Shown here one piece after another: positions 1 through 64,000 of a DNA stretch of 64,000 nt. The position numbers and the translations under genes were made by a program. The stretch comes from Patescibacteria group bacterium (GTDB lineage Bacteria > Patescibacteriota > Minisyncoccia > Phycocordibacterales > JAKAEA01). The notes beneath the pieces are model-generated. The model saw only the letters and a list, made by a program, of their open reading frames with translations, made no database searches and had not been told where the DNA came from. How positions within the stretch are numbered: position 1 is the first letter of the stretch; each line of letters opens with the position of its first letter. Where the stretch lies: assembly GCA_040387855.1 (NCBI GenBank), contig JAZKCY010000001.1, forward strand, positions 253,857 to 317,856, given 5' to 3'.

Positions 1-1
1 C

Positions 2-499
2 ATGTCGAGCTACAACAAATTGGTAACACTTAATACTCAAGTAGATACGCAGTGGTCACAAGTGGAAACTCAATATCAACGAAGATTTGATTTGATTCCA
101 AATCTTGTTGAATCAGCAAAAGCTGTGATGACTCAAGAACAAGAAGTGTTTACTGCAATTGCAGAGGCTCGCACACGATATGCAGGTGCGACAACACCAG
201 ATGCTAAAGCTGCTGCAGCAGGAGAGCTTGAACAAGGACTTGGACGATTGCTCGCTATTGTAGAGAATTATCCTCAGCTTCGATCATCAGAAACAGTACA
301 AACATTGATGGCCCAGCTTGAAGGTACAGAAAATAGAATTAGTGTTGAGCGAGGACGATACAATACATCTGTTCAAGATTACAATTTAGCGGTACGAAGA
401 TTCCCAGGATCACTTATGGCAGGATTATTTGGATTTGATGCACGAACTCCCTTTGCTGCAGATCAAGGTGCAGAATCAGCTCCAAAAGTTCAGTTTTAA
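2..499 (+). CDS. lemA: LemA family protein (5'-partial at window edge)
   Basis: Translation resembles LemA family; followed by TPM-domain gene, the classic LemA/TPM pair. Confidence 0.65.
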   Translation: MSSYNKLVTLNTQVDTQWSQVETQYQRRFDLIPNLVESAKAVMTQEQEVFTAIAEARTRYAGATTPDAKAAAAGELEQGLGRLLAIVENYPQLRSSETVQTLMAQLEGTENRISVERGRYNTSVQDYNLAVRRFPGSLMAGLFGFDARTPFAADQGAESAPKVQF

Positions 500-526
500 T
501 TTCGCAAGTTCTACGTCTCTATTAGT

Positions 527-1435
527 ATGAATATAAAAAAATGCATGGTACAGATTGCTCGAAGTTTGTGTCTTATTACTTTGATTCTGTGCATGCCTTT
601 TTTTGCACATGCGTATGTTAGTCCTGGAGCTCCTACTGGACATGTAAATGATTTTGCTCAGATTCTCACAGTAGAACAACGACAAGAACTTGAAGCGCGC
701 TTAACTACCTATACGCAGCAGACTACTCATGAGATTGCTGTAGTTACAATTCCTGCTCTTACTGACGAAACAATAGAGACATATGCAGAAAAACTGTTTC
801 AAGAATGGGGAATTGGAAAAACAAAGCAAGATAATGGAGTGCTATTACTTATTTCTCGAGATGATAGAAAATTACGAATAGAAGTAGGTTATGGCTTGGA
901 ACCAGAACTAACTGATGCTGAATCAAGTAGCATCATAAGAAATATTATTACTCCAGAATTCCAAAAAGGGAATTACTATAGTGGGATTTCAAATGGAGTT
1001 ACCAAAATGACAGAAGCGATTAATGCAGATCTTTCTGCATTGCCGGAAGCAGGAGGTAATAGAAACTTTGGTTCGTTCTCATCATTTATTCCGTTTCTGT
1101 TTATTCCAATTTCTATTTTTATGTGGCTCATGAGTGTCATGGCTCGTTCACGGTCATGGTGGGCTGGGGGTATATTTGGAGGAATTGTTGGTGCAATTTT
1201 ATTAGCAATAGGATTTGCTGTCGCTGTAATACCGGTACTTGTAATACTAGGACTTTTGCTTGATTTCATAGTGTCACGTGGGTATCAAAAGAGTAGAAAC
1301 TACGATACACGGCCGCCATGGTGGACAGGAGGTGGTTGGGGCGGAGGATTTGGTGGTGGAAGTAGCGGAGGGGGCGGCTTCGGAGGATTTGGCGGTGGTC
1401 GTTCTGGAGGAGGAGGCTCTAGTGGTAGCTGGTAA
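527..1435 (+). CDS. TPM-domain (YgcG-like) membrane protein with Gly-rich C-terminal tail
   Basis: N-terminal signal/TM, TPM domain region, TM segments, then GGGWGGGFGGG low-complexity tail. Confidence 0.6.
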   Translation: MNIKKCMVQIARSLCLITLILCMPFFAHAYVSPGAPTGHVNDFAQILTVEQRQELEARLTTYTQQTTHEIAVVTIPALTDETIETYAEKLFQEWGIGKTKQDNGVLLLISRDDRKLRIEVGYGLEPELTDAESSSIIRNIITPEFQKGNYYSGISNGVTKMTEAINADLSALPEAGGNRNFGSFSSFIPFLFIPISIFMWLMSVMARSRSWWAGGIFGGIVGAILLAIGFAVAVIPVLVILGLLLDFIVSRGYQKSRNYDTRPPWWTGGGWGGGFGGGSSGGGGFGGFGGGRSGGGGSSGSW

Positions 1436-1476
1436 TTTTATTTATTCTTGAGGTTTGCTATAACTAAAGGACCTCA

Positions 1477-1564
1477 GGAGACGTCGCATAGTGGTCTAGT
1501 GCGCTCGCTTGGAAAGCGAGTAAGGGTAAAACCTTCGAGAGTTCGAATCTCTCCGTCTCCGCCA
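1477..1564 (+). tRNA. tRNA-Ser (anticodon GGA), CCA encoded
   Basis: Acceptor stem GGAGACG/CGTCTCC, anticodon stem CTCGC/GCGAG with loop TTGGAAA, long variable arm, T-arm GAGAGTTCGAATCTCTC, 3' GCCA. Confidence 0.75.
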
Positions 1565-1598
1565 AATAAAAAATTCCTCCAAGCGGTAGCAAGGGGAA

Positions 1599-1943
1599 TT
1601 ACTTCTTCTTGAGGAATTGATCCTTTAGCCGCCGAGAGAACCTTTTCTCTACGGCAAGGAGCTCATATTCCACAGTGTCGTTTGCTTCTGGGGTTTCTGA
1701 CCCGGGCTGAAGCAAGATTTGGACCTTGACCGGTCCAGACTGGGTGTGCGTGACTGTACTGCTTTTGACCTTTGCCACTCGTCCCCAGCTCAGAGTGGAC
1801 TCCAGATCTTCTTCGATCACACTGTCGAAGACCTGGGCTGAGCCGGGCGCTCCGACCTGTGCACTTCGAGGTGATGAGCTTGACGCTCCACACCCGACTG
1901 CGCTGATCATGAACACGATGGCCACGAGCATAGAACGTAGCAT
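1599..1943 (-). CDS. small lipoprotein, GC-rich gene of probable foreign origin
   Basis: Signal peptide with lipobox AVGC; GGAGG SD 6 nt upstream of ATG; GC content clearly above flanks; sits directly 3' of tRNA-Ser. Confidence 0.45.
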   Translation of the reverse strand: MLRSMLVAIVFMISAVGCGASSSSPRSAQVGAPGSAQVFDSVIEEDLESTLSWGRVAKVKSSTVTHTQSGPVKVQILLQPGSETPEANDTVEYELLAVEKRFSRRLKDQFLKKK

Positions 1944-2051
1944 CGGAGACCTCCGAGGTATATGTGAGCGCTGCTTTTATAATAAAAGCATAACTGGCAA
2001 AACTCTGCAATGAAATTTTGTGTTCTAGTATTCGTCGTATAAACTATAGAT

Positions 2052-2690
2052 ATGAAAATAACCAAATATGGCCACTGCTGTTTATTACTTGAAATAGAAG
2101 GAACACGAATACTTACTGATCCAGGCATATTTTCAACAACACAAAATGAAATTAAAGATATAGATGTGGTTGTTATTACTCATGATCATCAAGATCACTA
2201 CCATGTGGATTCTGTAAAAAAGATCATTGCCAATAATCCGGAAGTAAAAATTATTACAACAAGTTTTATGGCAGGGCTACTTGATAAAGAAAATATCAAG
2301 AATTATGAAATAGTAGATGAAGGGCAGAGCACAATCCAAAAAAATATTAAAATAGAAGCATATGGAACAAAGCATGCACAAATGCATTCTTCAATTCCTC
2401 AAACTTCAAATACAGGCTACTTTTTTGCAGATACGTTGTTTTATCCAGGAGATGCGTTTACAGATCCGAAGCGGCATATAGATATACTTGCACTTCCAGT
2501 AGCGGGACCATGGATGAAAATATCTGAAGCTATTGATTATGCTTTAGCACTTAAGCCTACAAAAGCTTTTGCTGTACATGATGCCGTAATGACTCGACCA
2601 GAACTAGCATCAAATTGGCCCAACAGAGTATTACCTCCAAATGGAATTGAATTCTTGGTACTTGAAATTGGCAAAGAATATGATTTCTAA
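2052..2690 (+). CDS. MBL-fold metallo-hydrolase
   Basis: HxHxDH motif (ITHDHQDH) and metallo-beta-lactamase-like layout. Confidence 0.7.
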   Translation: MKITKYGHCCLLLEIEGTRILTDPGIFSTTQNEIKDIDVVVITHDHQDHYHVDSVKKIIANNPEVKIITTSFMAGLLDKENIKNYEIVDEGQSTIQKNIKIEAYGTKHAQMHSSIPQTSNTGYFFADTLFYPGDAFTDPKRHIDILALPVAGPWMKISEAIDYALALKPTKAFAVHDAVMTRPELASNWPNRVLPPNGIEFLVLEIGKEYDF

Positions 2691-2958
2691 CAAAAAAGAA
2701 ATTCTCAAAGAACTCAAGACTATCCCTGGAGTTGGAAAAAGTATTGCTGAAGATTTATATGATCTTGGATATGTTTCTGTTGCTGATCTTAAAGATAGAG
2801 AGCCCATCATTATGTATGAACGGCTTTGTATAAAAGCAGGGAAGCATTTGGATAGATGTCTTTTGTATACATTTAAATGCGCTGTATATTATGCCTCTCA
2901 CAAAAAACATGATCCTGAAAAATTGAAGTGGTGGTATTGGAAAGATAAAGTGAAATAA
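2680..2958 (+). CDS. Cdd1-like helix-hairpin-helix protein
   Basis: IPGVGKSIAEDLYDLGY HhH motif and CAVYYASHKK block resemble Cdd1/pathogenicity-locus family; overlaps stop of upstream gene by 11 nt. Confidence 0.4.
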   Translation: MISNKKEILKELKTIPGVGKSIAEDLYDLGYVSVADLKDREPIIMYERLCIKAGKHLDRCLLYTFKCAVYYASHKKHDPEKLKWWYWKDKVK

Positions 2959-2981
2959 AAAACACCATTTGCGCAATGGTG
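2954..2981 (-). terminator. rho-independent terminator for small GC-rich ORF
   Basis: Hairpin CACCATTGCGCAAATGGTG followed by T-run on minus strand. Confidence 0.45.
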
Positions 2982-3021
2982 TGTGCAGTGTTCCTGCTCT
3001 AGAGAATCGCAGAGCCAAGCG

Positions 3022-3153
3022 TTAGGGCAGCTGGCATGCCCCGTGGAACTTGAGATATTCCTCTCGCTCAGCGGGGCTCATGTCTTCTGCTTTTCCTGGC
3101 TTGGGCTCGTCGTCTTCCTTCGGGAGTTTGACTTGGTCATCGCTCTTCGCCAT
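3022..3153 (-). CDS. 43-aa highly charged small protein (GC-rich micro-island)
   Basis: ATG preceded by GGAGGA SD at -5; hairpin terminator downstream; not in ORF track (<60 aa); translation MAKSDDQVKLPKEDDEPKPGKAEDMSPAEREEYLKFHGACQLP. Confidence 0.3.
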   Translation of the reverse strand: MAKSDDQVKLPKEDDEPKPGKAEDMSPAEREEYLKFHGACQLP

Positions 3154-3281
3154 GAAATCCTCCGTGCGCTAGAACTTTGAGACATGCCCATGTTTTCGAA
3201 CTGGGCTATTAATAACTCTACAACTATAAAATATCATGTCAAGTGGTATGAAATTTCTTACTTCATCGTCTTTTAATAGTA

Positions 3282-3944
3282 ATGACACCACAAGAAGCAA
3301 TTAAAATTCAACAAGAGTTGCGACACAAAGTTGTGATTCAAAAATTTGATAGAGAAGTTACCTATATTGGTGGAGCAGATGTATCCCTCAATATGTTTTC
3401 AAAAACTATATATGCTGGAATAATTGTTTTAAAATTTCCTGAGCTCACACCGGTTACTCATGCAGTAGTACAAAGCGAAACAACATTTCCGTATATTCCT
3501 GGCTTGCTTTCATTTAGAGAAGCACCGGCACTTATTGAATGCTGGAATAAACTCACTATAAAACCAGATGTACTTATGGTGGATGGGCAAGGTATCGCTC
3601 ATCCGCGAAGAATTGGGATTGCATCTCATATTGGAGTGCTCTTAGATATTCCAACAATCGGTTGTGCTAAGTCGCCGTTGTATGGAGATTTTGAAGAAGT
3701 CAGTAAAGTAGTAGGAAGTATGTCATATATACATGACAGATACAGTAAACATGAGATACTAGGTGTAGCTTATAGAAGTAAAGAACGATCAAAACCGCTC
3801 ATTATTTCTCCGGGGCATAGAATGGATGTTGAAAATGTATTTAGTATTACAAAAGAATGTGTGAAGAAATACCGATTGCCAGAACCCACACGTTTAGCTC
3901 ATGATCTTGTAAACAAATTTAGAACGGGAGAAATAACAGAATAA
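3282..3944 (+). CDS. nfi: endonuclease V (deoxyinosine 3' endonuclease)
   Basis: IGGADVS motif and overall EndoV-like sequence (PGLLSFREAP, VDGQGIAHPRR). Confidence 0.7.
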   Translation: MTPQEAIKIQQELRHKVVIQKFDREVTYIGGADVSLNMFSKTIYAGIIVLKFPELTPVTHAVVQSETTFPYIPGLLSFREAPALIECWNKLTIKPDVLMVDGQGIAHPRRIGIASHIGVLLDIPTIGCAKSPLYGDFEEVSKVVGSMSYIHDRYSKHEILGVAYRSKERSKPLIISPGHRMDVENVFSITKECVKKYRLPEPTRLAHDLVNKFRTGEITE

Positions 3945-3948
3945 TTAT

Positions 3949-4461
3949 ATGAGTAAAAAAAGAACTATTATTTTCATAACTATAATGGCGGTGGGAATTG
4001 CGCTCTGTGCAGGTTTATTCTTTTTGACTTCATACAATAATAGTAAAAAACTACAACTTGAAACTTTGACTGCAAATATAAATTTGCCGGACGCCTCATT
4101 TGTAGGTACAGCTCTTCAAGTAAATGATATTAGAATTCCTATTGAAATTGCTGATTCAGATCCTGAGCGAATAAAAGGATTGTCTGGACGTGAATCTTTG
4201 CCTGAAGATACTGGATTATTATTTGTTTTTGAACATCCTGAAAGACACGGATTTTGGATGAAAGACATGAAGTTTTCTATTGATATGTTGTGGCTTGATG
4301 AAAATCTTCAAGTTATAACAATTGCTGATTCTGTAAGTCCAGAAACATTTCCTCAGTCATTTAGTCCATCTGCTCCTGCAAAATATGTGCTTGAGCTTAA
4401 CGCCGGTTTTTCTAAAGAGCACAATATAATTGTAGGTAGTCAATTTAGTGTTATCAAATAG
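3949..4461 (+). CDS. DUF192-family secreted/membrane-anchored protein
   Basis: N-terminal TM; GLLFVFEHPERHGFWMKDMKFSIDMLWLD matches DUF192 signature pattern. Confidence 0.45.
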   Translation: MSKKRTIIFITIMAVGIALCAGLFFLTSYNNSKKLQLETLTANINLPDASFVGTALQVNDIRIPIEIADSDPERIKGLSGRESLPEDTGLLFVFEHPERHGFWMKDMKFSIDMLWLDENLQVITIADSVSPETFPQSFSPSAPAKYVLELNAGFSKEHNIIVGSQFSVIK

Positions 4462-4520
4462 ACGTGTATAATAGAGAGATCTAAGTGAGGTAATTACAAA
4501 TTTTTATAGTAAATTTAGGT

Positions 4521-5552
4521 ATGAATAAAATCAGAGTTGCAATCAATGGCGCCGGACGAATTGGCCGAGCATTTTACAAAGTAGCCTCAAAGCGAGAGGA
4601 GATGGAAATCGTAGCTCTCAACGATTTGGCTGATATCAATAATATTGCCTATCTTCTTAAATATGACTCAGCATACGGTATTAGTGATTTTGAAGTTTCA
4701 GTAAAAGATCCAAACACTCTTGTGATTAACGGAAAGGAAGTGAAGTACTTAAATGTGAAGGATCCTGCTACAGCTCCATGGAAAGATTTAAATATAGATG
4801 TTGTGGTGGAATCAACAGGACTTTTCACAAGTTATGAAAAAGCTCAGGGACATATTACTGCAGGTGCAAAGAAAGTTGTTATCTCAGCACCAGTAAAAGA
4901 TGCGCCAACAGGGGATATCAAGGGAGGAACACACTTGATGGGTATCAATGCAGATAGTATTTCTTCAGTTGATATTTCATCAAATGCATCATGTACAACA
5001 AATGCAGGATCACCACTTATTGCTATTCTTCACGAATCAATTGGTATAGAGAAAGCAATGCTAAATACCATCCACGCTTACACAGCATCTCAGGCAATCG
5101 TGGACGGAATTAGTAAAAAAGATTACCGAGAAGGCCGAGCAGCAGCACAAAACATTGTGCCATCTTCAACAGGAGCCGCAGTTGCCGTAACTCAAGTTAT
5201 TCCAGATCTTAAAGGAAAGTTTGATGGTATCTCAGTACGAGTACCTGTAGTTGTAGGATCTATTGTAGACATTACATTTATTGCAAAGAAAAATACAACT
5301 GCAGAAGAAGTAAATAAGATTCTTGAAGATGCTTCAAAGACCGACCGATGGAAGCGAACTTTTTCAGTTACAAAAGAACAGCTTGTGTCATCTGATATTG
5401 TAGGAAGTCACTATGCATCTATTGCAGATCTTGCGTTCACACGAGTTGTTGATGGAAACCTTGTGAAAGTAATGGCATGGTACGACAACGAAATGGGATA
5501 CACATATACCCTTGTAGACCACGTAGCAATGATTGGTGGAGCAATGAAATAA
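4521..5552 (+). CDS. gap: glyceraldehyde-3-phosphate dehydrogenase
   Basis: N-terminal NGAGRIGR Rossmann motif, catalytic SNASCTTN, full-length GAPDH. Confidence 0.85.
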   Translation: MNKIRVAINGAGRIGRAFYKVASKREEMEIVALNDLADINNIAYLLKYDSAYGISDFEVSVKDPNTLVINGKEVKYLNVKDPATAPWKDLNIDVVVESTGLFTSYEKAQGHITAGAKKVVISAPVKDAPTGDIKGGTHLMGINADSISSVDISSNASCTTNAGSPLIAILHESIGIEKAMLNTIHAYTASQAIVDGISKKDYREGRAAAQNIVPSSTGAAVAVTQVIPDLKGKFDGISVRVPVVVGSIVDITFIAKKNTTAEEVNKILEDASKTDRWKRTFSVTKEQLVSSDIVGSHYASIADLAFTRVVDGNLVKVMAWYDNEMGYTYTLVDHVAMIGGAMK

Positions 5553-5576
5553 TCCTGCTAAACTAGTAAATTCAAA

Positions 5577-5600
5577 GAGCACCCGAAAGGGTGTTTTTTG
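5577..5600 (+). terminator. rho-independent terminator after gap
   Basis: CACCCGAAAGGGTG hairpin followed by TTTTTTG. Confidence 0.55.
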
Positions 5601-5648
5601 TTGAGGGTTTTTTAGTAAGCTCGAGCCTGCATGCGCGTCATAGGATAT

Positions 5649-6002
5649 ATGACACTCCACTACAACAAGCTCGTCCGCGATAATGTTCCAAATCTTGCTC
5701 GACAGCAAGGTGAGAAAGTATCTGTGCACTATGCCTCAGATGAAGAATTTTGGCTTAAACTAAAGCAAAAGCTTCAAGAAGAAATCAATGAGTTTGCAAA
5801 GCTTGAGACCATGGATTCTCTTGCAGATGTGCTTGAAGTAATTGATGCTATTTGTGAGTTTAAGAAATTTGATGTAAGAGAGCTCAATGCAGTTCGCGAA
5901 AATAAAGCTATAGAACATGGAACATTTACAAAACGGGTAATCCTTGATGAAACTGAACCGGATCCAACAATACCCTTACCAGATCCACATGATGATATAT
6001 AA
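5649..6002 (+). CDS. MazG-like nucleoside triphosphate pyrophosphohydrolase (small form)
   Basis: About 115 aa with EEINEF and ExxD pattern typical of MazG/HisE-like all-alpha NTP-PPases. Confidence 0.45.
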   Translation: MTLHYNKLVRDNVPNLARQQGEKVSVHYASDEEFWLKLKQKLQEEINEFAKLETMDSLADVLEVIDAICEFKKFDVRELNAVRENKAIEHGTFTKRVILDETEPDPTIPLPDPHDDI

Positions 6003-6016
6003 TAGAGGGTACTACC

Positions 6017-6475
6017 ATGAAAATATATATTGCATCAGATCACGCTGGTTTCGAACTTAAAACTCATATTGTTCAGTATTTAGAAGAAAACGGTATTGAA
6101 GTTGTTGATAAAGGACCATACTCGTTTAACCCTGATGACGATTACCCAGATTGGATTTCACTTGCTGCAGAAGCTGTTTCAAAAGACTCTCAACATGCAA
6201 AAGCTATTGTTATTGGTCTCTCAGGACAGGGTGAAGCTCTAGTCGCAAATAAATTTAAAGGAGTACGATCTGGTGTCTACTACGGTGGTCATGAAGAAAT
6301 AGTAAAACTATTGCGTGAGCATAATAATGCTAATGTCCTTTCATTAGGAGCTAAATTCATTAGTAAGCATGAAGCAGAACGAGCAGTTGATATCTTTATT
6401 GAAAATCAGTTTACTGGTGAAGAACGACATGTGCGGCGATTACAAAAACTAGAAGTTATAGATTCTAAAAGATAG
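6017..6475 (+). CDS. rpiB: ribose-5-phosphate isomerase B
   Basis: MKIYIASDHAGFELK N-terminus and 152-aa RpiB/LacAB family layout. Confidence 0.8.
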   Translation: MKIYIASDHAGFELKTHIVQYLEENGIEVVDKGPYSFNPDDDYPDWISLAAEAVSKDSQHAKAIVIGLSGQGEALVANKFKGVRSGVYYGGHEEIVKLLREHNNANVLSLGAKFISKHEAERAVDIFIENQFTGEERHVRRLQKLEVIDSKR

Positions 6476-6485
6476 ATAAAAAATT

Positions 6486-7190
6486 ATGATAGACGTCATT
6501 CCGGCAATAATGCCACATCATGTACGAGATATGTTTGAACGACTTGGTTTTGTTGTGCAACACGTTGATATGATTCAGCTTGATATTATGGATGGCAAAT
6601 TCGTTAAGTCTCGAAGCTGGCCATATTACGCAAGTGATCGTGGATCATTTGAAAAACTCCTCACTGAATCTGATGGATTGCCTTATTGGGAAAAAGTTAA
6701 TTATGAAATCGATTTGATGGTGAAAGATCCAGAAACAGTTATCGATGATTGGATTGTTGCTGGAGCTTCACGAATCATTGTTCATATAGAGAGCACAGAA
6801 AAACTTGATGACATTATAAATCTTTTTCGAGAACGATTTGCCTATGCTCCTGATTCACGAGAGAGAGATGTTGAATTAGTTCTTTCATTGGGTCTTGATA
6901 CTCCTATTGATACTATCTTGCCGTATCTTGAAGATATTGATGGTATACAATTTATGGGTATCGCAACTATTGGTTTACAAGGTGAACCACTTGATGAACG
7001 AGTGATAGATAGGATAAGAGATTTCCATAATGCTCATCCAGAAGTTATAATATCTATTGATGGTGGAGTAACAGAAGAAAATGCGCACCAACTTGCTAGT
7101 GCAGGTGCACATCGACTTGTTTCAGGATCAAAAATTTTTGAAAGTAGTAATCCTGCTGGAGTCATTCACACGTTGCGACACTCTCTCTAA
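6486..7190 (+). CDS. rpe: ribulose-phosphate 3-epimerase (divergent)
   Basis: DIMDGKFV, HIE and ISIDGGV motifs in the spacing expected for a TIM-barrel Rpe; sits among pentose-phosphate genes. Confidence 0.6.
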   Translation: MIDVIPAIMPHHVRDMFERLGFVVQHVDMIQLDIMDGKFVKSRSWPYYASDRGSFEKLLTESDGLPYWEKVNYEIDLMVKDPETVIDDWIVAGASRIIVHIESTEKLDDIINLFRERFAYAPDSRERDVELVLSLGLDTPIDTILPYLEDIDGIQFMGIATIGLQGEPLDERVIDRIRDFHNAHPEVIISIDGGVTEENAHQLASAGAHRLVSGSKIFESSNPAGVIHTLRHSL

Positions 7191-7196
7191 AGATTC

Positions 7197-8063
7197 ATGG
7201 ATACAAAACAATTCACTACAAGCGACCTTGAGGCAATTGCAAATGAAATTCGTCAGTCAATTATAGAAATGCTCCTTGCGGCTGGATCAGGACATACTGC
7301 AGGACCTCTTGGAATGGCAGATATTTTCACTGCACTTTATTTTAAAGTACTAAATCACAAGCCGTTAGTTCCTACATGGCCAGAACGAGATCGTTTGATT
7401 CTTTCAAATGGTCATATTTGTCCTGTATTGTATGCCACAATGGCACATGCTGGATATTTCCCAAAGTCTGAATTAAATACTCTCAGAAAATTTGGCTCAC
7501 GATTGCAAGGTCATCCTCATCGAGAATGGCTTGCTGCGCTTGAAACAAGTTCTGGTCCATTGGGAGCAGGCCTTTCTCAAGCTGTGGGTATGGCAATTGC
7601 CGATCGAATTGATTTTGGCCGTTCTGCTCGAAAATTCTTCTATTGTTTATTAGGAGATGGGGAATTAAACGAAGGACAAAACTGGGAGGCTATTATGCTT
7701 GCTGGAAAAGAAAAACTTCATAATCTCATTGCTATTGTAGATCGAAATAATATCCAAATAGATGGTTACACTGAAGATATTATGCCCCTTGATTCACTTC
7801 GTAAAAAGTGGGAAGCGTTTAACTGGCATGTGTTGGAAATAGATGGGCATAATTTTGATGAAATTATTGGCGCGCTCAATCAGGCTCAGGCTATTTTTGA
7901 AAAGCCTTCAGTTATTATCGCGCACACAATTCCAGGAAAGGGTGTCAAAGAATTTGAACGTGATTACCATTGGCATGGTACACCTCCAAATAAGGAACAG
8001 GCAGATATGGCGTTGAAAGAATTGCGAACATTAGGAGGGCAAATTAAGAGTGAACATGAGTAA
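7197..8063 (+). CDS. tkt: transketolase, N-terminal (TPP-binding) subunit
   Basis: GHTAGPLGMADIF and GDGELNEGQNWEA thiamine-diphosphate motifs; split-gene arrangement. Confidence 0.8.
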   Translation: MDTKQFTTSDLEAIANEIRQSIIEMLLAAGSGHTAGPLGMADIFTALYFKVLNHKPLVPTWPERDRLILSNGHICPVLYATMAHAGYFPKSELNTLRKFGSRLQGHPHREWLAALETSSGPLGAGLSQAVGMAIADRIDFGRSARKFFYCLLGDGELNEGQNWEAIMLAGKEKLHNLIAIVDRNNIQIDGYTEDIMPLDSLRKKWEAFNWHVLEIDGHNFDEIIGALNQAQAIFEKPSVIIAHTIPGKGVKEFERDYHWHGTPPNKEQADMALKELRTLGGQIKSEHE

Positions 8064-8189
8064 AAAATATTTAATTATTGGAGTATTAATCATAATTAGT
8101 CTTATTTGGTTCTGGTCTGATTGGATTGGATTAATTATAATAGTTTTGATCTCTTCTCTTACTGGAAATCCTATAAAATTTTAAGTGTT

Positions 8190-9185
8190 ATGCTCAATCC
8201 TCAAGCAAAATTAAATCCAAAAGTATTTGATGGTGATGTAGAACAAGTTCCAATCCGAAAAGGATTTGGTGAAGGGTTATTGAAAGCGGGGGAATTGGAT
8301 CCTCAGGTAGTGGGATTGTGTGCGGATCTTACTGAATCGACTCAGATGCATCTCTTTAAAGAAAAGTTTCCTGCACGATTTGTAGAAATTGGAGTAGCAG
8401 AACAAAACCTAGCCTCTGTGGCCTCAGGAATGGCTGCAATGGGCAAGATTCCTTTTATCACCTCATATGCCATGTTTTCTCCAGGACGTAACTGGGAGCA
8501 AATTAGAACGACTATTGCTTACAATAATGTGCCCGTAAAAATTGCTGGATCACATGCTGGGATTTCTGTGGGACCTGATGGAGGAACACATCAAGCAGTT
8601 GAAGACTTGGCATTAATGCGAGTGATTCCAAGAATGATTGTTCTTTCTCCCTGTGATTTTATTGAAGCTCGAAAGGCAACACTTGCAGCTGCAAAAATTA
8701 AAGATCCTGTATATATTCGATTGGCTCGAGATAAGACTCCGGTTATCACTACTGAAGAAACAGTTTTTGAAATAGGTAAAGCACAAACCGTGTGGCAGCC
8801 AGCTGCAGGAAAAGCTGATGTGGGAATTATTGCTACAGGTGCCTTGGTACATAAAGCATTACTTGCAGCAAAGGAATTGGAGAAAGAAAAAATTGGTGTC
8901 ACCGTAATTAATCTTGCAACTATCAAGCCTCTTGATGAGAAAGCTATAATAAAATTAGCGCAAGACACATGTGCAATTGTAACTGTTGAAGAACATCAAA
9001 TTGCTGGAGGAATGGGATCAGCAGTATCAGAATGTTTAGCAAAAAATAAACCGGTACCACAAGAATTTGTTGGTGTGAAAGATGAATTTGGTCAGTCAGG
9101 AACTCCCGCAGAACTTATCGAACATTATGGAATGGGGCAAAAAGATATTATTGCTGCTGTTAAAAAAGTAATGAAGCGTAAATAA
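8190..9185 (+). CDS. tkt: transketolase, C-terminal (pyrimidine-binding) subunit
   Basis: FVEIGVAEQN motif and C-terminal domain; start reset to ATG 8190 after an N-terminal extension of the ORF. Confidence 0.75.
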   Translation: MLNPQAKLNPKVFDGDVEQVPIRKGFGEGLLKAGELDPQVVGLCADLTESTQMHLFKEKFPARFVEIGVAEQNLASVASGMAAMGKIPFITSYAMFSPGRNWEQIRTTIAYNNVPVKIAGSHAGISVGPDGGTHQAVEDLALMRVIPRMIVLSPCDFIEARKATLAAAKIKDPVYIRLARDKTPVITTEETVFEIGKAQTVWQPAAGKADVGIIATGALVHKALLAAKELEKEKIGVTVINLATIKPLDEKAIIKLAQDTCAIVTVEEHQIAGGMGSAVSECLAKNKPVPQEFVGVKDEFGQSGTPAELIEHYGMGQKDIIAAVKKVMKRK

Positions 9186-9188
9186 TTC

Positions 9189-10064
9189 ATGCAATTCAGT
9201 AACTTTTTTTCAAATACAGTACATGATTCTGAAATAGGTGATGTCTTGAAATATGCTTTTAATGAGCGTCTTGCAGAGGTGCTCATTTTTATTGGAGGGA
9301 CAATGGTGTGGTGGGTATTTGTTGTTACGTTCTTTGGTACGTCAATGATGTTTCTCTACCTTGTCCCATTAGCATTGGCTATCGCTGGCTATTATCTATT
9401 TTATTTGGATAGTAAAGAAGTATTTATTGAGCACTATGCTGCGTCAGAAAATTATACCTATTCAGAATATGGTGAACCGTCACTACTTGAAGGATCTGCA
9501 TTTAAACAAGGTCATAGTCATACTATGAAAAATGTTATTCGAGGACATTTTGAAAATCATGAATTTCAGGTATTCACTTTTACGTATGCTCTAGGAGAGG
9601 GAAAAGAAACATGTTATTACACATCTACAGTTTTTGAACTCGATTTTGAGCATCCTATGCCGCATATGGTGCTTGTATCTCGGTATTTAGAAAATGCCGT
9701 AAATGTGATGGTAGATGGACTGCTGTCGCTTGCATATGTGAGTAAGAGTTTTCCAATGGTAAAATCAGGAAAGTCATATCTTGCATTAGAGGGGGATTTT
9801 CAAAAGTATTTTAATCTTTATATAGATAAAGAACACAGCCAGGAAGTTCTGGAAATATTTTCACCTGATGTTATGGCAGACTTCATTGATTATGGAAAGC
9901 ATTACAGTGTTGAGTTTGTCGACGATAAAATTTATATTTTCTATGGAAGTGAAGTGAATCGACGAAAAGAACTTGATGCATTTTATGCACTTGCGCGGTT
10001 GCTCACATCAAAAATGGCATTTATGTTTTTGAAGAAAAAACCTGATTGGTTGTATGTAAAATAA
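9189..10064 (+). CDS. hypothetical membrane protein (two N-terminal TM helices)
   Basis: ORF with hydrophobic N-terminus; no confident family assignment. Confidence 0.4.
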   Translation: MQFSNFFSNTVHDSEIGDVLKYAFNERLAEVLIFIGGTMVWWVFVVTFFGTSMMFLYLVPLALAIAGYYLFYLDSKEVFIEHYAASENYTYSEYGEPSLLEGSAFKQGHSHTMKNVIRGHFENHEFQVFTFTYALGEGKETCYYTSTVFELDFEHPMPHMVLVSRYLENAVNVMVDGLLSLAYVSKSFPMVKSGKSYLALEGDFQKYFNLYIDKEHSQEVLEIFSPDVMADFIDYGKHYSVEFVDDKIYIFYGSEVNRRKELDAFYALARLLTSKMAFMFLKKKPDWLYVK

Positions 10065-10065
10065 A

Positions 10066-10092
10066 AAATCCTGAGATATCTCAGGGTTTTTT
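10066..10092. terminator. bidirectional rho-independent terminator
   Basis: AAAAAATCCTGAGATATCTCAGGGTTTTTT between convergent genes. Confidence 0.6.
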
Positions 10093-10096
10093 ATTT

Positions 10097-11092
10097 TTAG
10101 ATTTTTGAAACTTTGTATTCTGCCGGAGCTTTTGATAAAAAGTCTTCGAGCTGAGCTTTTGTAAGTAATCCTTCTTGAGCACCAACTTTTTGTACTACTG
10201 ACATAGAATTGATTGGTCCCCATACAAGGGCTTCTTCCAATGTCTTTCCAAGGGCAAGAGCTGATGTGACTGTTGAAGAGAATGCATCACCTGCACCTGT
10301 TCGTTCATATGGCTCATGAGGATACACAGGCATAAACCAGGCATCAGTTCCATCATAGGCATATGCTCCTTCGATTCCATCAGTAACTACAACTATCTTT
10401 GGACCAAGAGCCATCAAGCCTTTCATGAGATTCTTTACATCTCGGTCTGTGACCTTAAGAATTCTTTGTGCTTCTTCTACGTTGCAAAAGAATACATCAG
10501 ATCGTGCATAGATATCTTTGAGTGCTTCAACTCCCATTTTCATTTGGAATGTTCCTGGCTGGAATGCAAGCTTTGTTTCTGGATGTGCTGCGAGATATGC
10601 TGAGATCTGTTTGTGATAATCTGCAGAGTTTTCACCAAGTGAGCTGAGATAAATCCATCGAGGAGCATCTTTAATATTTGGGAACTTGTATGGATATAAT
10701 TCGTGCTTCACGAGAATCGTACGTTCTACACCGTACCAAAGTACATAGTGATAATTGGTAGTAAGATCACCGTGAATACTCATGTAATCTGTTGAAACCC
10801 CGTTTTTATCGAGCTCACCAATACATTCCTTTCCTTGAATATCGCCTCCAACATCAGCCATAAGCACAGAGCGTAATCCAAGTCGGGCCGCAGACACTGC
10901 AGCATTGGCGCTATTTCCCACACCTTTTAAAATAGTTACTGATTCATAAGGAACCTTATCACCAAACGTAATACACAATTCTTTACGTGTGTGATCTATA
11001 CTGTCTTGAATTTCTGCCTGCGTAATTCTAATAAAAGCGTCGGTAACGATATCGCCGATAGCGAGGAAATCGAATGTGTTGTCCATATTCAT
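10097..11092 (-). CDS. PfkB-family carbohydrate kinase (ribokinase-like)
   Basis: N-terminal GDIVTD, C-terminal TGAGDAF anion-hole motif. Confidence 0.7.
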   Translation of the reverse strand: MNMDNTFDFLAIGDIVTDAFIRITQAEIQDSIDHTRKELCITFGDKVPYESVTILKGVGNSANAAVSAARLGLRSVLMADVGGDIQGKECIGELDKNGVSTDYMSIHGDLTTNYHYVLWYGVERTILVKHELYPYKFPNIKDAPRWIYLSSLGENSADYHKQISAYLAAHPETKLAFQPGTFQMKMGVEALKDIYARSDVFFCNVEEAQRILKVTDRDVKNLMKGLMALGPKIVVVTDGIEGAYAYDGTDAWFMPVYPHEPYERTGAGDAFSSTVTSALALGKTLEEALVWGPINSMSVVQKVGAQEGLLTKAQLEDFLSKAPAEYKVSKI

Positions 11093-11161
11093 GAGAAAAG
11101 TATATCACGCTTATGATGGTGTGGTACAATATATCTCCAGATAGACTATACACATATATAT

Positions 11162-12031
11162 ATGAAAACATTACGCGAATATATTCAAGATGCTGAAGAT
11201 AAGAAGATTGCTATTGGTCATTTTAATATTTCAAACTTAGAAGGAGTCTGGGCAGTATTTAATGCCGCAAAGAAACTTAATGTCCCTGTAATTATTGGAG
11301 TGTCAGAAGGCGAGCGAGATTTCGTTGGAGTGAAGCAAATTGCTGCTGTCATTAAGACAATTAGAGATGAGCATCAGTACCCAATTTTCTTAAACGCAGA
11401 TCATACCTATTCATTTGAGCGAGTAAAAGAAGTAGTTGATGCGGGATTTGATGCTGTAATTATTGATAACGCTAAAGCAACAAAAGAAGAAAATATCAGA
11501 ATTACAAAGCAATGCGTTGAATATGCAAAGAGTGTAAATCCAAATATTTTAGTTGAAGCAGAGCTTGGATACATTGGGCAGTCATCAAAAATGCTTGATG
11601 CAATTCCAGAAGGAGCAGCAACAGATAGAAGTGGATTTACTACACCAGAAGATGCTACGGAATTTGTAAAAGCAACGGGTGTTGATCTATTGGCTCCAGC
11701 TGTTGGGAATATTCACGGAATGCTTAAAAATGTACCAAACCCACATTTAGATATTGAATTAATTAAAGAAATTAGAACTATGGCGGGAGTGCCTTTAGTG
11801 CTTCATGGGGGATCAGGAACATCAGATGCTGATTTTACGGCTGCAATTCAAGCTGGTATTTCTACTGTTCACATAAATACAGAACTACGAGTGGCATACA
11901 GAAAGGGTATGGAACAGAGTCTTAAAGATAATGCTGATGAAATTGCTCCCTATAAATATATGAAAGGCCCACTTGAAGCAATGTCGAAAGTAGCAGAGGA
12001 TAGATTGAAACTTTTTAACAACATAGCATAA
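11162..12031 (+). CDS. fba: class II fructose-bisphosphate aldolase
   Basis: NADHTYS, LHGGSGTSD, VHINTEL motifs of class II ketose-bisphosphate aldolases. Confidence 0.75.
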   Translation: MKTLREYIQDAEDKKIAIGHFNISNLEGVWAVFNAAKKLNVPVIIGVSEGERDFVGVKQIAAVIKTIRDEHQYPIFLNADHTYSFERVKEVVDAGFDAVIIDNAKATKEENIRITKQCVEYAKSVNPNILVEAELGYIGQSSKMLDAIPEGAATDRSGFTTPEDATEFVKATGVDLLAPAVGNIHGMLKNVPNPHLDIELIKEIRTMAGVPLVLHGGSGTSDADFTAAIQAGISTVHINTELRVAYRKGMEQSLKDNADEIAPYKYMKGPLEAMSKVAEDRLKLFNNIA

Positions 12032-12035
12032 GACA

Positions 12036-12293
12036 ATGGAAGAAATCGAGTTTATCTCATCGCCAGAAAATGATAATACTTCGACAAAGCATCTTAATGT
12101 TGTAAAACCAAATTATTCTCCTGTAGTAAATTGGTTGGTTCGCAAAGGAATATTTTCTTCACTAAAGAATGCAAATAGAGCAATGATTGTAATAATCATT
12201 GCTCTATTTGTGATTTCAGTTGGGGTATTTATAGTGGGAAGTTATTATATTGAAAATAGGGCACCTCTTGAAGTGCGTTCAAAGTATAGATAG
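12036..12293 (+). CDS. small single-pass membrane protein
   Basis: ORF with one TM helix; unknown function. Confidence 0.3.
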   Translation: MEEIEFISSPENDNTSTKHLNVVKPNYSPVVNWLVRKGIFSSLKNANRAMIVIIIALFVISVGVFIVGSYYIENRAPLEVRSKYR

Positions 12294-12321
12294 TTAGATT
12301 GTTGTGTGGTAAAATATTTGG

Positions 12322-12597
12322 ATGAGTTCGGTTGAATTTGATGAGGAGGTATCTCAAGCCGCTTCCCGCCAAGCACTACCTCTTCAATCAGCACAAAATC
12401 CACATCCCGTTTTGGGTGCAGTAGGTTTAAGTACTCCACGTAGGTTACATATCTTTTCACTTGTTTTTGTAATATTCAGTTTTGTGGTATCTGCTTATTT
12501 ATTTTTTATGTTTAATAATCAAGGCAGCTCAGATGATTTTCTAGAAAGATACGGGACATCAGATCAAAGTGGCTTTTCTTCACAACAAAAGCAGTGA
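12322..12597 (+). CDS. small single-pass membrane protein, paralog 1 (C-terminal DFLERYGTSDQSGFSS)
   Basis: TM helix plus conserved C-terminal motif shared with next ORF. Confidence 0.4.
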   Translation: MSSVEFDEEVSQAASRQALPLQSAQNPHPVLGAVGLSTPRRLHIFSLVFVIFSFVVSAYLFFMFNNQGSSDDFLERYGTSDQSGFSSQQKQ

Positions 12598-12617
12598 GAG
12601 TAATAGTATAAAAATTT

Positions 12618-12824
12618 ATGCACACTAAAAAGAATCATTCATCTAAGAATTCTGTTAGTACATCTAGGAAAAAAGATATTATTTCGTTAGTGTGTGTGGT
12701 GGTATGTTTTTGTATATCTGCATTTCTGCTTCTCAACATTAATACACATTCAGAATATGAAGAATTCGTAGAAAAGTATGGGGCAATAGATCAATCAGCT
12801 TTTTCATCATATGTACAAAGATAA
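12618..12824 (+). CDS. small single-pass membrane protein, paralog 2 (C-terminal EFVEKYGAIDQSAFSS)
   Basis: Tandem paralog of the previous ORF. Confidence 0.4.
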   Translation: MHTKKNHSSKNSVSTSRKKDIISLVCVVVCFCISAFLLLNINTHSEYEEFVEKYGAIDQSAFSSYVQR

Positions 12825-13593
12825 AAAAGGTTTTACTCTAATAGAGCTTCTTGTCGTAATTGCAATAATTTCTTTGCTTTCGAGTGTTGTATTTACTGCA
12901 ACTAATGTTGCTCGTGCAAAGGCTCGTGATACACGCAAGCTTGCAGATGCTAATCAGGTGAAAACTGCGCTCAATTCTTTTAATCTTGAAGAAGAAGGAA
13001 TGCCGGGAAATTACAATTGTGATGGGAGCTATTGTTCTGGAGGAGGGGGGACATTTCTTGCTATTGAAGATATCAATAATCCTACAGACCCTCAGACTGC
13101 AAGTGGACAGGCTTACAACAGAAGCATGCAGGATTTAGTAGATGCTGGTGTGCTGGGTGCAATTCCGCATAGTCCTGGGGGAAGTCCGTATGCTTATTAT
13201 AACTATGGAATAACATCACTTGGTGCCGTTTTTGGAACTGAGCTAGAAACAGACACTCGTAGGATACATACTAGAATTGCTGTAGCAACGTTATACAGCA
13301 CAGATATGGAAAGTGGGAGGGAGGTATGTGAGACATACAGTAATAGTGAAGATGCAGGACGAGTGTACTATCTTTATTGTGATGATATTCCAAATAATGA
13401 ATGGTGTAGCCACATCGCAAGTGATCCCGGAAATTATCCTTCTCCTGGCTCGGTAACAAACAATCTTGCATATGTGGGAGAGGGTTGGCCTCAGAGTGAG
13501 TATTGTGTGCCTTTAGCGTACTCATCTGTATCGCCTGCACCCACACTTCTTTGTCAGAATAATGTATTTGAATATTGCATCATAGCCCCGTAG
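12811..13593 (+). CDS. type IV pilin-like protein (prepilin-type N-terminus)
   Basis: KGFTLIELLVVIAIISLL class III signal / N-methylation motif; Cys-rich C-terminal domain. Confidence 0.6.
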   Translation: MYKDKKGFTLIELLVVIAIISLLSSVVFTATNVARAKARDTRKLADANQVKTALNSFNLEEEGMPGNYNCDGSYCSGGGGTFLAIEDINNPTDPQTASGQAYNRSMQDLVDAGVLGAIPHSPGGSPYAYYNYGITSLGAVFGTELETDTRRIHTRIAVATLYSTDMESGREVCETYSNSEDAGRVYYLYCDDIPNNEWCSHIASDPGNYPSPGSVTNNLAYVGEGWPQSEYCVPLAYSSVSPAPTLLCQNNVFEYCIIAP

Positions 13594-13650
13594 GCTATAA
13601 AAGTATTGCAGACTATTGATTTATTTTGAATAGTATGTAGAATAACGCCT

Positions 13651-14301
13651 ATGCTTACCTTAGAATTTCAAAAGCGAGAACCCGCTGATACGCTTCATAA
13701 AGTACGGTCTGAAAACAACGTGCCTGCTGTTTTCTACGGCCCTAAGGAAGATTCAACCCCTATTTCTATTAAACAAGCTGACTTCAAGAAAGTTTGGAAA
13801 GAAGCAGGAGAATCTTCAATTATTATCCTTAAGAATGGCACAGAAGAACACGAAGCTCTTATCAAAGAGATCGATCTTCACCCTGTAAGTGGAGTAGTGC
13901 GACATGCAGATTTTTATGTAATTGAAAAAGGTAAAAAGCTCCAAGTTACCGTTCAGCTCGAATTTATCGGTATTTCAGAAATGGTTAAGAGTGGTGCAGG
14001 AAGTCTAACAAAGGTACTTCACGAAGTTGAAGTTGAGGCTATGCCTAAGGATCTCCCTCATGATCTTGAAGTAGATATCTCATCACTTACAACTTTGGAT
14101 AGTCAGATCCTCGCTAGTGACATCAAGCTTCCAGCAGGAGTAGAACTTATTACAAACCCTGAAGAAGTAGTAGCCGCTATCTCAGCAGCTCGAGATGAAA
14201 CAGAAGAAGAAGTTGTCGTAGCCCTTGATCCTTCAAAGATTGAACTCTCAGTAGAGAAAGGTAAGGCAGACGAAGAAGAAGGCGCTGGTGACAAAGAATA
14301 A
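13651..14301 (+). CDS. rplY: 50S ribosomal protein L25/general stress protein Ctc
   Basis: L25/Ctc family N-domain plus acidic C-terminal extension. Confidence 0.65.
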   Translation: MLTLEFQKREPADTLHKVRSENNVPAVFYGPKEDSTPISIKQADFKKVWKEAGESSIIILKNGTEEHEALIKEIDLHPVSGVVRHADFYVIEKGKKLQVTVQLEFIGISEMVKSGAGSLTKVLHEVEVEAMPKDLPHDLEVDISSLTTLDSQILASDIKLPAGVELITNPEEVVAAISAARDETEEEVVVALDPSKIELSVEKGKADEEEGAGDKE

Positions 14302-14395
14302 GAATGATATAATAAAACACGTGGTCCAATTAAACTTTGGCCACGTGTTTTGTTTTTGTTACTGAAACCTTTCTAGCCCGTATATTTTATATAGT

Positions 14396-15784
14396 ATGTT
14401 TACAATTCAACGTCTTAAAAAAGTTAGTATTATTATTACCTTGTGTGCCGTTATCGTGGCTTCAGGAGCAGGGATTGCCTACAATACCAATACATTACAT
14501 GCTCAAACAGCTGATGCCGTAGCAGCTCGAGAAGCACAGCTTAGAGCAGAGCTCGATCAAGTCCTTAAAGAAATCAACGAACAGCAGGCTATTCTTGCTG
14601 AAGAAAACAAAAAGGGAACTTCTATTGCACGAGATCTTGCTATTCTTACGGCTAAGATTAATGAAGCAAAGCTCAACATTCGAGCACGAAATCTTGCAAT
14701 TGAAGGTCTTGGAAAAGATATTAATCAAAAGACTACAACTATCAATACACTGACAGGGAAGATAGATGATACACGATCTTCTTTGGCTCAACTTGTGCGT
14801 AAAACTAATCAGATGGACTCTTATACTATTGCTGACGTTGTGCTTAGTAATCAGGATATTTCAGAATTTTTCTCAGATGTAGATGCCATTGATACTATTA
14901 AAGTTTCTATTCAAACAGCTTTAGGCCATATTAAAGAATCAAAGAATCAAACTGAAGAAGCAAAGAAAACATTGGATCAAAAGCGGCTTCAAGAAATAGA
15001 TGCAAAAATTTCTATTGAAGCAGAAAAAGCAAAAATTGAGAAAAACGAAAAAGAAAAGGCACGACTTTTGAGTTTGAGTAAAGAACAGCAGAAGAATTAT
15101 CAAACAACTATTAAGAGCAAAGAGTCAAAGGCTGCTTCTATTAGAGCTGCATTGTTCTCATTGCGAGATACATCAGCAATTCCATTCGGACAAGCTTTGG
15201 AATACGCCACAGCAGCTTCAAAAGCAACAGGAGTGCGTCCTGCATTTTTGCTCGCTATATTGACTCAGGAAAGTAACCTTGGAAAAAACGTAGGATCTTG
15301 CTACATGAATGATCCTGCTACTGGAAACGGGGTGCGAATTTCATCAGGAGCATTTGAAGACGGGGTTATGAAGCCATCTCGTGATGTGCAGCCATTCCTA
15401 GCTATTACAGCTTCATTAGGCCGTGATCCATTTACTACACGAGTATCATGTCCTTTTAGTACAGGATACGGAGGAGCCATGGGACCATCGCAATTTATTC
15501 CATCTACATGGATGATGTTTAAGGCTCGAATTGGTCAGGCTGTAGGTGTGCCAAATCCTGATCCTTGGGAACCTAAGCATGCATTTATGGCTTCAGCTAT
15601 CTATCTTGCAGATCTTGGTGCAGATACCGGGGTTGCTTCATCAGAACGAAATGCTGCATGTAGATACTACTCAGGACGGGCATGTGATAGTAAGGCTCCA
15701 GCAAACGCTTTCTACGGAAATCAGGTAATGTCTAAAGCTACTGACATTCAGGTAAACATGATTGATGCATTGAATGGTAATTAA
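14396..15784 (+). CDS. secreted coiled-coil protein with C-terminal lytic transglycosylase (SLT-like) domain
   Basis: Signal peptide, long coiled-coil, then ILTQESNLG and GYGGAMGPSQFIPSTW resembling SLT catalytic Glu and GLMQ-like motif. Confidence 0.45.
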   Translation: MFTIQRLKKVSIIITLCAVIVASGAGIAYNTNTLHAQTADAVAAREAQLRAELDQVLKEINEQQAILAEENKKGTSIARDLAILTAKINEAKLNIRARNLAIEGLGKDINQKTTTINTLTGKIDDTRSSLAQLVRKTNQMDSYTIADVVLSNQDISEFFSDVDAIDTIKVSIQTALGHIKESKNQTEEAKKTLDQKRLQEIDAKISIEAEKAKIEKNEKEKARLLSLSKEQQKNYQTTIKSKESKAASIRAALFSLRDTSAIPFGQALEYATAASKATGVRPAFLLAILTQESNLGKNVGSCYMNDPATGNGVRISSGAFEDGVMKPSRDVQPFLAITASLGRDPFTTRVSCPFSTGYGGAMGPSQFIPSTWMMFKARIGQAVGVPNPDPWEPKHAFMASAIYLADLGADTGVASSERNAACRYYSGRACDSKAPANAFYGNQVMSKATDIQVNMIDALNGN

Positions 15785-15825
15785 TCTTGCGCGTTTTTAG
15801 ATACTCTGATATAGTACTAGCCACT

Positions 15826-16056
15826 ATGAAGACGGAAATCCACCCAAAATACAATATAAAAGCAGACATTAGTTGTGCCTCATGTGGTAATGTTTTTACT
15901 ATGGGTTCAACAAAAGATAAGATTATTGTTGAAATCTGCAGTAATTGCCATCCTTTCTATACTGGAACTGAAAAGACCTTGGATGCAGCTGGAATGGTTG
16001 ATAAATTCCGAACACGAATGGCCAAGAAGAATCCTGCAAAGAAGAAAGCAGAATAA
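15826..16056 (+). CDS. rpmE: 50S ribosomal protein L31
   Basis: MKTEIHPKY N-terminus, CxxC...CxxCHPFYTG zinc ribbon. Confidence 0.8.
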   Translation: MKTEIHPKYNIKADISCASCGNVFTMGSTKDKIIVEICSNCHPFYTGTEKTLDAAGMVDKFRTRMAKKNPAKKKAE

Positions 16057-16131
16057 CTATAGAAACCCAACAAAATCTGCATTACCCGAATTATTCAAAT
16101 GGGTGATGCAGATTTTGTGTATAATAATCAT

Positions 16132-17121
16132 ATGAGTCTTACACCTGAAGAATTAGAGGCATTTAAGCAAAGCCATAAAACAAGCTATTTAGCTGATATG
16201 TATACAAAGCTTGTACGTGACGAAGCTGATGTTTTGGCTATGGCTGGGACTGATCCTGCAATGGCAGAATTGGCTCAGGGTGAGCTTGAAGATCTTAAGA
16301 CACAGAAAGATGGGGTGATTGCTCAACTTAGAGCTATAGAAGAGTCTGAGAAGGAAGAAGAGGAATTCCCAAATGAACTTATTCTTGAAGTTCGTGCCGG
16401 AGCAGGAGGAGATGAAGCCGCACTCTTTGCTGCAGAATTGGCAGCTATGTATGAGCGATATGCTGAGAATAAAGGATGGACATGGAAGAAAGTAGACGAA
16501 TCCCAGAGTGATTTGGGAGGGTACAAAGAAGCATCTTTTGAAATACACGGTAAAGATGTGTATCGAAAACTGAGATATGAAACAGGAGTACATAGAGTTC
16601 AAAGAATTCCTCATACTGAAAAATCAGGACGAGTTCATACTTCTACAGCATCGGTTGCTATTATGCCACTTCGAAAGAAATCAAAGTTTGTTATTAATCC
16701 CACTGATATTGAAATTGAAACTTCACGAGCCGGAGGTAAAGGAGGACAAAACGTGAACAAAGTGGAAACAGCTGTACGATTGATTCACAAGCCAACAGGT
16801 GAATGGGTTCGATCAACGGCAGAACGAAGTCAGAGTGCAAACAAAGAAAAAGCTATGGCAATCTTGAGTGCAAAACTTGAAGCACTTCAGGATGCGGCAG
16901 AAGCAAAGAAGTTTTCAAAAGAACGAAAGGATCAAATTGGAACTGCTGATCGATCTGAAAAGATTCGAACATACAATGTGTTGCAGGATCGTTTGACTGA
17001 TCATCGACTTAAAAAATCATGGCACAATTTGGAGAAGGTAATGCTTGGGGAAATCGATGATGTCATCGATGCAATGAGTAATCCTATCGATCCAAATGCG
17101 ACAGACGAGGATGAAGATTAA
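16132..17121 (+). CDS. prfA: peptide chain release factor 1
   Basis: GGQ motif region ([13 protein letters not shown]), RF-1 domain order; followed by rpsB-tsf. Confidence 0.75.
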
Positions 17122-17174
17122 TAAATTATGGCTTGTTCTTAGGGCCCTTGCCTAAGGCTACAGGCTGTGCTAAT

Positions 17175-17891
17175 ATGGCTATCACTATGGCAGAAGAGAA
17201 AAATATGGTTATGAACGAAGTAATTGAGCGAATGTTTAAGGCAGGCGCGCATTTTGGTCTTACAAAATCACGCCGACACCCATCAACAAAGCCCCTTATT
17301 TTCGGTGCAAAGAATAAGGTTGAAATTTTCGACCTTGAAAAGACAAAGGATTACCTTGCGAAAGCACAGGAGTTTGTTCGATCAATTTCTAAGAACAACG
17401 GAATGATTCTTTTCGTTGGAGGAAAGAAAGAAGCGCAGACAGCAGTAGAAAAGGCTGCAAATGACATTTCTATGCCATTTGTTGCTGGACGATGGATTGG
17501 AGGAACATTTACAAACTTTCCACAGATTCGAAAGCGAGTAGAGCGACTTGAAATGCTTACTATGCAGCGAGAGAAAGGAGAACTTTCAAAGTATACAAAG
17601 AAAGAACGTCTTTTGATCGATCGTGAAATTGATAATCTAAACCGATTTTTCTCAGGCATTATTCCTATGAAGGAAATGCCAAAAGCACTCTTCATTATTG
17701 ATTCAAAGCGAGAACACATTGCTGTTACTGAAGCACAGAAAGCAGGAATCCCAGTAATCGCACTTTGCGGTACTGATTGCAACATTAAGGATGTAGAATA
17801 TCCAGTACCAGGAAATGACTCTTCAATCTCAAGTATTACTTTCTTCTTGAGTGAAATCACAAAAGCATATAAAGAAGGCCGAAAGGCATAA
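17175..17891 (+). CDS. rpsB: 30S ribosomal protein S2
   Basis: AGAHFGLTKSRRHP N-terminal S2 signature; upstream of tsf. Confidence 0.8.
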   Translation: MAITMAEEKNMVMNEVIERMFKAGAHFGLTKSRRHPSTKPLIFGAKNKVEIFDLEKTKDYLAKAQEFVRSISKNNGMILFVGGKKEAQTAVEKAANDISMPFVAGRWIGGTFTNFPQIRKRVERLEMLTMQREKGELSKYTKKERLLIDREIDNLNRFFSGIIPMKEMPKALFIIDSKREHIAVTEAQKAGIPVIALCGTDCNIKDVEYPVPGNDSSISSITFFLSEITKAYKEGRKA

Positions 17892-17903
17892 TTATCTAGA
17901 GTA

Positions 17904-18413
17904 ATGGTAACAGCTGCACAAATTAAAGAGCTTCGAGACAAAACAGGTGTATCGATGATGCAATGTAAAAAGGCACTTGAAGAAGCAGAAGGTGATATGG
18001 ATAAAGCTCTTGCTGTATTGCAAGAGAAGAGTAAGGGAATGGCAGCAAAGCGTGCTGACCGAGAATTTGGTTCAGGAGTCATTCAGTCATATGTGCACTC
18101 ATCTGGTGCTATTGGTGCACTTGTAGAACTTGTTTGCGAAACAGATTTTGTTTCTAAGAATGAGGAATTCAAGACAGCAGCTCGAGATATTGCAATGCAT
18201 GTGACTGCTTCAAACGCAGTATATTTAAAAGCTTCTGACATTCCGGAAGAACTTAAAGATTCTGCTGAAGCAAAAGAACAAGTTCTTCTTGATCAGCCAT
18301 TTATCAAGAACCCAGAGATTACTGTTAATGGATTGATTGATTCAGCAATGCAGAAGTTTGGTGAGAAGATTGAAGTAGCACGTTTCGTACGTTTCTCTGT
18401 CCTTGAAAAATAG
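17904..18413 (+). CDS. tsf: elongation factor Ts (short form)
   Basis: ITAAQIKELRDKTGVSMMQCKKALEEAEGDMDKA UBA-like N-terminus. Confidence 0.75.
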   Translation: MVTAAQIKELRDKTGVSMMQCKKALEEAEGDMDKALAVLQEKSKGMAAKRADREFGSGVIQSYVHSSGAIGALVELVCETDFVSKNEEFKTAARDIAMHVTASNAVYLKASDIPEELKDSAEAKEQVLLDQPFIKNPEITVNGLIDSAMQKFGEKIEVARFVRFSVLEK

Positions 18414-18432
18414 GAACGAGAAATAGCACATT

Positions 18433-18813
18433 ATGTCATTTTGGTTAATTCTTTTTATAACTTCTGGTAGCGCAATTGTACTGTTCATAGCGCTCAAATT
18501 AGTTCAGCTACAATTTGGCTTGTTGTTTTTCTGGCCAGGCATTCGGCAAGAACTTGAAGTAATATTAAATCAACGCAAGGTGAAAGCTGCACGATGGTTG
18601 GATATCTTCAGTGCACAGCAGATGTACATTATTTTGCACAGTATCGTAGTAGGATTGAAGGGAATTGTAGTGGCAGTACATGTATGGCTTGATCGCAAGT
18701 CGCATCGCCTTACAAGCCTCATACGAGGCCGTCATAAGGTAGAAACTAATACAAAAGCTTCACATTTCCTTCATGACATCAAATCGTTTCGAGACCGATT
18801 TCGCAAGCAATAA
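18433..18813 (+). CDS. hypothetical membrane protein
   Basis: ORF with N-terminal TM helices; no family recognised. Confidence 0.3.
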   Translation: MSFWLILFITSGSAIVLFIALKLVQLQFGLLFFWPGIRQELEVILNQRKVKAARWLDIFSAQQMYIILHSIVVGLKGIVVAVHVWLDRKSHRLTSLIRGRHKVETNTKASHFLHDIKSFRDRFRKQ

Positions 18814-18836
18814 AAGTATGATAGTATAGTCGTTAA

Positions 18837-18912
18837 GCCGACTTAGCTCAGTTGGTAGAGCAACTGTTTTGTAAACAGTAGGTCCCCAGTTCGATCCTGG
18901 GAGTCGGCTCCA
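18837..18912 (+). tRNA. tRNA-Thr (anticodon TGT), CCA encoded
   Basis: GCCGACT acceptor, D-arm GCTCAGTTGGTAGAGC, anticodon loop TTTGTAA, T-arm CCCAGTTCGATCCTGGG. Confidence 0.8.
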
Positions 18913-18925
18913 ACAAATTCGAATC

Positions 18926-19654
18926 ATGATATTTTCGCACTATAAGCGATTTCTTAGATTCAAACCTTTAGTAGGTATAGCTCTTTTTATTGTTCTAATT
19001 ATTGGAGTGTCATTTTTGATTTCCAATCCTTTTTCTGATGAAGATAAAACAGTAGCAATTATTCTCTCTCCTCACGCTGGTGATGCATATGTGGGCCTTG
19101 GAGGATTGATTGATCAGAAGGGTAGTAATGTAATAGTCGTAGATGTTTTTAACGGTACTGATACCGGGACTACAACTCCAGTAATAGATAGTACCAACAC
19201 TTCAGTACAGCTAGTAAAGCTGCAATACTCAGAACGAGATGGAACTCCTGAAGAAATAAGTATAAGTCTATCTCAAGATATTCAAGCTTTGATTAGTGGT
19301 AATAAAGATAAAATAGTATCTGTGTATGCGCCGTCATATTTTACTGATGACATTACGCCTAAAGAGCATGCAATTGTATCAGAAGCTTTCAGAAATGTTG
19401 CAAGTAATTATCCAGATATGAATGTACAGTTTTATGTATATGAAGATTTTCCTTATATAAATCAGTTTAATTTATCTTCAGTAGTATCAGTCCAGCGACA
19501 TATTGAAAACACATTCGATATTAGATTTACTAAAGTTGAAATCCCACTTACGAAAGTACCTGAGGGATCAGAATCTATTCGAGCATACAAACAAACTCGA
19601 TGCGGAGAAAATCCGAATCGAGCGTGTGAAATAGTGTATAAGTTAGAACGCTAA
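18926..19654 (+). CDS. hypothetical protein (N-terminal TM; possible LmbE-like fold)
   Basis: ORF only; weak SPHAGDAY resemblance to PIG-L/LmbE motif. Confidence 0.3.
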   Translation: MIFSHYKRFLRFKPLVGIALFIVLIIGVSFLISNPFSDEDKTVAIILSPHAGDAYVGLGGLIDQKGSNVIVVDVFNGTDTGTTTPVIDSTNTSVQLVKLQYSERDGTPEEISISLSQDIQALISGNKDKIVSVYAPSYFTDDITPKEHAIVSEAFRNVASNYPDMNVQFYVYEDFPYINQFNLSSVVSVQRHIENTFDIRFTKVEIPLTKVPEGSESIRAYKQTRCGENPNRACEIVYKLER

Positions 19655-19667
19655 ATCTAAACAAGTA

Positions 19668-21059
19668 TTACTTTCGAACTTTATAGATTCGGAGCTTGCA
19701 GTATGGAGAATCTCCGTTAAATACATTTTCTTCTTGCTTGTCGATCAGTTCAAGTACTGCTTGTTTCGTAACTTGGCATTCTTCACCCTCGTTTTTACAA
19801 ATAGTCTCACACTCATTAAAGGCAATATAGTCGTATCCTCCACGTCTCAGCATATAGGTCTGAATAGCATGTTCCCAGGTATCCATTACTTCGGGCACAA
19901 TAGCATCACTTAATGCAACAAACTGAGGTGAAGATGTAAGAAGGGTAAGACGTCCTTTATCTTTAAAATATGAGAAATACGTAACTTGAGCAGGAGTTAA
20001 TACATACTTTTGTGCAAGATTGGTATATGCATAGTATGAAATGCTGCTAAGCCCAATCATAAGAATGAAAGCAATAGCAATATATGCTTTTTTATAGTTT
20101 ATACGAGCTGTGAGCAAGGCAATGCCGTATCCTGCAAGAATAGTGATGTACGGGAGAAATGAAATACCATAGCGAAGTTCTTGATGAATTGCATGGCTAA
20201 AATATCCTCCAAGAACTGCTACTGCAAGAAGTGAAACAATTACGAGATCTCGAGCTTTCTCTTGTTCGTGTTTAAATTTCTTAAAGAAAATAAGAAGGGC
20301 TGCAAATCCAAAAATAATAAATGGATTTTGCATAAATAAACCTTTAGCATAATACAGATAATGCTGGGTAGTATAATGCATTGAGTTTGCTACTACTGTA
20401 TTTGCTGTAATTATTGGATGTAAGGCATTGCCATAGAGATGAATGTTTGCAATAAAATATGGAATTGTAAGCACTAAAAATCCAACACCTAATCGCATGC
20501 ACGCAACAGTGAAATCTCGAAAACTCATGCGCTTTGAAACAAGCTGGATGAGAAGTGCAAGACCGAATACTACGCCGATAAGTACTTGCGGGAACCTCAT
20601 AAGGAACGCGAGTGCAACAACAAGCCCCGCACTAAAATCTTTTCCCTTGAGAAATAGGTAGGCTGCTAGTACGGTGAGACATGCTGAAGGAATATCAGTG
20701 AGCGGTGCATTGCTAAAGGCAAGAATAACAGGAGAAAATCCAATAAGAATAGCTGCATAAAGTCCGGCATTTTTTCGTGCACGTTCTCCTATTAAGTAAC
20801 AAAGATAGATAAGTCCAAGGCTTGCAACAATAGCAATAATTTTTCCTACAACCACAGGATCTAATCCTATTTTCCATGCACCTCCTAAGATTATAGGGAA
20901 TAGTACAGGTCTAAATGACTCGAAAATTCCAATAGCACCTTTGGTATACATAAACTTTCCGATACCGATGTACATGGCTGTATCCCAAAACAGAATAGTA
21001 TTTTGAAGGGTATACCATACACGAGCAATGAGAGAAACAAAAAGAACGAATATAATCAT
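19668..21059 (-). CDS. GT39/ArnT-like multi-pass membrane glycosyltransferase (protein O-mannosyltransferase-like)
   Basis: 463 aa, about 11 predicted TM helices, N-terminal loop typical of PMT_2/GT-C enzymes. Confidence 0.5.
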   Translation of the reverse strand: MIIFVLFVSLIARVWYTLQNTILFWDTAMYIGIGKFMYTKGAIGIFESFRPVLFPIILGGAWKIGLDPVVVGKIIAIVASLGLIYLCYLIGERARKNAGLYAAILIGFSPVILAFSNAPLTDIPSACLTVLAAYLFLKGKDFSAGLVVALAFLMRFPQVLIGVVFGLALLIQLVSKRMSFRDFTVACMRLGVGFLVLTIPYFIANIHLYGNALHPIITANTVVANSMHYTTQHYLYYAKGLFMQNPFIIFGFAALLIFFKKFKHEQEKARDLVIVSLLAVAVLGGYFSHAIHQELRYGISFLPYITILAGYGIALLTARINYKKAYIAIAFILMIGLSSISYYAYTNLAQKYVLTPAQVTYFSYFKDKGRLTLLTSSPQFVALSDAIVPEVMDTWEHAIQTYMLRRGGYDYIAFNECETICKNEGEECQVTKQAVLELIDKQEENVFNGDSPYCKLRIYKVRK

Positions 21060-21080
21060 AGATATATCAAAAGCTGTTAA

Positions 21081-21797
21081 TTACTGATTTTTCTTACTAG
21101 TCGATGTAGCCGTGCTTGATGTTGCTGTCATTGTTGTAGATGTAGCTTGCTCTAGAAAAGGCTGAATAACACTTTCCATACTTGCAAGACTATCAAAGGC
21201 TGCATAGTTTTTACCATTGATATCTATTATGGGTAATGCATTTGGAACATTGTGTTGAGAAATAAGTGTCTTTACCGCAGGAAGATCAATATCATAATCA
21301 AATGTATAAATTTCTATCTGAGGATATTCATTTTGAATTGCACGCAAGATATATTCTTGAGTTTGGCATGTAGCACAGTTCTTATTTGAGTAGAAATACA
21401 AAATAAATACTTTGCCATAATCGCACTCATCATTCATTCTTTTTGTGAGAAGGTAATCTCTAATCTGAAGAAGTGAATAATATCTCTTTAATCGGAATAC
21501 TTCCGGATCATTTTCACCAAGCTGACCTTCGAGAAAATCTAGCTTTGATGAAAGACTACTAAGCTCGGTACGAAGTGTTGAACGGTCAAATTCTTTGCAT
21601 GATGATTCTTCTATAATATCGAACTGTGTCTCAAACGAGAGAATATCAATAGAAATTTTGTCTTCAATAGCTTTAAGCTCATTAGTTTTGCGCTTGTTGA
21701 TATACTCTGAAATAACGAAAGCAACTCCAAAAACAGTTATGGTCAGAAAAAGTGCAATAATATAAATCTTGAAATTTATTTTTTTCATTATCTCCAA
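21081..21797 (-). CDS. membrane-anchored thioredoxin-like protein
   Basis: N-terminal TM, coiled region, NCATCQ CxxC motif. Confidence 0.4.
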   Translation of the reverse strand: MEIMKKINFKIYIIALFLTITVFGVAFVISEYINKRKTNELKAIEDKISIDILSFETQFDIIEESSCKEFDRSTLRTELSSLSSKLDFLEGQLGENDPEVFRLKRYYSLLQIRDYLLTKRMNDECDYGKVFILYFYSNKNCATCQTQEYILRAIQNEYPQIEIYTFDYDIDLPAVKTLISQHNVPNALPIIDINGKNYAAFDSLASMESVIQPFLEQATSTTMTATSSTATSTSKKNQ

Positions 21798-23023
21798 TGA
21801 GTTTTACGGCCAAAGACTGCGTTGAATACTGAACGGATAACCCAGAAAGGTGAGATGAGTGGGAATACTACGAAGTAGAGTGCTACACGGCCTGGACGTA
21901 GGGGCTCGCTTGTAAGCTTTTGGGCATTGTAGACCAACGTAAACATAAGCATAAATACAAAAAGTGTAAGAAATATATTTAATTTTGCACTTACATAAAA
22001 GAGACTAAATTCAAATTGGGGCATTAAGAATCCAACAGCCTTCCAAAGTAGGAACTTTTGTACCAAGAAATTGACAATTCTGTACATTAATAGAAACACG
22101 GTAAAGATAACCCCTCCAATAAGTACAACTGCAGTAGGAATAGTAAGTAATCCAACATTACCGTATTCTTTATTTAAGAATAGGAACTTGTAGTCCCAGG
22201 CATTCTTTAAGAAGCCGTAGGTCCATCGTAGACGCTGTTTGTAGAGCTTATAGACCGTTGTAGGACCTGTAGTATAGACCCATGCTGTATGCATGTTATC
22301 AATCTTCATATGATTCGCCTGTAATCGAAAGGCGATTTCCATATCTTCAGTATTGTGAGCTTTCTTAAACTTTCCAATTTTATCAAATGCAGCTTTTCTA
22401 AATATAGTAAACGGGCCGGGTGTTACGTGAATACCACCGAGAATACCCATAACTTTCTTTACAAGAATACCGAAGACATATTCAACACTCTGCACACTTT
22501 GAATAAGTGTCTTTGGATTGTAAATCTTCATAGCTGGAGTAACCGCCATTGTTTCAGGATCATCAAATTTACAGATCATTTTCTTTAAGGTGTCTGCATC
22601 AACTTCTGAGTCTGCATCAAGACAGCCAAAAAATTCACTTGTACTTCGATCAATAGCATAGTTTACGGCAGTATGCTTTCCTCCGTTTTCTTTGTGATAA
22701 AGCTCTATCTGAGGATGACCTGCATATTGCTGCACAATTTCCCAACTACTATCTGTACTTCCATCATCAACTACAAAAATCTTGAGTTTATCTTGAGGAT
22801 AATTCATTGCAAGGAGAGACTGCACTGTTTTTGAGACTGTCTTTTCTTCGTTCCAAATAGGTACGACAATAGTTACGGAAGGGTATACTTCTCGTTCATA
22901 TGATGCTTTTTCGTCGGCTTTAATTTCCTTTCGGTGAGTGAGGTAGGTAAAAAGAATGAATACCTCAAAATAGATACCGACAAAGAGAAAAAAGTAGATG
23001 ATAACTGTCTGAAAAATGCCCAT
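21788..23023 (-). CDS. processive family-2 glycosyltransferase (NodC/HAS/PgaC-like synthase)
   Basis: VDDGSTDSS, DADS and QRLRWTYG (QxxRW) motifs with N- and C-terminal TM segments. Confidence 0.65.
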   Translation of the reverse strand: MGIFQTVIIYFFLFVGIYFEVFILFTYLTHRKEIKADEKASYEREVYPSVTIVVPIWNEEKTVSKTVQSLLAMNYPQDKLKIFVVDDGSTDSSWEIVQQYAGHPQIELYHKENGGKHTAVNYAIDRSTSEFFGCLDADSEVDADTLKKMICKFDDPETMAVTPAMKIYNPKTLIQSVQSVEYVFGILVKKVMGILGGIHVTPGPFTIFRKAAFDKIGKFKKAHNTEDMEIAFRLQANHMKIDNMHTAWVYTTGPTTVYKLYKQRLRWTYGFLKNAWDYKFLFLNKEYGNVGLLTIPTAVVLIGGVIFTVFLLMYRIVNFLVQKFLLWKAVGFLMPQFEFSLFYVSAKLNIFLTLFVFMLMFTLVYNAQKLTSEPLRPGRVALYFVVFPLISPFWVIRSVFNAVFGRKTHWR

Positions 23024-23094
23024 ATAAGTAAGTATGTATTATATCATACACATGACCTTTTTACAAGTGGAAAGCTTTCGTATATAATGGCTTT

Positions 23095-23790
23095 ATGAAA
23101 GGACATATTCATCCATTAACCATTGCAATGCAAGAGATTCAGACCATATTTGCCGATATGGGATTTGAAGTTGCCCTTGGTCCTGAACGAGAAACAGATT
23201 TTTACAACTTTGAAGCACTCAATTTCCCTCCAGATCATCCGGCTCGAGATATGCAGGATACCTTTTGGCTTAAAGATCCAAACGAAAAGGGTGAAAAAAT
23301 GCTGTTGCGAACACATACATCTCCAGTACAGATTCGCTATATGGAATCAAACAAGCCTCCATTTCGAATTATAGTTCCGGGTAAGGTATATCGAAACGAA
23401 GCGACTGATGCAACGCACGAAGCGCAGTTTTTCCAAGTAGAAGGATTAGCAATTGATAAGAATATTTCTCTTGCAGAACTAAAAGGAACTCTTGAAACAT
23501 TTTATAAAAGATATTTTGGTAATGATGTAGAACTTCGATTTCGACCAAGCTTTTTTCCATTTACTGAACCTTCAGTAGAAGTGGATATTCGCTATAAAGA
23601 TAAGTGGCTTGAAGTAATGGGAGGAGGACTTGTGCATCCCAATGTTGTGAAAGCCGCAGGATTAAATCCAGAAGAATGGCAAGGCTTTGCATTCGGAGGT
23701 GGAATCGATCGACTTATCATTCTTAAGTATGGAGTAAATGATATTCGAGATTTTTATTCTGGTGATCTCAGATTCGTAAATCAGTTTTAA
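23095..23790 (+). CDS. pheS: phenylalanine--tRNA ligase alpha subunit, N-terminally truncated form (231 aa)
   Basis: Class II aaRS core motifs ([19 protein letters not shown]); no N-terminal coiled-coil arm. Confidence 0.8.
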
Positions 23791-23793
23791 TAT

Positions 23794-25740
23794 ATGAAAA
23801 TTTCTTATAATTGGCTTCAAACATATTTCAAAGATCCGCTACCTAGCCCAACAGAATTGGGTGATCTTCTCACATTCCATGTGTTTGAAATAGAAAGTAT
23901 CGATGAAGTAGGGAATGACACTATACTTGATGTGAAAGTACTTCCAGACCGAGCTCACTATGCGCTTTCACACAAAGGTGTAGCATATGAAATTGCTGCT
24001 ATTACAAACACTCCTGTCCATGAAAAGCCACTCGCTATAAAAAGAGAAAGTATAAAAGACTCACAAGAACTTATTGTAAATATTTATGATGAGCGATGTA
24101 TTCGAGATTCAAAAGTAGTACTTAAAAATATTACCGTAGAAACTTCACCTGAGTGGCTCAAAGAACGGCTCACAGCTATTGGCCAGCGATCTATTAGCAA
24201 TATTGTTGATGCAACAAACTATGTAATGTTTGATCGAGGTCAGCCACTGCATGCATTTGATTTTGATAAGCTTACAAAGAAAGATGGGAAAGCAGCGATT
24301 GGACTTAAGAAGGCAAACGCAGGTGACAAAATAACCACATTAGGTGGCAAAGAATATACGCTTGATGCAGATACTCTTGTATTTACTGATGAATATAATA
24401 ACGATGCACTTTTAGATATCGCTGGTATTAAAGGAGGAACATTGGCTGAAGTAGATGCGAATACAAAAAATATTGTAGTGCTGTCTGCAAATTTTGATGC
24501 ATCATATATACGCAAAACTTCTACAAAATATGGTATTAGAACTGATGCTTCAAAGCGATCAGAAAATAATATTTCTCCAGAATTAACTATGGATGGGTTG
24601 CTTCAGGTCGTTCAGCTTATTACGGATATTTCAAAAACAGCGCCAACAATAGAGGGGATTGTGGATTATTATCCTAAAGTTATTACTCAGCCTAAAGTAG
24701 TGATTTCTACTGACTATATTGTGAAGATGCTGGGAGTTAATATCTCTGAACCAGAAATTACAACTATCTTGCAGAGATTGCAGATTTCTTATCTTCACAA
24801 AGAAGGTGTGTTTGAAATTATGCCGCCACTGTGGCGACGAGATCTTGTAATTGCACAAGATGTTGTGGAAGAAGTTGGACGAATTTACGGATATAAAAAG
24901 CTGCCATCAACCCAGCTTCCTGAAACTAGTTTTAAGCCAGCGGTAAATAAACTCTTTTATTACTCAAATAAGATTAGAACTATATTAACTGAAGCAGGAT
25001 TCTCTGAAGTTTATACCTATGCATTGCAAAATAAAGGGGAAGTGGAGATTCTTAATCCATTAGCATCAGATAAAAATTACTTAAGAAAAGATTTAGTGAC
25101 TGGTATTTCTCAGTCACTAGAATTAAACGTGAGAAACGCAGATCTTCTTGGGCTTGATCAAATTAAGATATTTGAAATTGGTAAGGCATTTGCTAAAGAT
25201 GCTGAATCTACCAAGTTTGCATTGGGAGTAAAAAATGCAAAGAAGATGAAAGTAAAAGAAGGACAGGCTATTAAAGATATTCTTCAGAAAATCGGAGAGG
25301 CATTAGGCACTACACTTGATCTAAAGATTGCAGATACTGATACAGTATTTGAGCTCGATTTCGATGCTCTTATAGAACAACTTCCGCAACCTACTGCATA
25401 CGAACCATATATTCGAAGTGAAGAAGTAACTACTTATAAGAAATTCTCAGCATATCCATTTGCAGTGCGAGATATTGCGGTATTTACTCCAGAGGGAACA
25501 TCTAAAGAAACAGTGCGATCTGTTATTGAAAAATATGCAGGGGATATAGTACTTACAGAAAAAATAAGACTCTTTGATGAATTTACAAAAACATTAGAAG
25601 ATGGTTCTAAGAAAATTTCATTTGGATTTCGAATGGTGTTTCAATCATATGAGCGAACACTTACTGAAGAAGAAATAAATGCGGTTATGAAATCTATAAC
25701 TGATGATATGAATATGCGGGAAGGTTGGCAGGTGAGATAA
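23794..25740 (+). CDS. pheT: phenylalanine--tRNA ligase beta subunit (short, 648 aa)
   Basis: Immediately downstream of pheS; B3/B4 and C-terminal anticodon-binding-like layout. Confidence 0.75.
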   Translation: MKISYNWLQTYFKDPLPSPTELGDLLTFHVFEIESIDEVGNDTILDVKVLPDRAHYALSHKGVAYEIAAITNTPVHEKPLAIKRESIKDSQELIVNIYDERCIRDSKVVLKNITVETSPEWLKERLTAIGQRSISNIVDATNYVMFDRGQPLHAFDFDKLTKKDGKAAIGLKKANAGDKITTLGGKEYTLDADTLVFTDEYNNDALLDIAGIKGGTLAEVDANTKNIVVLSANFDASYIRKTSTKYGIRTDASKRSENNISPELTMDGLLQVVQLITDISKTAPTIEGIVDYYPKVITQPKVVISTDYIVKMLGVNISEPEITTILQRLQISYLHKEGVFEIMPPLWRRDLVIAQDVVEEVGRIYGYKKLPSTQLPETSFKPAVNKLFYYSNKIRTILTEAGFSEVYTYALQNKGEVEILNPLASDKNYLRKDLVTGISQSLELNVRNADLLGLDQIKIFEIGKAFAKDAESTKFALGVKNAKKMKVKEGQAIKDILQKIGEALGTTLDLKIADTDTVFELDFDALIEQLPQPTAYEPYIRSEEVTTYKKFSAYPFAVRDIAVFTPEGTSKETVRSVIEKYAGDIVLTEKIRLFDEFTKTLEDGSKKISFGFRMVFQSYERTLTEEEINAVMKSITDDMNMREGWQVR

Positions 25741-25766
25741 AAATCTAAAAATAAAATAAACGTTTA

Positions 25767-25795
25767 GCCCGGCTGCGTGTGGTACGCAGCCGGGC
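25767..25795 (+). terminator. GC-rich palindrome H1 (putative pheT terminator / REP-like element)
   Basis: GCCCGGCTGCGT-GTGGT-ACGCAGCCGGGC perfect 12-bp stem, weak T-run. Confidence 0.45.
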
Positions 25796-26150
25796 TTTCG
25801 ATTGGCGTCAGTGATGTCGACGCCGATGTTTCTTCTTGGGCCTGATCTTCCCCCTGTTTTTCCAGTGCTTGTTGCACAGGATGTTTGTGGTGCACGTGCA
25901 ACGTTTACTTCGCGTGATACGCTCGAACGGTTGGTACAAAGGGAGAGCAGCGTGCTCCCACCTCATCGGGGAAAGGTTTCGGCATGCGAAGACCTTTTTG
26001 ACCCGATTGGACCTACCGACCGGTAAGAAATTCTGTGCCAATCATTGTCTCCGAGAGAAGTCCTGGCTATTCCAATAGCCGTTCCTTCTGCATTCTTCCA
26101 TACTATAAAAAAATAATCAACAAAATATGTAAATGAAATCCAGAGGTGAG

Positions 26151-26182
26151 GAAGCCCGACTCGCGTGGTGCGGTCGGGCTTC
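26151..26182. repeat. GC-rich palindrome H2, related to H1
   Basis: GAAGCCCGAC-TCGCGTGGTGCG-GTCGGGCTTC; shares GCCCG..GCGTGGT.CGC..CGGGC core with H1. Confidence 0.4.
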
Positions 26183-26215
26183 TGGGAAACGAAGAACGTG
26201 AACGGTCGCGTAAGT

Positions 26216-26491
26216 CTACGCGAGCGTGAGCATGCCGATCTTCGGCACTCGAATGCGCGGCCGCATCTCGTTGTTCGCGTGGTGCGTTGGCGAGTAGTAG
26301 GCGCAGACGGGCGTCGGGACCGTGGGGCAGATCTCACTGTCGACGATCCGGCGGTCGATCTCGTCGATTGGGATGTCGACCGTCAGGCGGTGGTCGGCGA
26401 TCGCCCGGTCGAGCCGCTTTTGCTCGTCGGGGTAACCGAACTGGGACATTGCCGTCGGGATCTTCGGGTGACGGGGAGCGTGACGAATCAT
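26216..26491 (-). CDS. 91-aa acidic hypothetical protein with very high GC3 (foreign-derived)
   Basis: ATG with GAGG SD; third-codon positions almost all G/C, unlike any native gene in the window. Confidence 0.4.
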   Translation of the reverse strand: MIRHAPRHPKIPTAMSQFGYPDEQKRLDRAIADHRLTVDIPIDEIDRRIVDSEICPTVPTPVCAYYSPTHHANNEMRPRIRVPKIGMLTLA

Positions 26492-26649
26492 GAGAACCTC
26501 GAGATGAAACAGAAACCGTTCCTGGATACCAATCCATTGGCACCAGCTTCATGTATTATAGCATTTTGAGCATAAAAGTCAAGTTGGAAAAGGTGGATAT
26601 GGCGGCCCAGGCTAGCCGTATAAAATAGGTATGCTATGATGTACCCCGT

Positions 26650-27210
26650 ATGATTACTATTGGTCTTACGGGCACTATTGGCGCAGGCAAGGGAACGATT
26701 GTCGAGTATTTAAAGACCCAAGGTTTTACACACTATCCCGCTCGGGATTTTTTAATAAGAGAAGTTGTAAAAAGAGGACTCGAACCTATTCGAGAAAATA
26801 TTACTGTAGTGGCAAATGATCTCCGAAAGATCCATTCTCCTGATTATATAATCTCTGAACTTTCAAAAGAGCGAGCAACAAATCCTGGTAATGCAATTAT
26901 TGAATCTATTAGAAATTTAGGGGAGATAGATTATCTTAGAAAGACTATTCCCAATTTTTATTTGTTTGCTGTTGATGCAGATTTGAAACTTCGGTATGAA
27001 CGAATCCTAGAACGGGGATTGAGTACTGATCACATTTCATTTGAGCAGTTTGTGATAGACGAAAATAAAGAGATGGATTCTAAGGAACTCTGGAAACAAA
27101 ATATTCGAGCTTGTATTTCACAGGCAGATTTTGTATTCGAAAATAATGGGACTATTGAAGAACTCTCAGTGAAAGTGGAGGAAGTGCTTAAAAATTTGAC
27201 TAATAAGTAA
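26650..27210 (+). CDS. coaE: P-loop nucleotide kinase, dephospho-CoA kinase-like
   Basis: IGLTGTIGAGKGT Walker A at N-terminus and VDADLKLRYERILERGLS pattern like CoaE; low-GC native composition. Confidence 0.45.
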   Translation: MITIGLTGTIGAGKGTIVEYLKTQGFTHYPARDFLIREVVKRGLEPIRENITVVANDLRKIHSPDYIISELSKERATNPGNAIIESIRNLGEIDYLRKTIPNFYLFAVDADLKLRYERILERGLSTDHISFEQFVIDENKEMDSKELWKQNIRACISQADFVFENNGTIEELSVKVEEVLKNLTNK

Positions 27211-27553
27211 ATCCTCTTAAACTAACCTGAGAACTGGGGGCAGTCCTAACCCGAGGTCCACATGGCAGAATTTGGAGATGAATGGTCTGTGTGCTCGTGT
27301 TCGTGTCACGACCCAAATGGCGGGCCGCCGCGCGCTGACCACTGCATTCCGTGTTGTACTCATTGCCCGTGGTGTGCTCAGAACATCACGGGCAACCTCG
27401 ATGCACACATTGCTGGTGTTCATCCCACACACGTGGGGCAACCCTTTCCTTTCGTCAGTCCCTTAGCGGGGCTTTCCGACCAACCACTGGTCGGGTAGTC
27501 AGCAGGGGATTTTTTTATTACAAAATTTATATAAAAAAAGCCGTTCGCGGGTG

Positions 27554-27967
27554 CTACTTGGCTGGTGTTTTTTCGAAACTTTTTGCAAGGTAAAGTGTGG
27601 TATTGTAGGCAACTTTGAATTGAACATACCACACTTGTCCTACACTCCCGGTGCTATCATCCCGACCTCTCGGATTGAACCACACCTGCCGCACAACATA
27701 TGTGGCATGCTCTTCAGTGAGAGTGATATCGCCGATCTCGGGGGGAATGGGTGTTACAACCGGGCGGACTACATCATCCACCTTGAATGGCGGTTGCAAC
27801 CCAAGGAGCCGAGCGTGTAAGGCTCCGCTTAGCCAGTTCACCATCTTGCGAGTTGCGCGTAACCCGGGCTCTTCACCAAAGGAAGTGGCTCCGGTTCGCT
27901 CTGCAGCACGTACAAGCTCCTGCACAAGCTCGACGTTATCCATCGTGTACGGATCTCTTTTTGACAT
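27554..27967 (-). CDS. 137-aa hypothetical protein in GC-rich micro-island
   Basis: ATG preceded by AAGGAG SD at -7; no family recognised. Confidence 0.4.
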   Translation of the reverse strand: MSKRDPYTMDNVELVQELVRAAERTGATSFGEEPGLRATRKMVNWLSGALHARLLGLQPPFKVDDVVRPVVTPIPPEIGDITLTEEHATYVVRQVWFNPRGRDDSTGSVGQVWYVQFKVAYNTTLYLAKSFEKTPAK

Positions 27968-28062
27968 GCGGTTACTCCTTTTCCATACATTATAGTAGTC
28001 AAAATTGGGTTTGTTGCAAGCTCTAAAATTTGCTATAATAGAGTATCTAAAAATTTACAAAA

Positions 28063-30162
28063 ATGGCTAAATCAGACGAGAAGAAAAAGAAAGAAGGGAG
28101 TTACGGCGCGGAAGATATTCAAGTCCTCGAGGGTCTGGAACCGGTGCGAAAGCGACCGGGTATGTACATTGGTACAACTGGACCCGATGGTCTTCACCAT
28201 CTTATTTGGGAAATCTTCGATAACTCTCGTGACGAAGCCATGGGCGGTCATTGTAATGATATTGAAGTAGCCATTTTGCCTGGTGAGTTTATTCGTGTTG
28301 TCGACAACGGCCGAGGTATTCCCGTAGACAAACATTCAAAAACAAAAGTATCTGCTCTTGAAACTATTATGACCGTGCTTCATGCCGGAGGTAAATTCGG
28401 AGGTGAAGGATACAAAGTATCTGGAGGTCTTCACGGAGTGGGAGCATCGGTAGTAAACGCGCTTTCAAATCACACTCAAGTACGAGTACATCGCGATGGT
28501 GGAGAGCATGTTCAAGAATATGCTAAAGGGAAAATTCTCGCTCCAGTAAAAAAGGTTGGAGCTTCAAAGCTCAACGGAACTATCGTAAAATTTCAACCTG
28601 ACGAAACTATTTTTCAAGAAGTAAAATTTGATTTTCAGCGAGTTGTAAATCATCTTCGACAACAGGCTTACTTGGTTAAGGGCCTAAGAATTACTGTTAT
28701 TGATGCACGAGGTTATGAAGGTAAGATACGTGATGAGGAAGTAGCATATCTCCGTGAATTGGCTCTTGAAGTGCCATCACAGTCGTTCTACTTTGAAGGA
28801 GGACTTATGTCATTGGTGAAGTTCCAAAACACACTCTTCAAACCAGTACATAAAAATATTTTCTACATTGAAAAAAACACAACTGAATATGAAACAGTAG
28901 AAGTATCTCTCCAGTATGTTGACGATATGAGTTCACGTATCCTTCCTTTTGCAAACAATATTTACAACTCAGAAGGAGGAACTCATGTTACAGGATTTAA
29001 GACTGCGCTTACACGTATGCTTAATACCTATGGCCGAAAGAATAATCTCATTAAAGAATCAGAAGAAAACTTTACAGGTGAAGACGTACTTGAAGGTCTC
29101 ACTGCCGTTGTGTCTGTAAAGATTCGAGAAATTCAATTCGAAGGACAAACAAAAGCAAAGCTTGGAACTGTGGAAGCTCGAGGAATGGTTGAATCTGTGT
29201 TTAGTGAGGCATTTGAATTCTTCCTTGAAGAAAATCCAGACGATGCACGAGCTATCATTCAGAAAGTTATTCTTGCTCTTCGAGCACGAAAAGCTGCGAA
29301 GGCTGCAAAGGATTCTATTTTGCGAAAGGGAGCTCTTGAAGGATTTGGTCTTCCAGGAAAACTTAAGGATTGCCAAAGCAAAGATGCTACAGAATCAGAA
29401 CTCTTCATTGTGGAGGGAGACTCAGCGGGTGGTACAGCTACACAAGGACGAGATCGAAAGACTCAGGCTATCTTGCCGTTGAAAGGAAAAGTGCTCAACG
29501 TGGAACGAGCTCGCCTCGATAAGATTTTGGCATTTGCCGAAATCAAATACTTGGTTATTGCGCTGGGAACTGCGATTGGTGATACTTTCGATATTTCACG
29601 ACTACGTTATCACAAGATTATTATTGCAACGGATGCGGACGTCGACGGTGCTCACATTCGAACATTGTTGCTAACCCTTTTCTTCCGATACTTCCGACCA
29701 CTTATTGATGCGGGCAATATCTACATCGCACAACCACCACTCTTTAAGATTAAACGAGGAAAGCAGATTGAGTATGCATACTCACTCGAAGAACGAGATC
29801 ATATTATTAAAAATGTGTTTGGATACAAGGGAGAAGTAGAAGAAATTATCCAGACAGAACACAACACTCCATCAGAAGAAGTTTTTGTTACCGAAGCCGT
29901 ATCTGATGAACAGCTCGATGAAGAACGAGAAGTGAAAAAGAAAGGAAAGCCTGATGTACAACGATACAAGGGTCTTGGAGAAATGAACGCCGAAGAGTTG
30001 TGGGAAACAACAATGGATCCAACTCGACGAGTGCTTAAGCGAGTAGAAGTGGGAGATGCTACTGAAGCTGATAAAGTCTTCGATATCTTGATGGGTACAG
30101 ATGTGCCATCACGAAAGAGTTTCATCCAGTCGAATGCGCAGAAAGCGAATATCGATATTTAA
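28063..30162 (+). CDS. gyrB: DNA gyrase subunit B
   Basis: GHKL ATPase N-domain, TOPRIM (EGDSAGG) and C-terminal tail; 699 aa. Confidence 0.9.
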   Translation: MAKSDEKKKKEGSYGAEDIQVLEGLEPVRKRPGMYIGTTGPDGLHHLIWEIFDNSRDEAMGGHCNDIEVAILPGEFIRVVDNGRGIPVDKHSKTKVSALETIMTVLHAGGKFGGEGYKVSGGLHGVGASVVNALSNHTQVRVHRDGGEHVQEYAKGKILAPVKKVGASKLNGTIVKFQPDETIFQEVKFDFQRVVNHLRQQAYLVKGLRITVIDARGYEGKIRDEEVAYLRELALEVPSQSFYFEGGLMSLVKFQNTLFKPVHKNIFYIEKNTTEYETVEVSLQYVDDMSSRILPFANNIYNSEGGTHVTGFKTALTRMLNTYGRKNNLIKESEENFTGEDVLEGLTAVVSVKIREIQFEGQTKAKLGTVEARGMVESVFSEAFEFFLEENPDDARAIIQKVILALRARKAAKAAKDSILRKGALEGFGLPGKLKDCQSKDATESELFIVEGDSAGGTATQGRDRKTQAILPLKGKVLNVERARLDKILAFAEIKYLVIALGTAIGDTFDISRLRYHKIIIATDADVDGAHIRTLLLTLFFRYFRPLIDAGNIYIAQPPLFKIKRGKQIEYAYSLEERDHIIKNVFGYKGEVEEIIQTEHNTPSEEVFVTEAVSDEQLDEEREVKKKGKPDVQRYKGLGEMNAEELWETTMDPTRRVLKRVEVGDATEADKVFDILMGTDVPSRKSFIQSNAQKANIDI

Positions 30163-30185
30163 TAAGTCTAAATATCAAGCAAAAC

Positions 30186-30215
30186 AAAACCCCGCAGAGA
30201 TGCGGGGTTTTGTTT
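30186..30215. terminator. bidirectional rho-independent terminator
   Basis: AAAACCCCGCAGAGATGCGGGGTTTTGTTTT between gyrB and convergent gene. Confidence 0.6.
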
Positions 30216-30228
30216 TAGTTTAATTCAA

Positions 30229-31767
30229 TTAGTATCGGTAGATAGTAGTTGACGTTGTATTGTTGTTGTTATTTGTCTCAGCAACTTCGTTGTTGTAATC
30301 AACAGTCACACTTACTGGGTTATTACCCTGTGAGCGAATATTGTCGAAACCAACAGTGAAGATTGTCTTCTGACCAGGATTAAGTGATGGCTGGTATCCA
30401 GAAGTATAGAGTGAGTTTGAATCGTTTGTTGGTAGGTATGCTTGGAATCGGTATTGTCCACTAGCAGTTCCACCTACGTTTTCAATTTCAAACTTGATAG
30501 CTGCTCGATCGTTGTATCCAACATTGTTTGTTGCATAGAACTGATTTGTATTTTTATCTACAATTCCAGTACTAACGATTCGAACAATTAGATCTGCCTG
30601 AGTTCCATAATTGCCCCCTACAGTTCCACCGTTGTTTACGATGTTTGTAGTTGCAACGTTATTGTTGTTATTTGTTTCAGCAATAAGGTTCTGAGGGTCT
30701 ACTGTAATAGTTACAGTATTGTTTTGAGCATTGTTGATTGGTTCAAAACCAAGAACATATTCAATTCGATCCTGTGGTCCAAGATTCTGTTGACCGTATG
30801 CATTGTATACAGAGTTCTTTGGAGTTGGAAGATTTGCTGTGAATGCCCATGTTCCAGAATTCTTATCACCATTGTTCTTAACAGTAAACTTTACTGCAGG
30901 TCGCATACCAGCACTTACAGAATATGATGGAACGAATGCTGAAGTTGTTGGATGGAGGTATCCTACTGCATTGATAGTAATTGCTAAGTCTGCAGTTCCA
31001 TTTGGATTTGATTGGATATATGCAGGAGTAACTGCTGGTTTAGTTGGAGTAGGCTTAGGTGTTGGAGTAGGTGTTGGCTTTGGAGTTACTGGAGCAGGGG
31101 TTGGTTCTGGTGTAGATGCTGGAGGTGTAACTGGTTGTTCACCTGAAGGCATATCAATAGGTGTTCCACCTGTTCGACTGTCTGCAATGTTTGGATTTGT
31201 AACTGTTACTAGGACACTATCAAGATCAATTACATCTGAAGTGTTGTTTTCAAGAAATGCGAGTGTGAAAGATATGTCAGTATATCGCTGAACCTCAGAA
31301 AATGCAGTGAGATCAATTCGATTATCGTTTACTGAGAAATAGTAGAGACTATTACATGTAATAGTTTCATTTGGAATACTAATTGATGTTTCAATTCGTA
31401 CACCATCTTTACACTGGTAGCTTAATACATATGAACCATTATCTCGATGTTTTCCAGTCCATGAAAGAGTGAAAGGTTCACCTGAGTTGATTGTAGTTCG
31501 ATCGGCAGTTAAGTCTACAGTCTGGTTCGTTCCAAAGAGGGAAGAAAGAGTATTCTTAAATGATGATACCGCGTTTGGTACCAATTTGATTGGTAATAAA
31601 ATACCAATAATGAGAAGGACGATAAGTCCAATTAGCACGACTATTTTTAGTACGGTGCTTGGTTCTCGCTTTTGTTCCGGGGTTTTGTTATTTTGGGTTT
31701 GCATTTCCATAAGCCTTTTATTAATGAATGGTGTTGGTATATTATCATATATATAGTCATTTGTCAA
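30229..31767 (-). CDS. N-terminally membrane-anchored surface protein with PT-rich linker and two CARDB-like domains
   Basis: Signal-anchor TM, TPEPTPAPVTPKPTPTPTPKPT linker, two ~110-aa repeats each ending DxxNxIAETNNNNN (CARDB-like). Confidence 0.55.
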   Translation of the reverse strand: MTNDYIYDNIPTPFINKRLMEMQTQNNKTPEQKREPSTVLKIVVLIGLIVLLIIGILLPIKLVPNAVSSFKNTLSSLFGTNQTVDLTADRTTINSGEPFTLSWTGKHRDNGSYVLSYQCKDGVRIETSISIPNETITCNSLYYFSVNDNRIDLTAFSEVQRYTDISFTLAFLENNTSDVIDLDSVLVTVTNPNIADSRTGGTPIDMPSGEQPVTPPASTPEPTPAPVTPKPTPTPTPKPTPTKPAVTPAYIQSNPNGTADLAITINAVGYLHPTTSAFVPSYSVSAGMRPAVKFTVKNNGDKNSGTWAFTANLPTPKNSVYNAYGQQNLGPQDRIEYVLGFEPINNAQNNTVTITVDPQNLIAETNNNNNVATTNIVNNGGTVGGNYGTQADLIVRIVSTGIVDKNTNQFYATNNVGYNDRAAIKFEIENVGGTASGQYRFQAYLPTNDSNSLYTSGYQPSLNPGQKTIFTVGFDNIRSQGNNPVSVTVDYNNEVAETNNNNNTTSTTIYRY

Positions 31768-31857
31768 ATACTAGTGTGTAATTAAAACTAGGGTTGCTAT
31801 TGACTTTTGATCAAATATGTGATAATCTTGTGGTATCTATAGTATATAAATTTCTCT

Positions 31858-32637
31858 ATGAGTCAAGTATTACCACCACAAAAAAATATTGGATTCCTCG
31901 ACATAATTTGGCATTTTAAGCTGCGTCTAGCAGCCTACATTTTGGTTATCTCTTTTTTAACATTCATTGGACTCTATCTCTTTGGTGGTGTTCCTGAGGA
32001 ATTGCGAGTACTTACTACTACAGAAGAATCCCCAATTGAAGCCGTAGAAGAGGCACCACGACAATATGTACAACTCCGAAACCGTCCTCAATTTGATGAT
32101 TCTGTACCTCTACCTAAGCCTACTCCAGTAACTCCTGCAAAGACTACAACGACAAAGCCAACAGCTGCTAAACCTGTTGCAAATACTACCGTGGCTACAC
32201 CAAAGGGTGCTTTACCGACTTATATTTCTATTAGTAAAATTGGTGTAAGCACTGCAGTAGTGAATCCAACTTCAACTAACAACGATGTATTAAACCAAAA
32301 CCTTCTAAAAGGTGCTGTTCGATACCCAGGATCTGGAACACTAGAGCAGGGGAATATGTTTATTATGGGCCATAGTTCTGGTCTTAAAGTTGTGAATAAT
32401 AAGGCATATAAAGCATTTAACGGCTTAAAAAACCTTTCTTTTGGTGACTCTATTGTAGTAACTTCAGGCGGTAAAACAGCGGTATATGCTGTTAGTTCAG
32501 TATCTCTTGTTGATAGTGATGAAGGCTTTGTTAATTTAAAGACTAATACTCACATGCTTACCCTCGTAACATGTAATGTTTTTGGAGAAAAAGAAGAGCG
32601 ATTTCTCGTTGAGGCGACCTTCGTGAAATTCCAGTAA
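31858..32637 (+). CDS. sortase-family transpeptidase (membrane-anchored)
   Basis: N-terminal TM, PT-rich linker, catalytic His (FIMGHSSG), Cys (TLVTCNVFG) and Arg (EERFLVEA) in sortase order. Confidence 0.65.
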   Translation: MSQVLPPQKNIGFLDIIWHFKLRLAAYILVISFLTFIGLYLFGGVPEELRVLTTTEESPIEAVEEAPRQYVQLRNRPQFDDSVPLPKPTPVTPAKTTTTKPTAAKPVANTTVATPKGALPTYISISKIGVSTAVVNPTSTNNDVLNQNLLKGAVRYPGSGTLEQGNMFIMGHSSGLKVVNNKAYKAFNGLKNLSFGDSIVVTSGGKTAVYAVSSVSLVDSDEGFVNLKTNTHMLTLVTCNVFGEKEERFLVEATFVKFQ

Positions 32638-32798
32638 TTACCCGTTTCGTAAATACTATGTAATACCTATTGACTTTTGTAAAGTTAGGTGATATAATAC
32701 AACACAGTAGATTGACATTAGGCCATATTTGTTTAATTTTACAAATATGGCAGAGTTATCTGCTTTTTTGTTTGAATTTATAAATAGTATTAAATCGT

Positions 32799-35795
32799 AT
32801 GATGAAAAAAATATCCCTCATACTTGGAGCTATCGTTATCCTCTCAGGCCTCGCCTTTGTTGGGTATTCAGTCGTTTCAGGAAACAATCTAATGATTGCT
32901 GATGCTACAGGTTGTACATCAAATCCTGAAGCCGACCTAACCGGTACTATTCAAGGAAATAAAGTAACAATTACCAACAAATCAGCTACATGTAGCTATA
33001 AGGTTGGTCTTGCTTCATATAAAGTATTCTCAAGTACTTTTAGTGATCAAAAATTATTTGATTCAGCAAGTGCAACAATCGCACCAAAGGCAACTATTAC
33101 ATTAACAGTTGACCTTCCTTCATGTGCATATCAATTAGATGCATTTTATGGAGATGTGATCACTAACTTATCAAATGAAAACATGTATCGAACTCGATTG
33201 CTCGATTATGTTGATCATTTCGTAAACTATTGTACTAATGTTCCACCAAAGGGATGTATTACAATTTCAAAGGAAGTCTATGAATCAAATGGAACTACAC
33301 GAGTTTTAGATGAATCAGGATTTACTTTCAAGCTCGTACAGACTGGTGCACAGATGACAACTGGTACTGATGGAACTGTTACATTTAGTAACGTTGCACA
33401 AGGAAACTATGTTGTAGAAGAACTTGCACGAAATGGATATACCGTAATGTTCCCAACAGATGGAACAGCAGATATCACAGTTAACAAGCCAACAAGTGAA
33501 GGCTGTGCACAGTTCAAATTCAAAAACAAAAAAGTAGTAACTCAAACTCCTAAAGGATGTATCGTAATTAAAAAAGAAACTTACAACACTGTAGGAAATA
33601 TCCTTACACCTGTTGCACAGTTCACATTCAAACTCGACAATAGTCAGACCGTACAAAACGATGCAAATGGTAATGCACGATTTGATAATGTGTCAGTTGG
33701 ATCTCACACTGTTTCTGAAATCGTACCTACTGGATGGACAAACATTCTCGTAACTCCTGCAAACGGAGTAGTAAATGTAGAAGCTGGTTCAGACTGTGTT
33801 GGTGTTGTATTCAAAAACAAGCAGAACCCAGTAGTTGCTCAGAAAGGATGTATCGTAGTAAACAAAGAAGTCTATGAATCAAATGGAACTACACGAGTTT
33901 CAGATGAATCAGGATTTACTTTCAAGCTCGTACAGACTGGAGCTCAGCTCACAACAAACTCAAATGGATCAGTTACCTTTAGTAACATTGCATTTGGAAA
34001 CTATGTTGTAGAAGAACTTGCACGAAATGGATACACCGTAATGTTCCCAACTGATGGAACATATGATGTAACCGTTAATAAAGCTACATCAGAAGGCTGT
34101 GCAAACATTACCTTCAAGAATAAGAAGAATGAAGTTGTAACTCCAAAGGGATGTATCGTAGTTACAAAAGAATTGTACCAGTCAAATGGTTCAACTCGAA
34201 TCAACGATGCTTCTGGTTTTACCTTCAAGCTTGTTCAGACAGGTGCACAGATGACAACAAACTCAAACGGAACAGTTACATTTAGTAACCTTAACTACGG
34301 CAACTATGTTGTAGAAGAGCTATCACGAAGTGGATACGTTGTGATGTCACCTTCAGATCGGACTCACGATGTAAATGTAAACAGTCAAAACTGTGAACAG
34401 ATTACCTTCAAGAACAAACTCGTTGAAGTGCCTCCACAGAAAGGATGTATCGTAATTAAGAAAGAAGCATTCGATACGAATGGTAATCTTATGAACACCG
34501 TTGCTCAGTTTACCTTCCGATTGGATGGTGGACGAACAACAGTAAACGATGCTCAGGGTAATGCGTACTTCTATGATGTTTCAGTTGGATCACACACAGT
34601 GACTGAAGAAGGTATCAACGGATGGACCAACTTCCTCGTAACTCCAGCTAATGGAAACGTACAAGTATCACATGGTACAAATTGTGCTGGTGTTGTATTC
34701 AAGAATAAACAGAATCCACCAGTTCAAACACCAAATCTTTCAGGAGTATGTTGGGTAAATCCTTCAACTGCTCAGATCAACCAGACAGTTACATGGTCAG
34801 CATCAGCATCTGGAGGAAACGGATCATACACCTACTCATGGAGTGGATGGGATGGTCTCTCAGGATACGGAAGTTCAGTACAGAAACAATACTCATATGC
34901 AGGACAGAAATCTGGAACAGTAGTTATTACTTCAGGTAACGATTCAATTACAAAGACATGTTACATGGAAGTAATTCAGCCACAGGTTCAGAATTTCTAT
35001 GGGTACTGTACTGCAAACCCAACTTCAGCATATGTTAATGAGACTATTAATTGGTCATCATCAGCAACTGGAGGAAACGGAAACTACTCATACTCATGGA
35101 CTGGAACTGATGGACTCTCATCAAACAACCAGAACGTATCACGATCATACGGAACTCCTGGACAGAAAACCGCTACAGTAACTATTTACTCAAACGGTCA
35201 GCAGGTAAGTCAGACATGTACTATCTACATCAATGAACGACCTGGAACTGTTGTAGTTTCAACAGAAACTCCAAATCAGGGAAGTGGTGTGTATCTAAGT
35301 CAGATTCCTTACACAGGAACTGGAGACAACTTCAAGTTGGGACTCTTCGTATTCGGACTTATCGCATGGAGTGGAGCAGTATCATACTTCCTCATTGCAC
35401 GAAAAGCACGAAAGCAAGGTCTAACAGTTGCTGAACTTATCAACGGATCACGATCTACCTATGCGTTTGCTTCTGGAGTATCTGCACCTATTGCAGCTAC
35501 CTACGTAGCAGAACCAGTAGTTGCTGAACCAGTTGCAATCCCTTCACCAACTCAGACACTTGTATCAGATGAATTCCTCTTTGATCTTGAACAAAAAGCT
35601 CGATCAATGAATATGATCATCTCAGCAGATGCCTTCCGAGTACTTGCAGTGTATACAGGACGAAATACAGAACACGCACATGCATTAATTGAAGAACTAG
35701 CAGTTATGTATCGAACAGATCTTGCTGATAGTAGTGATTGGATAACTCTTGGTATGGATAAAGTAACAAAAGTTATTTCACACGTTCAGGCATAA
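32799..35795 (+). CDS. large cell-surface adhesin: signal peptide, five Cna-B-like repeats, two PKD-like repeats, TM anchor and ~150-aa cytoplasmic tail
   Basis: Repeats of ~100 aa starting KGCIV and containing GNYVVEE/ GSHTV motifs; YSWSGWDGLSG PKD-like motif x2; IPYTGTG followed by TM and ARKARK. Confidence 0.6.
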   Translation: MMKKISLILGAIVILSGLAFVGYSVVSGNNLMIADATGCTSNPEADLTGTIQGNKVTITNKSATCSYKVGLASYKVFSSTFSDQKLFDSASATIAPKATITLTVDLPSCAYQLDAFYGDVITNLSNENMYRTRLLDYVDHFVNYCTNVPPKGCITISKEVYESNGTTRVLDESGFTFKLVQTGAQMTTGTDGTVTFSNVAQGNYVVEELARNGYTVMFPTDGTADITVNKPTSEGCAQFKFKNKKVVTQTPKGCIVIKKETYNTVGNILTPVAQFTFKLDNSQTVQNDANGNARFDNVSVGSHTVSEIVPTGWTNILVTPANGVVNVEAGSDCVGVVFKNKQNPVVAQKGCIVVNKEVYESNGTTRVSDESGFTFKLVQTGAQLTTNSNGSVTFSNIAFGNYVVEELARNGYTVMFPTDGTYDVTVNKATSEGCANITFKNKKNEVVTPKGCIVVTKELYQSNGSTRINDASGFTFKLVQTGAQMTTNSNGTVTFSNLNYGNYVVEELSRSGYVVMSPSDRTHDVNVNSQNCEQITFKNKLVEVPPQKGCIVIKKEAFDTNGNLMNTVAQFTFRLDGGRTTVNDAQGNAYFYDVSVGSHTVTEEGINGWTNFLVTPANGNVQVSHGTNCAGVVFKNKQNPPVQTPNLSGVCWVNPSTAQINQTVTWSASASGGNGSYTYSWSGWDGLSGYGSSVQKQYSYAGQKSGTVVITSGNDSITKTCYMEVIQPQVQNFYGYCTANPTSAYVNETINWSSSATGGNGNYSYSWTGTDGLSSNNQNVSRSYGTPGQKTATVTIYSNGQQVSQTCTIYINERPGTVVVSTETPNQGSGVYLSQIPYTGTGDNFKLGLFVFGLIAWSGAVSYFLIARKARKQGLTVAELINGSRSTYAFASGVSAPIAATYVAEPVVAEPVAIPSPTQTLVSDEFLFDLEQKARSMNMIISADAFRVLAVYTGRNTEHAHALIEELAVMYRTDLADSSDWITLGMDKVTKVISHVQA

Positions 35796-35834
35796 ACAAT
35801 AAACAAATGTATTGTGAGTCGGCCACGACTAAAC

Positions 35835-35862
35835 AAAACCCGCTGTAATGGCGGGTTTTGTG
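35835..35862. terminator. bidirectional rho-independent terminator
   Basis: AAAACCCGCTGTAATGGCGGGTTTTGTG between convergent genes. Confidence 0.55.
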
Positions 35863-35866
35863 TTGC

Positions 35867-36178
35867 TTATTGTAAATTGCTGTTTATAAGATTCTCAATA
35901 ATTCTTCTAAAAAATCCTTTTGGCTTTTGTTTTCTTGTAGTCTTAGAAATCTCTGCAACAAACTCAACTTTTACTTCGGCTGCTACTGATACGATTTGTT
36001 CTTGTTTTGTTTTTACCTCAGGAAGAGATTCTAGAACTGGTTCATGAATCTGCCTCTTTGGAACAGGAGCTACTCGACGTATTGTTTTTTTAGTCACCAC
36101 TCCGCCCATAGTAGCTTTTGGCGATCTACTGCGTGGCTTTTTTGCAATTATGTCTACTGAGTTTGGCATAGTGTACAC
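35867..36178 (-). CDS. hypothetical basic protein (103 aa)
   Basis: ORF only. Confidence 0.3.
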   Translation of the reverse strand: MYTMPNSVDIIAKKPRSRSPKATMGGVVTKKTIRRVAPVPKRQIHEPVLESLPEVKTKQEQIVSVAAEVKVEFVAEISKTTRKQKPKGFFRRIIENLINSNLQ

Positions 36179-36251
36179 CCATTATACGATTAAAAAGAGC
36201 ATTAACTATTAATTAATGCTCTTTTTATGTGGATAACGCTGTGTCCGCTTA

Positions 36252-38000
36252 TTATTTCTTTTCCTGAATTTCTTGTGTGAGTTTTGCTACAAGATCTTCA
36301 ACACTCATTTGTCCCAACTGACCTTGCTCTCGATGTTCAAGAGTTACCACTTTAGCTTCTATTTCGTTATCACCAATAACAACCCAATATGGGATCTTAT
36401 CTACCTTCGCACCTCGCACTTTCTTTCCCATGCCGTCTTTGCTGTCATCAAATTCTACACGTACACCTGCTTTTTTTAGAGCTGCTGATACAGTTGCTGC
36501 ATAGTCATTGTGTTCTTCTCGTACAGGAATAACTTTAACTTGAGTAGGTGAAAGCCATGTTGGAAAGTTACCCGCAGTGTGTTCGATAAGTGTCGCCATG
36601 AATCGTTCGATAGAACCCATGATAGCTGCATGAATCATAACCACATCTTCTTTCAGCCCTTCTTCATTTGTAAATGTAAGTCCAAAGTTTTTTGGCTGAA
36701 GGAAATCGAGCTGAATTGTAGCAACTTGGAGTACTCGTCCGATAGCATCTTTAGCAATGAAGTCGAGCTTTGGTCCGTAGAAAGCAGCTTCACCAACTCC
36801 ATCTATCCATTCAATACCTCGAGCTTTCATAAGGTTTACCATGGCACTTTCAGATTTTTCCCATGTTTCTTTTGTACCCATATACTTCTCAAACTTTTCT
36901 GGGTCATGCCGAGAGAATCGTACTTTAATATCTGAGAATCCAAATGTTCCGTAAAATTTATCTACAATATCCCAGATGGAAAATACTTCTTGTTCAATTT
37001 GGTTTTCTCTACAGAATACATGGGCGTCATCTTGAGTAATTGAAAGCACTCGTGAAAGTCCTGAAAGTTCTCCAGATTGCTCGTCTCGATACACCATTGT
37101 TGTTTCTGCGTATCGCTGCGGCATTTCTCGATAACTTCGTGGAGCAGAATCAAAGATCTGAGTATGATGAGGACAGTTCATAGGTTTAACAACATATGTT
37201 TTTCCTTCACGAGTTTGAATCTTGAAGAGGTCTTCAGAATACTTTTGCCAGTGTCCAGATGTTTCGTATAAATCCTTCTTTGTAATATGAGGAATAGTTA
37301 CTTTTTCATATCCTTTAGCAACTCGAAGTTCCCAAATGTATTTATCCAATAAATCTCTAACCATACTTCCTTTAGGCGTCCAAAGAGGAAGTCCTGGTCC
37401 AACCAGTGGGGAAAATACAAAGAGCCCCATTTCTTTACCAAGCTTTTTGTGATCTCGCTTTAATGCTTCTTCCCGCTGTGCAATGTAGGCTGCAAGTTCT
37501 TCTTTTGTATCAAATGCTAATCCGTATACACGTGTAAGCATCTTATTCTTTTCATCTCCGCGCCAGTAGGCACCTGCAACTCGTTCCAATTTATATGATC
37601 CTGAAGCTATATCTTCTTTAGGATTAGCAACATGGCCTCCTCGGCAAAGATCTGTGAAATTTCCAGAAGTGTACAGAGTAATCTTTTCTCCTTTAGCTAT
37701 GATTTCATCTATGAGTTCTAGTTTATAAGGATTACCTTTGAAATGCTCACGAGCTTCTTCAGGAGATACCTCTTTGTGAGTAAATTCTTTCCATCCCTTA
37801 ACAAGCTCTTTCATTTTCTGTTCAACTTTGCCTAAATCTTTTTCAGTTATAGGTTCGGCAAATTCAAAGTCGTAATAGAAACCATTGTCCACCGCAGGAC
37901 CAATAGTGTTTTTAGCATCTGGCCAAAATTCTAATACCGCTGCTGCCATGAGGTGGGCGAGAGTATGTCGTTTGTATTCTAGATTCTTTTCAGGATTCAT
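36252..38000 (-). CDS. thrS: threonine--tRNA ligase
   Basis: Class II aaRS with HxxxH zinc motif region and C-terminal anticodon-binding domain; start set at MNPEKNLEY because the hairpin and T-run lie within the longer ORF. Confidence 0.85.
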   Translation of the reverse strand: MNPEKNLEYKRHTLAHLMAAAVLEFWPDAKNTIGPAVDNGFYYDFEFAEPITEKDLGKVEQKMKELVKGWKEFTHKEVSPEEAREHFKGNPYKLELIDEIIAKGEKITLYTSGNFTDLCRGGHVANPKEDIASGSYKLERVAGAYWRGDEKNKMLTRVYGLAFDTKEELAAYIAQREEALKRDHKKLGKEMGLFVFSPLVGPGLPLWTPKGSMVRDLLDKYIWELRVAKGYEKVTIPHITKKDLYETSGHWQKYSEDLFKIQTREGKTYVVKPMNCPHHTQIFDSAPRSYREMPQRYAETTMVYRDEQSGELSGLSRVLSITQDDAHVFCRENQIEQEVFSIWDIVDKFYGTFGFSDIKVRFSRHDPEKFEKYMGTKETWEKSESAMVNLMKARGIEWIDGVGEAAFYGPKLDFIAKDAIGRVLQVATIQLDFLQPKNFGLTFTNEEGLKEDVVMIHAAIMGSIERFMATLIEHTAGNFPTWLSPTQVKVIPVREEHNDYAATVSAALKKAGVRVEFDDSKDGMGKKVRGAKVDKIPYWVVIGDNEIEAKVVTLEHREQGQLGQMSVEDLVAKLTQEIQEKK

Positions 38001-38003
38001 ATG

Positions 38004-38215
38004 ATAATAATTAGTAAATAAAAACGCCCTAGTAAATATACAAACAAAAGTTTGCGTATTTACTAGGGCGGGGAATTCAAATGTAATTTGATTGCCTCGT
38101 GGTTCCACCTAGTTTCCCAGAATAATCCAGGCACTCAAGGTTGTTTACAGATTAGGATTAACTCTGATTGCTCAGACTGGAGTTGGTAGCTCCAGCAATC
38201 TCTATAAAGCTTCTC
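38004..38215 (-). promoter_or_regulatory. T-box riboswitch leader (Thr specifier ACC) with intrinsic terminator upstream of thrS
   Basis: On sense strand: hairpin GGAG-CUACCAA-CUCC with ACC+A, T-box-like AACUAGGUGGAACCACGAGG, then 14-bp terminator stem CGCCCUAGUAAAUA.../...UAUUUACUAGGGCG plus UUUUUAUUU about 20 nt before ATG. Confidence 0.5.
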
Positions 38216-38295
38216 TATAGTATGGAGTTTCCCTGTGGATGTCAATATAAGCGAGCTTTGCTATACTATCTCTATAATCATGTAACTAAATATTT

Positions 38296-39852
38296 ATGAG
38301 CAAAGGTATTGAACAATCTGGAATAAAACAAGTTGAATCCTCTGAACAACAAGCTCTGCGAGCATTAGCTGCTAAATTAAAAATGGACGTTGCGAGATAT
38401 TTTGACGAAGCTGGTATTAAAGATCGAGACGAAGGAAAAATTATTGATGCCGAGGCGTGTGAAAGATTAGCTGCTCAGTCGAGAGAAGAAGCTGAAGCTA
38501 TATTAGCTGGAGGACCATTTGATGAGGACCTTGTACGTCCTTTGGCAGAACGATCTGATCTGGATGATGGATTACCGCTGCCTCCTGCACCTACAGGTAG
38601 TCTTCTCATGGATCATTCTCAGGAGCCTTTACCAAGAGGTGACCAAGCTAAAGATCAATTACGTACACCAACGCTTGATACTACTTTGAATAATGATCCT
38701 GCTTTTGCTGTTGGTGGGGTAAATAGTGATTCTAAGTTTCCTGGATTAGATGCTGAAACAATTTACAATCCTGATGGATCAGTTACTTTTGTTGTAGAAA
38801 ATAAATCATTAAAACCAGGAGATGAACCTCGTTCTGCAGGTCCAATGATAGTTACCAGAAAACCTGATGGGTCTACTTCTAGTACAATGAAAGATACTAC
38901 TCCTGTGCCAGAAGCCTTAGGAAAAAACATTCCTCAGTTCACTTCTAAAGGAGAACCCAATCTAGCTTACGATGACAAAGATTTCGATGAAAACGGCCGT
39001 ATACGTTCAAGTAAAGTGAATAAGCCAGGTGTCGCAGAAAGTCGTAAGGCTAATCCAAATGACACAACATATGCGCCGAATAAAAAAGGGAAGTTGGCAT
39101 TTGAAGGAGATGCAAATCCTATGGAGGCGACATGGGTTGATGGAAAGCCTGTAAACAAAGGTGAGCTGGCTTTTGAGGGGGATCCAAGTGTAGATCCAAT
39201 AGCTCAGACTGTTGCTGGAGCATATATCAATGTTGAGGAATCAAGACGACAAGCTCACATTGAAAAAGTTCGAAGTAGTTTAAAGCAAAAGCCAAAGAAT
39301 GAGGAGCTTGGAAAAGTATTAGATAGAGTTGTACCAGAGCAACGACCACAACTTACGAAAGCAGAACAAGCCGCAATCCTCGCAAAGAATCGAGAGAAAA
39401 TGATTAAAGAGGTTCCACAAAGAATTAGCGTAATGAATAAACGTGCTGATTATATTCTTCATTTTAGAGATATAGTTCTAAACGCTGATCCAGAACTTAC
39501 TTATGGAAGACGAAAGATTTTGTATAATGTCATTATTGATTTAGCAAAATCTCAAAAAAATGGTTTGTCTGAAAAAGAAAAAGACACACTTCATGAACAA
39601 GCAAGCAGAATATCGCTATTTGATCCAAACGAAAATCCAAAAGCGATTCCTCAGTTCAGAGCTGATTGTGAAAAATTTGCGATGTACTACAAACATTTAG
39701 TAGAGAAACAAGCACAAAAGGTTTTTCCAGCTAGTACTCCAATCCAACCTTTCAAACAAAAAATTGTGGAAAAGTTTGGACCTCAACCAAAGCTTGGATG
39801 GTCTAATATCAAGAATAAAGTAAGGTCTTTCTTTGGGTTTAAGAGATACTAA
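38296..39852 (+). CDS. 518-aa hydrophilic orphan protein (no signal peptide, no recognisable domain)
   Basis: Long ORF, acidic N-terminal region, KG-rich middle, alpha-helical C-terminal part. Confidence 0.4.
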   Translation: MSKGIEQSGIKQVESSEQQALRALAAKLKMDVARYFDEAGIKDRDEGKIIDAEACERLAAQSREEAEAILAGGPFDEDLVRPLAERSDLDDGLPLPPAPTGSLLMDHSQEPLPRGDQAKDQLRTPTLDTTLNNDPAFAVGGVNSDSKFPGLDAETIYNPDGSVTFVVENKSLKPGDEPRSAGPMIVTRKPDGSTSSTMKDTTPVPEALGKNIPQFTSKGEPNLAYDDKDFDENGRIRSSKVNKPGVAESRKANPNDTTYAPNKKGKLAFEGDANPMEATWVDGKPVNKGELAFEGDPSVDPIAQTVAGAYINVEESRRQAHIEKVRSSLKQKPKNEELGKVLDRVVPEQRPQLTKAEQAAILAKNREKMIKEVPQRISVMNKRADYILHFRDIVLNADPELTYGRRKILYNVIIDLAKSQKNGLSEKEKDTLHEQASRISLFDPNENPKAIPQFRADCEKFAMYYKHLVEKQAQKVFPASTPIQPFKQKIVEKFGPQPKLGWSNIKNKVRSFFGFKRY

Positions 39853-39908
39853 ACAAGTGATACAAAAATAAGAAAACAAAAGAGCGCTTCATATGAAGCG
39901 CTCTTTTA

Positions 39909-42900
39909 TTACAAAACTTTTACTTTTTCTACAAGAATACTAGGTGTCCCATTTCGTAATGAGAATTTACCTTTGATAGCAATACAGTTGTCTTGTTGCA
40001 ACATTGATTCAAATTCTTTTAGTGTTCGAGGGAAGGCAACAGCTTCAATCGAGCTTGAATAATCAGAGAGCTTTAAGAATGCCATTTTATCACCCTTCTT
40101 AGTGTTGATTGGTTTTACTTCTTCAAGTAATCCATAGACCACAGCCATCATACCGTCTTTCAATACTTCTTTTGTTTTCTTAATATTCATTTCAACTCGA
40201 GTCATCTTTGCCTGATGCTGATCGAGTGGGTGGCCAGAAATATACAATCCTAGCAATTCTTTTTCCCAGACAAGCATTTCAGGTCCTGTAGCTGCTGGAG
40301 CATCTTTCATGCGGAGTGATGGAACAGTTGTCGTATCTGCCATAAGTCCAAAGAGTGAATCTTGATCGTGAGTAGCAGTTGATTCTTTATTGTATTTCAA
40401 AAGATCATCAATATTTGCAAGCATATGACCTCGTTCTCCAAGTTTATCCATAGCTCCACACTTAATGAGTGCTTCAAGCGACTTTCTGTTTAGAGCTCGG
40501 TCTTTAATTCTGTTTAAAAAATCTACAAGAGTAGGAAAAGGACCTCCACGTTTTCGTTCTGCAATAATTATGTCACCAATACCTTCACCGAAGTTTTTGA
40601 TAGTAGTAAGTCCAAATCGTATAGCATCGATCATCTTCTTATTACCAGTTTTTGCACTGGTAATTTCAGAGTGGTTTTTTATTACAGTAAAATGCGTATC
40701 ACTTTCATTGATATCAGGGGGAAGTACGGCAATACGCATTCGTTTACATTCTGTAATGATTTCGGCAACTTTTTCGGTGTCTCCTGATTCGGCAGTGAGT
40801 ACGGCACTCATATAAATAGCAGGGAAGTTGGCCTTCATGTATGAGGTTTGATAGGCCACTCGTCCGTATGACGCTGCGTGAGCTTTATTGAATCCGTAGG
40901 CAGCAAATGGTTCGATAAGTTTCCAAAGTTCTTCTGCTTTTGCTTCAGGAAGTCCATTTTTAATAAGACCATCCATGAGCTTTCCTTTTTCAGCTTGCAT
41001 AACTTCAGGAATTTTCTTACCCATAGCTTTTCGGAGTTTATCCGCTTCAAGCCATGAATAGCCGGCAAGGTGAATAGCGGTAAGCATCACGTCGTCTTGG
41101 TACACAAGCAGTCCGAATGACATATCCAAATACTCTTTCATTCGTTTATCCAAAAATTCTATTTTTTGAGGATTGTGTTTTCGTTCAATGTAGGTTGGGA
41201 TCATTTCCATAGGACCTGGTCGGTAGAGTGCCACCATCGCATTGATGTCGTGAATTGTTGAAGGCTTAAGTTCTTTTAGGAACTTCGTCATACCTGTTCC
41301 GTTTAATTGGAAAAGCCCCACTGTTTCTCCACGAGCAAGCATTTGGAATGTCTTCTCATCAGCAATAGGGACATTTTCGATATCTACATCTATATTTTCA
41401 ATTTCTTTTACTTTTATCACAGCATCGGCAAGAATAGAAAGGTTTCGAATTCCAAGAAAGTCGAATTTCAAAAGTCCCACGCCGTCTTCTCCCACGCCGT
41501 GCATGTCGTACTGGGTAATGAGTTTTCCTTCTCCTTTAGGATCAAACTGAATAGGTACATGATTTGTAAGTGCATCTGGAGCAATCACCACACCGGCCGC
41601 GTGAACTGAAATGTGACGTGCACATCCTTCAATCTTTTTGGCCATTTCAATGATGTCACGTACTTCGGGCTCTGCATCATAAATCTTTTTAAGTTCAGGT
41701 TCTTCTTCAAGTGCTCGATCAATAGTCATAGCAAAACCTTGAGAACCCATTGGAATGAGTTTTGAAATTCGATCTCCTGTGGCCACAGGATAGCCCATCG
41801 CTCGAGCAACGTCGCGCACAGCACCTTTGGCTGCCATCGTTCCAAACGTTCCAATCTGAGCTACTTTTTCAGCCCCATACTTTCTACGTGCATAGGCAAT
41901 AACTTCGTCACGACGGTTATCGGCATAGTCCATATCGATATCGGGAGCAGATGGTCGTTCGGGGTTTAAGAATCGTTCGAACGGAAGTTTGTAGCTAAGA
42001 GGATCTACGTTTGTAATCTTTGTAAGATAGGTTACAAGAGATCCCGCAACAGATCCTCGAATGGTTGTGAGAATTTTATTATCATGAGCAAAATGCAGTA
42101 GGTCAGATACTACTCGGAAATATTTTGCATATCCTTTGTTTTTGATAACTTCTAATTCGTAGTCCAATCTTTTAATAAGTTCTGGAGATCGTTCCATGCC
42201 TCGTTTTTCAATTCCTTCATAGGCAAGATCTCGAAGTACGTCATCATGAGTTTTACCAGGAACTTCTTCAATATCAGGGAAGTACCATGTGCTCATGTGA
42301 ATATCCACATTACACATTTCAGTAATTTTTTTTGTATTTTCGAGAGCCTCAGGCATATTAGCAAAATACTCGTCTGCTTGGTCAGGTGAAATAAATGAAA
42401 AATCTTCTTCTGAATCGTCAAAACTTCGTTCACTCATGTCTCCACCAGATTGAATAGACATGAGGGTATTACGTGCTGCCCGATCTTCAGGATCAAGATA
42501 ATACACATCATGTGCTGCCATGATCTGAGTGTTTGTTTCTTTTGCCAAATCTCGCAACTCTTTCATAAGTTCCTGATGATTTGAAATTTCAGGATGATGT
42601 GTGATTTCTAAGAAGAAGTTTTCTTGTCCATAGACAGATTTGTAAAACTCAAGCCATTCTAATGCTTTTTCTTTATCATGTTGCTTCAATGCCAAACTAA
42701 TAGCACTAGAGAATGATGGAGCGATACATACTACATCATCTTTATACTGAGAAATTAATTCTTTATCTAATCGTGGTTTGTAATAAAATCCCGATAAATG
42801 TGATTCGGTCACCAATGCAATTAATTGCTTATAGCCATTTTGATTTTTGGCTAAAAGCACCAATCGTGATCGCTTGTTATCGATACCGGATGTTTTGTCA

Positions 42901-43163
42901 TGTCGAGTTCGAAGGGCAACATAAAAATCAACACCAATAATTGGTTTGATTTCATTTTTTTTGCAAGCTTTGTAGAACTCAATGGTGCCGTACATATTAC
43001 CGTTGTCGGTAATTGCAAGTGCAGGCATTCCCAGTTTCTTTGCTTTTTTAACGAGGTCAGGAATTTGAGGGAGAGCATTCAATAAACTGTAGTGAGTATG
43101 AACGTGAAGATGCGTGAACTTGTAAGGTACAGGTTCCTTTGGGGTAGGTGTTGGATCTGCCAT
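39909..43163 (-). CDS. dnaE: DNA polymerase III alpha subunit
   Basis: N-terminal PHP domain (HLHVHTHYSLL), polymerase core, OB-fold C-terminus; 1084 aa. Confidence 0.9.
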   Translation of the reverse strand: MADPTPTPKEPVPYKFTHLHVHTHYSLLNALPQIPDLVKKAKKLGMPALAITDNGNMYGTIEFYKACKKNEIKPIIGVDFYVALRTRHDKTSGIDNKRSRLVLLAKNQNGYKQLIALVTESHLSGFYYKPRLDKELISQYKDDVVCIAPSFSSAISLALKQHDKEKALEWLEFYKSVYGQENFFLEITHHPEISNHQELMKELRDLAKETNTQIMAAHDVYYLDPEDRAARNTLMSIQSGGDMSERSFDDSEEDFSFISPDQADEYFANMPEALENTKKITEMCNVDIHMSTWYFPDIEEVPGKTHDDVLRDLAYEGIEKRGMERSPELIKRLDYELEVIKNKGYAKYFRVVSDLLHFAHDNKILTTIRGSVAGSLVTYLTKITNVDPLSYKLPFERFLNPERPSAPDIDMDYADNRRDEVIAYARRKYGAEKVAQIGTFGTMAAKGAVRDVARAMGYPVATGDRISKLIPMGSQGFAMTIDRALEEEPELKKIYDAEPEVRDIIEMAKKIEGCARHISVHAAGVVIAPDALTNHVPIQFDPKGEGKLITQYDMHGVGEDGVGLLKFDFLGIRNLSILADAVIKVKEIENIDVDIENVPIADEKTFQMLARGETVGLFQLNGTGMTKFLKELKPSTIHDINAMVALYRPGPMEMIPTYIERKHNPQKIEFLDKRMKEYLDMSFGLLVYQDDVMLTAIHLAGYSWLEADKLRKAMGKKIPEVMQAEKGKLMDGLIKNGLPEAKAEELWKLIEPFAAYGFNKAHAASYGRVAYQTSYMKANFPAIYMSAVLTAESGDTEKVAEIITECKRMRIAVLPPDINESDTHFTVIKNHSEITSAKTGNKKMIDAIRFGLTTIKNFGEGIGDIIIAERKRGGPFPTLVDFLNRIKDRALNRKSLEALIKCGAMDKLGERGHMLANIDDLLKYNKESTATHDQDSLFGLMADTTTVPSLRMKDAPAATGPEMLVWEKELLGLYISGHPLDQHQAKMTRVEMNIKKTKEVLKDGMMAVVYGLLEEVKPINTKKGDKMAFLKLSDYSSSIEAVAFPRTLKEFESMLQQDNCIAIKGKFSLRNGTPSILVEKVKVL

Positions 43164-43238
43164 TGCTACATGATTATAACGTGTATGTGGATAGCAATAA
43201 AGAAGACGCTCAGTTTATCGCGTGGTAGAATAATATAT

Positions 43239-43556
43239 ATGCTCGCTATTGATGATGATATCGAATTTATTGATGAGGCAAAATCTATTGATATAGATCC
43301 TTATGGATCTCGAAATATTTTTGCACGATATCAAATTCAAACTCCTTATATGACTCGTCTGCTAATGAAGTCTCGGTTTGTAAAAACTACTAAGGCTGCA
43401 CATTATATTCTTATTGGTATCGTTATTGCATGTATGCTTTTTTCATTAATTACACTGATTATTCCTCTTATTCCAAAAAAAACAGTTTCAAGTGATGTGA
43501 AAAATAAAATCATGGAAGAATCACTTCGAAAAATAAATCAACCCTTACCAAGATAA
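43239..43556 (+). CDS. small membrane protein upstream of pilin gene
   Basis: ORF with one TM helix; start moved to ATG not overlapping dnaE. Confidence 0.3.
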   Translation: MLAIDDDIEFIDEAKSIDIDPYGSRNIFARYQIQTPYMTRLLMKSRFVKTTKAAHYILIGIVIACMLFSLITLIIPLIPKKTVSSDVKNKIMEESLRKINQPLPR

Positions 43557-44075
43557 ATGAAAAGAATTAATCTACGTTCAGAAAAAGGTTTTACTGTAAT
43601 AGAGCTCATCGTTGTTTTTGCTATTATCGGATTATTAAGTTCATTTGTTCTAACGACTACTTCAACAGCACGTTTTAATGCTCGATCAGCACAGCGATTA
43701 GCAGATCTGGGTCAAATTCATGTTGCACTAGAACTCTATTATGATGAACATCAATCATATCCACCCTCAAGCGGTTGGAATGGTATTTATTCTTGTTGGG
43801 GATACGCATCAACAGATAGTAATGCTAATGGGTGGATTTCTCAGTTAGTCCCAAGGTATATCTACAAGTTACCTCGTGATCCACGCAATCATATTAACTG
43901 TGACGCTCAGTATATCTATAGTTCTAATACTGTTGATTACAAATTGATAGCTCACAATCCAGAAAATTGTATGGGTGAAACAAGACGCAATCTTCCACTA
44001 CGAGATCCAACCCGAGGAGGGAACAATGGCTGTTGGGCATTTGGGTATTGGACTCCTGGTGCTGTAAGTTGGTAG
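43557..44075 (+). CDS. type IV pilin-like protein
   Basis: KGFTVIELIVVFAIIGLL prepilin N-terminus. Confidence 0.6.
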   Translation: MKRINLRSEKGFTVIELIVVFAIIGLLSSFVLTTTSTARFNARSAQRLADLGQIHVALELYYDEHQSYPPSSGWNGIYSCWGYASTDSNANGWISQLVPRYIYKLPRDPRNHINCDAQYIYSSNTVDYKLIAHNPENCMGETRRNLPLRDPTRGGNNGCWAFGYWTPGAVSW

Positions 44076-44079
44076 GGTC

Positions 44080-44697
44080 ATGAAAAATATACTGTTTACA
44101 CTAGGTATAGATGAAGCAGGACGGGGACCACTTGCTGGTCCTGTTGCTATTGGTGTTGTGAAAGTACATAAAGGTCATGAAGCTACTCTTAAGAAATTAG
44201 TAAAAGATATTAAAGGAAGAGATTCAAAAAAGCTTTCTCCGGCAAAAAGAGAAGAATGGTTTGAAAAAATAAAAGCTTTTAAGAAACAGGGAATTTTGGA
44301 TTTTCATGTTGCATTAGTTCCTGTTCAGCATATAGATGAGAAGGGAATTGCTCATGCTATACGTTTTGGAATGAAAATGTGCTTAAGAAAAGTTAAAGCT
44401 GATCATACTCGAAGTTTTGTAAAATTAGATGGATCATTAAAAGCACCTCAGGAATTTATTTCTCAAAAAACTATTATTAAAGGGGATGAAAAAGAGTGGA
44501 TTATTGGGTTGGCTTCAATTGCAGCAAAAGTTAGTCGTGATACGTATATGATTCGACAAGGTAAAAATGCACTTTATAAGCCCTACAAGCTCGAAATTCA
44601 CAAGGGATATGGTACAAAGGTACATAGAGAGCTTATTGTGAAATATGGCCCTAGTTCGCTGCATAGGCTGAGCTTTCTAAAAAATATTGTGAAATAG
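44080..44697 (+). CDS. rnhB: ribonuclease HII
   Basis: LGIDEAGRGPLAGPV active-site motif. Confidence 0.8.
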   Translation: MKNILFTLGIDEAGRGPLAGPVAIGVVKVHKGHEATLKKLVKDIKGRDSKKLSPAKREEWFEKIKAFKKQGILDFHVALVPVQHIDEKGIAHAIRFGMKMCLRKVKADHTRSFVKLDGSLKAPQEFISQKTIIKGDEKEWIIGLASIAAKVSRDTYMIRQGKNALYKPYKLEIHKGYGTKVHRELIVKYGPSSLHRLSFLKNIVK

Positions 44698-44744
44698 AGA
44701 GCTATATTGCACTTTTTTTGATTATACGGTATAGTATCGGAGTT

Positions 44745-45002
44745 ATGGTAAATCACATGCGACATACGCGGGCTCATACCGCTAACAGACGATCTCACCA
44801 CGCTTTAAAGGCCCGACAGTTTTCACAGTGTGAAAGTTGTGGAGCTCCAAAGATGAATCACCGAATGTGCCTTAATTGTGGAAAATATAAGGGCAGTGTG
44901 ATAGTTGATGTTGAAAAAGCACTCGTTAAGAAACAGGCTAAACTAAAGCAACGAAATAGTGAGGCTGGTGGTACGTCTGAGAAGTCAGAGGAAAAGAAAT
45001 AA
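44745..45002 (+). CDS. rpmF: 50S ribosomal protein L32
   Basis: RHTRAHTANRRSHHAL and CxxC...CxxC zinc ribbon. Confidence 0.7.
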   Translation: MVNHMRHTRAHTANRRSHHALKARQFSQCESCGAPKMNHRMCLNCGKYKGSVIVDVEKALVKKQAKLKQRNSEAGGTSEKSEEKK

Positions 45003-45016
45003 TCCTCGTTTAAAAT

Positions 45017-45913
45017 ATGGCAAATAGGCATCTTTCAAGATCGATCGTTCTCCAGTCCTTATATGAATGGGACTTCGGTCACAAGAGCCAAGACGAGGCG
45101 CTTGATGTTTTCAAGCGCAACGCAGAAGAATTCGCTCCTGGAATGAGCGATTTTGCCTTTATGGATAAATTGCTACGAGGAGTGCTCGGTAAACAACCGG
45201 AACTCGATCAGATTATTGAAAAAGCAGCTCCAGACTGGCCAATTGATAAGATTTCAGCTATCGATCGAAATATTCTTCGAGTTGGTTTATATGAACTGTT
45301 GTTTTCAGATCGAAAAGAAGTTCCTGCCAAAGTAGCTATCAACGAGGCTATTGAACTCGCAAAAAATTATGGAAGTGATACATCAAGTAGATTCGTAAAC
45401 GGAGTGCTTGGTGCGGTGTACAAAGAAATTGGAGAACCTGGCAAAAATGAAACCTCAAAGCGAAAGACTAAGGATATTCCTGATAAGGATTTACCTATAG
45501 AAGAGCTTTCTGGTGCAGTTGTATTTGCTCGTGATGGTGAAGATGTGTATCTTGCCCTCATTCACGATATTTTTGGTCACTGGACACTTACAAAAGGAAA
45601 ACTTCAGCCTGGAGAAGATCTAGAACAAGGAACTATCCGAAATGTGAAGGATGAATTGGGACTTGATATTAAAATCGTAGAAAAACTTGATGAAAATACC
45701 TATGTGGCTTTCAATCCAGAAACTGGAAAGAAGAAAAAGCATGTAACGTACTATCTCACTGAATCTGGATTTACCGATATTAAACTAGAACAAAAAGGAG
45801 GTCTTGATGATGGAAAATGGTTTAAGCTTAAAGATATTCTTGAACTCAACTTCTACAACGATATTCTCCCAATAGTTACAAAAGCAATTAATAGCATTCT
45901 ATCTCAGAAATAA
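45017..45913 (+). CDS. nusB: transcription antitermination factor NusB fused to a C-terminal NUDIX hydrolase domain
   Basis: NusB-like residues 1-140 (DRNILRVGLYELLF, FVNGVLGAV) then Nudix box GKLQPGEDLEQGTIRNVKDELGL. Confidence 0.6.
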   Translation: MANRHLSRSIVLQSLYEWDFGHKSQDEALDVFKRNAEEFAPGMSDFAFMDKLLRGVLGKQPELDQIIEKAAPDWPIDKISAIDRNILRVGLYELLFSDRKEVPAKVAINEAIELAKNYGSDTSSRFVNGVLGAVYKEIGEPGKNETSKRKTKDIPDKDLPIEELSGAVVFARDGEDVYLALIHDIFGHWTLTKGKLQPGEDLEQGTIRNVKDELGLDIKIVEKLDENTYVAFNPETGKKKKHVTYYLTESGFTDIKLEQKGGLDDGKWFKLKDILELNFYNDILPIVTKAINSILSQK

Positions 45914-46605
45914 TGGTTGATTTTTCAAAGTTTGAACAACAAGCCGGTATTACGTTCAAAGACAAAAATTTATTACGACAGGCGTTTACTCATCGATCGT
46001 ATTTAAACGAAAATAGAAATCTTAAAATCGAGCACAATGAGCGCTTGGAATTTTTAGGTGATGCTGTATTAGAATTGGTAATTACAGATCAGTTGTATCA
46101 TAAATATCCAGGAAGACCTGAAGGAGAATTAACATCATTTCGATCTGCTTTGGTAAACTCAACAACACTTGCAAACGCAGCTGGAAAGCTTGGAGTGAAT
46201 GAGTATTTATTACTTTCACATGGCGAAGCAAAAGATACTGGCCGTGCTCGAACCTACATTTTGGCAAATACGTACGAGGCACTTTTAGGTGCTATATATT
46301 TAGATCAAGGATATGAAAATACTCGTGATTTTATAGCTAAAACTATTTTCCCACTTATTGATGACATAGTAGATAATGGCTTATGGATGGATGCAAAGTC
46401 AAAATTTCAAGAGATGGCACAAGAAAAGCTTGGTGTTACTCCTTCATATCGTACAGTAAAAGAAGCAGGACCTGATCATGATAAGAATTTTACTGTTGGC
46501 GTATATCTCAACAATGAATTAGCTGCAACGGGGGAAGGAGCATCAAAACAAGAAGCTGAACAAAGCGCTGCTCGAAAAGGACTTCTCGAAAAAAAGTGGA
46601 TATAA
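45913..46605 (+). CDS. rnc: ribonuclease III
   Basis: ERLEFLGDAVL catalytic signature plus C-terminal dsRBD. Confidence 0.8.
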   Translation: MVDFSKFEQQAGITFKDKNLLRQAFTHRSYLNENRNLKIEHNERLEFLGDAVLELVITDQLYHKYPGRPEGELTSFRSALVNSTTLANAAGKLGVNEYLLLSHGEAKDTGRARTYILANTYEALLGAIYLDQGYENTRDFIAKTIFPLIDDIVDNGLWMDAKSKFQEMAQEKLGVTPSYRTVKEAGPDHDKNFTVGVYLNNELAATGEGASKQEAEQSAARKGLLEKKWI

Positions 46606-46618
46606 GTGAGCAGTAGTT

Positions 46619-48889
46619 GTGGTATATTTATACTACATGAATCTCAAATCTCTTGAAATTGCAGGATTTAAATCTTTTGCTAAAAAGGTAACGCTTGAAT
46701 TTAATTGTCCGATTACGGCAATTGTCGGTCCCAATGGATCTGGAAAATCAAATGTTGCTGAAGCATTCAGATTTGTTTTGGGAGAACAATCTATTAAGTC
46801 ACTTCGAGGAAAACGAGGTGAAGATCTTATTTATAATGGTGGCAAGTCTGCGACTCGACAAAACCGAGCATCAGTAAAAGTCACTTTTGATAACAAAGAT
46901 AGAGTTTTAAATATTGATTTTGATGAAGTAACACTTGAACGTGTTGTTCATCGTGATTCTGCAAACGAATATTTTATAAATGGTAGTGGAGTGCGTCTTA
47001 AAGATATTCACGAGCTTTTAGCTGGTGCTCATATTGGAGCATCAGGACACCATATTATTTCTCAAGGAGAAGCTGATAGAATTCTGAATGCTAATTTGAA
47101 AGAACGTCGTGAAATGATCGAAGAAGCGCTCGGTCTCAAGGTGTATCACTTCAAGCGCGAGGAAAGTGAACGAAAGCTGGATAAAACTGTTGAAAACTTA
47201 AAGCAGGTCTATTCATTACGCAAAGAAATTGCACCTCATTTGAGGTTCTTGGAAAAGCAGGTTGAGAAGGTTGAGAAAGCTAGGGAAATGCGAGTACAGC
47301 TAGAAGGAATGTACAAAGACTATTTTAAGCGTGAAAGTTTGTATATTAGAAATGAAACTGCCCGTTTGAGTACCGAAAAACAGGGACCTGAAGCACGAAA
47401 AAAGCAGCTTGAAGAAGAGCTTGCCCGAGCACGTCAGATTCTTTCAGAAGCAGACAATAAAGATATTAAAAGTGATGAATTACTTTCACTTGAATCAAAG
47501 CTCCAGGAGACTCGTAGTGAGCGAGATACGCTTACACGAGAGATTGGTCGAGTTGAAGGTCAGATAGCTTCTGAGGAGCGAATTTTGCGCAAACAGCAGG
47601 AGCTCGCAAGCTCTAATGATACAAAGACTGTTCTCTTGAAAGATGTTGAGTCTGTAGCTCAAACTGCGTACCAACAAATTCAAGATGCTGAAGCCAAAGA
47701 AGATGTAGGAGCACTTAAAGAAATTTTGCGGGGTATTAAATCACTTCTTTCAGAATTTATTTCAAAGAATAGAACTCATACAGATACAAGTGCAATTCAA
47801 GAATCTGAACAAGAAATTAGTAAACTCAAAGAAGAACGAGAAACGTATTCAGGACGACTTTCTGGAATCCGAGATGCTGAAACACAACTAAATACTCAGT
47901 ATGCTGCGCTTCAATTAGAAATAGAGCGGGAGAAAGATACCAACAGAGAGGCTGAAAAAATGGTCTTTAAGATCATGGCTGAACAGAATGAAGTGCATTC
48001 GCATTTACGAAGTATCCAAGCAGAAGAAGATCGAATACAAACTATTGATGCTGATTTTCAACGAGAATTACAGGAAGCAGCTGTGCTTGTGGGACGTGTG
48101 GTATTAGATTTTGAACAACATGAATTGGAAGAATTAGTTCAAAACTATCATGAAGTACGTGATGAGAAGCGAAAAAATATAGAACGAATTAAAATTCGAC
48201 TTGAAGACTCGGGAGCTGCAGGAGGAGAAGATGTTCTCCGAGAATTTCAGGAGACACAGGATCGTGATGCGTTTCTTGCAAAAGAGATAGAAGATCTAGA
48301 GAAATCAGCAGAAACTTTGAGAGTGTTAATTAAAGATCTCGAAGAAAAATTAACTTTAGAGTTTAAGGCAGGAGTAGAAAAAATTAATAAACAGTTTCAA
48401 GAGTTTTTTGCTCTTATGTTTGGTGGCGGAACTGCAAGTCTTCAAGTTATTCGAGAACAAAAGCGTCGTCGGAAATCAGAAACCGAACTCATGTCTGATG
48501 AAAGTGATGAAGAGTTTGTTGAAGAAGAAGGTGAAGAGGGAATTGAGATTAGTGTTAATCTACCGCAGAAACGAGTTAAAGCCCTTATGATGCTTTCAGG
48601 AGGAGAACGAGCGCTTACATCTATTGCGCTTTTGTTTGCAATTTCACAAGTGAATCCACCACCATTTATTATTCTTGATGAAACGGATGCTGCACTTGAT
48701 GAAGCAAACTCACGTAAATATGGAGAAATGATTAGTAATCTTGCCCAGTATTCTCAGCTAATCTTGATTACTCACAATCGAGAAACAATGTCTCGAGCAG
48801 GGATTTTGTATGGAGTAACAATGAGCAGTGAAGGTTCTTCAAAACTTTTATCTATTCAGTTTGATGAAGCAGTCGCAGTAGCAAAGTAA
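46619..48889 (+). CDS. smc: SMC-family chromosome segregation ATPase, shortened (756 aa)
   Basis: Walker A GPNGSGKSN, long coiled-coil, C-terminal LSGGERALTS signature and Walker B ILDETDAALD. Confidence 0.6.
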   Translation: MVYLYYMNLKSLEIAGFKSFAKKVTLEFNCPITAIVGPNGSGKSNVAEAFRFVLGEQSIKSLRGKRGEDLIYNGGKSATRQNRASVKVTFDNKDRVLNIDFDEVTLERVVHRDSANEYFINGSGVRLKDIHELLAGAHIGASGHHIISQGEADRILNANLKERREMIEEALGLKVYHFKREESERKLDKTVENLKQVYSLRKEIAPHLRFLEKQVEKVEKAREMRVQLEGMYKDYFKRESLYIRNETARLSTEKQGPEARKKQLEEELARARQILSEADNKDIKSDELLSLESKLQETRSERDTLTREIGRVEGQIASEERILRKQQELASSNDTKTVLLKDVESVAQTAYQQIQDAEAKEDVGALKEILRGIKSLLSEFISKNRTHTDTSAIQESEQEISKLKEERETYSGRLSGIRDAETQLNTQYAALQLEIEREKDTNREAEKMVFKIMAEQNEVHSHLRSIQAEEDRIQTIDADFQRELQEAAVLVGRVVLDFEQHELEELVQNYHEVRDEKRKNIERIKIRLEDSGAAGGEDVLREFQETQDRDAFLAKEIEDLEKSAETLRVLIKDLEEKLTLEFKAGVEKINKQFQEFFALMFGGGTASLQVIREQKRRRKSETELMSDESDEEFVEEEGEEGIEISVNLPQKRVKALMMLSGGERALTSIALLFAISQVNPPPFIILDETDAALDEANSRKYGEMISNLAQYSQLILITHNRETMSRAGILYGVTMSSEGSSKLLSIQFDEAVAVAK

Positions 48890-48892
48890 TAA

Positions 48893-48915
48893 AAACCCCC
48901 GAATGGGGGTTTTTA
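48893..48915. terminator. bidirectional rho-independent terminator
   Basis: AAAAACCCCCGAATGGGGGTTTTTATTT. Confidence 0.6.
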
Positions 48916-48916
48916 T

Positions 48917-49306
48917 TTAGAGATCAATTTTTCTGTGTTCAATTCGCTTCATATACTTTTCGCGAATTTGCTGGAATTCAACTTCAAGGGCTCGCAATTC
49001 CTCATCATTTAATTCCTCAATATCTAAGAAACTATTTCGAGAACCTTTTGATCCGCGAAGGAGTTCATCAAGCTTGAGCTGAAGGGCTTTTGCATCTCGG
49101 TTCTGAGTGTTTTGCACAAGAAAGAGCATCAAGAATGTGAGTACGGTAGTTCCTGTATTAATTACTAATTGCCATGTATCTGAATAATTATAGTAGGGAC
49201 CTGCAATTGCCCATACAATACATGCAAATACTGAAAGCATAAATGCCCAGGGTGTTCCAATAATATATGCAGTTTTGTGAGCGATTTTTCTGAAAATATT
49301 ATTCAT
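48917..49306 (-). CDS. low-affinity iron permease family small membrane protein
   Basis: SDTWQLVINTGTTVLTFLMLFLVQNTQNRDAKALQLKLDELL closely resembles the Fet4-like bacterial family signature. Confidence 0.45.
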   Translation of the reverse strand: MNNIFRKIAHKTAYIIGTPWAFMLSVFACIVWAIAGPYYNYSDTWQLVINTGTTVLTFLMLFLVQNTQNRDAKALQLKLDELLRGSKGSRNSFLDIEELNDEELRALEVEFQQIREKYMKRIEHRKIDL

Positions 49307-49324
49307 GATGAGCTAAGTATAGCA

Positions 49325-51286
49325 TTAGGCTACAAGTTTGTAATCAAGAGTTTTAGCATCAAGATCAGCATTTACCACGCGGAAGCGTACAGCATCTCCG
49401 AGTCTGAATTTTTTCTTAGTTTTTTCACCAATAACCGTATAGGTCTTTCTATTTAAAGTGAAAAAATCGTTTCCTAACTCTCGAAGTGGAATCATACCTT
49501 CACACTTTGTATTTTCTTCTTCTACATAAAGCCCCCATTCTGTAACGCCAGAAATTTTGCCATTAAATTCTTCACCAATATGAGCACTCATGTATTCTAC
49601 TTGCTTGTATTTAATAGATGCACGTTCAGCTTCTGCTGCTGCAATTTCTTTTTCTGTAGAATGATTAGCAATCTTTTCATATGACTTCCATTCATCCTTA
49701 AGATGCTTTTTATCTTGATTGAGAATGTAGTACAGAATTCGCTGCACTATAAGATCAGGATAACGACGGATAGGGGATGTAAAGTGAGTATAGTAGGTAA
49801 ATGCAAGACCGAAGTGTCCAATATTTTTGGTTGAATAAATAGCTTTTGCCATTGAACGAATAGTAGCAGTCTTTATGAGAGATTCTTCTGGAGTACCTAC
49901 AATAGACTTTAAAAGTTTATTTATATCTTGAGAGTTTACCTTACCTTGCTTTAGTGGAAGTGAATGTCCCATTGCTTGTAAGAATAATGAGAGATCTGCC
50001 ATTCGATCTGGATCGGGAAGATCGTGGATTCGATAAATAGATGCCGTATCTAAATTGCCTTTTTGTTTGTCATAGATAAATTTAGCTACTTCTCGGTTTG
50101 CTAAAAGCATGTATTCTTCTACGAGCTTGTGGGTATCGAGTCTTTGTTTCTTTACTACTTCAATAGGCTTGCCATCTTTATCAAGCTTAAATTTTACTTC
50201 TTCTGTTTCAAAATCAATTGCTCCAGCTTTATATTTTTCAGCTCTAAGCTTATACGCAATTTGATTTAAAGTATTTAATTCTTTGAAATGTAATCCCTGA
50301 GTGTTAAGAGATTCTTGTGCCTCTTCATAACTAAATCGTTTGTCGGAGTTGATAACTGTCTTTCCAAACCATCGCTCATGCACTTTTCCTTCCATGTCCA
50401 TCACAAATACAGCTGAGAATGCACATTTATCTTCATGAGGATTCAAACTACAAAGGTCGTTTGAAAGTACTTCTGGAAGCATAGGAATAGTTCGATCTAC
50501 TAGATAGACAGATGTACCTCGGTTTTTTGCTTCACGATCAAGAGCTGTACCTGGGCGAACATAATGAGATACATCGGCAATGTGTACGCCAATCTCAAAT
50601 TTTCCATCACCTAGATCTTTAATAGAAAGGGCATCATCAAAATCTTTTGCGTCAAATGGATCGATTGTTGTAGTAAATGTCCCTCTGAAATCTTTACGGC
50701 GTGCAATTTCTTCTGGTTTTATAGGCTTTTCTGATTTTTCTAAAGCATGAGCTTCGGCATCAACATCATCTGGAAAGTTGGTATCAATACCTCGATCAAG
50801 AATAATAGATTGCATTTCAGTCTCGTGAGTACCTTTATCTCCAATAACCTGCACAATTTCACCTTGAGGGTTTGTTTGTCCATTTTCCCAACCTGTGATT
50901 TGCGCTAAAACCTTTTGATTTGGTGTAGCACCATTAATTTTATCTGCAGGAATAGCAATATTTACATACATTCGTCGATCATCGGGCACAACCTGATATT
51001 TACCTTCTTGGGTGAGGAGAGTACCCACATATTCATCTTTGTGTCGTTCGATAATTTTTACAACCTGACCTGCTTGTTGAGGAGCTTTGAATTCAGAGTC
51101 AGTGCCTGTGCGGAGCTTTGCACGTTTGGTATCTACATAGGTACCGGTGAGAATGATTTCAACAGTATCACCATTGAGAGCGTGATTGAGAAATTCAGGA
51201 GTAATAACTACTTCTTGTTCCATACCGTCTACTGTCACAAAACCCATACCTTTTCCCGTTGTTTTTATTAGTCCGTGGTGTTTCAT
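49325..51286 (-). CDS. rnr: ribonuclease R (RNB-family 3'-5' exoribonuclease with C-terminal S1 domain)
   Basis: RNB catalytic region (DFDDALS..., HFGLAFTYYTHFTSPIRRYPD) and S1 domain; short N-terminus. Confidence 0.75.
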   Translation of the reverse strand: MKHHGLIKTTGKGMGFVTVDGMEQEVVITPEFLNHALNGDTVEIILTGTYVDTKRAKLRTGTDSEFKAPQQAGQVVKIIERHKDEYVGTLLTQEGKYQVVPDDRRMYVNIAIPADKINGATPNQKVLAQITGWENGQTNPQGEIVQVIGDKGTHETEMQSIILDRGIDTNFPDDVDAEAHALEKSEKPIKPEEIARRKDFRGTFTTTIDPFDAKDFDDALSIKDLGDGKFEIGVHIADVSHYVRPGTALDREAKNRGTSVYLVDRTIPMLPEVLSNDLCSLNPHEDKCAFSAVFVMDMEGKVHERWFGKTVINSDKRFSYEEAQESLNTQGLHFKELNTLNQIAYKLRAEKYKAGAIDFETEEVKFKLDKDGKPIEVVKKQRLDTHKLVEEYMLLANREVAKFIYDKQKGNLDTASIYRIHDLPDPDRMADLSLFLQAMGHSLPLKQGKVNSQDINKLLKSIVGTPEESLIKTATIRSMAKAIYSTKNIGHFGLAFTYYTHFTSPIRRYPDLIVQRILYYILNQDKKHLKDEWKSYEKIANHSTEKEIAAAEAERASIKYKQVEYMSAHIGEEFNGKISGVTEWGLYVEEENTKCEGMIPLRELGNDFFTLNRKTYTVIGEKTKKKFRLGDAVRFRVVNADLDAKTLDYKLVA

Positions 51287-51370
51287 ATATGTATATAGAC
51301 GAACTATACCAATAATTATCAACATTGCAAAATTAAGCAATCTGTGCTGTAATGTGGACTGGAGGTGCTT

Positions 51371-51607
51371 ATGCGATCACGTATCAATAGGATTCTCCAG
51401 AGGTCGCGCGACCCACAGTCGTACCTCTGGCAGATCCGAGATTCCTGGCCGGTTCCAGCTCTACTTAATACGGCCTTGGTGGCACTTGCCTGTGTTGTGC
51501 CAGCAGCTGGGTTCCTCATTCTTGCAGGTCTGGGCGTTGCTGCCAACCTGCTGTACCTATTCTGCCTCTACATGGGGCCGACACAGCCTCCCCTCAAATC
51601 TGAGTAG
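51371..51607 (+). CDS. small two-TM membrane protein in GC-rich micro-island
   Basis: GGAGG SD 5 nt before ATG, hydrophobic core, strong terminator directly after stop. Confidence 0.35.
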   Translation: MRSRINRILQRSRDPQSYLWQIRDSWPVPALLNTALVALACVVPAAGFLILAGLGVAANLLYLFCLYMGPTQPPLKSE

Positions 51608-51621
51608 GGGAAGGCTTTTTT
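51585..51621 (+). terminator. rho-independent terminator
   Basis: GCCTCCCCTCAAATCTGAGTAGGGGAAGGC hairpin plus TTTTTTATTT. Confidence 0.6.
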
Positions 51622-51659
51622 ATTTGACCAATTTATCTAGATCTGCTACTATAGCGCTC

Positions 51660-51989
51660 ATGTTAATGATTCGACTACAACGAGTAGGACGCAAGCACGA
51701 ACCGACATTCCGTGTCGTTTTGACCGACTCTCGAAATAGCACAAAGAGCGGCCGAATGCTTGAGATCCTTGGCTCACATGACCCACGTCATAAAGAGAAG
51801 ACCCAGCTTGATGCTGACCGCATTAAGCACCACCTTTCAAAGGGTGCCCAGCTTTCAGACACGATGCATAATATGCTCGTTTCAAAGAAGATTATCGAAG
51901 GAAAGAAAATCAACGTACTTCCAAAGAAAACAGTAGAAAAGAAAGAAGAACCTGCAGCAGAAGCGCCAGCCGCAACTCCAGCAGCATAA
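51660..51989 (+). CDS. rpsP: 30S ribosomal protein S16
   Basis: MIRLQRVGRKHEPTFRVVLTDSR N-terminus; Lys/Ala/Pro-rich C-terminal tail. Confidence 0.8.
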   Translation: MLMIRLQRVGRKHEPTFRVVLTDSRNSTKSGRMLEILGSHDPRHKEKTQLDADRIKHHLSKGAQLSDTMHNMLVSKKIIEGKKINVLPKKTVEKKEEPAAEAPAATPAA

Positions 51990-52138
51990 ACAAAATCGCC
52001 CTTCGAGAATACTCAGGGCGGTTTTTGTTTGTCCCCATGTTTAGTATTTTATTGATTGACTCTAGATCTACCCCTGCTAAAATTAAATAAAGCAGTAATA
52101 TAACGTCGACCTACTGCAAGAAACGAACAGAATTATTT

Positions 52139-52450
52139 ATGACAGAAAGCGATACACAATTTCTTGAGTACGTAGTAAAAGCTCTTGTTGAGAATCCAAA
52201 TGACGTGAAAATTTCACGAACAGTGGATGAAATGGGAGTACTTATGACCTTGAGTGTAAATCCTCAGGACATGGGTAAGATTATTGGCCGACAGGGTAAC
52301 ACCGCAAAGGCTATCCGAACCCTCCTTCGAGTGGTAGGGATGAAGAACAATGCACGCGTCAACCTTAAGATCAACGAACCAGAGGGTGGGATCAAGAAGG
52401 ATTCAGTAATGAAAACGGTTGATGAAGCAATGGAAGACTTAAAGCTCTAA
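52139..52450 (+). CDS. KH-domain RNA-binding protein (YlqC/UPF0109-like)
   Basis: IIGRQGNTAKAIRTLL KH GxxG core; canonical position after rpsP. Confidence 0.6.
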   Translation: MTESDTQFLEYVVKALVENPNDVKISRTVDEMGVLMTLSVNPQDMGKIIGRQGNTAKAIRTLLRVVGMKNNARVNLKINEPEGGIKKDSVMKTVDEAMEDLKL

Positions 52451-52475
52451 TAACTCATCTATACGATAAAGGGAA

Positions 52476-52510
52476 CCTGTTGTACTATATGTACAACAGG
52501 TTTTCTTTTT
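52476..52510 (+). terminator. rho-independent terminator
   Basis: ACCTGTTGTACTATATGTACAACAGGT hairpin plus T-run. Confidence 0.5.
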
Positions 52511-52525
52511 ATATTCTTATATTCC

Positions 52526-53743
52526 ATGAAATTTTTTATTGATCATAATCCCAATCATCGAAGTAACGTAAGTGTTGGTTTAATCATCGGTTTTATATGC
52601 ATCATTACAATTGCTGTTGTAGCACTTTTATTTGGATTCAATCAGTATGTACAATCGCTTGTTGATAAAGAGATCCCAGCTGCACAACCTCTGGGATCAA
52701 CAAATGTTGCATCATCATCTATTGAAATAAAAAACTTAGGGCAAGTACAAGAACAACTTGCTCTCGTTCAAAATAGCCCATTTCATAAAGTTGAACTCAA
52801 TAATCTATATCAAACTACTTATAATGGCCACACACTTATTGTTGGCGAACAAATCAATTACTATGGAAATGGGGTGGGAGAAACCTATAAACCACCAGTA
52901 ATAATTGCTGATGGTATTTTATATCATGCAAATGATATTGAATCTCAGTTTTATCCTCTCGAAGAAGTAAATTGGAAAACACTACATAAATCAAGAAGTA
53001 TTTCTGGATTTGTACCTTTTGAGAAAGATCTTTCTTTTATAGTAGCAATGCAAAAATCAGATGAAAGTAAATATTCACCAACTGAGGCAGAATATCTACA
53101 AACTCAAAATAATGAAGAGGCAATTTTCTCAAAGAAGTTTTTGAATATCGGTTCAATGACATTAGAATATACAAAGTCCGGAGGATTAACTGCTATGAAT
53201 CTATCTGAAGCAAGTGGGAAGGATGTAAATGCTATAACTACATTTAAGAAAATTCCTAATATGACTATTTATGTAAATCAATCAAATAAAGATACGATTG
53301 ATTATGATACTCAGGCCCGACAGAGTCGTCCAAAACCCGGGTTCGCTTCAGGACAAAATATCTTCTATTCTGAGTATGGATTTAAAGTGAACTACCCAAA
53401 ATTCATTAATGGTACTTCTGTAAAAATGTATTCTGATTCTGACCCAAACACACGAGTTGCTGTTACTAGTACCTTTTTTATTGATGGAGAAAATAAAGGA
53501 TATGGGGTTGAGACAGAAAATTATATGAGAATCTATTGTTCAGATTTTCAGGAAACTCAAATAGGTCCCAAAATAGGTGAACCGTATTTTATTGCAACTT
53601 CAACTCGCAGCAACCTAAAAAACTGGGGTATTTCAAATGACCCATATGCAGATATTGCCTCATTTACCTCAGAGTATGCTCATTGTTCAGTTAGTGCATC
53701 TGGGAAATTTAGGTTGAATATGCTTCTAATAGAGCTAGAATAA
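52526..53743 (+). CDS. 405-aa membrane-anchored hypothetical protein occupying the usual rimM slot
   Basis: N-terminal TM then large hydrophilic domain; no family recognised. Confidence 0.4.
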   Translation: MKFFIDHNPNHRSNVSVGLIIGFICIITIAVVALLFGFNQYVQSLVDKEIPAAQPLGSTNVASSSIEIKNLGQVQEQLALVQNSPFHKVELNNLYQTTYNGHTLIVGEQINYYGNGVGETYKPPVIIADGILYHANDIESQFYPLEEVNWKTLHKSRSISGFVPFEKDLSFIVAMQKSDESKYSPTEAEYLQTQNNEEAIFSKKFLNIGSMTLEYTKSGGLTAMNLSEASGKDVNAITTFKKIPNMTIYVNQSNKDTIDYDTQARQSRPKPGFASGQNIFYSEYGFKVNYPKFINGTSVKMYSDSDPNTRVAVTSTFFIDGENKGYGVETENYMRIYCSDFQETQIGPKIGEPYFIATSTRSNLKNWGISNDPYADIASFTSEYAHCSVSASGKFRLNMLLIELE

Positions 53744-53787
53744 GAGCTTGATTTAAAACAACACTTAATGCATACTATGTCAATAAT

Positions 53788-54471
53788 ATGCATTTTCACG
53801 TTATTACATTATTTCCCAACTCTTTTGACTCATACCTCGGTGAGTCTATTTTAAAGCGGGCAATTGAAGATAAAAAGATTCAAGTTCATCTTTATAATCC
53901 TCGAGATTATGGCGAAAAGAAGAATGGCCTTGAAGCACGCATTGATAGAAAGCCCTATGGCGGAGGGCCTGGTATGGTTATTCAAGCTTTACCTGTTGTA
54001 CTTGCTCTTGAAGATGCTCATAAAAAAATAGAGAAGAGATTTAAAACTAAAAAACTACTGGGTAAAAAGCCAAAAATTAAGATTCTTTTCTTCAGTCCAT
54101 CTGGTACTCAATTTACTACTGAATATGCAAAAGTAGCTGCAAAGAAATATACAGATATAGTTATGATTTCAGGTAGATATGAGGGTATAGATGCGCGGGT
54201 TAAGAAAATTTTTAAATGTGAAGATATTTCTGTAGGACCATTTGTGCTTACAGGAGGGGAACTACCTGCAATGATTATTATGGATTGTGTCGCACGGCAA
54301 ATAGAAGGAGTATTGGGAGATATAAATTCTCTTGAGGAATCACGTGCTGCTTCAGCAGATGTATACACACGTCCTGAGGTCTTTGAATATAAAAAGAAGA
54401 AATATAGTGTGCCAAAGGTTCTCCTTTCGGGTAATCATGGGGAGGTAGAGAAATGGCGAGCACAGCAATAG
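53788..54471 (+). CDS. trmD: tRNA (guanine37-N1)-methyltransferase
   Basis: SPOUT fold motifs incl. RKPYGGGPGMV and SGRYEGIDARV. Confidence 0.8.
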   Translation: MHFHVITLFPNSFDSYLGESILKRAIEDKKIQVHLYNPRDYGEKKNGLEARIDRKPYGGGPGMVIQALPVVLALEDAHKKIEKRFKTKKLLGKKPKIKILFFSPSGTQFTTEYAKVAAKKYTDIVMISGRYEGIDARVKKIFKCEDISVGPFVLTGGELPAMIIMDCVARQIEGVLGDINSLEESRAASADVYTRPEVFEYKKKKYSVPKVLLSGNHGEVEKWRAQQ

Positions 54472-54524
54472 TTGACAGATCCTGCTTTGAGGTGTATAAA
54501 AAAAGAAGGAACCCTGGAGGTAAT

Positions 54525-54674
54525 ATGTCCCAACCCCAATCCAGCGGGATAGACCACAGCGATTATCACAATAAGCCCCTGCGACGCTTCGTCGCATGGA
54601 TCATGCTTAGCCTGATGTTGCTAGGGGCTGTCAGCATGGTCTTCTCACTAGGCCGTGCATACGTTAACCCTTAA
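54525..54674 (+). CDS. 49-aa single-TM small protein in GC-richer patch
   Basis: GGAGG SD 5 nt upstream; hairpin CCCTTAAGC..GCTTAGGGG after stop. Confidence 0.3.
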   Translation: MSQPQSSGIDHSDYHNKPLRRFVAWIMLSLMLLGAVSMVFSLGRAYVNP

Positions 54675-54936
54675 GCTTGCTTAGGGGAATTTTTATACTA
54701 AATATAGTCGTATTTGACAAATCATTAGAATTTGATACAGTATCGATCTACCATTGCAAGATTGTGTTACGGCTGAATGATGGGAAATTATAAGGGAAGT
54801 TTGCCCAGTATCTTGCTACTCAACCTATAAACAAATTCAAAGCGCATAAAACGCCTCACCAGGGCCGTTTTTTGCGTTTATGGGTGTGTGAAAAGGTTAC
54901 TAGTAATAAAGAGGGAATTTATTAATTAGTATATTT

Positions 54937-57900
54937 TTGTATATGTCGACAAAAAATACCCCAGCAAAGAGAGAACAAAAGATCTTCGGTAAGTTCAAAG
55001 CACCCCTTACCGAGATGCCAAACCTCGTAGAAGCGCAGCTTAATTCATACAAGCTCCTTCTCGAATCGGGCCTTGAAGAAGTATTTCGTGAGTTTTCATC
55101 AATTAAGGATTATTCAGGTAAGAAGTTTGAGCTTGATTTCGCAGGCTTTAAGCTTGGAGCTCCTCAGTACGATGAGTTTTATGCTAAAGACAATAAGCTT
55201 TCATATGAAGCGCCTCTTAAAGTAATCGTACGTCTTAAGAATAAGACTATCGGTGGTACTAAAGAACAAGAAATTTTCATGGCGGACTTTCCGCTCATGA
55301 CTCCTCACGGTACGTTTATCATCGCTGGTATTGAACGAGTAATTGTCCCTCAATTGGCTCGATCATTCGGCGTGTTTTTCACATCTGGTGAAATCAAAGG
55401 AAAAACATACTTCGGAGCAAAAATCATTCCATCACGAGGTGCATGGATTGAAATCGAATCAGAATCGGACGGATCCCTCTACGTTCGAATTGATCGAAAG
55501 CGAAAGTTTCCAGTAACATCACTCCTCCGAATTCTTGGAGCTACAACTGATGCAGATATTCATGCTCTTTTTGCAGGAAATCCAGAAGCAAAGGCTTCAA
55601 TTGAAAATTCTCTTGCAAAGGATCATGCAAAGACAGTTGAAGAATCATATATTGAAATCCACAAGCGACTACGAGACGGAGATCTAGCTACTGCAGATAA
55701 CGCACGAGAATTTATCAAGACTATTTTTGATAAAGAGCGATATGATATCTCACGAGTAGGACGATTCCGATTCAATAAGCGATTCGAAAAGAGCATGCAA
55801 GAAGAATCTCTTGAACGACGAACTATTGATCTTGATGACGTTGCAACTATTGTGAAGCATGTTATTTCCCTTAATAACACACCTGATTCACGAGAAGATG
55901 ATATCGATCACCTTGGATCTCGAAGAGTTCGTTATGTTGGGGAATTATTGCAGCAGAAAATTCGAGTTGGTCTTTCACAGATGAAGCGAAATATTCAGGA
56001 TCGAATGTCTACTATTGAGTCAGACGTTACTATGCCTGTGCAGTTCATCTCACCAAAGCCACTACAGGCTCGAATTAAAGAATTTTTTACAACAAACCAG
56101 TTGTCTCAGTTCATGCAGCAAGAAAACATCTTGTCTGAATTGGAACATCTTCGAACCCTCTCAGCTCTCGGACCTGGAGGTCTCGATCGACTACGAGCGG
56201 GCTTTGAAGTGCGAGACGTGCACCCATCTCACTACGGACGATTGTGTCCAATCCACACACCTGAAGGACCAAACATCGGTCTTATTCTTCGACTCTGCAC
56301 CTATGCACGTTTGAATGAATTCGGCATGATTGAAACTCCGTATGCAAAGGTAAAGAATGGAAAGATCACTGGTGAAATTCAGTACTTGAATGCTCTTGAA
56401 GAAGAATCATTCAATATTGCTCATGCTGCAACTCAGTATGATAAAGATGGAAATCTAACTGAAGAAGAAACAGAAGTGCGATCAAATGGAAATCCTATTG
56501 TAGTTGCTCGAAACGATGTGCACTACATCGACGTAGCAACAAACCAGGCATTCTCTATTGCAACTTCTATGATTCCGTTTCTAAACCACGACGACGCATC
56601 ACGAGCGCTCATGGGTTCAAACATGCAGAAGCAAGCTACTCCATGTATTATTCCTGAAGCACCATTGGTTGCTACTGGAATTGAAGAGAAAGCAGCTCGA
56701 GACACAGGACGACTTATTCTTGCAGATGAAGATGGAGTTATTTCAGCTGTAGATGCACGACAGATCACTCTCAAAACAAATAAAGGTAAAGAAATTACTC
56801 ACAAGTTGGTGAACTACTCACGAACAAACGGATTTACTGCATTCCACCAGCGACCAGTTGTAAACCTAAATCAGAAAGTTGAGAAGGGAGAATTGCTCGC
56901 TGATACTTCATCATCTGATGGAGGACAAATGGCCCTCGGACAAAACATGCTTATTGCATTTATGTCATGGTCTGGAAACAACTACGAAGACGCTATTATT
57001 CTTTCAGAAAAACTTGTTAAAGAAAGTAAGTTTACTTCAATCCACTTAGAAGAATTTGTGGTGAACGTACGAGACACAAAGCTCGGACCTGAAGTTACAA
57101 CTCACGACATTCCAAACGTTGGAGAAGGAAAACTTAAGAACCTCGACGAAGAAGGTATCATTCGAATAGGAGCAGAAGTACGGCCAGGAGATATCCTTGT
57201 TGGAAAAATTACTCCAAAGGGAGAAACTCAGCTTACTCCAGAAGAACGACTTCTACGATCACTCTTCGGTGAAAAATCACGAGATGTAAAAGATACATCA
57301 AAGCGATTGGAGAACGGAAAGCGAGGACGAGTTATCTCAGTAAAAGTATTCGGACGAGAAAAGGGAGACAAACTTGAATCTGGAATCATCAAGCGAATTC
57401 ACATTGAAATTGCGCAGCTTCGAAATGTATCTGTAGGAGACAAGCTTGCGGGACGACACGGAAACAAGGGAGTTATCTCAAAGATTCTTCCTATTGAAGA
57501 TATGCCATACATGACAGACGGAACTCCTGTAGATATGATTTTGACACCGCTTGGAGTGCCATCACGTATGAACCTCGGACAGATTCTTGAACTTCACTTA
57601 GGTTTAGCTGCAAAAACTCTTAATTATCAAGCTATCGTCCCTCCATTTACGGGAGCTACCGATGTTGAAATTAAGCAAGAATTGGTAAAGGCTGGTTACA
57701 AAGAAAACGGAAAAATGAAACTCTTTGATGGACGAACAGGAGAAGCATTCCAGCAAGAAATTGCAGTAGGTTACATGTATATCTTGAAACTTCACCACAT
57801 GGTGGAAGATAAGATCCACATGCGATCAATTGGACCTTACTCTCTCATTACTCAGCAGCCACTTGGAGGAAAGGCTCAGCAAGGAGGTCAACGATTTGGA

Positions 57901-58152
57901 GAAATGGAAGTGTGGGCTCTTCTCGGACACGGCGCAGCATACAACTTGCGAGAAGTTCTCACTATTAAGTCTGACGATATCCAGGGACGATCAGCAGCAT
58001 TCGATGCAATCGTTAAGGGTAACGACATTCAGGCACCAAATATTCCAGCATCATTCAATGTGCTCATGGCAAACCTAAAGGGACTTGCACTTGATGTTGA
58101 TTTGAAAAAGAAAAAGGTCGAGTACGAAGATGTAACTAATGACGAAAAATAA
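54937..58152 (+). CDS. rpoB: DNA-directed RNA polymerase subunit beta
   Basis: Conserved rpoB blocks (e.g. GRHGNKGVISKILP, NMQKQA); 1071 aa. Confidence 0.9.
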   Translation: MYMSTKNTPAKREQKIFGKFKAPLTEMPNLVEAQLNSYKLLLESGLEEVFREFSSIKDYSGKKFELDFAGFKLGAPQYDEFYAKDNKLSYEAPLKVIVRLKNKTIGGTKEQEIFMADFPLMTPHGTFIIAGIERVIVPQLARSFGVFFTSGEIKGKTYFGAKIIPSRGAWIEIESESDGSLYVRIDRKRKFPVTSLLRILGATTDADIHALFAGNPEAKASIENSLAKDHAKTVEESYIEIHKRLRDGDLATADNAREFIKTIFDKERYDISRVGRFRFNKRFEKSMQEESLERRTIDLDDVATIVKHVISLNNTPDSREDDIDHLGSRRVRYVGELLQQKIRVGLSQMKRNIQDRMSTIESDVTMPVQFISPKPLQARIKEFFTTNQLSQFMQQENILSELEHLRTLSALGPGGLDRLRAGFEVRDVHPSHYGRLCPIHTPEGPNIGLILRLCTYARLNEFGMIETPYAKVKNGKITGEIQYLNALEEESFNIAHAATQYDKDGNLTEEETEVRSNGNPIVVARNDVHYIDVATNQAFSIATSMIPFLNHDDASRALMGSNMQKQATPCIIPEAPLVATGIEEKAARDTGRLILADEDGVISAVDARQITLKTNKGKEITHKLVNYSRTNGFTAFHQRPVVNLNQKVEKGELLADTSSSDGGQMALGQNMLIAFMSWSGNNYEDAIILSEKLVKESKFTSIHLEEFVVNVRDTKLGPEVTTHDIPNVGEGKLKNLDEEGIIRIGAEVRPGDILVGKITPKGETQLTPEERLLRSLFGEKSRDVKDTSKRLENGKRGRVISVKVFGREKGDKLESGIIKRIHIEIAQLRNVSVGDKLAGRHGNKGVISKILPIEDMPYMTDGTPVDMILTPLGVPSRMNLGQILELHLGLAAKTLNYQAIVPPFTGATDVEIKQELVKAGYKENGKMKLFDGRTGEAFQQEIAVGYMYILKLHHMVEDKIHMRSIGPYSLITQQPLGGKAQQGGQRFGEMEVWALLGHGAAYNLREVLTIKSDDIQGRSAAFDAIVKGNDIQAPNIPASFNVLMANLKGLALDVDLKKKKVEYEDVTNDEK

Positions 58153-58175
58153 TTCATCATTAATTATCTAAACTT

Positions 58176-61100
58176 ATGAAAACCCCCAACAACAAAATTA
58201 AAGGAGCTGAAAATCTCGATTTCGACGCAATCGTTTTACGAGTGGCTTCTCCTGAAAAAATTAAGGAATGGTCATATGGCGAAGTAACAAAGCCAGAAAC
58301 TATTAACTATCGTACTCAGCGATCTGAAAAGAGTGGTCTCTTCGATGAAAAAATATTCGGTCCAGATAAGGATTATGAATGTTACTGTGGAAAGTATCGT
58401 GGAATTCGATACAAGGGAATTGTCTGTGAAAAGTGTGGAGTTGAAATCACTCGATCAATTGTTCGACGAGAGCGAATGGGCCACATTGATTTAGCTACAC
58501 CCGTATCTCACATTTGGTTCTTGCGATCAATGCCATCACGAATTGGTATGATCCTCGGATTGAATACTCCTGATCTTGAGAAAGTTATCTACTTCGCAGG
58601 ATACATTGTAAACAGTGTAAACGAAGAAGAACGACAGCAGATCTTGAAAGACTTGGATTCAGAATTTAAGTCAAAGATGAAGAATCTCCAAGACGAAAAG
58701 TCAAAGGAGGCTATGAAAGAGATGATGACAACTGCTAAGAAGGATATTGAAAATATTCAGGCAGGTCAGGTTCTTGATGAAGTGCAGTACCACAACTACT
58801 CAATGAAGTACGGTACACTCTTTGAAGCAGGAATTGGAGCAGAAGCTATCTACAATATTTTCAAAAATCTTGATCTTAAGAAATTGGCAGGGAAGCTTGA
58901 AGTAGATCTTGAAAAAGCGGGATCAGCAGAAGTTGATAAAATCAACAAGCGATTGTCACTTCTCCGAGCGATGATTAGCTCAGGAATCCGACCTGAATGG
59001 ATGTTCCTTTCACGAATTCCAGTTATTCCACCAGGTATTCGACCAATGGTTCCTCTAGACGGAGGACGATATGCAACATCAGACGTAAACGATCTTTACC
59101 GACGAGTTATCAATCGAAACAACCGACTCAAGAAGCTTAAGGAAATCATGGCTCCTGATGTTATTCTCCGAAACGAAAAGCGAATCTTGCAAGAAGCAGT
59201 TGATTCACTTATCGACAACTCTATCCGACACGGAAATGCGTCACAGTCTGCGGTAAATCAGTCACAGCGACGAGCACTTAAGTCACTCTCAGACAATCTT
59301 AAGGGTAAGCGAGGTCTCTTCCGAGCAAACCTTCTTGGAAAGCGAGTAGACTACTCAGGACGATCAGTTATCGTGGTGGGTCCACACCTTGGATTGCACC
59401 AGTGTGGTCTTCCAAAGTTTATGGCACTCGAACTCTTCCGACCATTTGTTATTTCAGAACTTCTTAAGAAAGAACACGCATTCAACATTCGAGGTGCAGG
59501 ACGACTTATCGATGAAGGTCTACCAGAAGTATGGGCAATTCTCGAAGATGTAATCAAAGACAAGTATGTGCTTTTGAACCGAGCTCCTACTCTTCACCGA
59601 TTAGGTATGCAGGCGTTCAAGCCTATCCTTATTGAAGGATCTGCTATCCAAGTTCACCCTCTCGTATGTACAGCGTTCAACGCCGACTTCGACGGAGACC
59701 AAATGGCCGTTCACGTTCCGCTTTCAAAAGAAGCGCAGCTTGAAGCAAAGGAAATTATGGCATCTGTGAAGAACATCTTGAAGCCTGGATCTGGAGAACC
59801 AACAGTATCAGCAAAAATGCTTGATATCGTTCTTGGATGTTACTGGATGACAAAGATTGTTGCTGGTGAAAAGGGAGAAGATAAAATTTTCCCTGGAGCA
59901 AACAGTGCAATTACTGCTCACGACTTCGGTGAACTTTCACTCCGAGCAAAAATCAAAGTACTTCCAAAGAATACTCAGAAGTATGCAGGATTTGATGGTA
60001 AGCCATTTGAAACTTCTGTAGGAAGACTTTTGTTCAATGCTGTTCTTCCAAAAGACTATCCATTCATCAATCAAGAAATCAACCGAAAGAAGATGCAGGC
60101 AATCGTAACTGATCTTATTGATATTTACGGTATCGAAAATGTTCCTGCAATCCTCGACCGAGTTAAGGAATTCGGATTCAAGTATGCAACACACTCTGGT
60201 ACAACATGGGGAATTGATGACGTTGTGATTCCAAAGGGTAAGCCAAAGGTTATCGAAGCTGCACGTGCTCGAGCAGATGTTGTGTTGTCACAATACAATG
60301 ACGGTCTTCTTTCACAGGAAGAACGAGCTCGAATGATGATTGAAATTTGGCAAGATGCTAAGGGTCAAATCGAAAAGCTTATTCCTGAAAGTTTGGATCC
60401 AAATGGTTCTGTTTCAGACATGGTTATGTCAGGAGCCCGAGGTTCTCTTGCTCAGATTGTGCAGATGGCCGGAATGAAAGGATTGATTACAAATACTGCT
60501 GGAGAAACAATCGAATTCCCAATTATCTCAAACTCAAAGGAAGGTCTAACACCTATTGAATACTTCATTACTACTCACGGATCACGAAAGGGTCTTACCG
60601 ACACCGCGCTTAACACTGCAAAGGCAGGTTACCTTACTCGTAAGCTCTTCGTTGTAGCCCAGGACACAATGATCTCAGAAGAGGATTGTGGAACTAAGAA
60701 AGGAATCAATGTTCGAAAGGATAGTGGAAGTGGACTTGAAGTTCCTGTATCAAAGATCATCCGAGGACGAACACTTGCACTTGATGCTGTTACTGCATCT
60801 GGCGAAGTACTCTTCAAGCGAGGACATCTACTCACAAAAGATGAGTCAATGAAAATAGAAGAAGCTGGTATTCAAGAAGTATGCGTACGATCACCAATGA
60901 CCTGTGAAAGTGCATCAGGAATTTGTGCTCATTGTTACGGAAACGATCTTGGAAAGAACAAGCTTATCGAAATTGGAGAAGCTGTAGGAACTGTTGCTGG
61001 TCAGGCTATCGGAGAACCAGGTACACAGCTTACTATGCGAACCTTCCACTCTGGAGGTACTGCACAGATTGGAGGAGACATTACACAAGGTCTTCCTCGA

Positions 61101-61880
61101 GTTGAAGAAGTCTTTGAAAAACGATCTCCAAAGAATCCTGCTGTAGTTATTCATGCAGATGGACTTGTTGCAGAAATTAAAGATACTGGAAAAGAAAAAA
61201 TCATTACTATTCTTCCTGATGAAGGAGAGAAGCCAAAGGCAAAAACTACAAAGACAAAGAAGAAGAATGATAATGAATACAGTGTGAGTTATAACCGAGT
61301 TATTCTTGTAAAAGCAGGAGATAAGGTAAAGAAGGGTCAAATTGTTACCGACGGTTCTGCAGATATCGACGAACTCTTCAAATATGGAGGCCGAGAAGTT
61401 ACTCAGGATTACATCATTTCTGAAGTATCAAAGCTCTACGAACTTCAAGGAGAATCTGTTTCTCGAAAGCACATTGAAGTTATTGTACGACAAATGTTCT
61501 CACGACGAATCATCAAAACTCCAGGTGACGCTGCATTCTCAGTTGGCGATCTCGTAGAAAACCATCTCTTTGTTCATGAAAATGCACGAGTACGAGAGAA
61601 GGGAGGAGAAGAGGCTAAGGGTGAATATGTAGTTATGGGTATTACTGAAGTTTCTCTTTCACGAAAGAGTTTCCTTTCAGCAGCTTCATTCCAACATACA
61701 ACTCGAGTTCTTATCAATGCCGCTATCCGAGGTACTGAAGACAACCTAAGTGGTCTTATGGAAAACGTTATCTTAGGACGATTGATTCCAGCAGGTACAG
61801 GATTTAAGGGAAGTCCAAAGGCAAAGATGATTGAAGCAATGCAAAAAGCTTCAGCTCCAGCACCACGATTTGAGGAGTAG
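58176..61880 (+). CDS. rpoC: DNA-directed RNA polymerase subunit beta'
   Basis: Zinc-binding CxxC..CxxC N-terminus, [14 protein letters not shown] catalytic motif. Confidence 0.9.
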
Positions 61881-61907
61881 AGTCGGTTAGTACGTGAAGT
61901 TTTATAC

Positions 61908-63629
61908 ATGTCCTCTCACGTAGAAAAAATAAAAGAAAAATTGAGCATTGTTGATGTTGTTGGATCGTATATTCAGCTTGAAAAAGCTGGTACCAACTAC
62001 AAAGCAAAATGTCCATTCCACAACGAAAAGTCGCCATCATTCTTTATCTCTCCAGATAGGAATACGTACTATTGTTTTGGATGTGGTCATAAGGGTGACA
62101 TTCTGTCGTTTGTTCAAGAATTCGAGGGGCTCGATTTTATGGGAGCCCTTCGGGTGCTTGCGCAGCGTGCAGGTGTCACACTTGAAAAAGAAAATCCAAC
62201 GATACGTACAGAACGAGAAAAACTGTACTTAGCAATGGAGCATGCTACACTTTTCTTTCAACGTGAACTCATGCATAAAACAGATGCTAAAGAGTATCTG
62301 AAGAAACGAGGTCTTGTAGAAAAAACGGTGCGTGAATGGCGTGTTGGATATGCGCCCCTTGATTGGAAAGCAGTATCTACCTACTTGTTAACAAAAGGTT
62401 TCAAGATAGAAGAAATAGAAAAAGTAGGCTTGGCAAAAAAGTCTGACAAACGAGAAGGAGACCACTATGATCGATTTCGCGGACGTATCATGTTCCCATT
62501 ATTTGATTCTTCAGGAAGAGTAATCGCTTTTTCTGGTAGACAATTTGAACACGATGGTACTGAAGCAAAATATATCAATAGTCCTGAAACAGTTTTGTTT
62601 GAAAAATCTCGAGTATTGTATGGTTTTGATAAAGCAAAACTAGAAATACGAAAACGAGACTATTCACTACTTGTAGAAGGACAGATGGATTTGCTCATGA
62701 GTCATCAAGCCGGAGTTTCTAATGCTATAGCATCTTCAGGTACAGCGCTTACTCAGGATCAGCTTGAAATCGTACGTCGACTATCAAATAAAGTAGTTAT
62801 TGCGTATGACGGTGATAGTGCAGGACTCGCAGCTGCAGCTCGCGGATGGCAGATTGCTCTAAAGCTTGGAATGGATGTAAAGATTGCTGTAATGCCCAAA
62901 GGTAAAGATCCAGCAGATCTTATTTTGGAAGATCCACAGGCATTTGAAACTATTGTAAAAAATGCCCGTCATATTATCGATGTTGAATTGGATAGAATCC
63001 TTCAGACTTTTTCTGATAGTCGCGAGCGAGCTCTAGAGGTTGAAAAAAATGTTTTACCCTATGTTGCAGAACTGAAGAGCGAAATAGAAAAGGGGCACTT
63101 TATCAGTAAGATTGCACATGAAGCTAAGATTAAGGAAGATGTAATCTGGCAAGAAATACGAAAAAGAGAGAAGAATCTTTATACAGCTGCTGTGCCTGAT
63201 GTAAATAAGCCTCAGAATAAGGCTATGCCCGCTCGAAAGGGTTCAATAGAACGAACTTTGTTTGGAATTCTATTCTGGCAAGAAAAACAGAGTTCATCCG
63301 TCTTAGATAGTCTAGACATTAAGACAAAATTAAGTAATATTATTGGTAAGGAACAGATGAGCGACATTGAGACAGAAATGCGCAAACATCAAGACGAGCT
63401 CATATTTGAAGCTGAAGTCTCCTATCAAGACAGCAAAAATTTAAATACATATACAGACGAGTTGGTAAAAAGTCTCCATGAAGAATACCTTCGAGAACTT
63501 TTTGGGAAAACCGTCAAAGAATTGGAAGAAGCAGAAAGAGAAAGGAATGCAGATAAAGCAGTCGAACTCTTACAAAAGTGTCAGGAAATATCGAGTCAGT
63601 TAAGCAAGCTCTTACGAGAACGAGCATAA
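61908..63629 (+). CDS. dnaG: DNA primase
   Basis: CPFHNEKSPSF zinc ribbon, TOPRIM (EGQMDLL ... DGDSAG). Confidence 0.8.
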   Translation: MSSHVEKIKEKLSIVDVVGSYIQLEKAGTNYKAKCPFHNEKSPSFFISPDRNTYYCFGCGHKGDILSFVQEFEGLDFMGALRVLAQRAGVTLEKENPTIRTEREKLYLAMEHATLFFQRELMHKTDAKEYLKKRGLVEKTVREWRVGYAPLDWKAVSTYLLTKGFKIEEIEKVGLAKKSDKREGDHYDRFRGRIMFPLFDSSGRVIAFSGRQFEHDGTEAKYINSPETVLFEKSRVLYGFDKAKLEIRKRDYSLLVEGQMDLLMSHQAGVSNAIASSGTALTQDQLEIVRRLSNKVVIAYDGDSAGLAAAARGWQIALKLGMDVKIAVMPKGKDPADLILEDPQAFETIVKNARHIIDVELDRILQTFSDSRERALEVEKNVLPYVAELKSEIEKGHFISKIAHEAKIKEDVIWQEIRKREKNLYTAAVPDVNKPQNKAMPARKGSIERTLFGILFWQEKQSSSVLDSLDIKTKLSNIIGKEQMSDIETEMRKHQDELIFEAEVSYQDSKNLNTYTDELVKSLHEEYLRELFGKTVKELEEAERERNADKAVELLQKCQEISSQLSKLLRERA

Positions 63630-63639
63630 CACCACTCTA

Positions 63640-64000
63640 ATGAAAAAAAATAACAAAGAAAAAAAGAATACGACTGTAAAAAAAGGTGCTAAGCCAAAGG
63701 CAGCACCTGTGAAGAAATCTGCACCAAAAGCTTCAAAGCCAGTTGCACATACTAAGTCTGAAAAAAACAGTAAGTCTAAAGATACAAAAGAGAAAGTAAA
63801 AGTAGCTTCTAAACCTGGATCAAAGAAAGAAGATAACGAAAAAAAGTCAGATAAGCTTGTTGCAAAAGGAAAAGAACGAGGCTTCGTTACCTATGATGAA
63901 ATTCTGAAAGAATTTCCAACAATTGAAGATGATATTATCTTCCTAGAAGAATTGTATGAAAAGTTTTCTTCATCAGGAATTGATGTTCTTGAAGGAGGAG
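63640..64000 (+). CDS. rpoD: RNA polymerase sigma-70 factor, N-terminal part (3'-truncated by window end)
   Basis: Lys-rich N-terminal tail then ERGFVTYDEILKEFP region 1.1/1.2-like; dnaG-rpoD synteny. Confidence 0.6.
   Translation, partial: MKKNNKEKKNTTVKKGAKPKAAPVKKSAPKASKPVAHTKSEKNSKSKDTKEKVKVASKPGSKKEDNEKKSDKLVAKGKERGFVTYDEILKEFPTIEDDIIFLEELYEKFSSSGIDVLEGG

Follow-up and report, generated by a model that had tools for sequence, protein, structure and literature searches.

GC-rich micro-islands with Shine–Dalgarno-led small ORFs in a low-GC Parcubacteria/Paceibacterota-like genome

Short GC-rich segments with small open reading frames (ORFs) interrupt the low-GC genome of a Parcubacteria/Paceibacterota-like bacterium, raising the question of whether they are imported genes or part of the native repertoire. 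The window, that is, the whole 64-kb stretch of DNA analysed here, has a GC content of 0.391 with a standard deviation of 0.055 over 150-nt windows. An earlier note has described six GC-richer segments between housekeeping genes and has interpreted them as small genes captured from a high-GC donor. The observation is confirmed, but the imported-gene interpretation is only partly supported. The GC contents of islands 1 to 6 are 0.516, 0.524, 0.550, 0.515, 0.540 and 0.480, respectively, so the range is 0.48–0.55 against 0.39 for the window, and all six segments are intergenic between housekeeping genes as described. The block edges are sharp, spanning 20–40 nt when GC is read at 40-nt resolution. 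Islands 3 and 4 are each composed of two GC blocks with an AT-rich spacer between them, giving eight blocks in total, and the one or two small ORFs claimed per segment become one ORF per block, islands 3 and 4 being double. An unbiased screen of the window yields no islands beyond those already listed, and islets number about one per 8 kb, in a genome that is streamlined. The features are listed below with the flanking genes of each island in parentheses.

1477..1564, plus strand: tRNA-Ser(GGA), found by ARAGORN (Rfam tRNA, 58 bits)
1565..2010, minus strand: island 1, GC 0.52, with ORF 1599..1943 for a predicted lipoprotein of 114 aa (tRNA-Ser / MBL-fold hydrolase)
2954..3242, minus strand: island 2, GC 0.52 over 2954–3180, with ORF 3022..3153 of 43 aa (Cdd1-HhH / endonuclease V)
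25755..26110, minus strand: island 3b, GC about 0.53, with candidate ORF 25808..26041 of 77 aa and a TTG start
26135..26582, minus strand: island 3a, GC 0.60–0.75, with ORF 26216..26491 of 91 aa (island 3: PheT / P-loop kinase)
27215..27520, plus strand: island 4a, GC 0.53–0.70, with candidate ORF 27262..27498 of 78 aa
27554..27980, minus strand: island 4b, with ORF 27554..27967 of 137 aa (island 4: P-loop kinase / GyrB)
51341..51625, plus strand: island 5, GC 0.54, with ORF 51371..51607 of 78 aa (RNase R / S16)
54472..54700, plus strand: island 6, GC 0.48, with ORF 54525..54674 of 49 aa and one predicted membrane helix (TrmD / RpoB)

The native tRNA-Ser(GGA) adjoins the left edge of island 1, and a GC peak at 1222–1450, considered as part of this island, was rejected: it comes from the tRNA together with the Gly-rich tail encoded by a native TPM-domain gene. 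GC3 is 0.51–0.87 in the island ORFs and 0.18–0.38 in the comparison set of 50 native window ORFs of at least 90 aa. ORF 26216..26491 has G or C at almost all third codon positions (GC3 0.87), just as previously noticed. The four-fold sites of native genes show A.46, C.10, G.07 and T.37, whereas those of island ORFs show A.23, C.30, G.28 and T.19. Since native rpsP-type genes reach a four-fold-site G of at most.10, codon optimisation is rejected as the cause of the island codon usage. The non-coding parts of the blocks are likewise GC-rich. The four-fold-site usage of the islands is that of a foreign mutational background, and the segments are compositionally foreign.

The island ORFs are also set apart by their Shine–Dalgarno (SD) sequences. 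The native genes lack an SD and appear for the most part leaderless: an SD-like motif precedes 1 of the 50 native ORFs, in agreement with the earlier statement that native genes mostly lack a strong SD, and a −10-like box lies within 14 nt of the start in 21 of them. All strict SD-led true ORF starts in the window are within islands. GGAGG or AAGGAG was thought to precede every island ORF, and five have such a strict SD 4–7 nt upstream of ATG: 1599..1943 (GGAGG at 1950–1954, 6 nt), 3022..3153 (GGAGG at 3159–3163, 5 nt), 27554..27967 (AAGGAG at 27975–27980, 7 nt), 51371..51607 (GGAGG at 51361–51365, 5 nt) and 54525..54674 (GGAGG at 54516–54520, 4 nt). The remainder have GAGG 5 nt before the start (26216..26491, at 26497–26500, and 27262..27498) or GGAG ahead of a TTG start (25808..26041). 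Seven combinations of SD, ATG and an ORF of at least 40 aa are observed in the 3,360 bp of islands against 0.45 expected from 500 dinucleotide-preserving shuffles of the island sequence itself, a 15-fold excess over composition-matched chance that none of the 500 shuffles reaches; with strict motifs only, 5 are observed against 0.07 expected.

The product of island 1 begins with MLRSMLVAIVFMISAVGC, and the AVGC that follows its hydrophobic N-terminal segment (Kyte–Doolittle 2.2) is read as a lipobox. The ORF has GC1/2/3 of.58/.44/.60 and a weak match to PHROG 13810 (E 4.7e-4), and its AF2 single-sequence model is unusable (pLDDT 52). The acidic product of island 2 (pI 4.7) is encoded with a period-3 signal (p = 0.0015) between a promoter-like sequence, TTGACA-16-TAGAGT at 3242–3215, and a terminator hairpin at 2982–2962 followed by a T-run. 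Island 3a has a promoter, TTGACT-16-TATAAT with an upstream TG, at 26582–26555 (score 11/12 plus TG), and a terminator hairpin at 26153–26183. Its ORF has GC1/2/3 of 0.62/0.45/0.87 and a strong period-3 signal (chi-square p = 1e-8); NCBI annotates it as a 77-aa hypothetical protein (MES2436689.1), and gene callers disagree on the frame. The candidate ORF of island 3b (GC1/2/3 =.44/.47/.67) would encode a very basic, Cys/His-rich peptide (pI 11.7), and the island shares a 13-bp terminator hairpin at 25768–25800 with pheT. Its coding status is uncertain, and island 3b could alternatively be an sRNA. The candidate ORF of island 4a, whose product would have 9 Cys and 7 His, shows no period-3 signal (p = 0.59) and is not called by the Logan gene caller, so its coding status is uncertain too; a hairpin and T-run lie at about 27470–27520.

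ORF 27554..27967 of island 4b, with TATAAT 21 nt upstream of its ATG, encodes a genuine protein, judged by its sequence conservation, and one whose family is very rare. The protein is modelled as two N-terminal helices and an SH3-like β-barrel (AF2 pLDDT 77, pTM 0.73), with no significant structural neighbour in PDB or BFVD. A HMMER search of 1.84 billion representatives yields three remote homologues, P0004–P0006 (E 6e-4 to 9e-4), whose loci are matched by local tblastn at 1e-9 to 1e-10, and the protein alignment shows shared motifs, conserved at the protein level across very different DNA. The homologues lie on SD-poor contigs with GC of 0.33–0.55 and are SD-led each time. They take the local GC (GC3 0.23, 0.56 and 0.72), indicating that high GC is not intrinsic to the family, and the fully AT-adapted member on contig L165 (GC3 0.23) still keeps its SD. 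The SD is thus a trait of the family and not, as had been proposed, a relic of the donor.

The explanation that we favour, at about an even chance, is that the islands are moron-like, single-gene units acquired horizontally from a GC-richer, unsampled gene pool. The six islands would represent eight independent micro-islands of about 200–450 bp, each with a promoter-like, AT-rich edge, a brief SD-bearing leader, one small ORF and a hairpin terminator, located where operons adjoin in the core genome, about 1 Mb in size, of an uncultured bacterium of the candidate phyla radiation (CPR). They were probably acquired separately from one or more GC-richer sources, more likely other CPR-type bacteria or their mobile elements than an actinobacterial host. 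If expressed, with leadered, SD-dependent initiation, they would supply accessory proteins of small size, namely a lipoprotein, a pair of small membrane proteins, an acidic peptide, the helix-plus-SH3-like protein of 137 aa, the protein of 91 aa and, with uncertainty, two peptides that are Cys/His-rich or basic. In bacteria, foreign and orphan genes mostly have a GC content no higher than that of the genome, and orphan genes normally match genome GC, viral or de novo ones being lower (PMC11293555). In contrast, the islets are 10–25 GC points above the genome; that the island orphans exceed it by 13–25 points favours an outside source. Of the capture proposed earlier, the foreign composition, the separate units and the insertion of island 4 (below) stand, whereas a donor homologue is missing; the lack of coding evidence for 25808..26041 and 27262..27498, two of the eight ORFs, also counts against import.

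The term moron reportedly comes from Hendrix and colleagues. Phage morons are single extra genes with their own promoter-like sequence and terminator between two conserved genes; they differ from their neighbours in base composition, are missing from relatives at the same junction and often encode small membrane proteins or lipoproteins. The islands resemble them in their single gene, promoter-like sequence, terminator, odd composition and insertion between conserved genes. Unlike phage morons, they lie between housekeeping genes of the core chromosome with no phage genes nearby, and no island ORF has a homologue in phage and plasmid sequences including 50,697 phage genomes or in IMG/VR, the marginal PHROG match being confined to the lipoprotein. 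They also resemble atypical ORFan genes and horizontally acquired islets in GC, codon usage, lineage restriction and small size, but differ from the usual ones in their GC excess, in having one gene per unit and no mobility genes, and in a translation-initiation mode unlike that of native genes.

Comparison with relatives, which covered islands 3 and 4, bears on horizontal origin. The nearest genomes are Parcubacteria/Paceibacterota-type MAGs with PheT identity of 51% or less. The pheS–pheT–kinase–gyrB synteny is conserved in L002, the closest syntenic relative, where the kinase–gyrB gap is 99 bp against 852 bp in the window and, across the gap, the gyrB promoter is conserved too; island 4 is therefore absent there, and the synteny check suggested earlier identifies it as an insertion relative to L002. 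The slot that follows pheT is filled in five lineages, with different GC-rich SD-led ORFs in the window, in L002/L004 and in L015/L017.

A possible, though clearly less probable, explanation is that the islands belong to a native, maintained class of SD-led small accessory genes, a long-standing minority in SD-less Parcubacteria-type genomes, whose GC is kept high by selection on mRNA or protein or by GC-biased gene conversion with recombination; the window genome would then stand out because of many such genes and a very low background GC. Consistently, 970 kb of SD-less relatives contain 22 strict SD-led small ORFs, at about one quarter of the window density, against 4 in the reversed-sequence control, and GC3 is above that of their own genome in 18 of the 22 (14 of 17 after removal of duplicates, three actinobacterial loci and the ascertained L162), which is suggestive of a property shared by the class more than of random import. 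L002 and L004 keep a homologous, still GC-rich ORF in the pheT slot, with PheT 67% identical and synonymous sites saturated; by our reading, several third-position changes within its first 15 codons leave the amino acid unaltered. Since a one-off import would have ameliorated, this ORF disfavours such an event. The window, L002 and L004 share the position of a near-consensus promoter, although the ORF of L002 and L004 is unrelated to that of island 3a, and the 137-aa family retains its SD even when AT-adapted. However, that family takes the local GC on every other contig, the window's four-fold sites bear the pattern of a mutational background, island 4 is missing from L002, and the spread of island GC3 is expected of different sources or ages. 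Furthermore, the window island ORFs have no homologue in 160 related loci, save the loci fetched for the 137-aa family. A further point in favour of import is that qualifying ORFs number 9 in the 64-kb window (8 real) against 10 in about 1.84 Mb of related loci. The SD-led small ORFs of relatives and the occupied pheT slot keep alive two readings, a maintained native class and recurrent acquisition from one pool.

It is unlikely that the islands are non-coding RNAs or cis-regulatory elements whose structure accounts for their GC richness, with ORFs as by-products of low stop-codon density. GC-rich DNA here does yield overlapping ORFs in several frames on which gene callers differ, the coding signals of blocks 3b and 4a are unconvincing, and folding z is −4.0 for the 114-aa ORF and −5.05 for block 3b with its terminator (−1.65 without). 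But no Rfam family is found in the islands, including island 3b, at E up to 10, and z-scores lie mostly within the native-control range (+1.0 for the 91-aa ORF, −1.0 to −2.1 for island 4a). The SD–ATG–ORF coupling, the period-3 signal of the 91-aa ORF, the protein-level conservation of the 137-aa family and the predicted signal peptide, lipobox and membrane features of island products argue against this explanation as well.

It is very unlikely that the genes were captured from an actinobacterium or another high-GC host or neighbour. CPR bacteria commonly live as epibionts on other microbes, and the 91-aa ORF has actinobacterial-style codon usage, rich in CCG, ACG, GCG, GAC and ATC. However, most islands have just 48–55% GC, and the organism, suggested in the earlier note to be an epibiotic Saccharibacterium with an actinobacterial host, is Parcubacteria/Paceibacterota-like. 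Nor does the expected donor homologue appear: in a set of 5.8 billion proteins, with dense sampling of Actinomycetota, the 91-aa and 137-aa ORFs have no match but themselves, and the remote homologues occur only on SD-poor contigs of unsampled lineages, none in actinobacterial genomes. Pfam, NCBIfam and PADLOC give no match for island ORFs. Since six of the eight are absent from the protein collection although this genome is included, homologues elsewhere could be invisible if unannotated.

A dedicated integron-like or otherwise site-specific cassette system filling fixed slots is highly improbable. The pheT slot with its different genes, the foreign composition and the small, mostly orphan ORFs recall integron cassettes and CALIN elements, but operon ends are permissive insertion places in any case, and the islands are not arrayed and carry their own promoter-like sequences. 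The suspected family of mobile cassettes finds no counterpart at the sequence level: there is no similarity between islands, their ends have no terminal repeats or attC-like inverted repeats above chance and no target duplications, no integrase lies in or beside them, and no recombinase within them. Assembly chimerism or contamination, conceivable for a metagenome-assembled genome, is hardly credible, with native sequence on both sides of each block within a few hundred bases, coherent gene signals in each block, and an independent Logan assembly identical (100%) over 14,445 bp for islands 3 and 4, junctions included.

Islands 5 and 6 alone invite comparison with type I toxin–antitoxin toxins. 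In the product of island 5, whose N-terminus is basic, a hydrophobic region some 42 residues long (hydropathy maximum 2.6) probably forms two membrane helices; GTG 51365 was rejected as the start of the ORF in favour of the better ATG at 51371. Manual reading places a putative TGcTGTAAT at 51346–51354 and a putative hairpin with T-run at 51586–51621. The ORF of island 6 (hydropathy 2.3) has a putative promoter, again by manual reading, of TTGACA (54472–54477), 17 nt and TG-TATAAA (54493–54500), and a terminator hairpin at 54668–54687. Folding z is unremarkable for both islands (−1.5 and −2.8). Like type I toxin loci, which annotation typically misses, both are intergenic, unannotated and SD-led, with one or two predicted membrane helices in 49 and 78 aa. 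In contrast to such loci, neither an antisense RNA nor a long structured 5′ leader was found for them, they are not present in repeated copies, and the other six island ORFs do not encode hydrophobic peptides. Upstream of the island 6 ORF, an in-frame ATG at 54453, within the 3′ end of trmD, is SD-led too.

The window has a GC content of 39.1% (standard deviation 0.055 over 150-nt windows), and the six GC-rich segments picked out by the earlier note, islands 1 to 6, are real peaks with a GC of 0.48–0.55. Their borders are sharp at 40-nt resolution, and annotation of the flanking genes places all six between housekeeping genes, as had been claimed. Islands 3 and 4 are each double, with an AT-rich spacer between two GC blocks, giving a total of eight blocks with one candidate ORF apiece.

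Candidate ORFs of the eight GC-rich blocks and the genes flanking each island
1599..1943, minus strand: island 1, 114-aa ORF, between tRNA-Ser and an MBL-fold hydrolase
3022..3153: island 2, 43-aa acidic ORF, between a Cdd1/HhH protein and endonuclease V
25808..26041: island 3, block 3b, 77-aa basic ORF, between PheT and a P-loop kinase
26216..26491: island 3, block 3a, 91-aa ORF, between the same two genes
27262..27498: island 4, block 4a, 78-aa Cys/His-rich ORF, between the P-loop kinase and GyrB
27554..27967: island 4, block 4b, 137-aa ORF, between the same two genes
51371..51607: island 5, 78-aa ORF, between RNase R and ribosomal protein S16
54525..54674: island 6, 49-aa ORF, between TrmD and RpoB

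An unbiased screen of the window recovers the same ORFs, the sole extra being a spurious ORF antisense to tRNA-Ser. The GC content at codon position 3 (GC3) is 0.51–0.87 in the island ORFs compared with 0.18–0.38 in native ORFs. The four-fold sites of native genes are A.46, C.10, G.07 and T.37, and those of the island ORFs are A.23, C.30, G.28 and T.19. Codon optimisation or translational selection is rejected as the source of the high GC3, since native rpsP-type genes reach only G.10 at four-fold sites. The four-fold-site usage of the island ORFs is that of a different mutational background, and in both GC3 and four-fold-site G these ORFs show the deviant composition and codon usage of horizontal islets. 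A further peak of GC and G-skew at 1222–1450, beside island 1, is not an island but the tail of a native TPM-domain protein together with tRNA-Ser; this protein (ORF 527..1435) has a long C-terminal Gly-rich tail, GGGWGGGFGGGSSGGGGFGGFGGGRSGGGGSSGSW.

The island ORFs also differ from the native genes in their initiation signal. A GGAGG or AAGGAG motif lies 4–7 nt before the start codon of five island ORFs, GAGG before two and GGAG before the one with a TTG start (77 aa), compared with an SD-like motif in 1 of 50 native ORFs. The claim that a canonical Shine–Dalgarno (SD) sequence marks the island ORFs but not most native genes is thus borne out, in its strict form for five of the eight. Seven SD–ATG–ORF units of at least 40 aa are present in the 3,360 bp of the islands, compared with 0.45 expected from dinucleotide-preserving shuffles of the islands themselves, and none of 500 shuffles reaches seven; for the strict motif, five are seen against 0.07 expected. 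All strict SD-led true ORF starts in the window lie inside islands. A TATAAT-like hexamer ends 0–14 nt before the start codon in 21 of 50 native genes (e.g. at 2052, 14396, 23095, 39909–43163 and 53788), suggesting that leaderless or very-short-leader mRNAs predominate among them. In close relatives of the window genome, SD sequences are found in about 0% of genes. The anti-SD is conserved near-universally in bacteria, and an SD is retained by a fully AT-adapted homologue of the 137-aa ORF on another contig (L165), from which we infer that SD-led initiation is probably functional in this organism. Among the clade loci searched there is a single 16S 3' end, on a distant high-GC locus.

The coding evidence differs from ORF to ORF. 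Codon-position composition (GC1/2/3 of.62/.45/.87) and periodicity (period-3 p = 1e-8) give the 91-aa ORF the textbook signature of a high-GC coding sequence, and it has a terminator hairpin; the 43-aa acidic ORF has a period-3 p of 0.0015. Both have good promoter matches (11/12 with an upstream TG and 10/12, respectively), although promoter-like matches in general are no commoner than chance in such AT-rich DNA. Terminators were called by a tool for the 43-aa and 49-aa ORFs, and the remaining ones were read by eye. The 114-aa ORF begins with MLR, followed by a hydrophobic core (Kyte-Doolittle 2.2) and AVGC with Cys-18; the signal peptide and lipobox Cys, recognised by eye against the PROSITE-type rule, predict a lipoprotein, of which a structure model is too poor to use (pLDDT 52). 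Clear membrane segments are present in the 78-aa ORF of island 5 and the 49-aa ORF of island 6 (Kyte-Doolittle maxima 2.6 and 2.3, respectively). Coding evidence sought for 27262..27498 and 25808..26041 was not found, and these two ORFs may be non-coding. The sequences predict a lipoprotein, two small membrane proteins, an acidic peptide, a helix-plus-SH3-like protein and the 91-aa protein. Gene calls conflict over island 3 (25963–26552), where PGAP places a 77-aa ORF in the frame with high GC3 and the independent Logan assembly carries 72-aa and 124-aa ORFs in other frames.

The 137-aa ORF encodes a real protein. When 1.84 billion representatives were searched exhaustively with HMMER, three remote homologues emerged, similar in size and aligning from the N-terminus (E 6e-4 to 9e-4); local tblastn gave E 1e-9 to 1e-10. 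The protein and its homologues (P0001 and P0004–P0006) have the motifs DPY.W..EL..EL..AA and L.G...ARL.G..PPFK.GD.V.P in common. An AlphaFold model (pLDDT 77, pTM 0.73) consists of two N-terminal helices and an SH3-like barrel, for which no significant fold neighbour was found in PDB or BFVD. The three homologues lie singly among housekeeping genes, e.g. adjoining the S10-L3-L4-L23-L2 operon. On each homologue contig a strong SD precedes the homologue and none precedes its neighbours, and therefore the SD characterises the family and is not a relic of a high-GC donor. The GC of these contigs is 0.33, 0.48 and 0.55, and the GC3 of the homologues (0.23, 0.56 and 0.72) tracks the local genome, indicating that the family is not inherently GC-rich. 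Since the family elsewhere tracks local GC and the window copy has a GC3 of 0.51 in a 0.26 background, this copy looks imported from a GC-richer carrier akin to the homologue contigs. The housekeeping proteins of these contigs, ribosomal proteins included, are singletons with no match among the related loci. At L165 1417–2983 the AT-adapted homologue adjoins a GIY-YIG gene and a BrnT/CopG toxin–antitoxin pair, surroundings that look mobile.

The organism is a Parcubacteria/Paceibacterota-type CPR bacterium. Its best PheT identity is 51% among 185,579 species representatives and 48% among JGI metagenomes. The closest syntenic relative, a locus with the pheT region (L002), keeps the pheS–pheT–kinase–gyrB order and the gyrB promoter, and its kinase–gyrB gap measures 99 bp compared with 852 bp in the window, indicating that island 4 is an insertion. 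Absence from a relative with conserved flanks, as expected of a captured gene, is seen for island 4, whereas the slot of island 3 is filled by other GC-rich ORFs in L002 and in a second related locus, L004. No relatives carrying the flanks of islands 1, 2, 5 and 6 were found. The gyrB promoter AAATTTGCTATAATA (window 28030–28045; L002 ~12925–12945; L004 ~12255–12275) is conserved in the three genomes, at about 51% PheT identity to the window.

With moderate confidence, at about an even chance, we read the blocks as moron-like micro-islands of one gene each, which arrived by horizontal transfer from unsampled sources richer in GC. Each would begin with an AT-rich edge bearing the promoter, followed by a short leader with the SD, one small ORF and finally a terminator, and would have been inserted independently at an operon boundary. 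An actinobacterial host would be a less likely source than CPR-type bacteria or elements of theirs. Translation of the island genes would start from the SD, in a genome whose core genes lack an SD and are probably leaderless for the most part. The promoter–ORF–terminator anatomy resembles that of phage morons, with the qualification that the promoter-like matches are not above chance here and some terminators were read by eye. Phage morons sit in a phage or prophage, whereas the islands are flanked by housekeeping genes of the core chromosome and have no phage homologues. A phage or plasmid origin is rejected: pooled tblastn of the island ORFs found nothing in 50,697 phages or 72,556 plasmids, six scans of IMG/VR found no relatives, PADLOC, NCBIfam and Pfam returned no family, and PHROG gave one marginal match, to the lipoprotein ORF. 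Nor was any donor or closer homologue in another lineage identified in the databases searched.

A native class of genes maintained at high GC is a possible but rather unlikely alternative, on which the relatives bear. Across 970 kb of sequence from 58 related loci that are SD-less, the count of strict SD-led small ORFs is 22, compared with four in a reversed-sequence control. Of these, 18 have a GC3 above that of their own genome's large genes (14 of 17 once duplicates, three actinobacterial loci and one ascertained locus are left out). The density is about one per 44 kb in the relatives and about one per 11–13 kb in the window. Small ORFs that are SD-led and GC-elevated occupy the gap after pheT in the window, L002, L004 and two further loci with the pheT region, L015 and L017. 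Those of L015 (~9164–9256) and L017 (12092–12313) are homologous Zn-ribbon-like (CxxC...HxC) ORFs. L017 has three SD-led GC-rich small ORFs in one 1.2-kb gap. L002 (11982–12120, minus strand) and L004 (~11960–12050, minus strand) have in common the SD and the N-terminus MRR..RPI...AGGS of a GC-rich small ORF (GC 0.61–0.64 in a 0.42 background), a motif found nowhere else among 165 loci. Several synonymous third-position differences, read by eye, lie in its first 15 codons, and a 10-nt duplication or frameshift follows the N-terminus in one of the two genomes. L002 and L004 are deeply diverged (PheT 67% identical, coding DNA ~70%), yet the ORF is still GC-rich. A near-consensus promoter occupies the matching position in the window, L002 and L004, but the window ORF there is not related; homology of island 3a to the L002/L004 unit is rejected, as only the promoter region aligns. 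The pattern in the relatives argues for either a native class with its GC maintained or repeated uptake from a single pool into a permissive slot; one recent import does not account for it. In large surveys, orphan genes match the GC of their own genome, and viral or de novo ones are lower (PMC11293555). The islands fit ORFan islets of atypical composition, but they deviate upward in GC and differ from native genes in initiation signal.

That some blocks are RNA elements is improbable. The RNA of the 114-aa ORF folds with a z of -4.0, an exception among the islands, whose folding z otherwise ranges from +1.0 to -2.8 compared with -0.7 ± 1.15 (minimum -2.8) for native sequence, so that RNA structure as a general account is rejected. 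The z of block 3b falls from -5.05 to -1.65 in magnitude without its terminator. ARAGORN and Rfam 15 (whether at the gathering threshold or with E relaxed to 10) gave no match in any island to tRNA, tmRNA, RNase P, SRP, 6S, riboswitches or large ornate RNAs. The likeness of islands 5 and 6 to type I toxins lies solely in their encoding a small hydrophobic peptide. Type I systems also have an antisense RNA antitoxin that overlaps or adjoins the toxin gene and a structured leader that masks the SD; the leaders of the two islands are short, and the folding z values are -1.5 and -2.8.

Capture from an actinobacterial host, which the earlier note had favoured as an example, seems highly improbable: no homologue from a high-GC donor was found, and a search of 5.8 billion proteins returned nothing but the query itself for the 91-aa and for the 137-aa ORF. 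A dedicated cassette system, its other suggestion, has a very slight chance. A repeated cassette family is rejected, as no similarity was found among the islands or to the rest of the window, and no flanking direct or inverted repeats exceed chance (longest 8–9 nt; null P for at least 8 nt 0.14). Integron cassettes have an attC-type inverted repeat and a nearby integrase, and MITE/IS elements have terminal inverted repeats, a target-site duplication and multiple copies; the islands have none of the latter features, no shared or inverted terminal repeats above chance and no integrase among the annotated neighbouring genes. Island 1 abuts tRNA-Ser, yet no repeat of the tRNA end is present. An assembly artefact can practically be dismissed: over the 14,445 bp that include islands 3 and 4, the window and the Logan assembly (SRR26324620) are 100% identical, so that no artefact is obvious, and exact look-up of the island ORFs and their native neighbours gave no independent record for islands 1, 2, 5 and 6.

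Beyond horizontally acquired micro-islands in this one genome, it is conceivable, albeit doubtful, that SD-less Parcubacteria-type CPR bacteria have an exchangeable class of small accessory genes with their own initiation mode (leader plus strong SD), intermediate-to-high GC, recurrent operon-end slots such as that downstream of pheT, and turnover or replacement between lineages, the window genome being an extreme carrier. If true, this would be a previously undescribed two-tier gene organisation, a leaderless core with an SD-led flexible pool of micro-genes, in a major uncultured radiation; within the limited literature collection searched, no paper describing such a pattern in CPR genomes was found. 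CPR genomes are tiny and streamlined, and their accessory gene content and routes of gene flow are poorly understood. Single-gene units of foreign composition occur about once per 8 kb of the window, corresponding to about 100 genome-wide if the density holds. This would amount to a sizeable flexible proteome, mostly unannotated, of small secreted or membrane proteins, candidates for host interaction. SD-less native genes beside SD-led islet genes also offer a natural experiment on translation initiation in CPR, and the islets would imply that the SD is functionally recognised even though core genes make almost no use of it. A 15-billion-protein collection lacks six of the eight island ORFs although it includes this genome, so that unannotated homologues elsewhere would be invisible and "orphan" calls for such ORFs are unreliable. 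Since gene callers mis-frame or skip these ORFs, protein catalogues under-represent this gene class.

Three other features of the window were noted. A sub-threshold T-box-like Rfam match at 38061–38283 on the minus strand (23 bits compared with a gathering score of 93; E 0.42), upstream of a 618-aa ORF (36252..38108), is probably noise. A 405-aa ORF without a Pfam match (52526–53743) lies between KhpA and TrmD, the usual position of RimM. The KhpA gene is followed by a near-perfect hairpin with an 18-bp stem and then T's (52468–52508), far longer than the other terminators of the window.

Follow-up and report, generated by a model that had tools for sequence, protein, structure and literature searches.

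What accounts for a block of GC-rich DNA next to pheT in the chromosome of an otherwise AT-rich bacterium, and does it encode anything? Patescibacteria genomes are tiny, streamlined, and AT-rich, and to our knowledge little is known about how these bacteria acquire genes. The window, by which we mean the whole 64,000-nt stretch that was analysed, comes from a Patescibacteria MAG of 38% GC, and 49–65% GC is reached across 25,766–26,582. The initial annotation had called 25,800–26,500 GC-rich, and this is borne out by 200-nt windows, which give GC contents of 0.47–0.65 between 25,700 and 26,500, compared with 0.30–0.40 in the flanking genes and about 0.38 in the remainder of the 64 kb. The setting is the housekeeping stretch pheST-kinase-gyrB of the chromosome, with no phage genes close by. 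The interval 3′ of pheT carries two tandem minus-strand units, A and B, on the strand opposite to pheT. We read these, with moderate confidence, as accessory genes for orphan microproteins, foreign-like in composition and located in a recombination hotspot.

Unit B contains an orphan ORF of 91 codons (ORF91, 26216–26491, minus strand), the product of which has a net charge of +2. Its promoter (26555–26582, minus strand) consists of TTGACT, 16 nt, and TGcTATAAT, with 11 of 12 consensus positions and an extended −10 element. It is followed by a 63-nt leader (26492–26554, minus strand), which forms two small hairpins of unexceptional stability (z −0.65). A GAGG Shine–Dalgarno (SD) sequence had been reported for this ORF, and it is found at 26497–26500 on the minus strand, 5 nt 5′ of the ATG at 26491. 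The start context of ORF91, GAGGTTCTCATG, is similar to GGAGTTCTCTCATG of the related genomes described below, and GGTTCTCATG is common to the window and to relatives of the YRPI family. A terminator-type hairpin, H2, lies 33 nt past the stop codon of ORF91.

The base composition of ORF91 is very different from that of the native genes. Its GC content is 0.645, with GC1/2/3 of 0.62/0.45/0.87, so the GC3 put above 80% by inspection in the initial annotation is confirmed by calculation. The 48 window ORFs of at least 150 aa, taken as the native reference set, have a GC3 of 0.259 ± 0.047 (maximum 0.45), which places ORF91 at z = 13, and its GC difference between codon phases was equalled in 0 of 20,000 shuffles. 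The comparison of codon usage with native genes, which had been proposed as a check, gave a CAI-like score of 0.27 for ORF91 vs 0.69 ± 0.04 for the native genes. The arginine codons of ORF91 are CGG and CGC, whereas native genes favour CGA; its codon usage is unlike that of the host and matches a genome of roughly 65–70% GC. With its promoter, SD, and hairpin correctly placed and its strong three-base periodicity, ORF91 looks like a gene.

Where, then, did ORF91 come from? A search of 5.8 billion clustered proteins returned the self-match and no homologue, and phmmer against 1.84 billion representatives also gave no homologue. The one other match, to the 989-aa protein P0002, which has internal repeats, covers 40 residues with an E value of 4e-4 and was judged to be spurious. 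There was no match beyond self in PDB sequences, in phage and plasmid sequences (tblastn and blastn), or in IMG/VR, and neither window ORF has a match in Pfam, NCBIfam, PHROGs, or PADLOC. The neighbouring ORF p137 has no homologue among 5.8 billion proteins either. An AlphaFold model of ORF91 alone was uninformative (pLDDT 49), and a search of the literature gave nothing relevant. Thus, the description of ORF91 as Actinobacteria-like is borne out for composition only (GC3 of 0.87 vs 0.26), the protein, plasmid, phage, and IMG/VR sets having yielded no homologue in a donor lineage. The foreign donor is unproven because no homologue was found, the very outcome that the initial annotation had named as counting against it.

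Two related GC-rich palindromes had been said to bracket the block. Both exist. H1 (25766–25796) has arms at 25766–25778 and 25784–25796, forming 13 perfect pairs with a 5-nt loop; its folding energy is −28.5 kcal/mol for each strand, with z-scores of −5.0 and −6.7. H2 (26151–26182) reads GAAGCCCGAC-T-CGC GTGGT GCG-GTCGGGCTTC, with 10+3 pairs and one bulged T, and folds with −25.6 and −24.7 kcal/mol. Both are far stabler than shuffled sequences (z −4.6 to −6.7). They are also related to each other: 28 of 32 aligned positions are identical (z = 5.5, equalled in 1 of 1000 shuffles), although this evidence amounts to about half of the apparent score because matching left arms force matching right arms. 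On the minus strand, both have AAGCCCG(G/A)C and an ACCAC loop. The sequence AGCCCGNC is confined to H1 and H2 in the 64 kb, where at least four matches occur in 7 of 100 shuffles. A dispersed repeat of the REP or MITE type was rejected on copy number, as there are two copies within 64 kb.

However, the palindromes do not bracket an insert; each ends one unit. H1 starts 26 nt after the pheT stop codon and lies 12 nt past the stop codon of the unit A ORF, so from its position between convergent stops, it is a shared convergent hairpin of the terminator type. Both hairpins resemble Rho-independent terminators in being GC-rich, perfect or near-perfect stem-loops located 12–33 nt past stop codons, with H1 between convergent genes. 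Unlike such terminators, they have no canonical U-tract 3′ of the stem on the minus strand, and neither is listed by a consensus terminator scan. For H1, this is due to its tails, which are TTTCGATT / UUUCGAUU on the plus strand and the A-rich AAACGUUU on the minus strand; the minus-strand tail of H2 is CUCACCUC. The orthologous hairpins of three relatives (L161, L162, and L081) do have U-tracts.

Two further minus-strand ORFs, at 25963–26337 (124 aa) and 25808–26041 (77 aa, with a TTG start), are present as the initial annotation described them. The latter is the best coding candidate of the lower block and forms the ORF of unit A. Its 77 codons specify a peptide with a net charge of +19, its GC3 of 0.67 has a z-score of 8.6 relative to native ORFs, and its phase test was equalled in 263 of 20,000 shuffles. 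A GGAG SD at 26049–26052 (minus strand) lies 7 nt 5′ of the TTG and is preceded by a leader stem-loop at 26056–26089 (minus strand; GAAG..GGCUAUU GGA AAUAGCC..CUUC), which has a terminator-like score on the plus strand. A degenerate promoter at 26102–26133 (minus strand), with TTTACA, a 20-nt spacer, and TATAGT, occupies the position at which the relative L165 has TTGACA-17-TATAAT. Since good sigma-70 promoters have a spacing shorter than 20 nt, unit A may instead depend on read-through past H2. The antisense ORF at 25802–26026 (plus strand), which is in phase with the 77-codon ORF, is also open, as expected because the sense frame is GC3-rich.

In an AT-rich genome, a GC-rich island classically points to an RNA gene. 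Could the lower block (25,797–26,095), or even both blocks, specify structured noncoding RNAs, with incidental ORFs? As in RNA-gene islands, there is a local GC peak between promoter and terminator, and the relatives' leaders are more conserved than their ORFs. The three open overlapping ORFs make the coding strand of the lower block ambiguous, and the unit A transcript folds with z −6.0, its centroid being the MFE structure. However, this z-score comes from the two perfect terminal hairpins; without them, folding is plain, the interior having z-scores of only −2.1 (minus strand) and −1.5 (plus strand). Rfam provides no family match even at E values up to 10: the Rfam 15 covariance models gave only two chance eukaryotic lncRNA/miRNA matches in 25,600–28,100 (E 0.45–2.5), and in the whole window two tRNAs and nothing else. 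RNAalifold found no consensus structure for eight leaders, a null result that follows from the use of a MAFFT alignment, which is not structural. Against RNA genes, too, are the three-base GC periodicity, seen in both units and very strong in B, the correctly spaced SD sites, and the dN/dS of the relatives' ORFs given below. We therefore consider noncoding RNAs improbable.

The overlapping ORFs had been interpreted as possible frameshifted remnants of a longer foreign gene. A wreck of one high-GC, actinobacterial donor gene spanning 25,800–26,500 would explain why several ORFs overlap in the segment, why the composition is foreign-like, and why ORF91 and the 77-codon ORF share one minus-strand frame, both with raised GC3. 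However, there are three in-frame stops between them, together with H2, a hairpin of −25 kcal/mol, and a spacer that is AT-rich and includes promoter-like hexamers and an SD, and the GC3 of the shared frame falls to 0.37–0.40 across 26,100–26,190. The 124-aa ORF that links the two blocks (25963–26337, minus strand) is not a gene. Its GC1/2/3 is 0.48/0.64/0.48, with GC2 as the richest phase, which identifies it as ORF91's shadow frame; it continues through H2 and the AT-rich spacer. Furthermore, H2 and its junction are kept in L165, whose two units have their own promoters. No continuous homology or coding signal extends across the frame breaks in 25,800–26,500, and a homologue of whatever length is found in none of the libraries searched. 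A single wrecked gene is thus highly improbable and already close to refuted.

Is this arrangement found in other genomes? The gene order GT-pheS-pheT-[unit(s)]-kinase-gyrB is common to the window and its relatives, and the variable slot is bounded by pheT on one side and, downstream, by the kinase or gyrB gene on the other. The same design is present in this slot in ten Paceibacteria relatives (L001, L003, L081, L161, L162, L165, L166, L167, L170, and L080), all with a promoter of the unit B type at the matching place; L165 has two tandem units, as in the window. Four other relatives, namely L163, L164, L172, and the one represented by the P0009 contigs, have nothing in the slot. Beyond the two ORFs of the window, the relatives have 11 slot ORFs with GC3 of 0.52–0.96, and all 13 fall in this range (0.52–0.96), compared with 0.23–0.37 for pheT in the same loci. 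The design is seen in NCBI MAGs, in JGI contigs of 0.27–1 Mb, and in Logan contigs, and its presence in three independent assembly sources rules out chimeric assembly. In L001 and L166, the slot ORF has evolved with dN/dS of 0.16, which suggests that it is translated in the relatives.

The ORFs and leaders of the window do not align with those of any syntenic counterpart (shuffle tests not significant), so it is linked to the slot family only by its position, its design, and a homologous terminator. For the last, H2 with the following 20 nt was compared with hairpin 2 and the junction of L165, giving z 7.8, with 0 of 1000 shuffles reaching the score. Similarly, the window agrees with the YRPI family in position, strand, design, and terminator, but not in leader or peptide sequence. 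An nhmmer profile of the YRPI leaders (L001, L166, L003, L170, and L167) found only the promoter in unit B, with E 0.35, and nothing in unit A, and the 77-codon ORF was not ranked when an HMM of the family's N-terminal peptide was applied to all window ORFs.

Four apparent resemblances were rejected. The similarity of the 77-codon ORF, and of another frame in the lower block, to the L165 unit-1 peptide was eyeballed and is no better than that of shuffles. The motif [FY]xP[IV]xR, common with the YRPI family and also seen by eye, is supported neither by shuffles nor by HMM ranking. ORF91 and the L165 unit-2 ORF are of similar size, with MSQ at residue 15, but the BLASTP E value is 0.2 and shuffles are not significant. 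A bL34-like identity, suggested by MRRxYRP N-termini in relatives, was dismissed because no peptide matches Pfam Ribosomal_L34 at E ≤10.

There is direct evidence of recombination at this locus. L161 has its promoter, leader, and kinase gene in common with L001 and L166, while its ORF is different and its pheT is only 60–67% identical. This shared framework with a different ORF places a recombination junction at the start of the ORF.

Is the GC-richness imported, or is it maintained in place? The slot might be a native, long-resident small-ORF locus, in which GC is kept high by selection on the mRNA (stability, structure, or avoidance of AU-directed RNases) or by GC-biased gene conversion at a hotspot, with GC3 high since third positions are free to respond. 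The age of the family fits this: the slot and its promoter/leader framework are common to genomes with about 50–67% pheT identity, yet the family remains GC-rich, which would not be expected after simple import and subsequent decay. In addition, 10 of the 13 ORFs converge at 62–67% GC although their peptides are unrelated, and the leaders, with conserved two-hairpin shapes, are also raised in GC (0.45–0.55). Between L001 and L166, dS is 0.48 for the small ORF, lower than the 1.1 for pheT, and T-to-C gains are seen in conserved codons of L166; in the conserved codons of the YRPI family, such gains are about as frequent as C-to-T losses, by hand parsimony on a tiny sample. The recombination just described also counts in its favour. 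However, whole-mRNA folding is ordinary for unit B (z −1.6), and likewise for L001 and L161, and GC2 is raised too, a feature of proteins shaped by GC pressure on the whole genome. Furthermore, the GC edges at promoter and terminator are sharp, and gene-conversion tracts would lack such edges. A locus-specific RNA constraint also fails to explain the GC-rich accessory genes in neighbouring slots. Maintenance in place seems to us rather unlikely.

A second possibility, which we also regard as doubtful, is that, in a clade of Paceibacteria, there is a fixed "expression slot" beside pheT that swaps unrelated GC-rich microprotein ORFs, or that GC-richness is itself selected in the mRNAs. Such a slot would supply a strong promoter, a structured leader able to hide the ribosome-binding site, and a hairpin as terminator. 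The ORFs would be repeatedly exchanged by recombination at the conserved frame, giving tandem arrays without an integrase. If true, the expression slot or the selected GC-richness would be a previously undescribed mode of acquisition, display, and turnover of tiny genes in ultra-small symbiotic bacteria.

The second leader hairpin of the relatives pairs with the SD, and their leader with its small-ORF family is a candidate for a new regulatory element. Could the units be type I toxin-like modules, in which leader structure restrains the translation of small toxic peptides? Like type I toxin–antitoxin loci, they consist of very small ORFs located in intergenic slots that are conserved within the core genome, with structured 5′ UTRs, tandem copies, presence/absence variation, rapid turnover, and no detectable homology. 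However, their peptides are hydrophilic and often strongly basic, and none has a hydrophobic helix. A search inside the units gave no antisense promoter, antisense RNA gene, or antitoxin RNA, PADLOC and Pfam gave no match, and folding of the window's own leaders leaves the SD essentially unpaired. We consider toxin modules to be improbable.

Integron cassettes and CALINs are likewise tandem arrays in which short ORFs, most of them orphans, alternate with related imperfect palindromes, and H2 has one extrahelical base, as attC sites do. However, the palindromes are 31–32 nt long, as opposed to 57–141 nt for attC, they lack the flanking R″/R′ core sites (RYYYAAC / GTTRRRY), and, unlike integron cassettes, each window unit has its own promoter. 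The attC/integron reading was rejected for three reasons: the size of the palindromes, the core sites, and the copy number (two copies in 64 kb).

Phage morons are a closer parallel. These are additional genes that have been inserted between conserved ones and are autonomous, each having a promoter and a terminator of its own. Similarly, each unit is complete, running from a sigma-70 promoter through an SD and a short ORF to a hairpin; it lies between two conserved genes, is present or absent among relatives, and differs in composition from its flanks. The differences are that the units are in a Patescibacteria chromosome and not in a prophage, that they have no PHROG or IMG/VR match, and that their composition is shifted towards GC.

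For accessory microprotein genes, the reading that we favour, the following mechanism is proposed. The near-consensus sigma-70 extended −10 promoter of unit B would drive an mRNA of about 400 nt, comprising the 63-nt leader, GAGG, the 91-codon ORF, and an end at H2. Unit A, directly after unit B, would be transcribed from its weakened promoter or by read-through past H2, which has no U-tract; its RNA would contain the 5′ stem-loop, GGAG with TTG, and the 77-codon ORF for a very basic peptide, and would end at H1, which may also close the convergent pheT transcript. The microprotein genes of the window are probably highly expressed. In related Paceibacteria, the slot is either empty or occupied by other GC-rich small ORFs of the same plan. 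The accessory genes would be traded between such genomes, in the manner of phage morons, when the conserved flanks recombine. Both ORFs have the codon usage of a genome of roughly 65% GC, and their ultimate source may be a GC-richer gene pool. What is the function of the two products? We can only guess that they are small regulatory or conflict-related proteins; the charge of the unit A peptide may be strong enough for nucleic-acid binding.

The locus thus presents well-formed orphan microprotein genes, with codon usage opposite to that of the host, in a slot whose content changes from relative to relative, or is missing, and that bears direct signs of recombination in the same interval. If the ORFs were imported, they mark a GC-rich donor pool, possibly the hosts of these episymbionts or mobile elements. 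If the GC-richness is maintained in place, an unusual selection or biased conversion acts on a transcribed region of 100–400 bp.

The segment should be annotated as two small genes and not as one pseudogene. ORF91 has two alternative starts, the ATG at 26491 (91 codons) and the ATG at 26449 (77 codons), and the NCBI annotation gives the 77-aa version from 26449, as a hypothetical protein. The accessory genes in neighbouring slots are likewise raised in GC3, with values of 0.47–0.71.

The gene order glycosyltransferase (minus strand), pheS, pheT (23794-25740), AAA_18-type kinase (26650-27210) and gyrB (from 28063) is kept in relatives, which are labelled Parcubacteria or Paceibacterota. The source MAG has about 38% GC. 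Between 25,700 and 26,500, in the interval after pheT, GC rises to 0.49-0.65, compared with 0.30-0.40 in the flanks; thus, the GC-rich segment at 25800-26500 in the initial annotation is real, and all of the features described there (the GC rise, ORFs and palindromes) are present.

Read along the minus strand, the segment begins with a near-perfect promoter match, TTGACT-16-TGcTATAAT (26582-26555), a 63-nt leader, and, as annotated, a GAGG Shine-Dalgarno (SD) sequence, which is followed 5 nt later by the ATG (26491) of a 91-codon ORF, ORF91 (26216-26491). The very stable hairpin H2 (26151-26182, -25.6 kcal/mol) lies 33 nt after its stop. An AT-rich spacer with TTTACA-20 nt-TATAGT (26133-26102) directly follows H2, and then come a 5' stem-loop (26089-26056) and a 77-codon ORF (25808-26041), which starts with a TTG 7 nt after its SD, GGAG, and whose peptide has a net charge of +19. 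The hairpin H1 (25766-25796, -28.5 kcal/mol, very stable) is 12 nt after that stop and starts 26 nt past the stop of pheT on the opposite strand. Because of this order of promoters, leaders, SDs, ORFs and hairpins, the segment is two units, B and A, each with its own closing hairpin. The two palindromes are indeed related, with 28 of 32 aligned positions identical and ACCAC as the minus-strand loop in both, although the z of 5.5 overstates the evidence, since palindromes count the likeness of their arms twice.

ORF91 has GC1/2/3 of 0.62/0.45/0.87. The high GC3 noticed earlier is 13 standard deviations (z = 13) above the native value of 0.259 ± 0.047 for the 48 ORFs of at least 150 aa in the window, and the codon-phase contrast was matched by none of 20,000 shuffles. 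The CAI-like score is 0.27 (native, 0.69 ± 0.04), as ORF91 uses codons that native genes avoid. Its single-sequence AlphaFold model is unconfident (pLDDT 49). For the unit A ORF, GC3 is 0.67 (z = 8.6 against native ORFs), and 263 of 20,000 shuffles reached its phase contrast. The lower block has three open frames, and only the 77-codon minus frame has a GC-rich third position and an open in-phase antisense partner; it is therefore the best coding candidate there, on weaker evidence than ORF91.

The overlapping minus-strand ORFs had been read as frameshifted remnants of a longer foreign gene. The 124-aa ORF (25963-26337) joins the units solely because its frame stays open across H2 and the spacer, and its GC phases (0.48/0.64/0.48, position 2 richest) are the pattern of an ORF91 shadow; we reject it as a gene. 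One frameshifted gene over the segment fails on both the anatomy and the comparative evidence.

ORF91, whose 77-aa form NCBI annotates as 'hypothetical protein V4519_01650' on a contig of 981,549 bp, matched only itself in 5.8 billion proteins and in an exhaustive phmmer search of 1.84 billion representatives; a single further hit, to a repeat protein, was judged spurious. No match was found for ORF91 or the unit A ORF in Pfam, NCBIfam, PHROGs or PADLOC, for ORF91 in PDB sequences, phage and plasmid tblastn or IMG/VR, for the whole segment in phage and plasmid blastn, or for 25,600-28,100 in Rfam, even at E up to 10. 'Actinobacteria-like' thus remains a statement on composition only, because no donor was found: of the earlier interpretation, the observations and the foreign-like, high-GC-type codon usage stand.

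pheT loci (L numbers) were fetched from GTDB genomes, JGI metagenomes, Logan, and NCBI and ENA assemblies; the highest pheT identity to the window is ≤61%. Ten genomes have the same design opposite and immediately after pheT: L001:7905-8250, L166:3405-3745, L161:1985-2295, L003:7905-8185, L170:4445-4800, L167:3395-3865, L162:4935-5262, L081:5915-6210 and L165:4958-5318 (all minus strand), and L080. They share (AC)TTGAC(A/T)-N17-TGnTATAAT, an 80-97-nt leader, a short ORF with an SD, and a hairpin, rich in GC, that adjoins the pheT stop. Like the window, L165 (a JGI contig of 1 Mb) holds a tandem pair of units. Independent assemblies show the same design, excluding chimeric assembly. The unit is absent in four relatives, where the gap from pheT to the next gene is 6-70 bp.

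In the closest pair, L001/L166 (pheT 84% identical), a 46-aa peptide is conserved with dN/dS of 0.16, from which we take these ORFs to be translated genes; dS is 0.48 (pheT, 1.1). An N-terminal YRPI motif is common to L001, L166, L003 and L170, and LA(I/V)L.P to L001 and L170. L161 (Logan SRR28401819) is near L001/L166 in promoter and leader (~85%) and kinase (~90%, both by eye), whereas its ORF body is wholly different and its pheT only 60-67% identical. This locus is a mosaic in which recombination has left a junction at the start codon of the small ORF. Comparison of the window with L165 shows that H2 and the following junction are conserved (46 nt, z 7.8, 0/1000 shuffles), but ORFs and leaders cannot be aligned; a profile built on promoters and leaders of the relatives found only the unit B promoter in the window, and a peptide HMM did not pick out the 77-codon ORF. 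It is therefore position, design and the homologous terminator that place the window units in this slot, and not the sequence of their ORFs. The relatives' leaders have a 5' stem-loop and a second hairpin pairing with the SD (z -2 to -3.4), whereas the window leaders are shorter, of ordinary stability, and leave the SD free.

Could the units be RNA only? We reject this on the three-base periodicity, the SD spacing, the dN/dS of the relatives' ORF, the zero Rfam matches and the folding, which is ordinary when the terminal hairpins are left out. We conclude that the window ORFs are accessory orphan microprotein genes, predicted autonomous transcription units, in a variable, recombining slot. Small accessory gene units in variable intergenic hotspots are familiar, and this is a new, orphan instance of one. 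As autonomous accessory units the window genes resemble phage morons, but their setting on this CPR chromosome is a housekeeping region.

Every gene in the pheT slot is GC-rich, a trait that is clade-wide: all 13 slot ORFs (25-93 codons) have GC of 0.53-0.67 and GC3 of 0.52-0.96, against pheT GC3 of 0.23-0.37 in the same loci. The ORFs may have been imported from a GC-richer pool. They use codons as a high-GC genome typically does, GC2 is raised too, the slot varies in presence and is mosaic, and neighbouring accessory genes have GC3 of 0.47-0.71, although the searches found no donor. Those neighbours include two window orphans (GC3 0.51-0.56; native, 0.26) and variable genes near the kinase at L170:5373-5804(-) (0.71), L165:6443-7165(+) (0.61), L163:3855-4295(+) (0.56) and L162:5937-6494(-) (0.47), where core genes have 0.23-0.37. 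Alternatively, GC-richness may be maintained in place: the framework has a long history, ORFs that are unrelated to each other converge at ~65% GC, the small ORF has low dS, and conserved codons show a few T-to-C gains.

The two window orphans occupy a second GC-rich island (27217-27970) between kinase and gyrB. One is a Cys/His-rich 78-aa ORF (27262-27498, plus strand; CSCSCHD...CIPCCTHCPWC) that has a promoter-like site, the SD GAGG and a hairpin with T-run; the other is a 137-aa ORF (27554-27967, minus strand; SD AAGGAG) matching only itself in 5.8 billion proteins. Accessory genes GC-richer than the core, as in this clade, reverse the usual trend. L165 also carries a 23S_rRNA_IVP-family (S23 ribosomal intervening-sequence protein) gene between pheS and pheT (2607-2963, plus strand), another sign that the neighbourhood takes insertions.

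The relatives' ~85-nt two-hairpin leader, conserved promoter and small basic ORF are a candidate for a new Paceibacteria family of leader and small ORF, which matches nothing in Rfam or Pfam. One more unit on this plan lies at an unrelated site in a further Parcubacteria MAG (L040:9167-9750, plus strand), with promoter TTGACA-17-TGTATAAT, a 95-nt leader, SD AAAGGAG, a 136-codon ORF (GC3 0.89, no Pfam match) and a terminator hairpin. Native window ORFs prefer CGA to AGA for Arg (57% of 838 Arg codons are CGA), an unusual preference where the genome is AT-rich. Further local GC peaks (0.45-0.53) in the window are at 1200-2000, including tRNA-Ser (1477-1564), at 2983-3180, with an acidic 43-aa ORF with SD (3022-3153, minus strand), and at 51319-51607, with a 78-aa ORF (51371-51607, plus strand) that has an SD and a hydrophobic stretch.

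What the first reader, a model, noticed from the sequence alone, without database searches (positions are those of the whole stretch)
27211..28020. GC-rich block after the coaE-like gene: a possible structured RNA or Cys-rich peptide, plus a 137-aa orphan gene
The segment 27215-27500 (~290 nt, GC-rich) starts right after the kinase stop and ends in ...CAGCAGGGGATTTTTTT. It contains several strong local hairpins (TTGCCCGTG...CACGGGCAA, CCGACCAACCACTGGTCGG). It could be an unrecognised ncRNA. Alternatively it encodes a 78-aa peptide with 8 Cys (CSCSCHDPNGGPPRADHCIPCCTHCPWC) that has a GAGG SD. Convergent to it, ORF 27554..27967 (137 aa, AAGGAG SD) is an orphan protein. I could not match the RNA candidate to RNase P, tmRNA, SRP or 6S consensus by eye.
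Basis: seen in the sequence. Interest (0 to 1): 0.6.

Follow-up and report, generated by a model that had tools for sequence, protein, structure and literature searches.

The report
Small foreign islet with orphan genes
A roughly 0.8 kb GC-rich piece of foreign DNA sits between a kinase gene and gyrB in a Patescibacteria genome; it carries one real but uncharacterised 137-aa protein gene and a 290-nt transcribed tail that matches no known RNA and may encode a Cys/His-rich 78-aa peptide, so it is ordinary rather than a new structured RNA.

Summary

- **Islet:** The closest available relative (L007) has only 90 nt between the kinase stop and the gyrB start, so the segment is a lineage-specific insertion in a variable pheT-gyrB spacer.
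- **137-aa ORF:** This is a real gene. It has TATAAT and AAGGAG signals, normal codon-position bias and four distant homologues, all in CPR-like contigs in unrelated neighbourhoods. The confident AlphaFold model shows two helices plus an SH3-like barrel. No family is known.
- **290-nt block:**
  - It matches no Rfam family, even with permissive settings.
  - Its body is not more structured than shuffles. Only a 13-bp hairpin and a strong + strand intrinsic terminator (27457-27516) stand out.
  - The 78-codon ORF has GAGG and ATG signals, an unfolded start region and a stop inside the terminator.
  - It also has no homologue anywhere, weak codon periodicity, no gene call and a poor structure model.

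My best reading is an acquired islet with two convergent small units, in which the block more likely encodes an orphan peptide than a structured RNA. A functionless 3' tail is nearly as likely. Interest is low.

The parts
27211..27990 (.). GC-rich islet (52-59% GC in a 39% GC genome), inserted between the kinase stop and the gyrB promoter
   Evidence: Composition is. In the closest relative, L007 (kinase 59% and gyrB 76% identical), the kinase stop and the gyrB start are 90 nt apart. Similarity to the window resumes at the gyrB promoter (aatttgcTATAAT, window about 28025-28039).
27196..27223 (+). Weak promoter-like site (TTGACT-16-TAAACT, 9 of 12) overlapping the last kinase codons; otherwise the block is read through from the kinase gene
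   Evidence: This is a consensus match only. No terminator lies between the kinase stop and the block.
27253..27256 (+). GAGG Shine-Dalgarno-like motif, 5 nt before the ATG at 27262
   Evidence: Read from the sequence. The start region 27225-27300 is less folded than shuffles (z +1.66).
27262..27498 (+). 78-codon ORF (8 Cys, 6 His; CSCSCH...HCIPCCTHCPWC); candidate orphan peptide, not proven to be coding
   Evidence: An ATG ORF of at least 78 aa with an SD-like 4-mer arises in 0.8% of shuffles. There are no homologues, no gene call and weak periodicity.
27363..27395 (+). Perfect 13-bp hairpin/palindrome (one G-U on the + strand) inside the ORF, with a 7-nt loop
   Evidence: dG -22.7 kcal/mol for the 51-nt stretch 27355-27405 that contains it, z -3.7, 0 of 200 shuffles.
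27457..27516 (+). Intrinsic terminator: long hairpin 27457-27511 followed by T7 (27510-27516). The ORF's TAG stop (27496-27498) lies in its descending arm.
   Evidence: dG -30.9 kcal/mol, z -5.5. On the - strand the same region has no U tail.
27517..27553 (.). AT-rich spacer between the convergent units. On the - strand it holds a 3-bp CCG-CGAA-CGG hairpin plus U7, at best a weak terminator for the 137-aa gene.
   Evidence: Sequence. The - strand fold of 27560-27500 is not better than shuffles (z -0.86).
27554..27967 (-). 137-aa protein gene (P0001): N-terminal helical hairpin plus C-terminal SH3-like beta-barrel; member of a five-protein CPR-only family
   Evidence: The AlphaFold model has pLDDT 81.9 and pTM 0.76. 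Codon-position bias is typical of genes (G1 0.37, G2 0.19, R1 0.62).
27975..27994 (-). Expression signals of the 137-aa gene: AAGGAG (complement of 27975-27980) and a perfect TATAAT -10 box (complement of 27989-27994)
   Evidence: Read from the sequence. The consensus scan did not report it because the -35 hexamer is poor.

Best explanation
Positions 27211-27990 are a small, horizontally acquired islet in the variable pheT-gyrB spacer of a Patescibacteria (Paceibacteria-like) genome. It holds two convergent small transcription units that meet in an AT-rich zone.

**Unit 1 (- strand, shown).** This is a genuine 137-aa cytoplasmic protein gene with its own TATAAT box and AAGGAG site. Its product is predicted to be a two-helix hairpin packed on an SH3-like barrel. 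It belongs to a tiny family that turns up singly, in unrelated housekeeping neighbourhoods of other CPR genomes, so it behaves as a sporadic accessory gene. I infer that it acts as a small binding or adaptor protein. Its function is otherwise unknown.

**Unit 2 (+ strand).** This is the 290-nt GC-rich block.
- Inferred from sequence signals, with no expression data: it is transcribed as the tail of the kinase mRNA, or from a weak promoter of its own, and the transcript is ended by a strong intrinsic terminator at 27457-27516.
- Shown: it is not a member of any known RNA family, and it is not globally structured.
- Inferred, about 40-45% likely: it is translated into a 78-aa Cys/His-rich, probably metal-binding, orphan peptide. 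The supporting signs are a GAGG-N5-ATG start in an unfolded region and a stop codon inside the terminator stem.
For: **Insertion.**
- L007 has pheT-kinase-gyrB in the same order with only 90 nt between kinase and gyrB.
- pheT-gyrB adjacency is kept in 33 related loci, with spacers from 22 nt to 7.4 kb and differing cargo.
- GC is 0.52-0.59 in the islet against 0.39 in the window.

**137-aa gene.**
- Homologues P0003-P0006 share the motif G-x4-R-x5-P-x-F-x3-D-x-V (invariant positions 48, 53, 59, 61, 65 and 67 of P0001).
- Each homologue is solitary in a different context: beside 23S/5S rRNA, between rplC and rpsJ, or beside BrnT/BrnA.
- The model has pLDDT 81.9. Fold hits are SH3-type barrels only.

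**Block.**
- The terminator has z -5.5 and a U7 tail on the + strand only.
- There are no Rfam hits.
- The body folds at z -0.83.
- The start region is unfolded, z +1.66.
- An ATG ORF of at least 78 aa preceded by an SD-like 4-mer occurs in only 0.8% of dinucleotide shuffles.
- Cys codons number 8 in frame against 1 and 5 out of frame.
Against: **Against the peptide.**
- There is no homologue among 5.8 billion proteins, IMG/VR, JGI metagenome contigs, phage records, PDB, Pfam, NCBIfam, PHROGs or PADLOC.
- Neither NCBI nor the Logan gene caller predicts a gene there.
- Codon-position signal is weak (G1 0.33, R1 0.47).
- TA is so depleted (0.34) that all six frames are fairly open, and TG/CA richness alone inflates Cys and His counts.
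- The single-sequence AlphaFold model is poor (pLDDT 47.6).
- A perfect 13-bp hairpin inside a short ORF is unusual.

**Against joint acquisition of block and gene.** Their dinucleotide signatures differ, and none of the four homologue loci has a comparable partner downstream.

**Limits on the insertion claim.** No donor was identified. The nearest relative shares only 51-76% protein identity, so the timing and polarity of the change (insertion here or loss there) rest on parsimony and composition.
Confidence: 0.45

Rival explanations
1. The 290-nt block is functionless leftover foreign DNA. It now serves only as a long 3' untranslated tail of the kinase mRNA, and only its terminator matters. 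On this reading the 78-codon ORF is a by-product of a TA-poor, TG/CA-rich composition.
For: - There is no homologue or conservation of any kind.
- No gene is called there.
- No frame shows coding periodicity.
- All six frames are fairly open, with TA at 0.34.
- The body of the block has no excess structure.
- An ATG ORF of at least 78 aa still arises in 4% of shuffles on one strand.
Against: - Genomes of about 1 Mb in this group are compact and AT-biased. A neutral 290-nt segment at 57% GC, which is higher than the GC3 (0.51) of the neighbouring acquired gene, should decay or be deleted unless it is very recent (the rest is inference).
- SD, ATG, an unfolded start and a stop inside the terminator coincide.
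- The 13-bp hairpin is far beyond chance.
Confidence: 0.32
2. The block is a new non-coding RNA of about 280 nt: an sRNA derived from the kinase 3' UTR, or an independent transcript from the weak promoter at 27196-27223. The 13-bp hairpin and the terminator hairpin would be its functional modules. It might act on, or be overlapped by, the convergent 137-aa mRNA.
For: - The + strand folds better than the - strand (z -2.4 against -0.9 for 27211-27515).
- The G-U pair in the 13-bp stem is tolerated only on the + strand.
- The terminator is strong.
- GC-rich islands in AT-rich genomes are often RNA genes (general knowledge).
- The 137-aa gene lacks a convincing terminator of its own, so its transcript could run antisense into the block.
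Against: - No Rfam family matches, even at E<=10.
- Without the two hairpins the block is not structured: 27225-27455 has z -0.83 and 27225-27350 has z +1.1.
- There are no related copies in the window, in 85 related loci or in any collection scanned, so there is no covariation support at all.
Confidence: 0.17
3. The block is the decayed remnant of a zinc-dependent deaminase domain once fused to the kinase, as in anti-phage kinase-dCTP deaminase proteins. On this reading 'HCPWCAQNI' is a relic of the PCxxCAxxI zinc motif.
For: - The kinase matches the kinase part of the anti-phage dCTP deaminase models (NCBIfam NF041025 at 3.8e-14, far below its cut-off; PADLOC dCTPase at 7e-22).
- CxxCA-x2-I resembles the deaminase zinc motif (my recollection, not tested).
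Against: - The block is 57% GC against 36% for the kinase, so they are not parts of one old gene.
- The kinase C-terminus and stop align with L007, which has no such tail.
- There is no Pfam deaminase hit.
- The spacing between candidate His and Cys ligands is too short.
Confidence: 0.03
4. The islet is an assembly chimera or contaminant joined into the MAG contig.
For: The composition jumps sharply at both edges.
Against: - The same 14.4 kb sequence is assembled independently in a Logan contig, 100% identical across the islet and both flanks.
- The flanks are collinear with L007.
- The 137-aa gene carries host-type expression signals, and its relatives are all in CPR-like contigs.
Confidence: 0.02

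Closest known systems
Rho-independent (intrinsic) transcription terminators
   Same: 27457-27516 is a GC-rich stem-loop (dG -30.9 kcal/mol) followed directly by seven U residues on the + strand, at the end of a convergent gene pair.
   Different: The stem is unusually long (about 55 nt with internal bulges) and contains the stop codon of the candidate ORF. The simple scanner missed it because the stem and loop exceed its limits.
Small SH3-like beta-barrel proteins (phage DUF1653-type proteins, SH3b and helicase C-terminal barrels)
   Same: Residues about 60-135 of the 137-aa protein are predicted with confidence as a five-strand barrel. The best fold matches are SH3 domains and small uncharacterised phage barrel proteins.
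   Different: - No match is significant (PDB E >= 0.34; BFVD best 6.6e-3 with TM 0.39-0.57).
- There is no sequence-family hit.
- The N-terminal two-helix hairpin and the PPFK-x-D-x-V motif are specific to this family.
Small Cys/His-rich metal-binding proteins (zinc ribbons, bacterial metallothioneins, WhiB-like proteins)
   Same: The 78-aa ORF has CxCxCH, HCxxCC and HCxxC clusters (8 Cys and 6 His in 78 residues), which is what a small metal-binding peptide would look like.
   Different: - No profile of any such family matches. The best hit is a C2H2 finger at E 0.62.
- The spacings fit none of the canonical motifs I compared from memory.
- The residue bias can be produced by TG/CA-rich DNA alone.
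Genomic islets in variable spacers between conserved genes (hotspots for accessory or orphan genes)
   Same: The backbone pheT-(kinase)-gyrB is conserved, while the spacer differs in length and cargo between relatives. The inserted DNA has foreign composition and small genes of unknown function.
   Different: There is no integrase, transposase, tRNA target or convincing terminal repeat. The flanking 13-14-nt direct and inverted matches are at chance level for AT-rich DNA. The mechanism of insertion is unknown.

Membership tests
Known structured RNAs (RNase P, tmRNA, SRP, 6S and all other Rfam 15 families) | Covariance-model score at or above the family's gathering threshold | tested here: not met
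   The whole window at gathering thresholds gives only two tRNAs, both elsewhere. Permissive scans of 25700-28100 and 27150-27600 return only eukaryotic lncRNA, miRNA and snoRNA noise at 12-20 bits against cut-offs of 60-80.
Novel structured ncRNA (generic criteria) | Folding energy beyond composition, and covarying base pairs in related sequences | tested here: not met
   The body 27225-27455 has z -0.83 on + and +0.47 on -. No related sequence exists in any collection searched, so covariation cannot be assessed.
Intrinsic terminator | Stable GC-rich hairpin immediately followed by a U tract on the transcribed strand | tested here: met
   Hairpin 27457-27511 has dG -30.9 kcal/mol and z -5.5, with 0 of 200 shuffles as stable, and is followed by U7 at 27510-27516.
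Protein-coding gene (78-aa ORF) | Start codon with a ribosome-binding site in an accessible region | tested here: met
   GAGG-N5-ATG is present. Region 27225-27300 is less folded than shuffles, z +1.66. The combination of ORF and SD occurs in 0.8% of shuffles.
Protein-coding gene (78-aa ORF) | Homologues, or codon-position bias typical of genes | tested here: not met
   There are no homologues. G1 is 0.33 and R1 is 0.47, against 0.37 and 0.62 for the neighbouring real gene. It is not called by NCBI or Logan.
Zinc-ribbon, metallothionein or WhiB-type Cys-rich families | Significant match to the family profile | tested here: not met
   Pfam, NCBIfam, PHROGs, PADLOC and PDB give no hit better than E 0.62.
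137-aa protein family (P0001, P0003-P0006) | Full-length similarity with the shared motif G-x4-R-x5-P-x-F-x3-D-x-V and the same helix-helix-barrel layout | tested here: met
   phmmer gives E 1.7e-4 to 9e-4 against 1.84 billion representatives. The profile search gives E 1e-25 to 1e-55 (P0003-P0005 are members of the query alignment and match by construction; only P0006, at 6e-25, is an independent hit). Nine columns are invariant. The model built on the alignment has pLDDT 81.9.
SH3-like barrel superfold (for the 137-aa protein) | Significant structural match to solved SH3-type domains | tested here: inconclusive
Dephospho-CoA kinase (CoaE), for the upstream gene | Pfam PF01121 or TIGR00152 score above the curated cut-off over the full domain | tested here: not met
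   PF01121 scores 24.9 bits against a cut-off of 27, covering residues 3-44 only. TIGR00152 scores 28.5 against 65.6. The better hits are AAA_18 (38.6 bits) and PRK08356.
Horizontally acquired islet | Absent from the syntenic site in the nearest relative, with composition deviating from the host | tested here: met
   In L007 the kinase stop and gyrB start are 90 nt apart. GC is 0.52-0.59 against 0.39. No donor was identified.
Mobile element (IS, MITE, integron cassette) | Terminal inverted repeats or target duplications, a recombinase, or attC core sites | tested here: not met
   Only chance-level 13-14-nt matches flank the islet. There is no recombinase ORF among the neighbours. Inspection by eye found no RYYYAAC/GTTRRRY pair at a suitable spacing.

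The most novel reading that the evidence does not exclude
The islet could be a two-part accessory module of CPR bacteria. One part would be a previously unseen Cys/His-rich metallopeptide, or a dual-function RNA that also encodes it. The other would be the 137-aa helix-plus-SH3-barrel protein. The pair would be convergently transcribed so that the terminator-less 137-aa mRNA runs antisense into the block, coupling their expression. Such modules could move into spacers between essential genes, for example kinase/gyrB here and rplC/rpsJ in another genome.
Probability: 0.08. Interest if true: 0.5.

Novelty: new member of a known kind. Interest (0 to 1): 0.2.

Why it matters
The finding matters little beyond annotation. 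It shows that a GC-rich island in an AT-rich CPR genome need not be an RNA gene. Here it marks a small acquired islet in a variable spacer between conserved genes.

Two modest points are useful.
- The 137-aa ORF defines a tiny CPR-restricted protein family with a confident predicted fold. Its members appear singly in housekeeping neighbourhoods, in one case inside the S10 ribosomal-protein operon.
- Gene callers trained on the host composition skip or mis-frame ORFs in such islets. The 78-codon ORF here and the 91-codon ORF in the neighbouring islet are examples.

If the 78-aa peptide were shown to exist, it would be a new small Cys/His-rich protein with no relatives.

Tried and rejected
- **Rfam.** Gathering thresholds on the whole window and permissive scans on two slices gave nothing.
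- **DNA similarity of the islet.** Phage and plasmid records gave nothing.
- **78-aa ORF.**
  - Searches of 5.8 billion proteins, IMG/VR, JGI metagenome contigs, phage tblastn, PDB, Pfam, PHROGs, NCBIfam and PADLOC gave nothing.
  - A tblastn hit in L014 (E 0.005 in a small database) lies out of frame inside a ribosomal protein L5 gene and was rejected.
  - A weak match to island 1 (E 0.087) was judged to be chance.
- **Other reading frames of the block.** No Pfam hits.
- **137-aa family.** Scans of viral and metagenome contigs with the alignment gave nothing, as did phage tblastn and a PDB profile search.
- **Conserved partner downstream of the 137-aa homologues.** None was found.
- **Flanking repeats as transposon ends or target duplications.** They are at chance level.
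- **The 13-bp hairpin as a repeated element.** The one viral-contig match is an unrelated terminator hairpin.
- **Strain variation for dN/dS.** The only other copy is 100% identical.
- **Deaminase-remnant idea.** Rejected on composition and on the L007 alignment.
- **Literature.** A search for Cys-rich small proteins in Patescibacteria returned no paper.

Full report
**Setting.** The window comes from a Patescibacteria MAG. The kinase protein is MES2436690.1, 'MAG: AAA family ATPase [Patescibacteria group bacterium]', on a 981,549-bp contig. Overall GC is 39%. The local gene order is pheT (23794-25740 +), a P-loop kinase (26650-27210 +) and gyrB (28063-30162 +).

**Check of the observation.**
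- The kinase stops at 27210.
- Positions 27211-27516 are 54-59% GC and end in CAGCAGGGGATTTTTTT.
- The inverted repeat TTGCCCGTGGTGT/ACATCACGGGCAA lies at 27363-27395.
- The 78-codon ORF at 27262-27498 has 8 Cys and 6 His and follows GAGG-N5.
- The 137-codon ORF at 27554-27967 (- strand) follows AAGGAG.
- Only about a dozen stretches in 64 kb reach 52% GC, so the block is a real compositional outlier.
- 'coaE-like' is too specific. CoaE models score below their cut-offs and cover only the P-loop. AAA_18 and PRK08356 fit better.

**The segment is an insertion.** A scan of one genome per species with pheT returned 80 loci, and the best share only 51% PheT identity.
- In 33 of these loci pheT is followed by gyrB, with a spacer of 22 nt to 7.4 kb. 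The cargo of the spacer differs from genome to genome.
- The closest locus, L007, has the same pheT-kinase-gyrB order (kinase 59% and GyrB 76% identical). Its kinase stop and gyrB start are only 90 nt apart.
- Similarity to the window resumes at the gyrB extended -10 promoter, aatttgcTATAAT.
- The 780 bp at 27211-27990, which comprise the GC-rich block, an AT-rich spacer and the 137-aa gene, are therefore lineage-specific and foreign in composition.
- No recombinase and no convincing terminal repeats flank the segment.
- The same sequence was assembled independently in a Logan contig at 100% identity over 14.4 kb, which argues against a chimera.

**The 137-aa ORF is a real gene.**
- Its codon-position bias is that of a gene (G1 0.37, G2 0.19, purine at position 1 0.62). 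It has a perfect TATAAT box and an AAGGAG site.
- A word-indexed search found only the protein itself. An exhaustive phmmer search over 1.84 billion representatives found three small proteins at E 6e-4 to 9e-4, plus a local match to a 3026-aa repeat protein.
- The three align over their full length (41%, 30% and 36% identity over the matched stretches; 23-35% in the full alignment). They share an N-terminal MSK..P[YW]-type start and the motif G-x4-R-x5-P-x-F-x3-D-x-V. A profile search added a fifth member.
- All members come from Logan assemblies of CPR-like contigs. Each gene stands alone in a different neighbourhood: after a 23S-5S rRNA operon (L002), next to BrnT/BrnA and a tRNA (L005), and inside a 1.8 kb insert between rplC and rpsJ (L003 and L004 overlap at 100%).
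- With the five-sequence alignment AlphaFold gives pLDDT 81.9 and pTM 0.76. The model has helices at 11-25 and 38-54 and then a small beta-barrel.
- Foldseek finds only SH3-type barrels, below significance in the PDB (best E 0.34). In BFVD the best hits are small uncharacterised phage proteins (best E 6.6e-3).
- No Pfam, PHROG, NCBIfam, PADLOC or PDB sequence match exists.
- I infer that the product is a small cytoplasmic binding or adaptor protein encoded by a sporadic accessory gene. It has no signal peptide. Nothing more specific is supported.

**The 290-nt block is not a known RNA, and I see no sign that it is a structured one.**
- Rfam 15 gives nothing at gathering thresholds. With lax filters at E<=10 it returns only eukaryotic noise at 12-20 bits.
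- The whole block folds at z -2.4 on the + strand and -0.9 on the - strand.
- That signal is local. The body at 27225-27455 has z -0.83 (+) and +0.47 (-), and its 5' half has z +1.1.
- Two elements carry the signal:
  - the 13-bp hairpin at 27363-27395 (z -3.7);
  - the long hairpin at 27457-27511 (dG -30.9 kcal/mol, z -5.5), followed by U7.
- The long hairpin with its U tract is a textbook intrinsic terminator that works only on the + strand. The block is therefore most likely transcribed rightwards, either by read-through from the kinase gene, since no terminator intervenes, or from a weak TTGACT-16-TAAACT site. The transcript would end at about 27516.
- The 137-aa gene has no convincing terminator of its own (z -0.86).

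**Whether the block is translated remains open.**
- In favour:
  - The start is GAGG-N5-ATG.
  - The start region is less folded than shuffles (z +1.66; 191 of 200 shuffles fold at least as well).
  - The TAG stop lies inside the terminator stem.
  - In 5000 dinucleotide shuffles an ATG ORF of at least 78 aa arises in 4.2%, and one preceded by an SD-like 4-mer in 0.8%.
  - Cys codons number 8 in frame against 1 and 5 out of frame.
- Against:
  - No relative was found in 5.8 billion proteins, IMG/VR, JGI metagenome contigs, phage genomes, the PDB, four profile libraries or 85 related loci.
  - Neither NCBI nor the Logan gene caller predicts it.
  - Codon-position bias is weak.
  - TA is depleted to 0.34 and CA/TG are enriched to 1.6 and 1.4. 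That composition keeps all frames open and by itself yields many Cys (TGY) and His (CAY) codons.
  - The single-sequence model is poor (pLDDT 47.6).
  - A perfect 13-bp stem inside a short ORF is odd.
- My estimates are about 0.40-0.45 for an orphan Cys/His-rich peptide, about 0.3 for a functionless acquired tail in which only the terminator matters, and about 0.15-0.2 for a new sRNA.
- A relic of a kinase-linked deaminase domain was considered, because the kinase resembles the kinase part of anti-phage dCTP deaminases. It was rejected on composition and on the intact, L007-like kinase C-terminus.

**Comparison with what is known.**
- The terminator is ordinary.
- The 137-aa protein is a new, tiny family with an SH3-like barrel, and membership of any named family was tested and not met.
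- The 78-aa ORF resembles small metal-binding peptides only in residue content.
- The islet resembles the small accessory islets that accumulate in variable spacers, but it has no recognisable mobility machinery.

**Verdict.** The ncRNA interpretation is not supported, the peptide interpretation is open, and 'orphan protein' is nearly right. This is an ordinary small acquired islet holding hypothetical genes, and interest is low. It would rise only if the peptide or an RNA were shown experimentally, or if the 137-aa family proved to mark a mobile module that targets spacers between essential genes.

Noticed in passing
window 25765-26590: A second GC-rich islet (up to 65% GC) lies between pheT and the kinase.
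- It holds a 91-codon ORF at 26216-26491 (-) with GC3 of 0.87.
- A near-consensus promoter lies on the - strand (TTGACT-16-TATAAT with TG, 26582..26555).
- A terminator hairpin lies at 26150-26182.
- A further 280-nt GC-rich, TA-poor block lies at 25800-26075 (- strand z -2.6).
- A perfect 13-bp hairpin lies at 25766-25796.
- The database gene calls there (72 aa and 124 aa) are in other frames, and the 91-aa sequence is not in the protein collection.
- No homologue or family hit was found.
   Followed up: partly
L007 11926-12200: The closest relative has its own GC-rich block of about 250 nt in the same pheT-kinase spacer. It has a terminator-like hairpin and a short ORF with very high GC3 (MRRIYRPIHRAGG...). 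The block is unrelated in sequence to the window's islets.
   Followed up: partly
L003 2434-3383 plus L004 1-1514: The 142-aa homologue P0004 sits on the opposite strand inside an insert of about 1.8 kb between rplC (L3) and rpsJ (S10). These two genes are normally adjacent in the S10 operon. The two contigs overlap by 636 nt at 100% identity.
   Followed up: partly
window 26650-27210: The 'coaE-like' gene is a P-loop kinase. It matches AAA_18, PRK08356 and the kinase portion of anti-phage dCTP deaminase models (PADLOC dCTPase 7e-22) better than it matches CoaE. Among 33 syntenic loci only L007 also has it, so it too is accessory cargo of the pheT-gyrB spacer.
   Followed up: partly
L020 9104-9349 and L022 12092-12313: Two other relatives share a small ORF with a CxxC...EYDPxLxHxC motif in their pheT-gyrB spacers (47-48% identity over 31-32 aa). 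It is absent from the window.
   Followed up: partly
window 51351-51625: A GC-rich stretch of about 275 nt (54-59% GC) lies between the start of an RNase R-like gene (-) and the S16 (rpsP) coding region. It gives no Rfam hit even at E<=1, and it is absorbed into an implausible 267-aa ORF.
   Followed up: partly
window 1251-1975 and 2951-3200: Further GC-rich stretches were seen. One lies around a tRNA (1477-1561) and a 114-aa lipoprotein-like ORF (1599-1943 -). Another is 250 nt long, downstream of a 105-aa ORF. Neither was examined further.
   Followed up: no
window 28025-28039 / L007 12923-12937: The gyrB promoter is an extended -10 type (TGcTATAAT) and is conserved between the window and L007. 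The simple promoter scan missed it because the spacing to the nearest TTGCAA is 14 nt.
   Followed up: no
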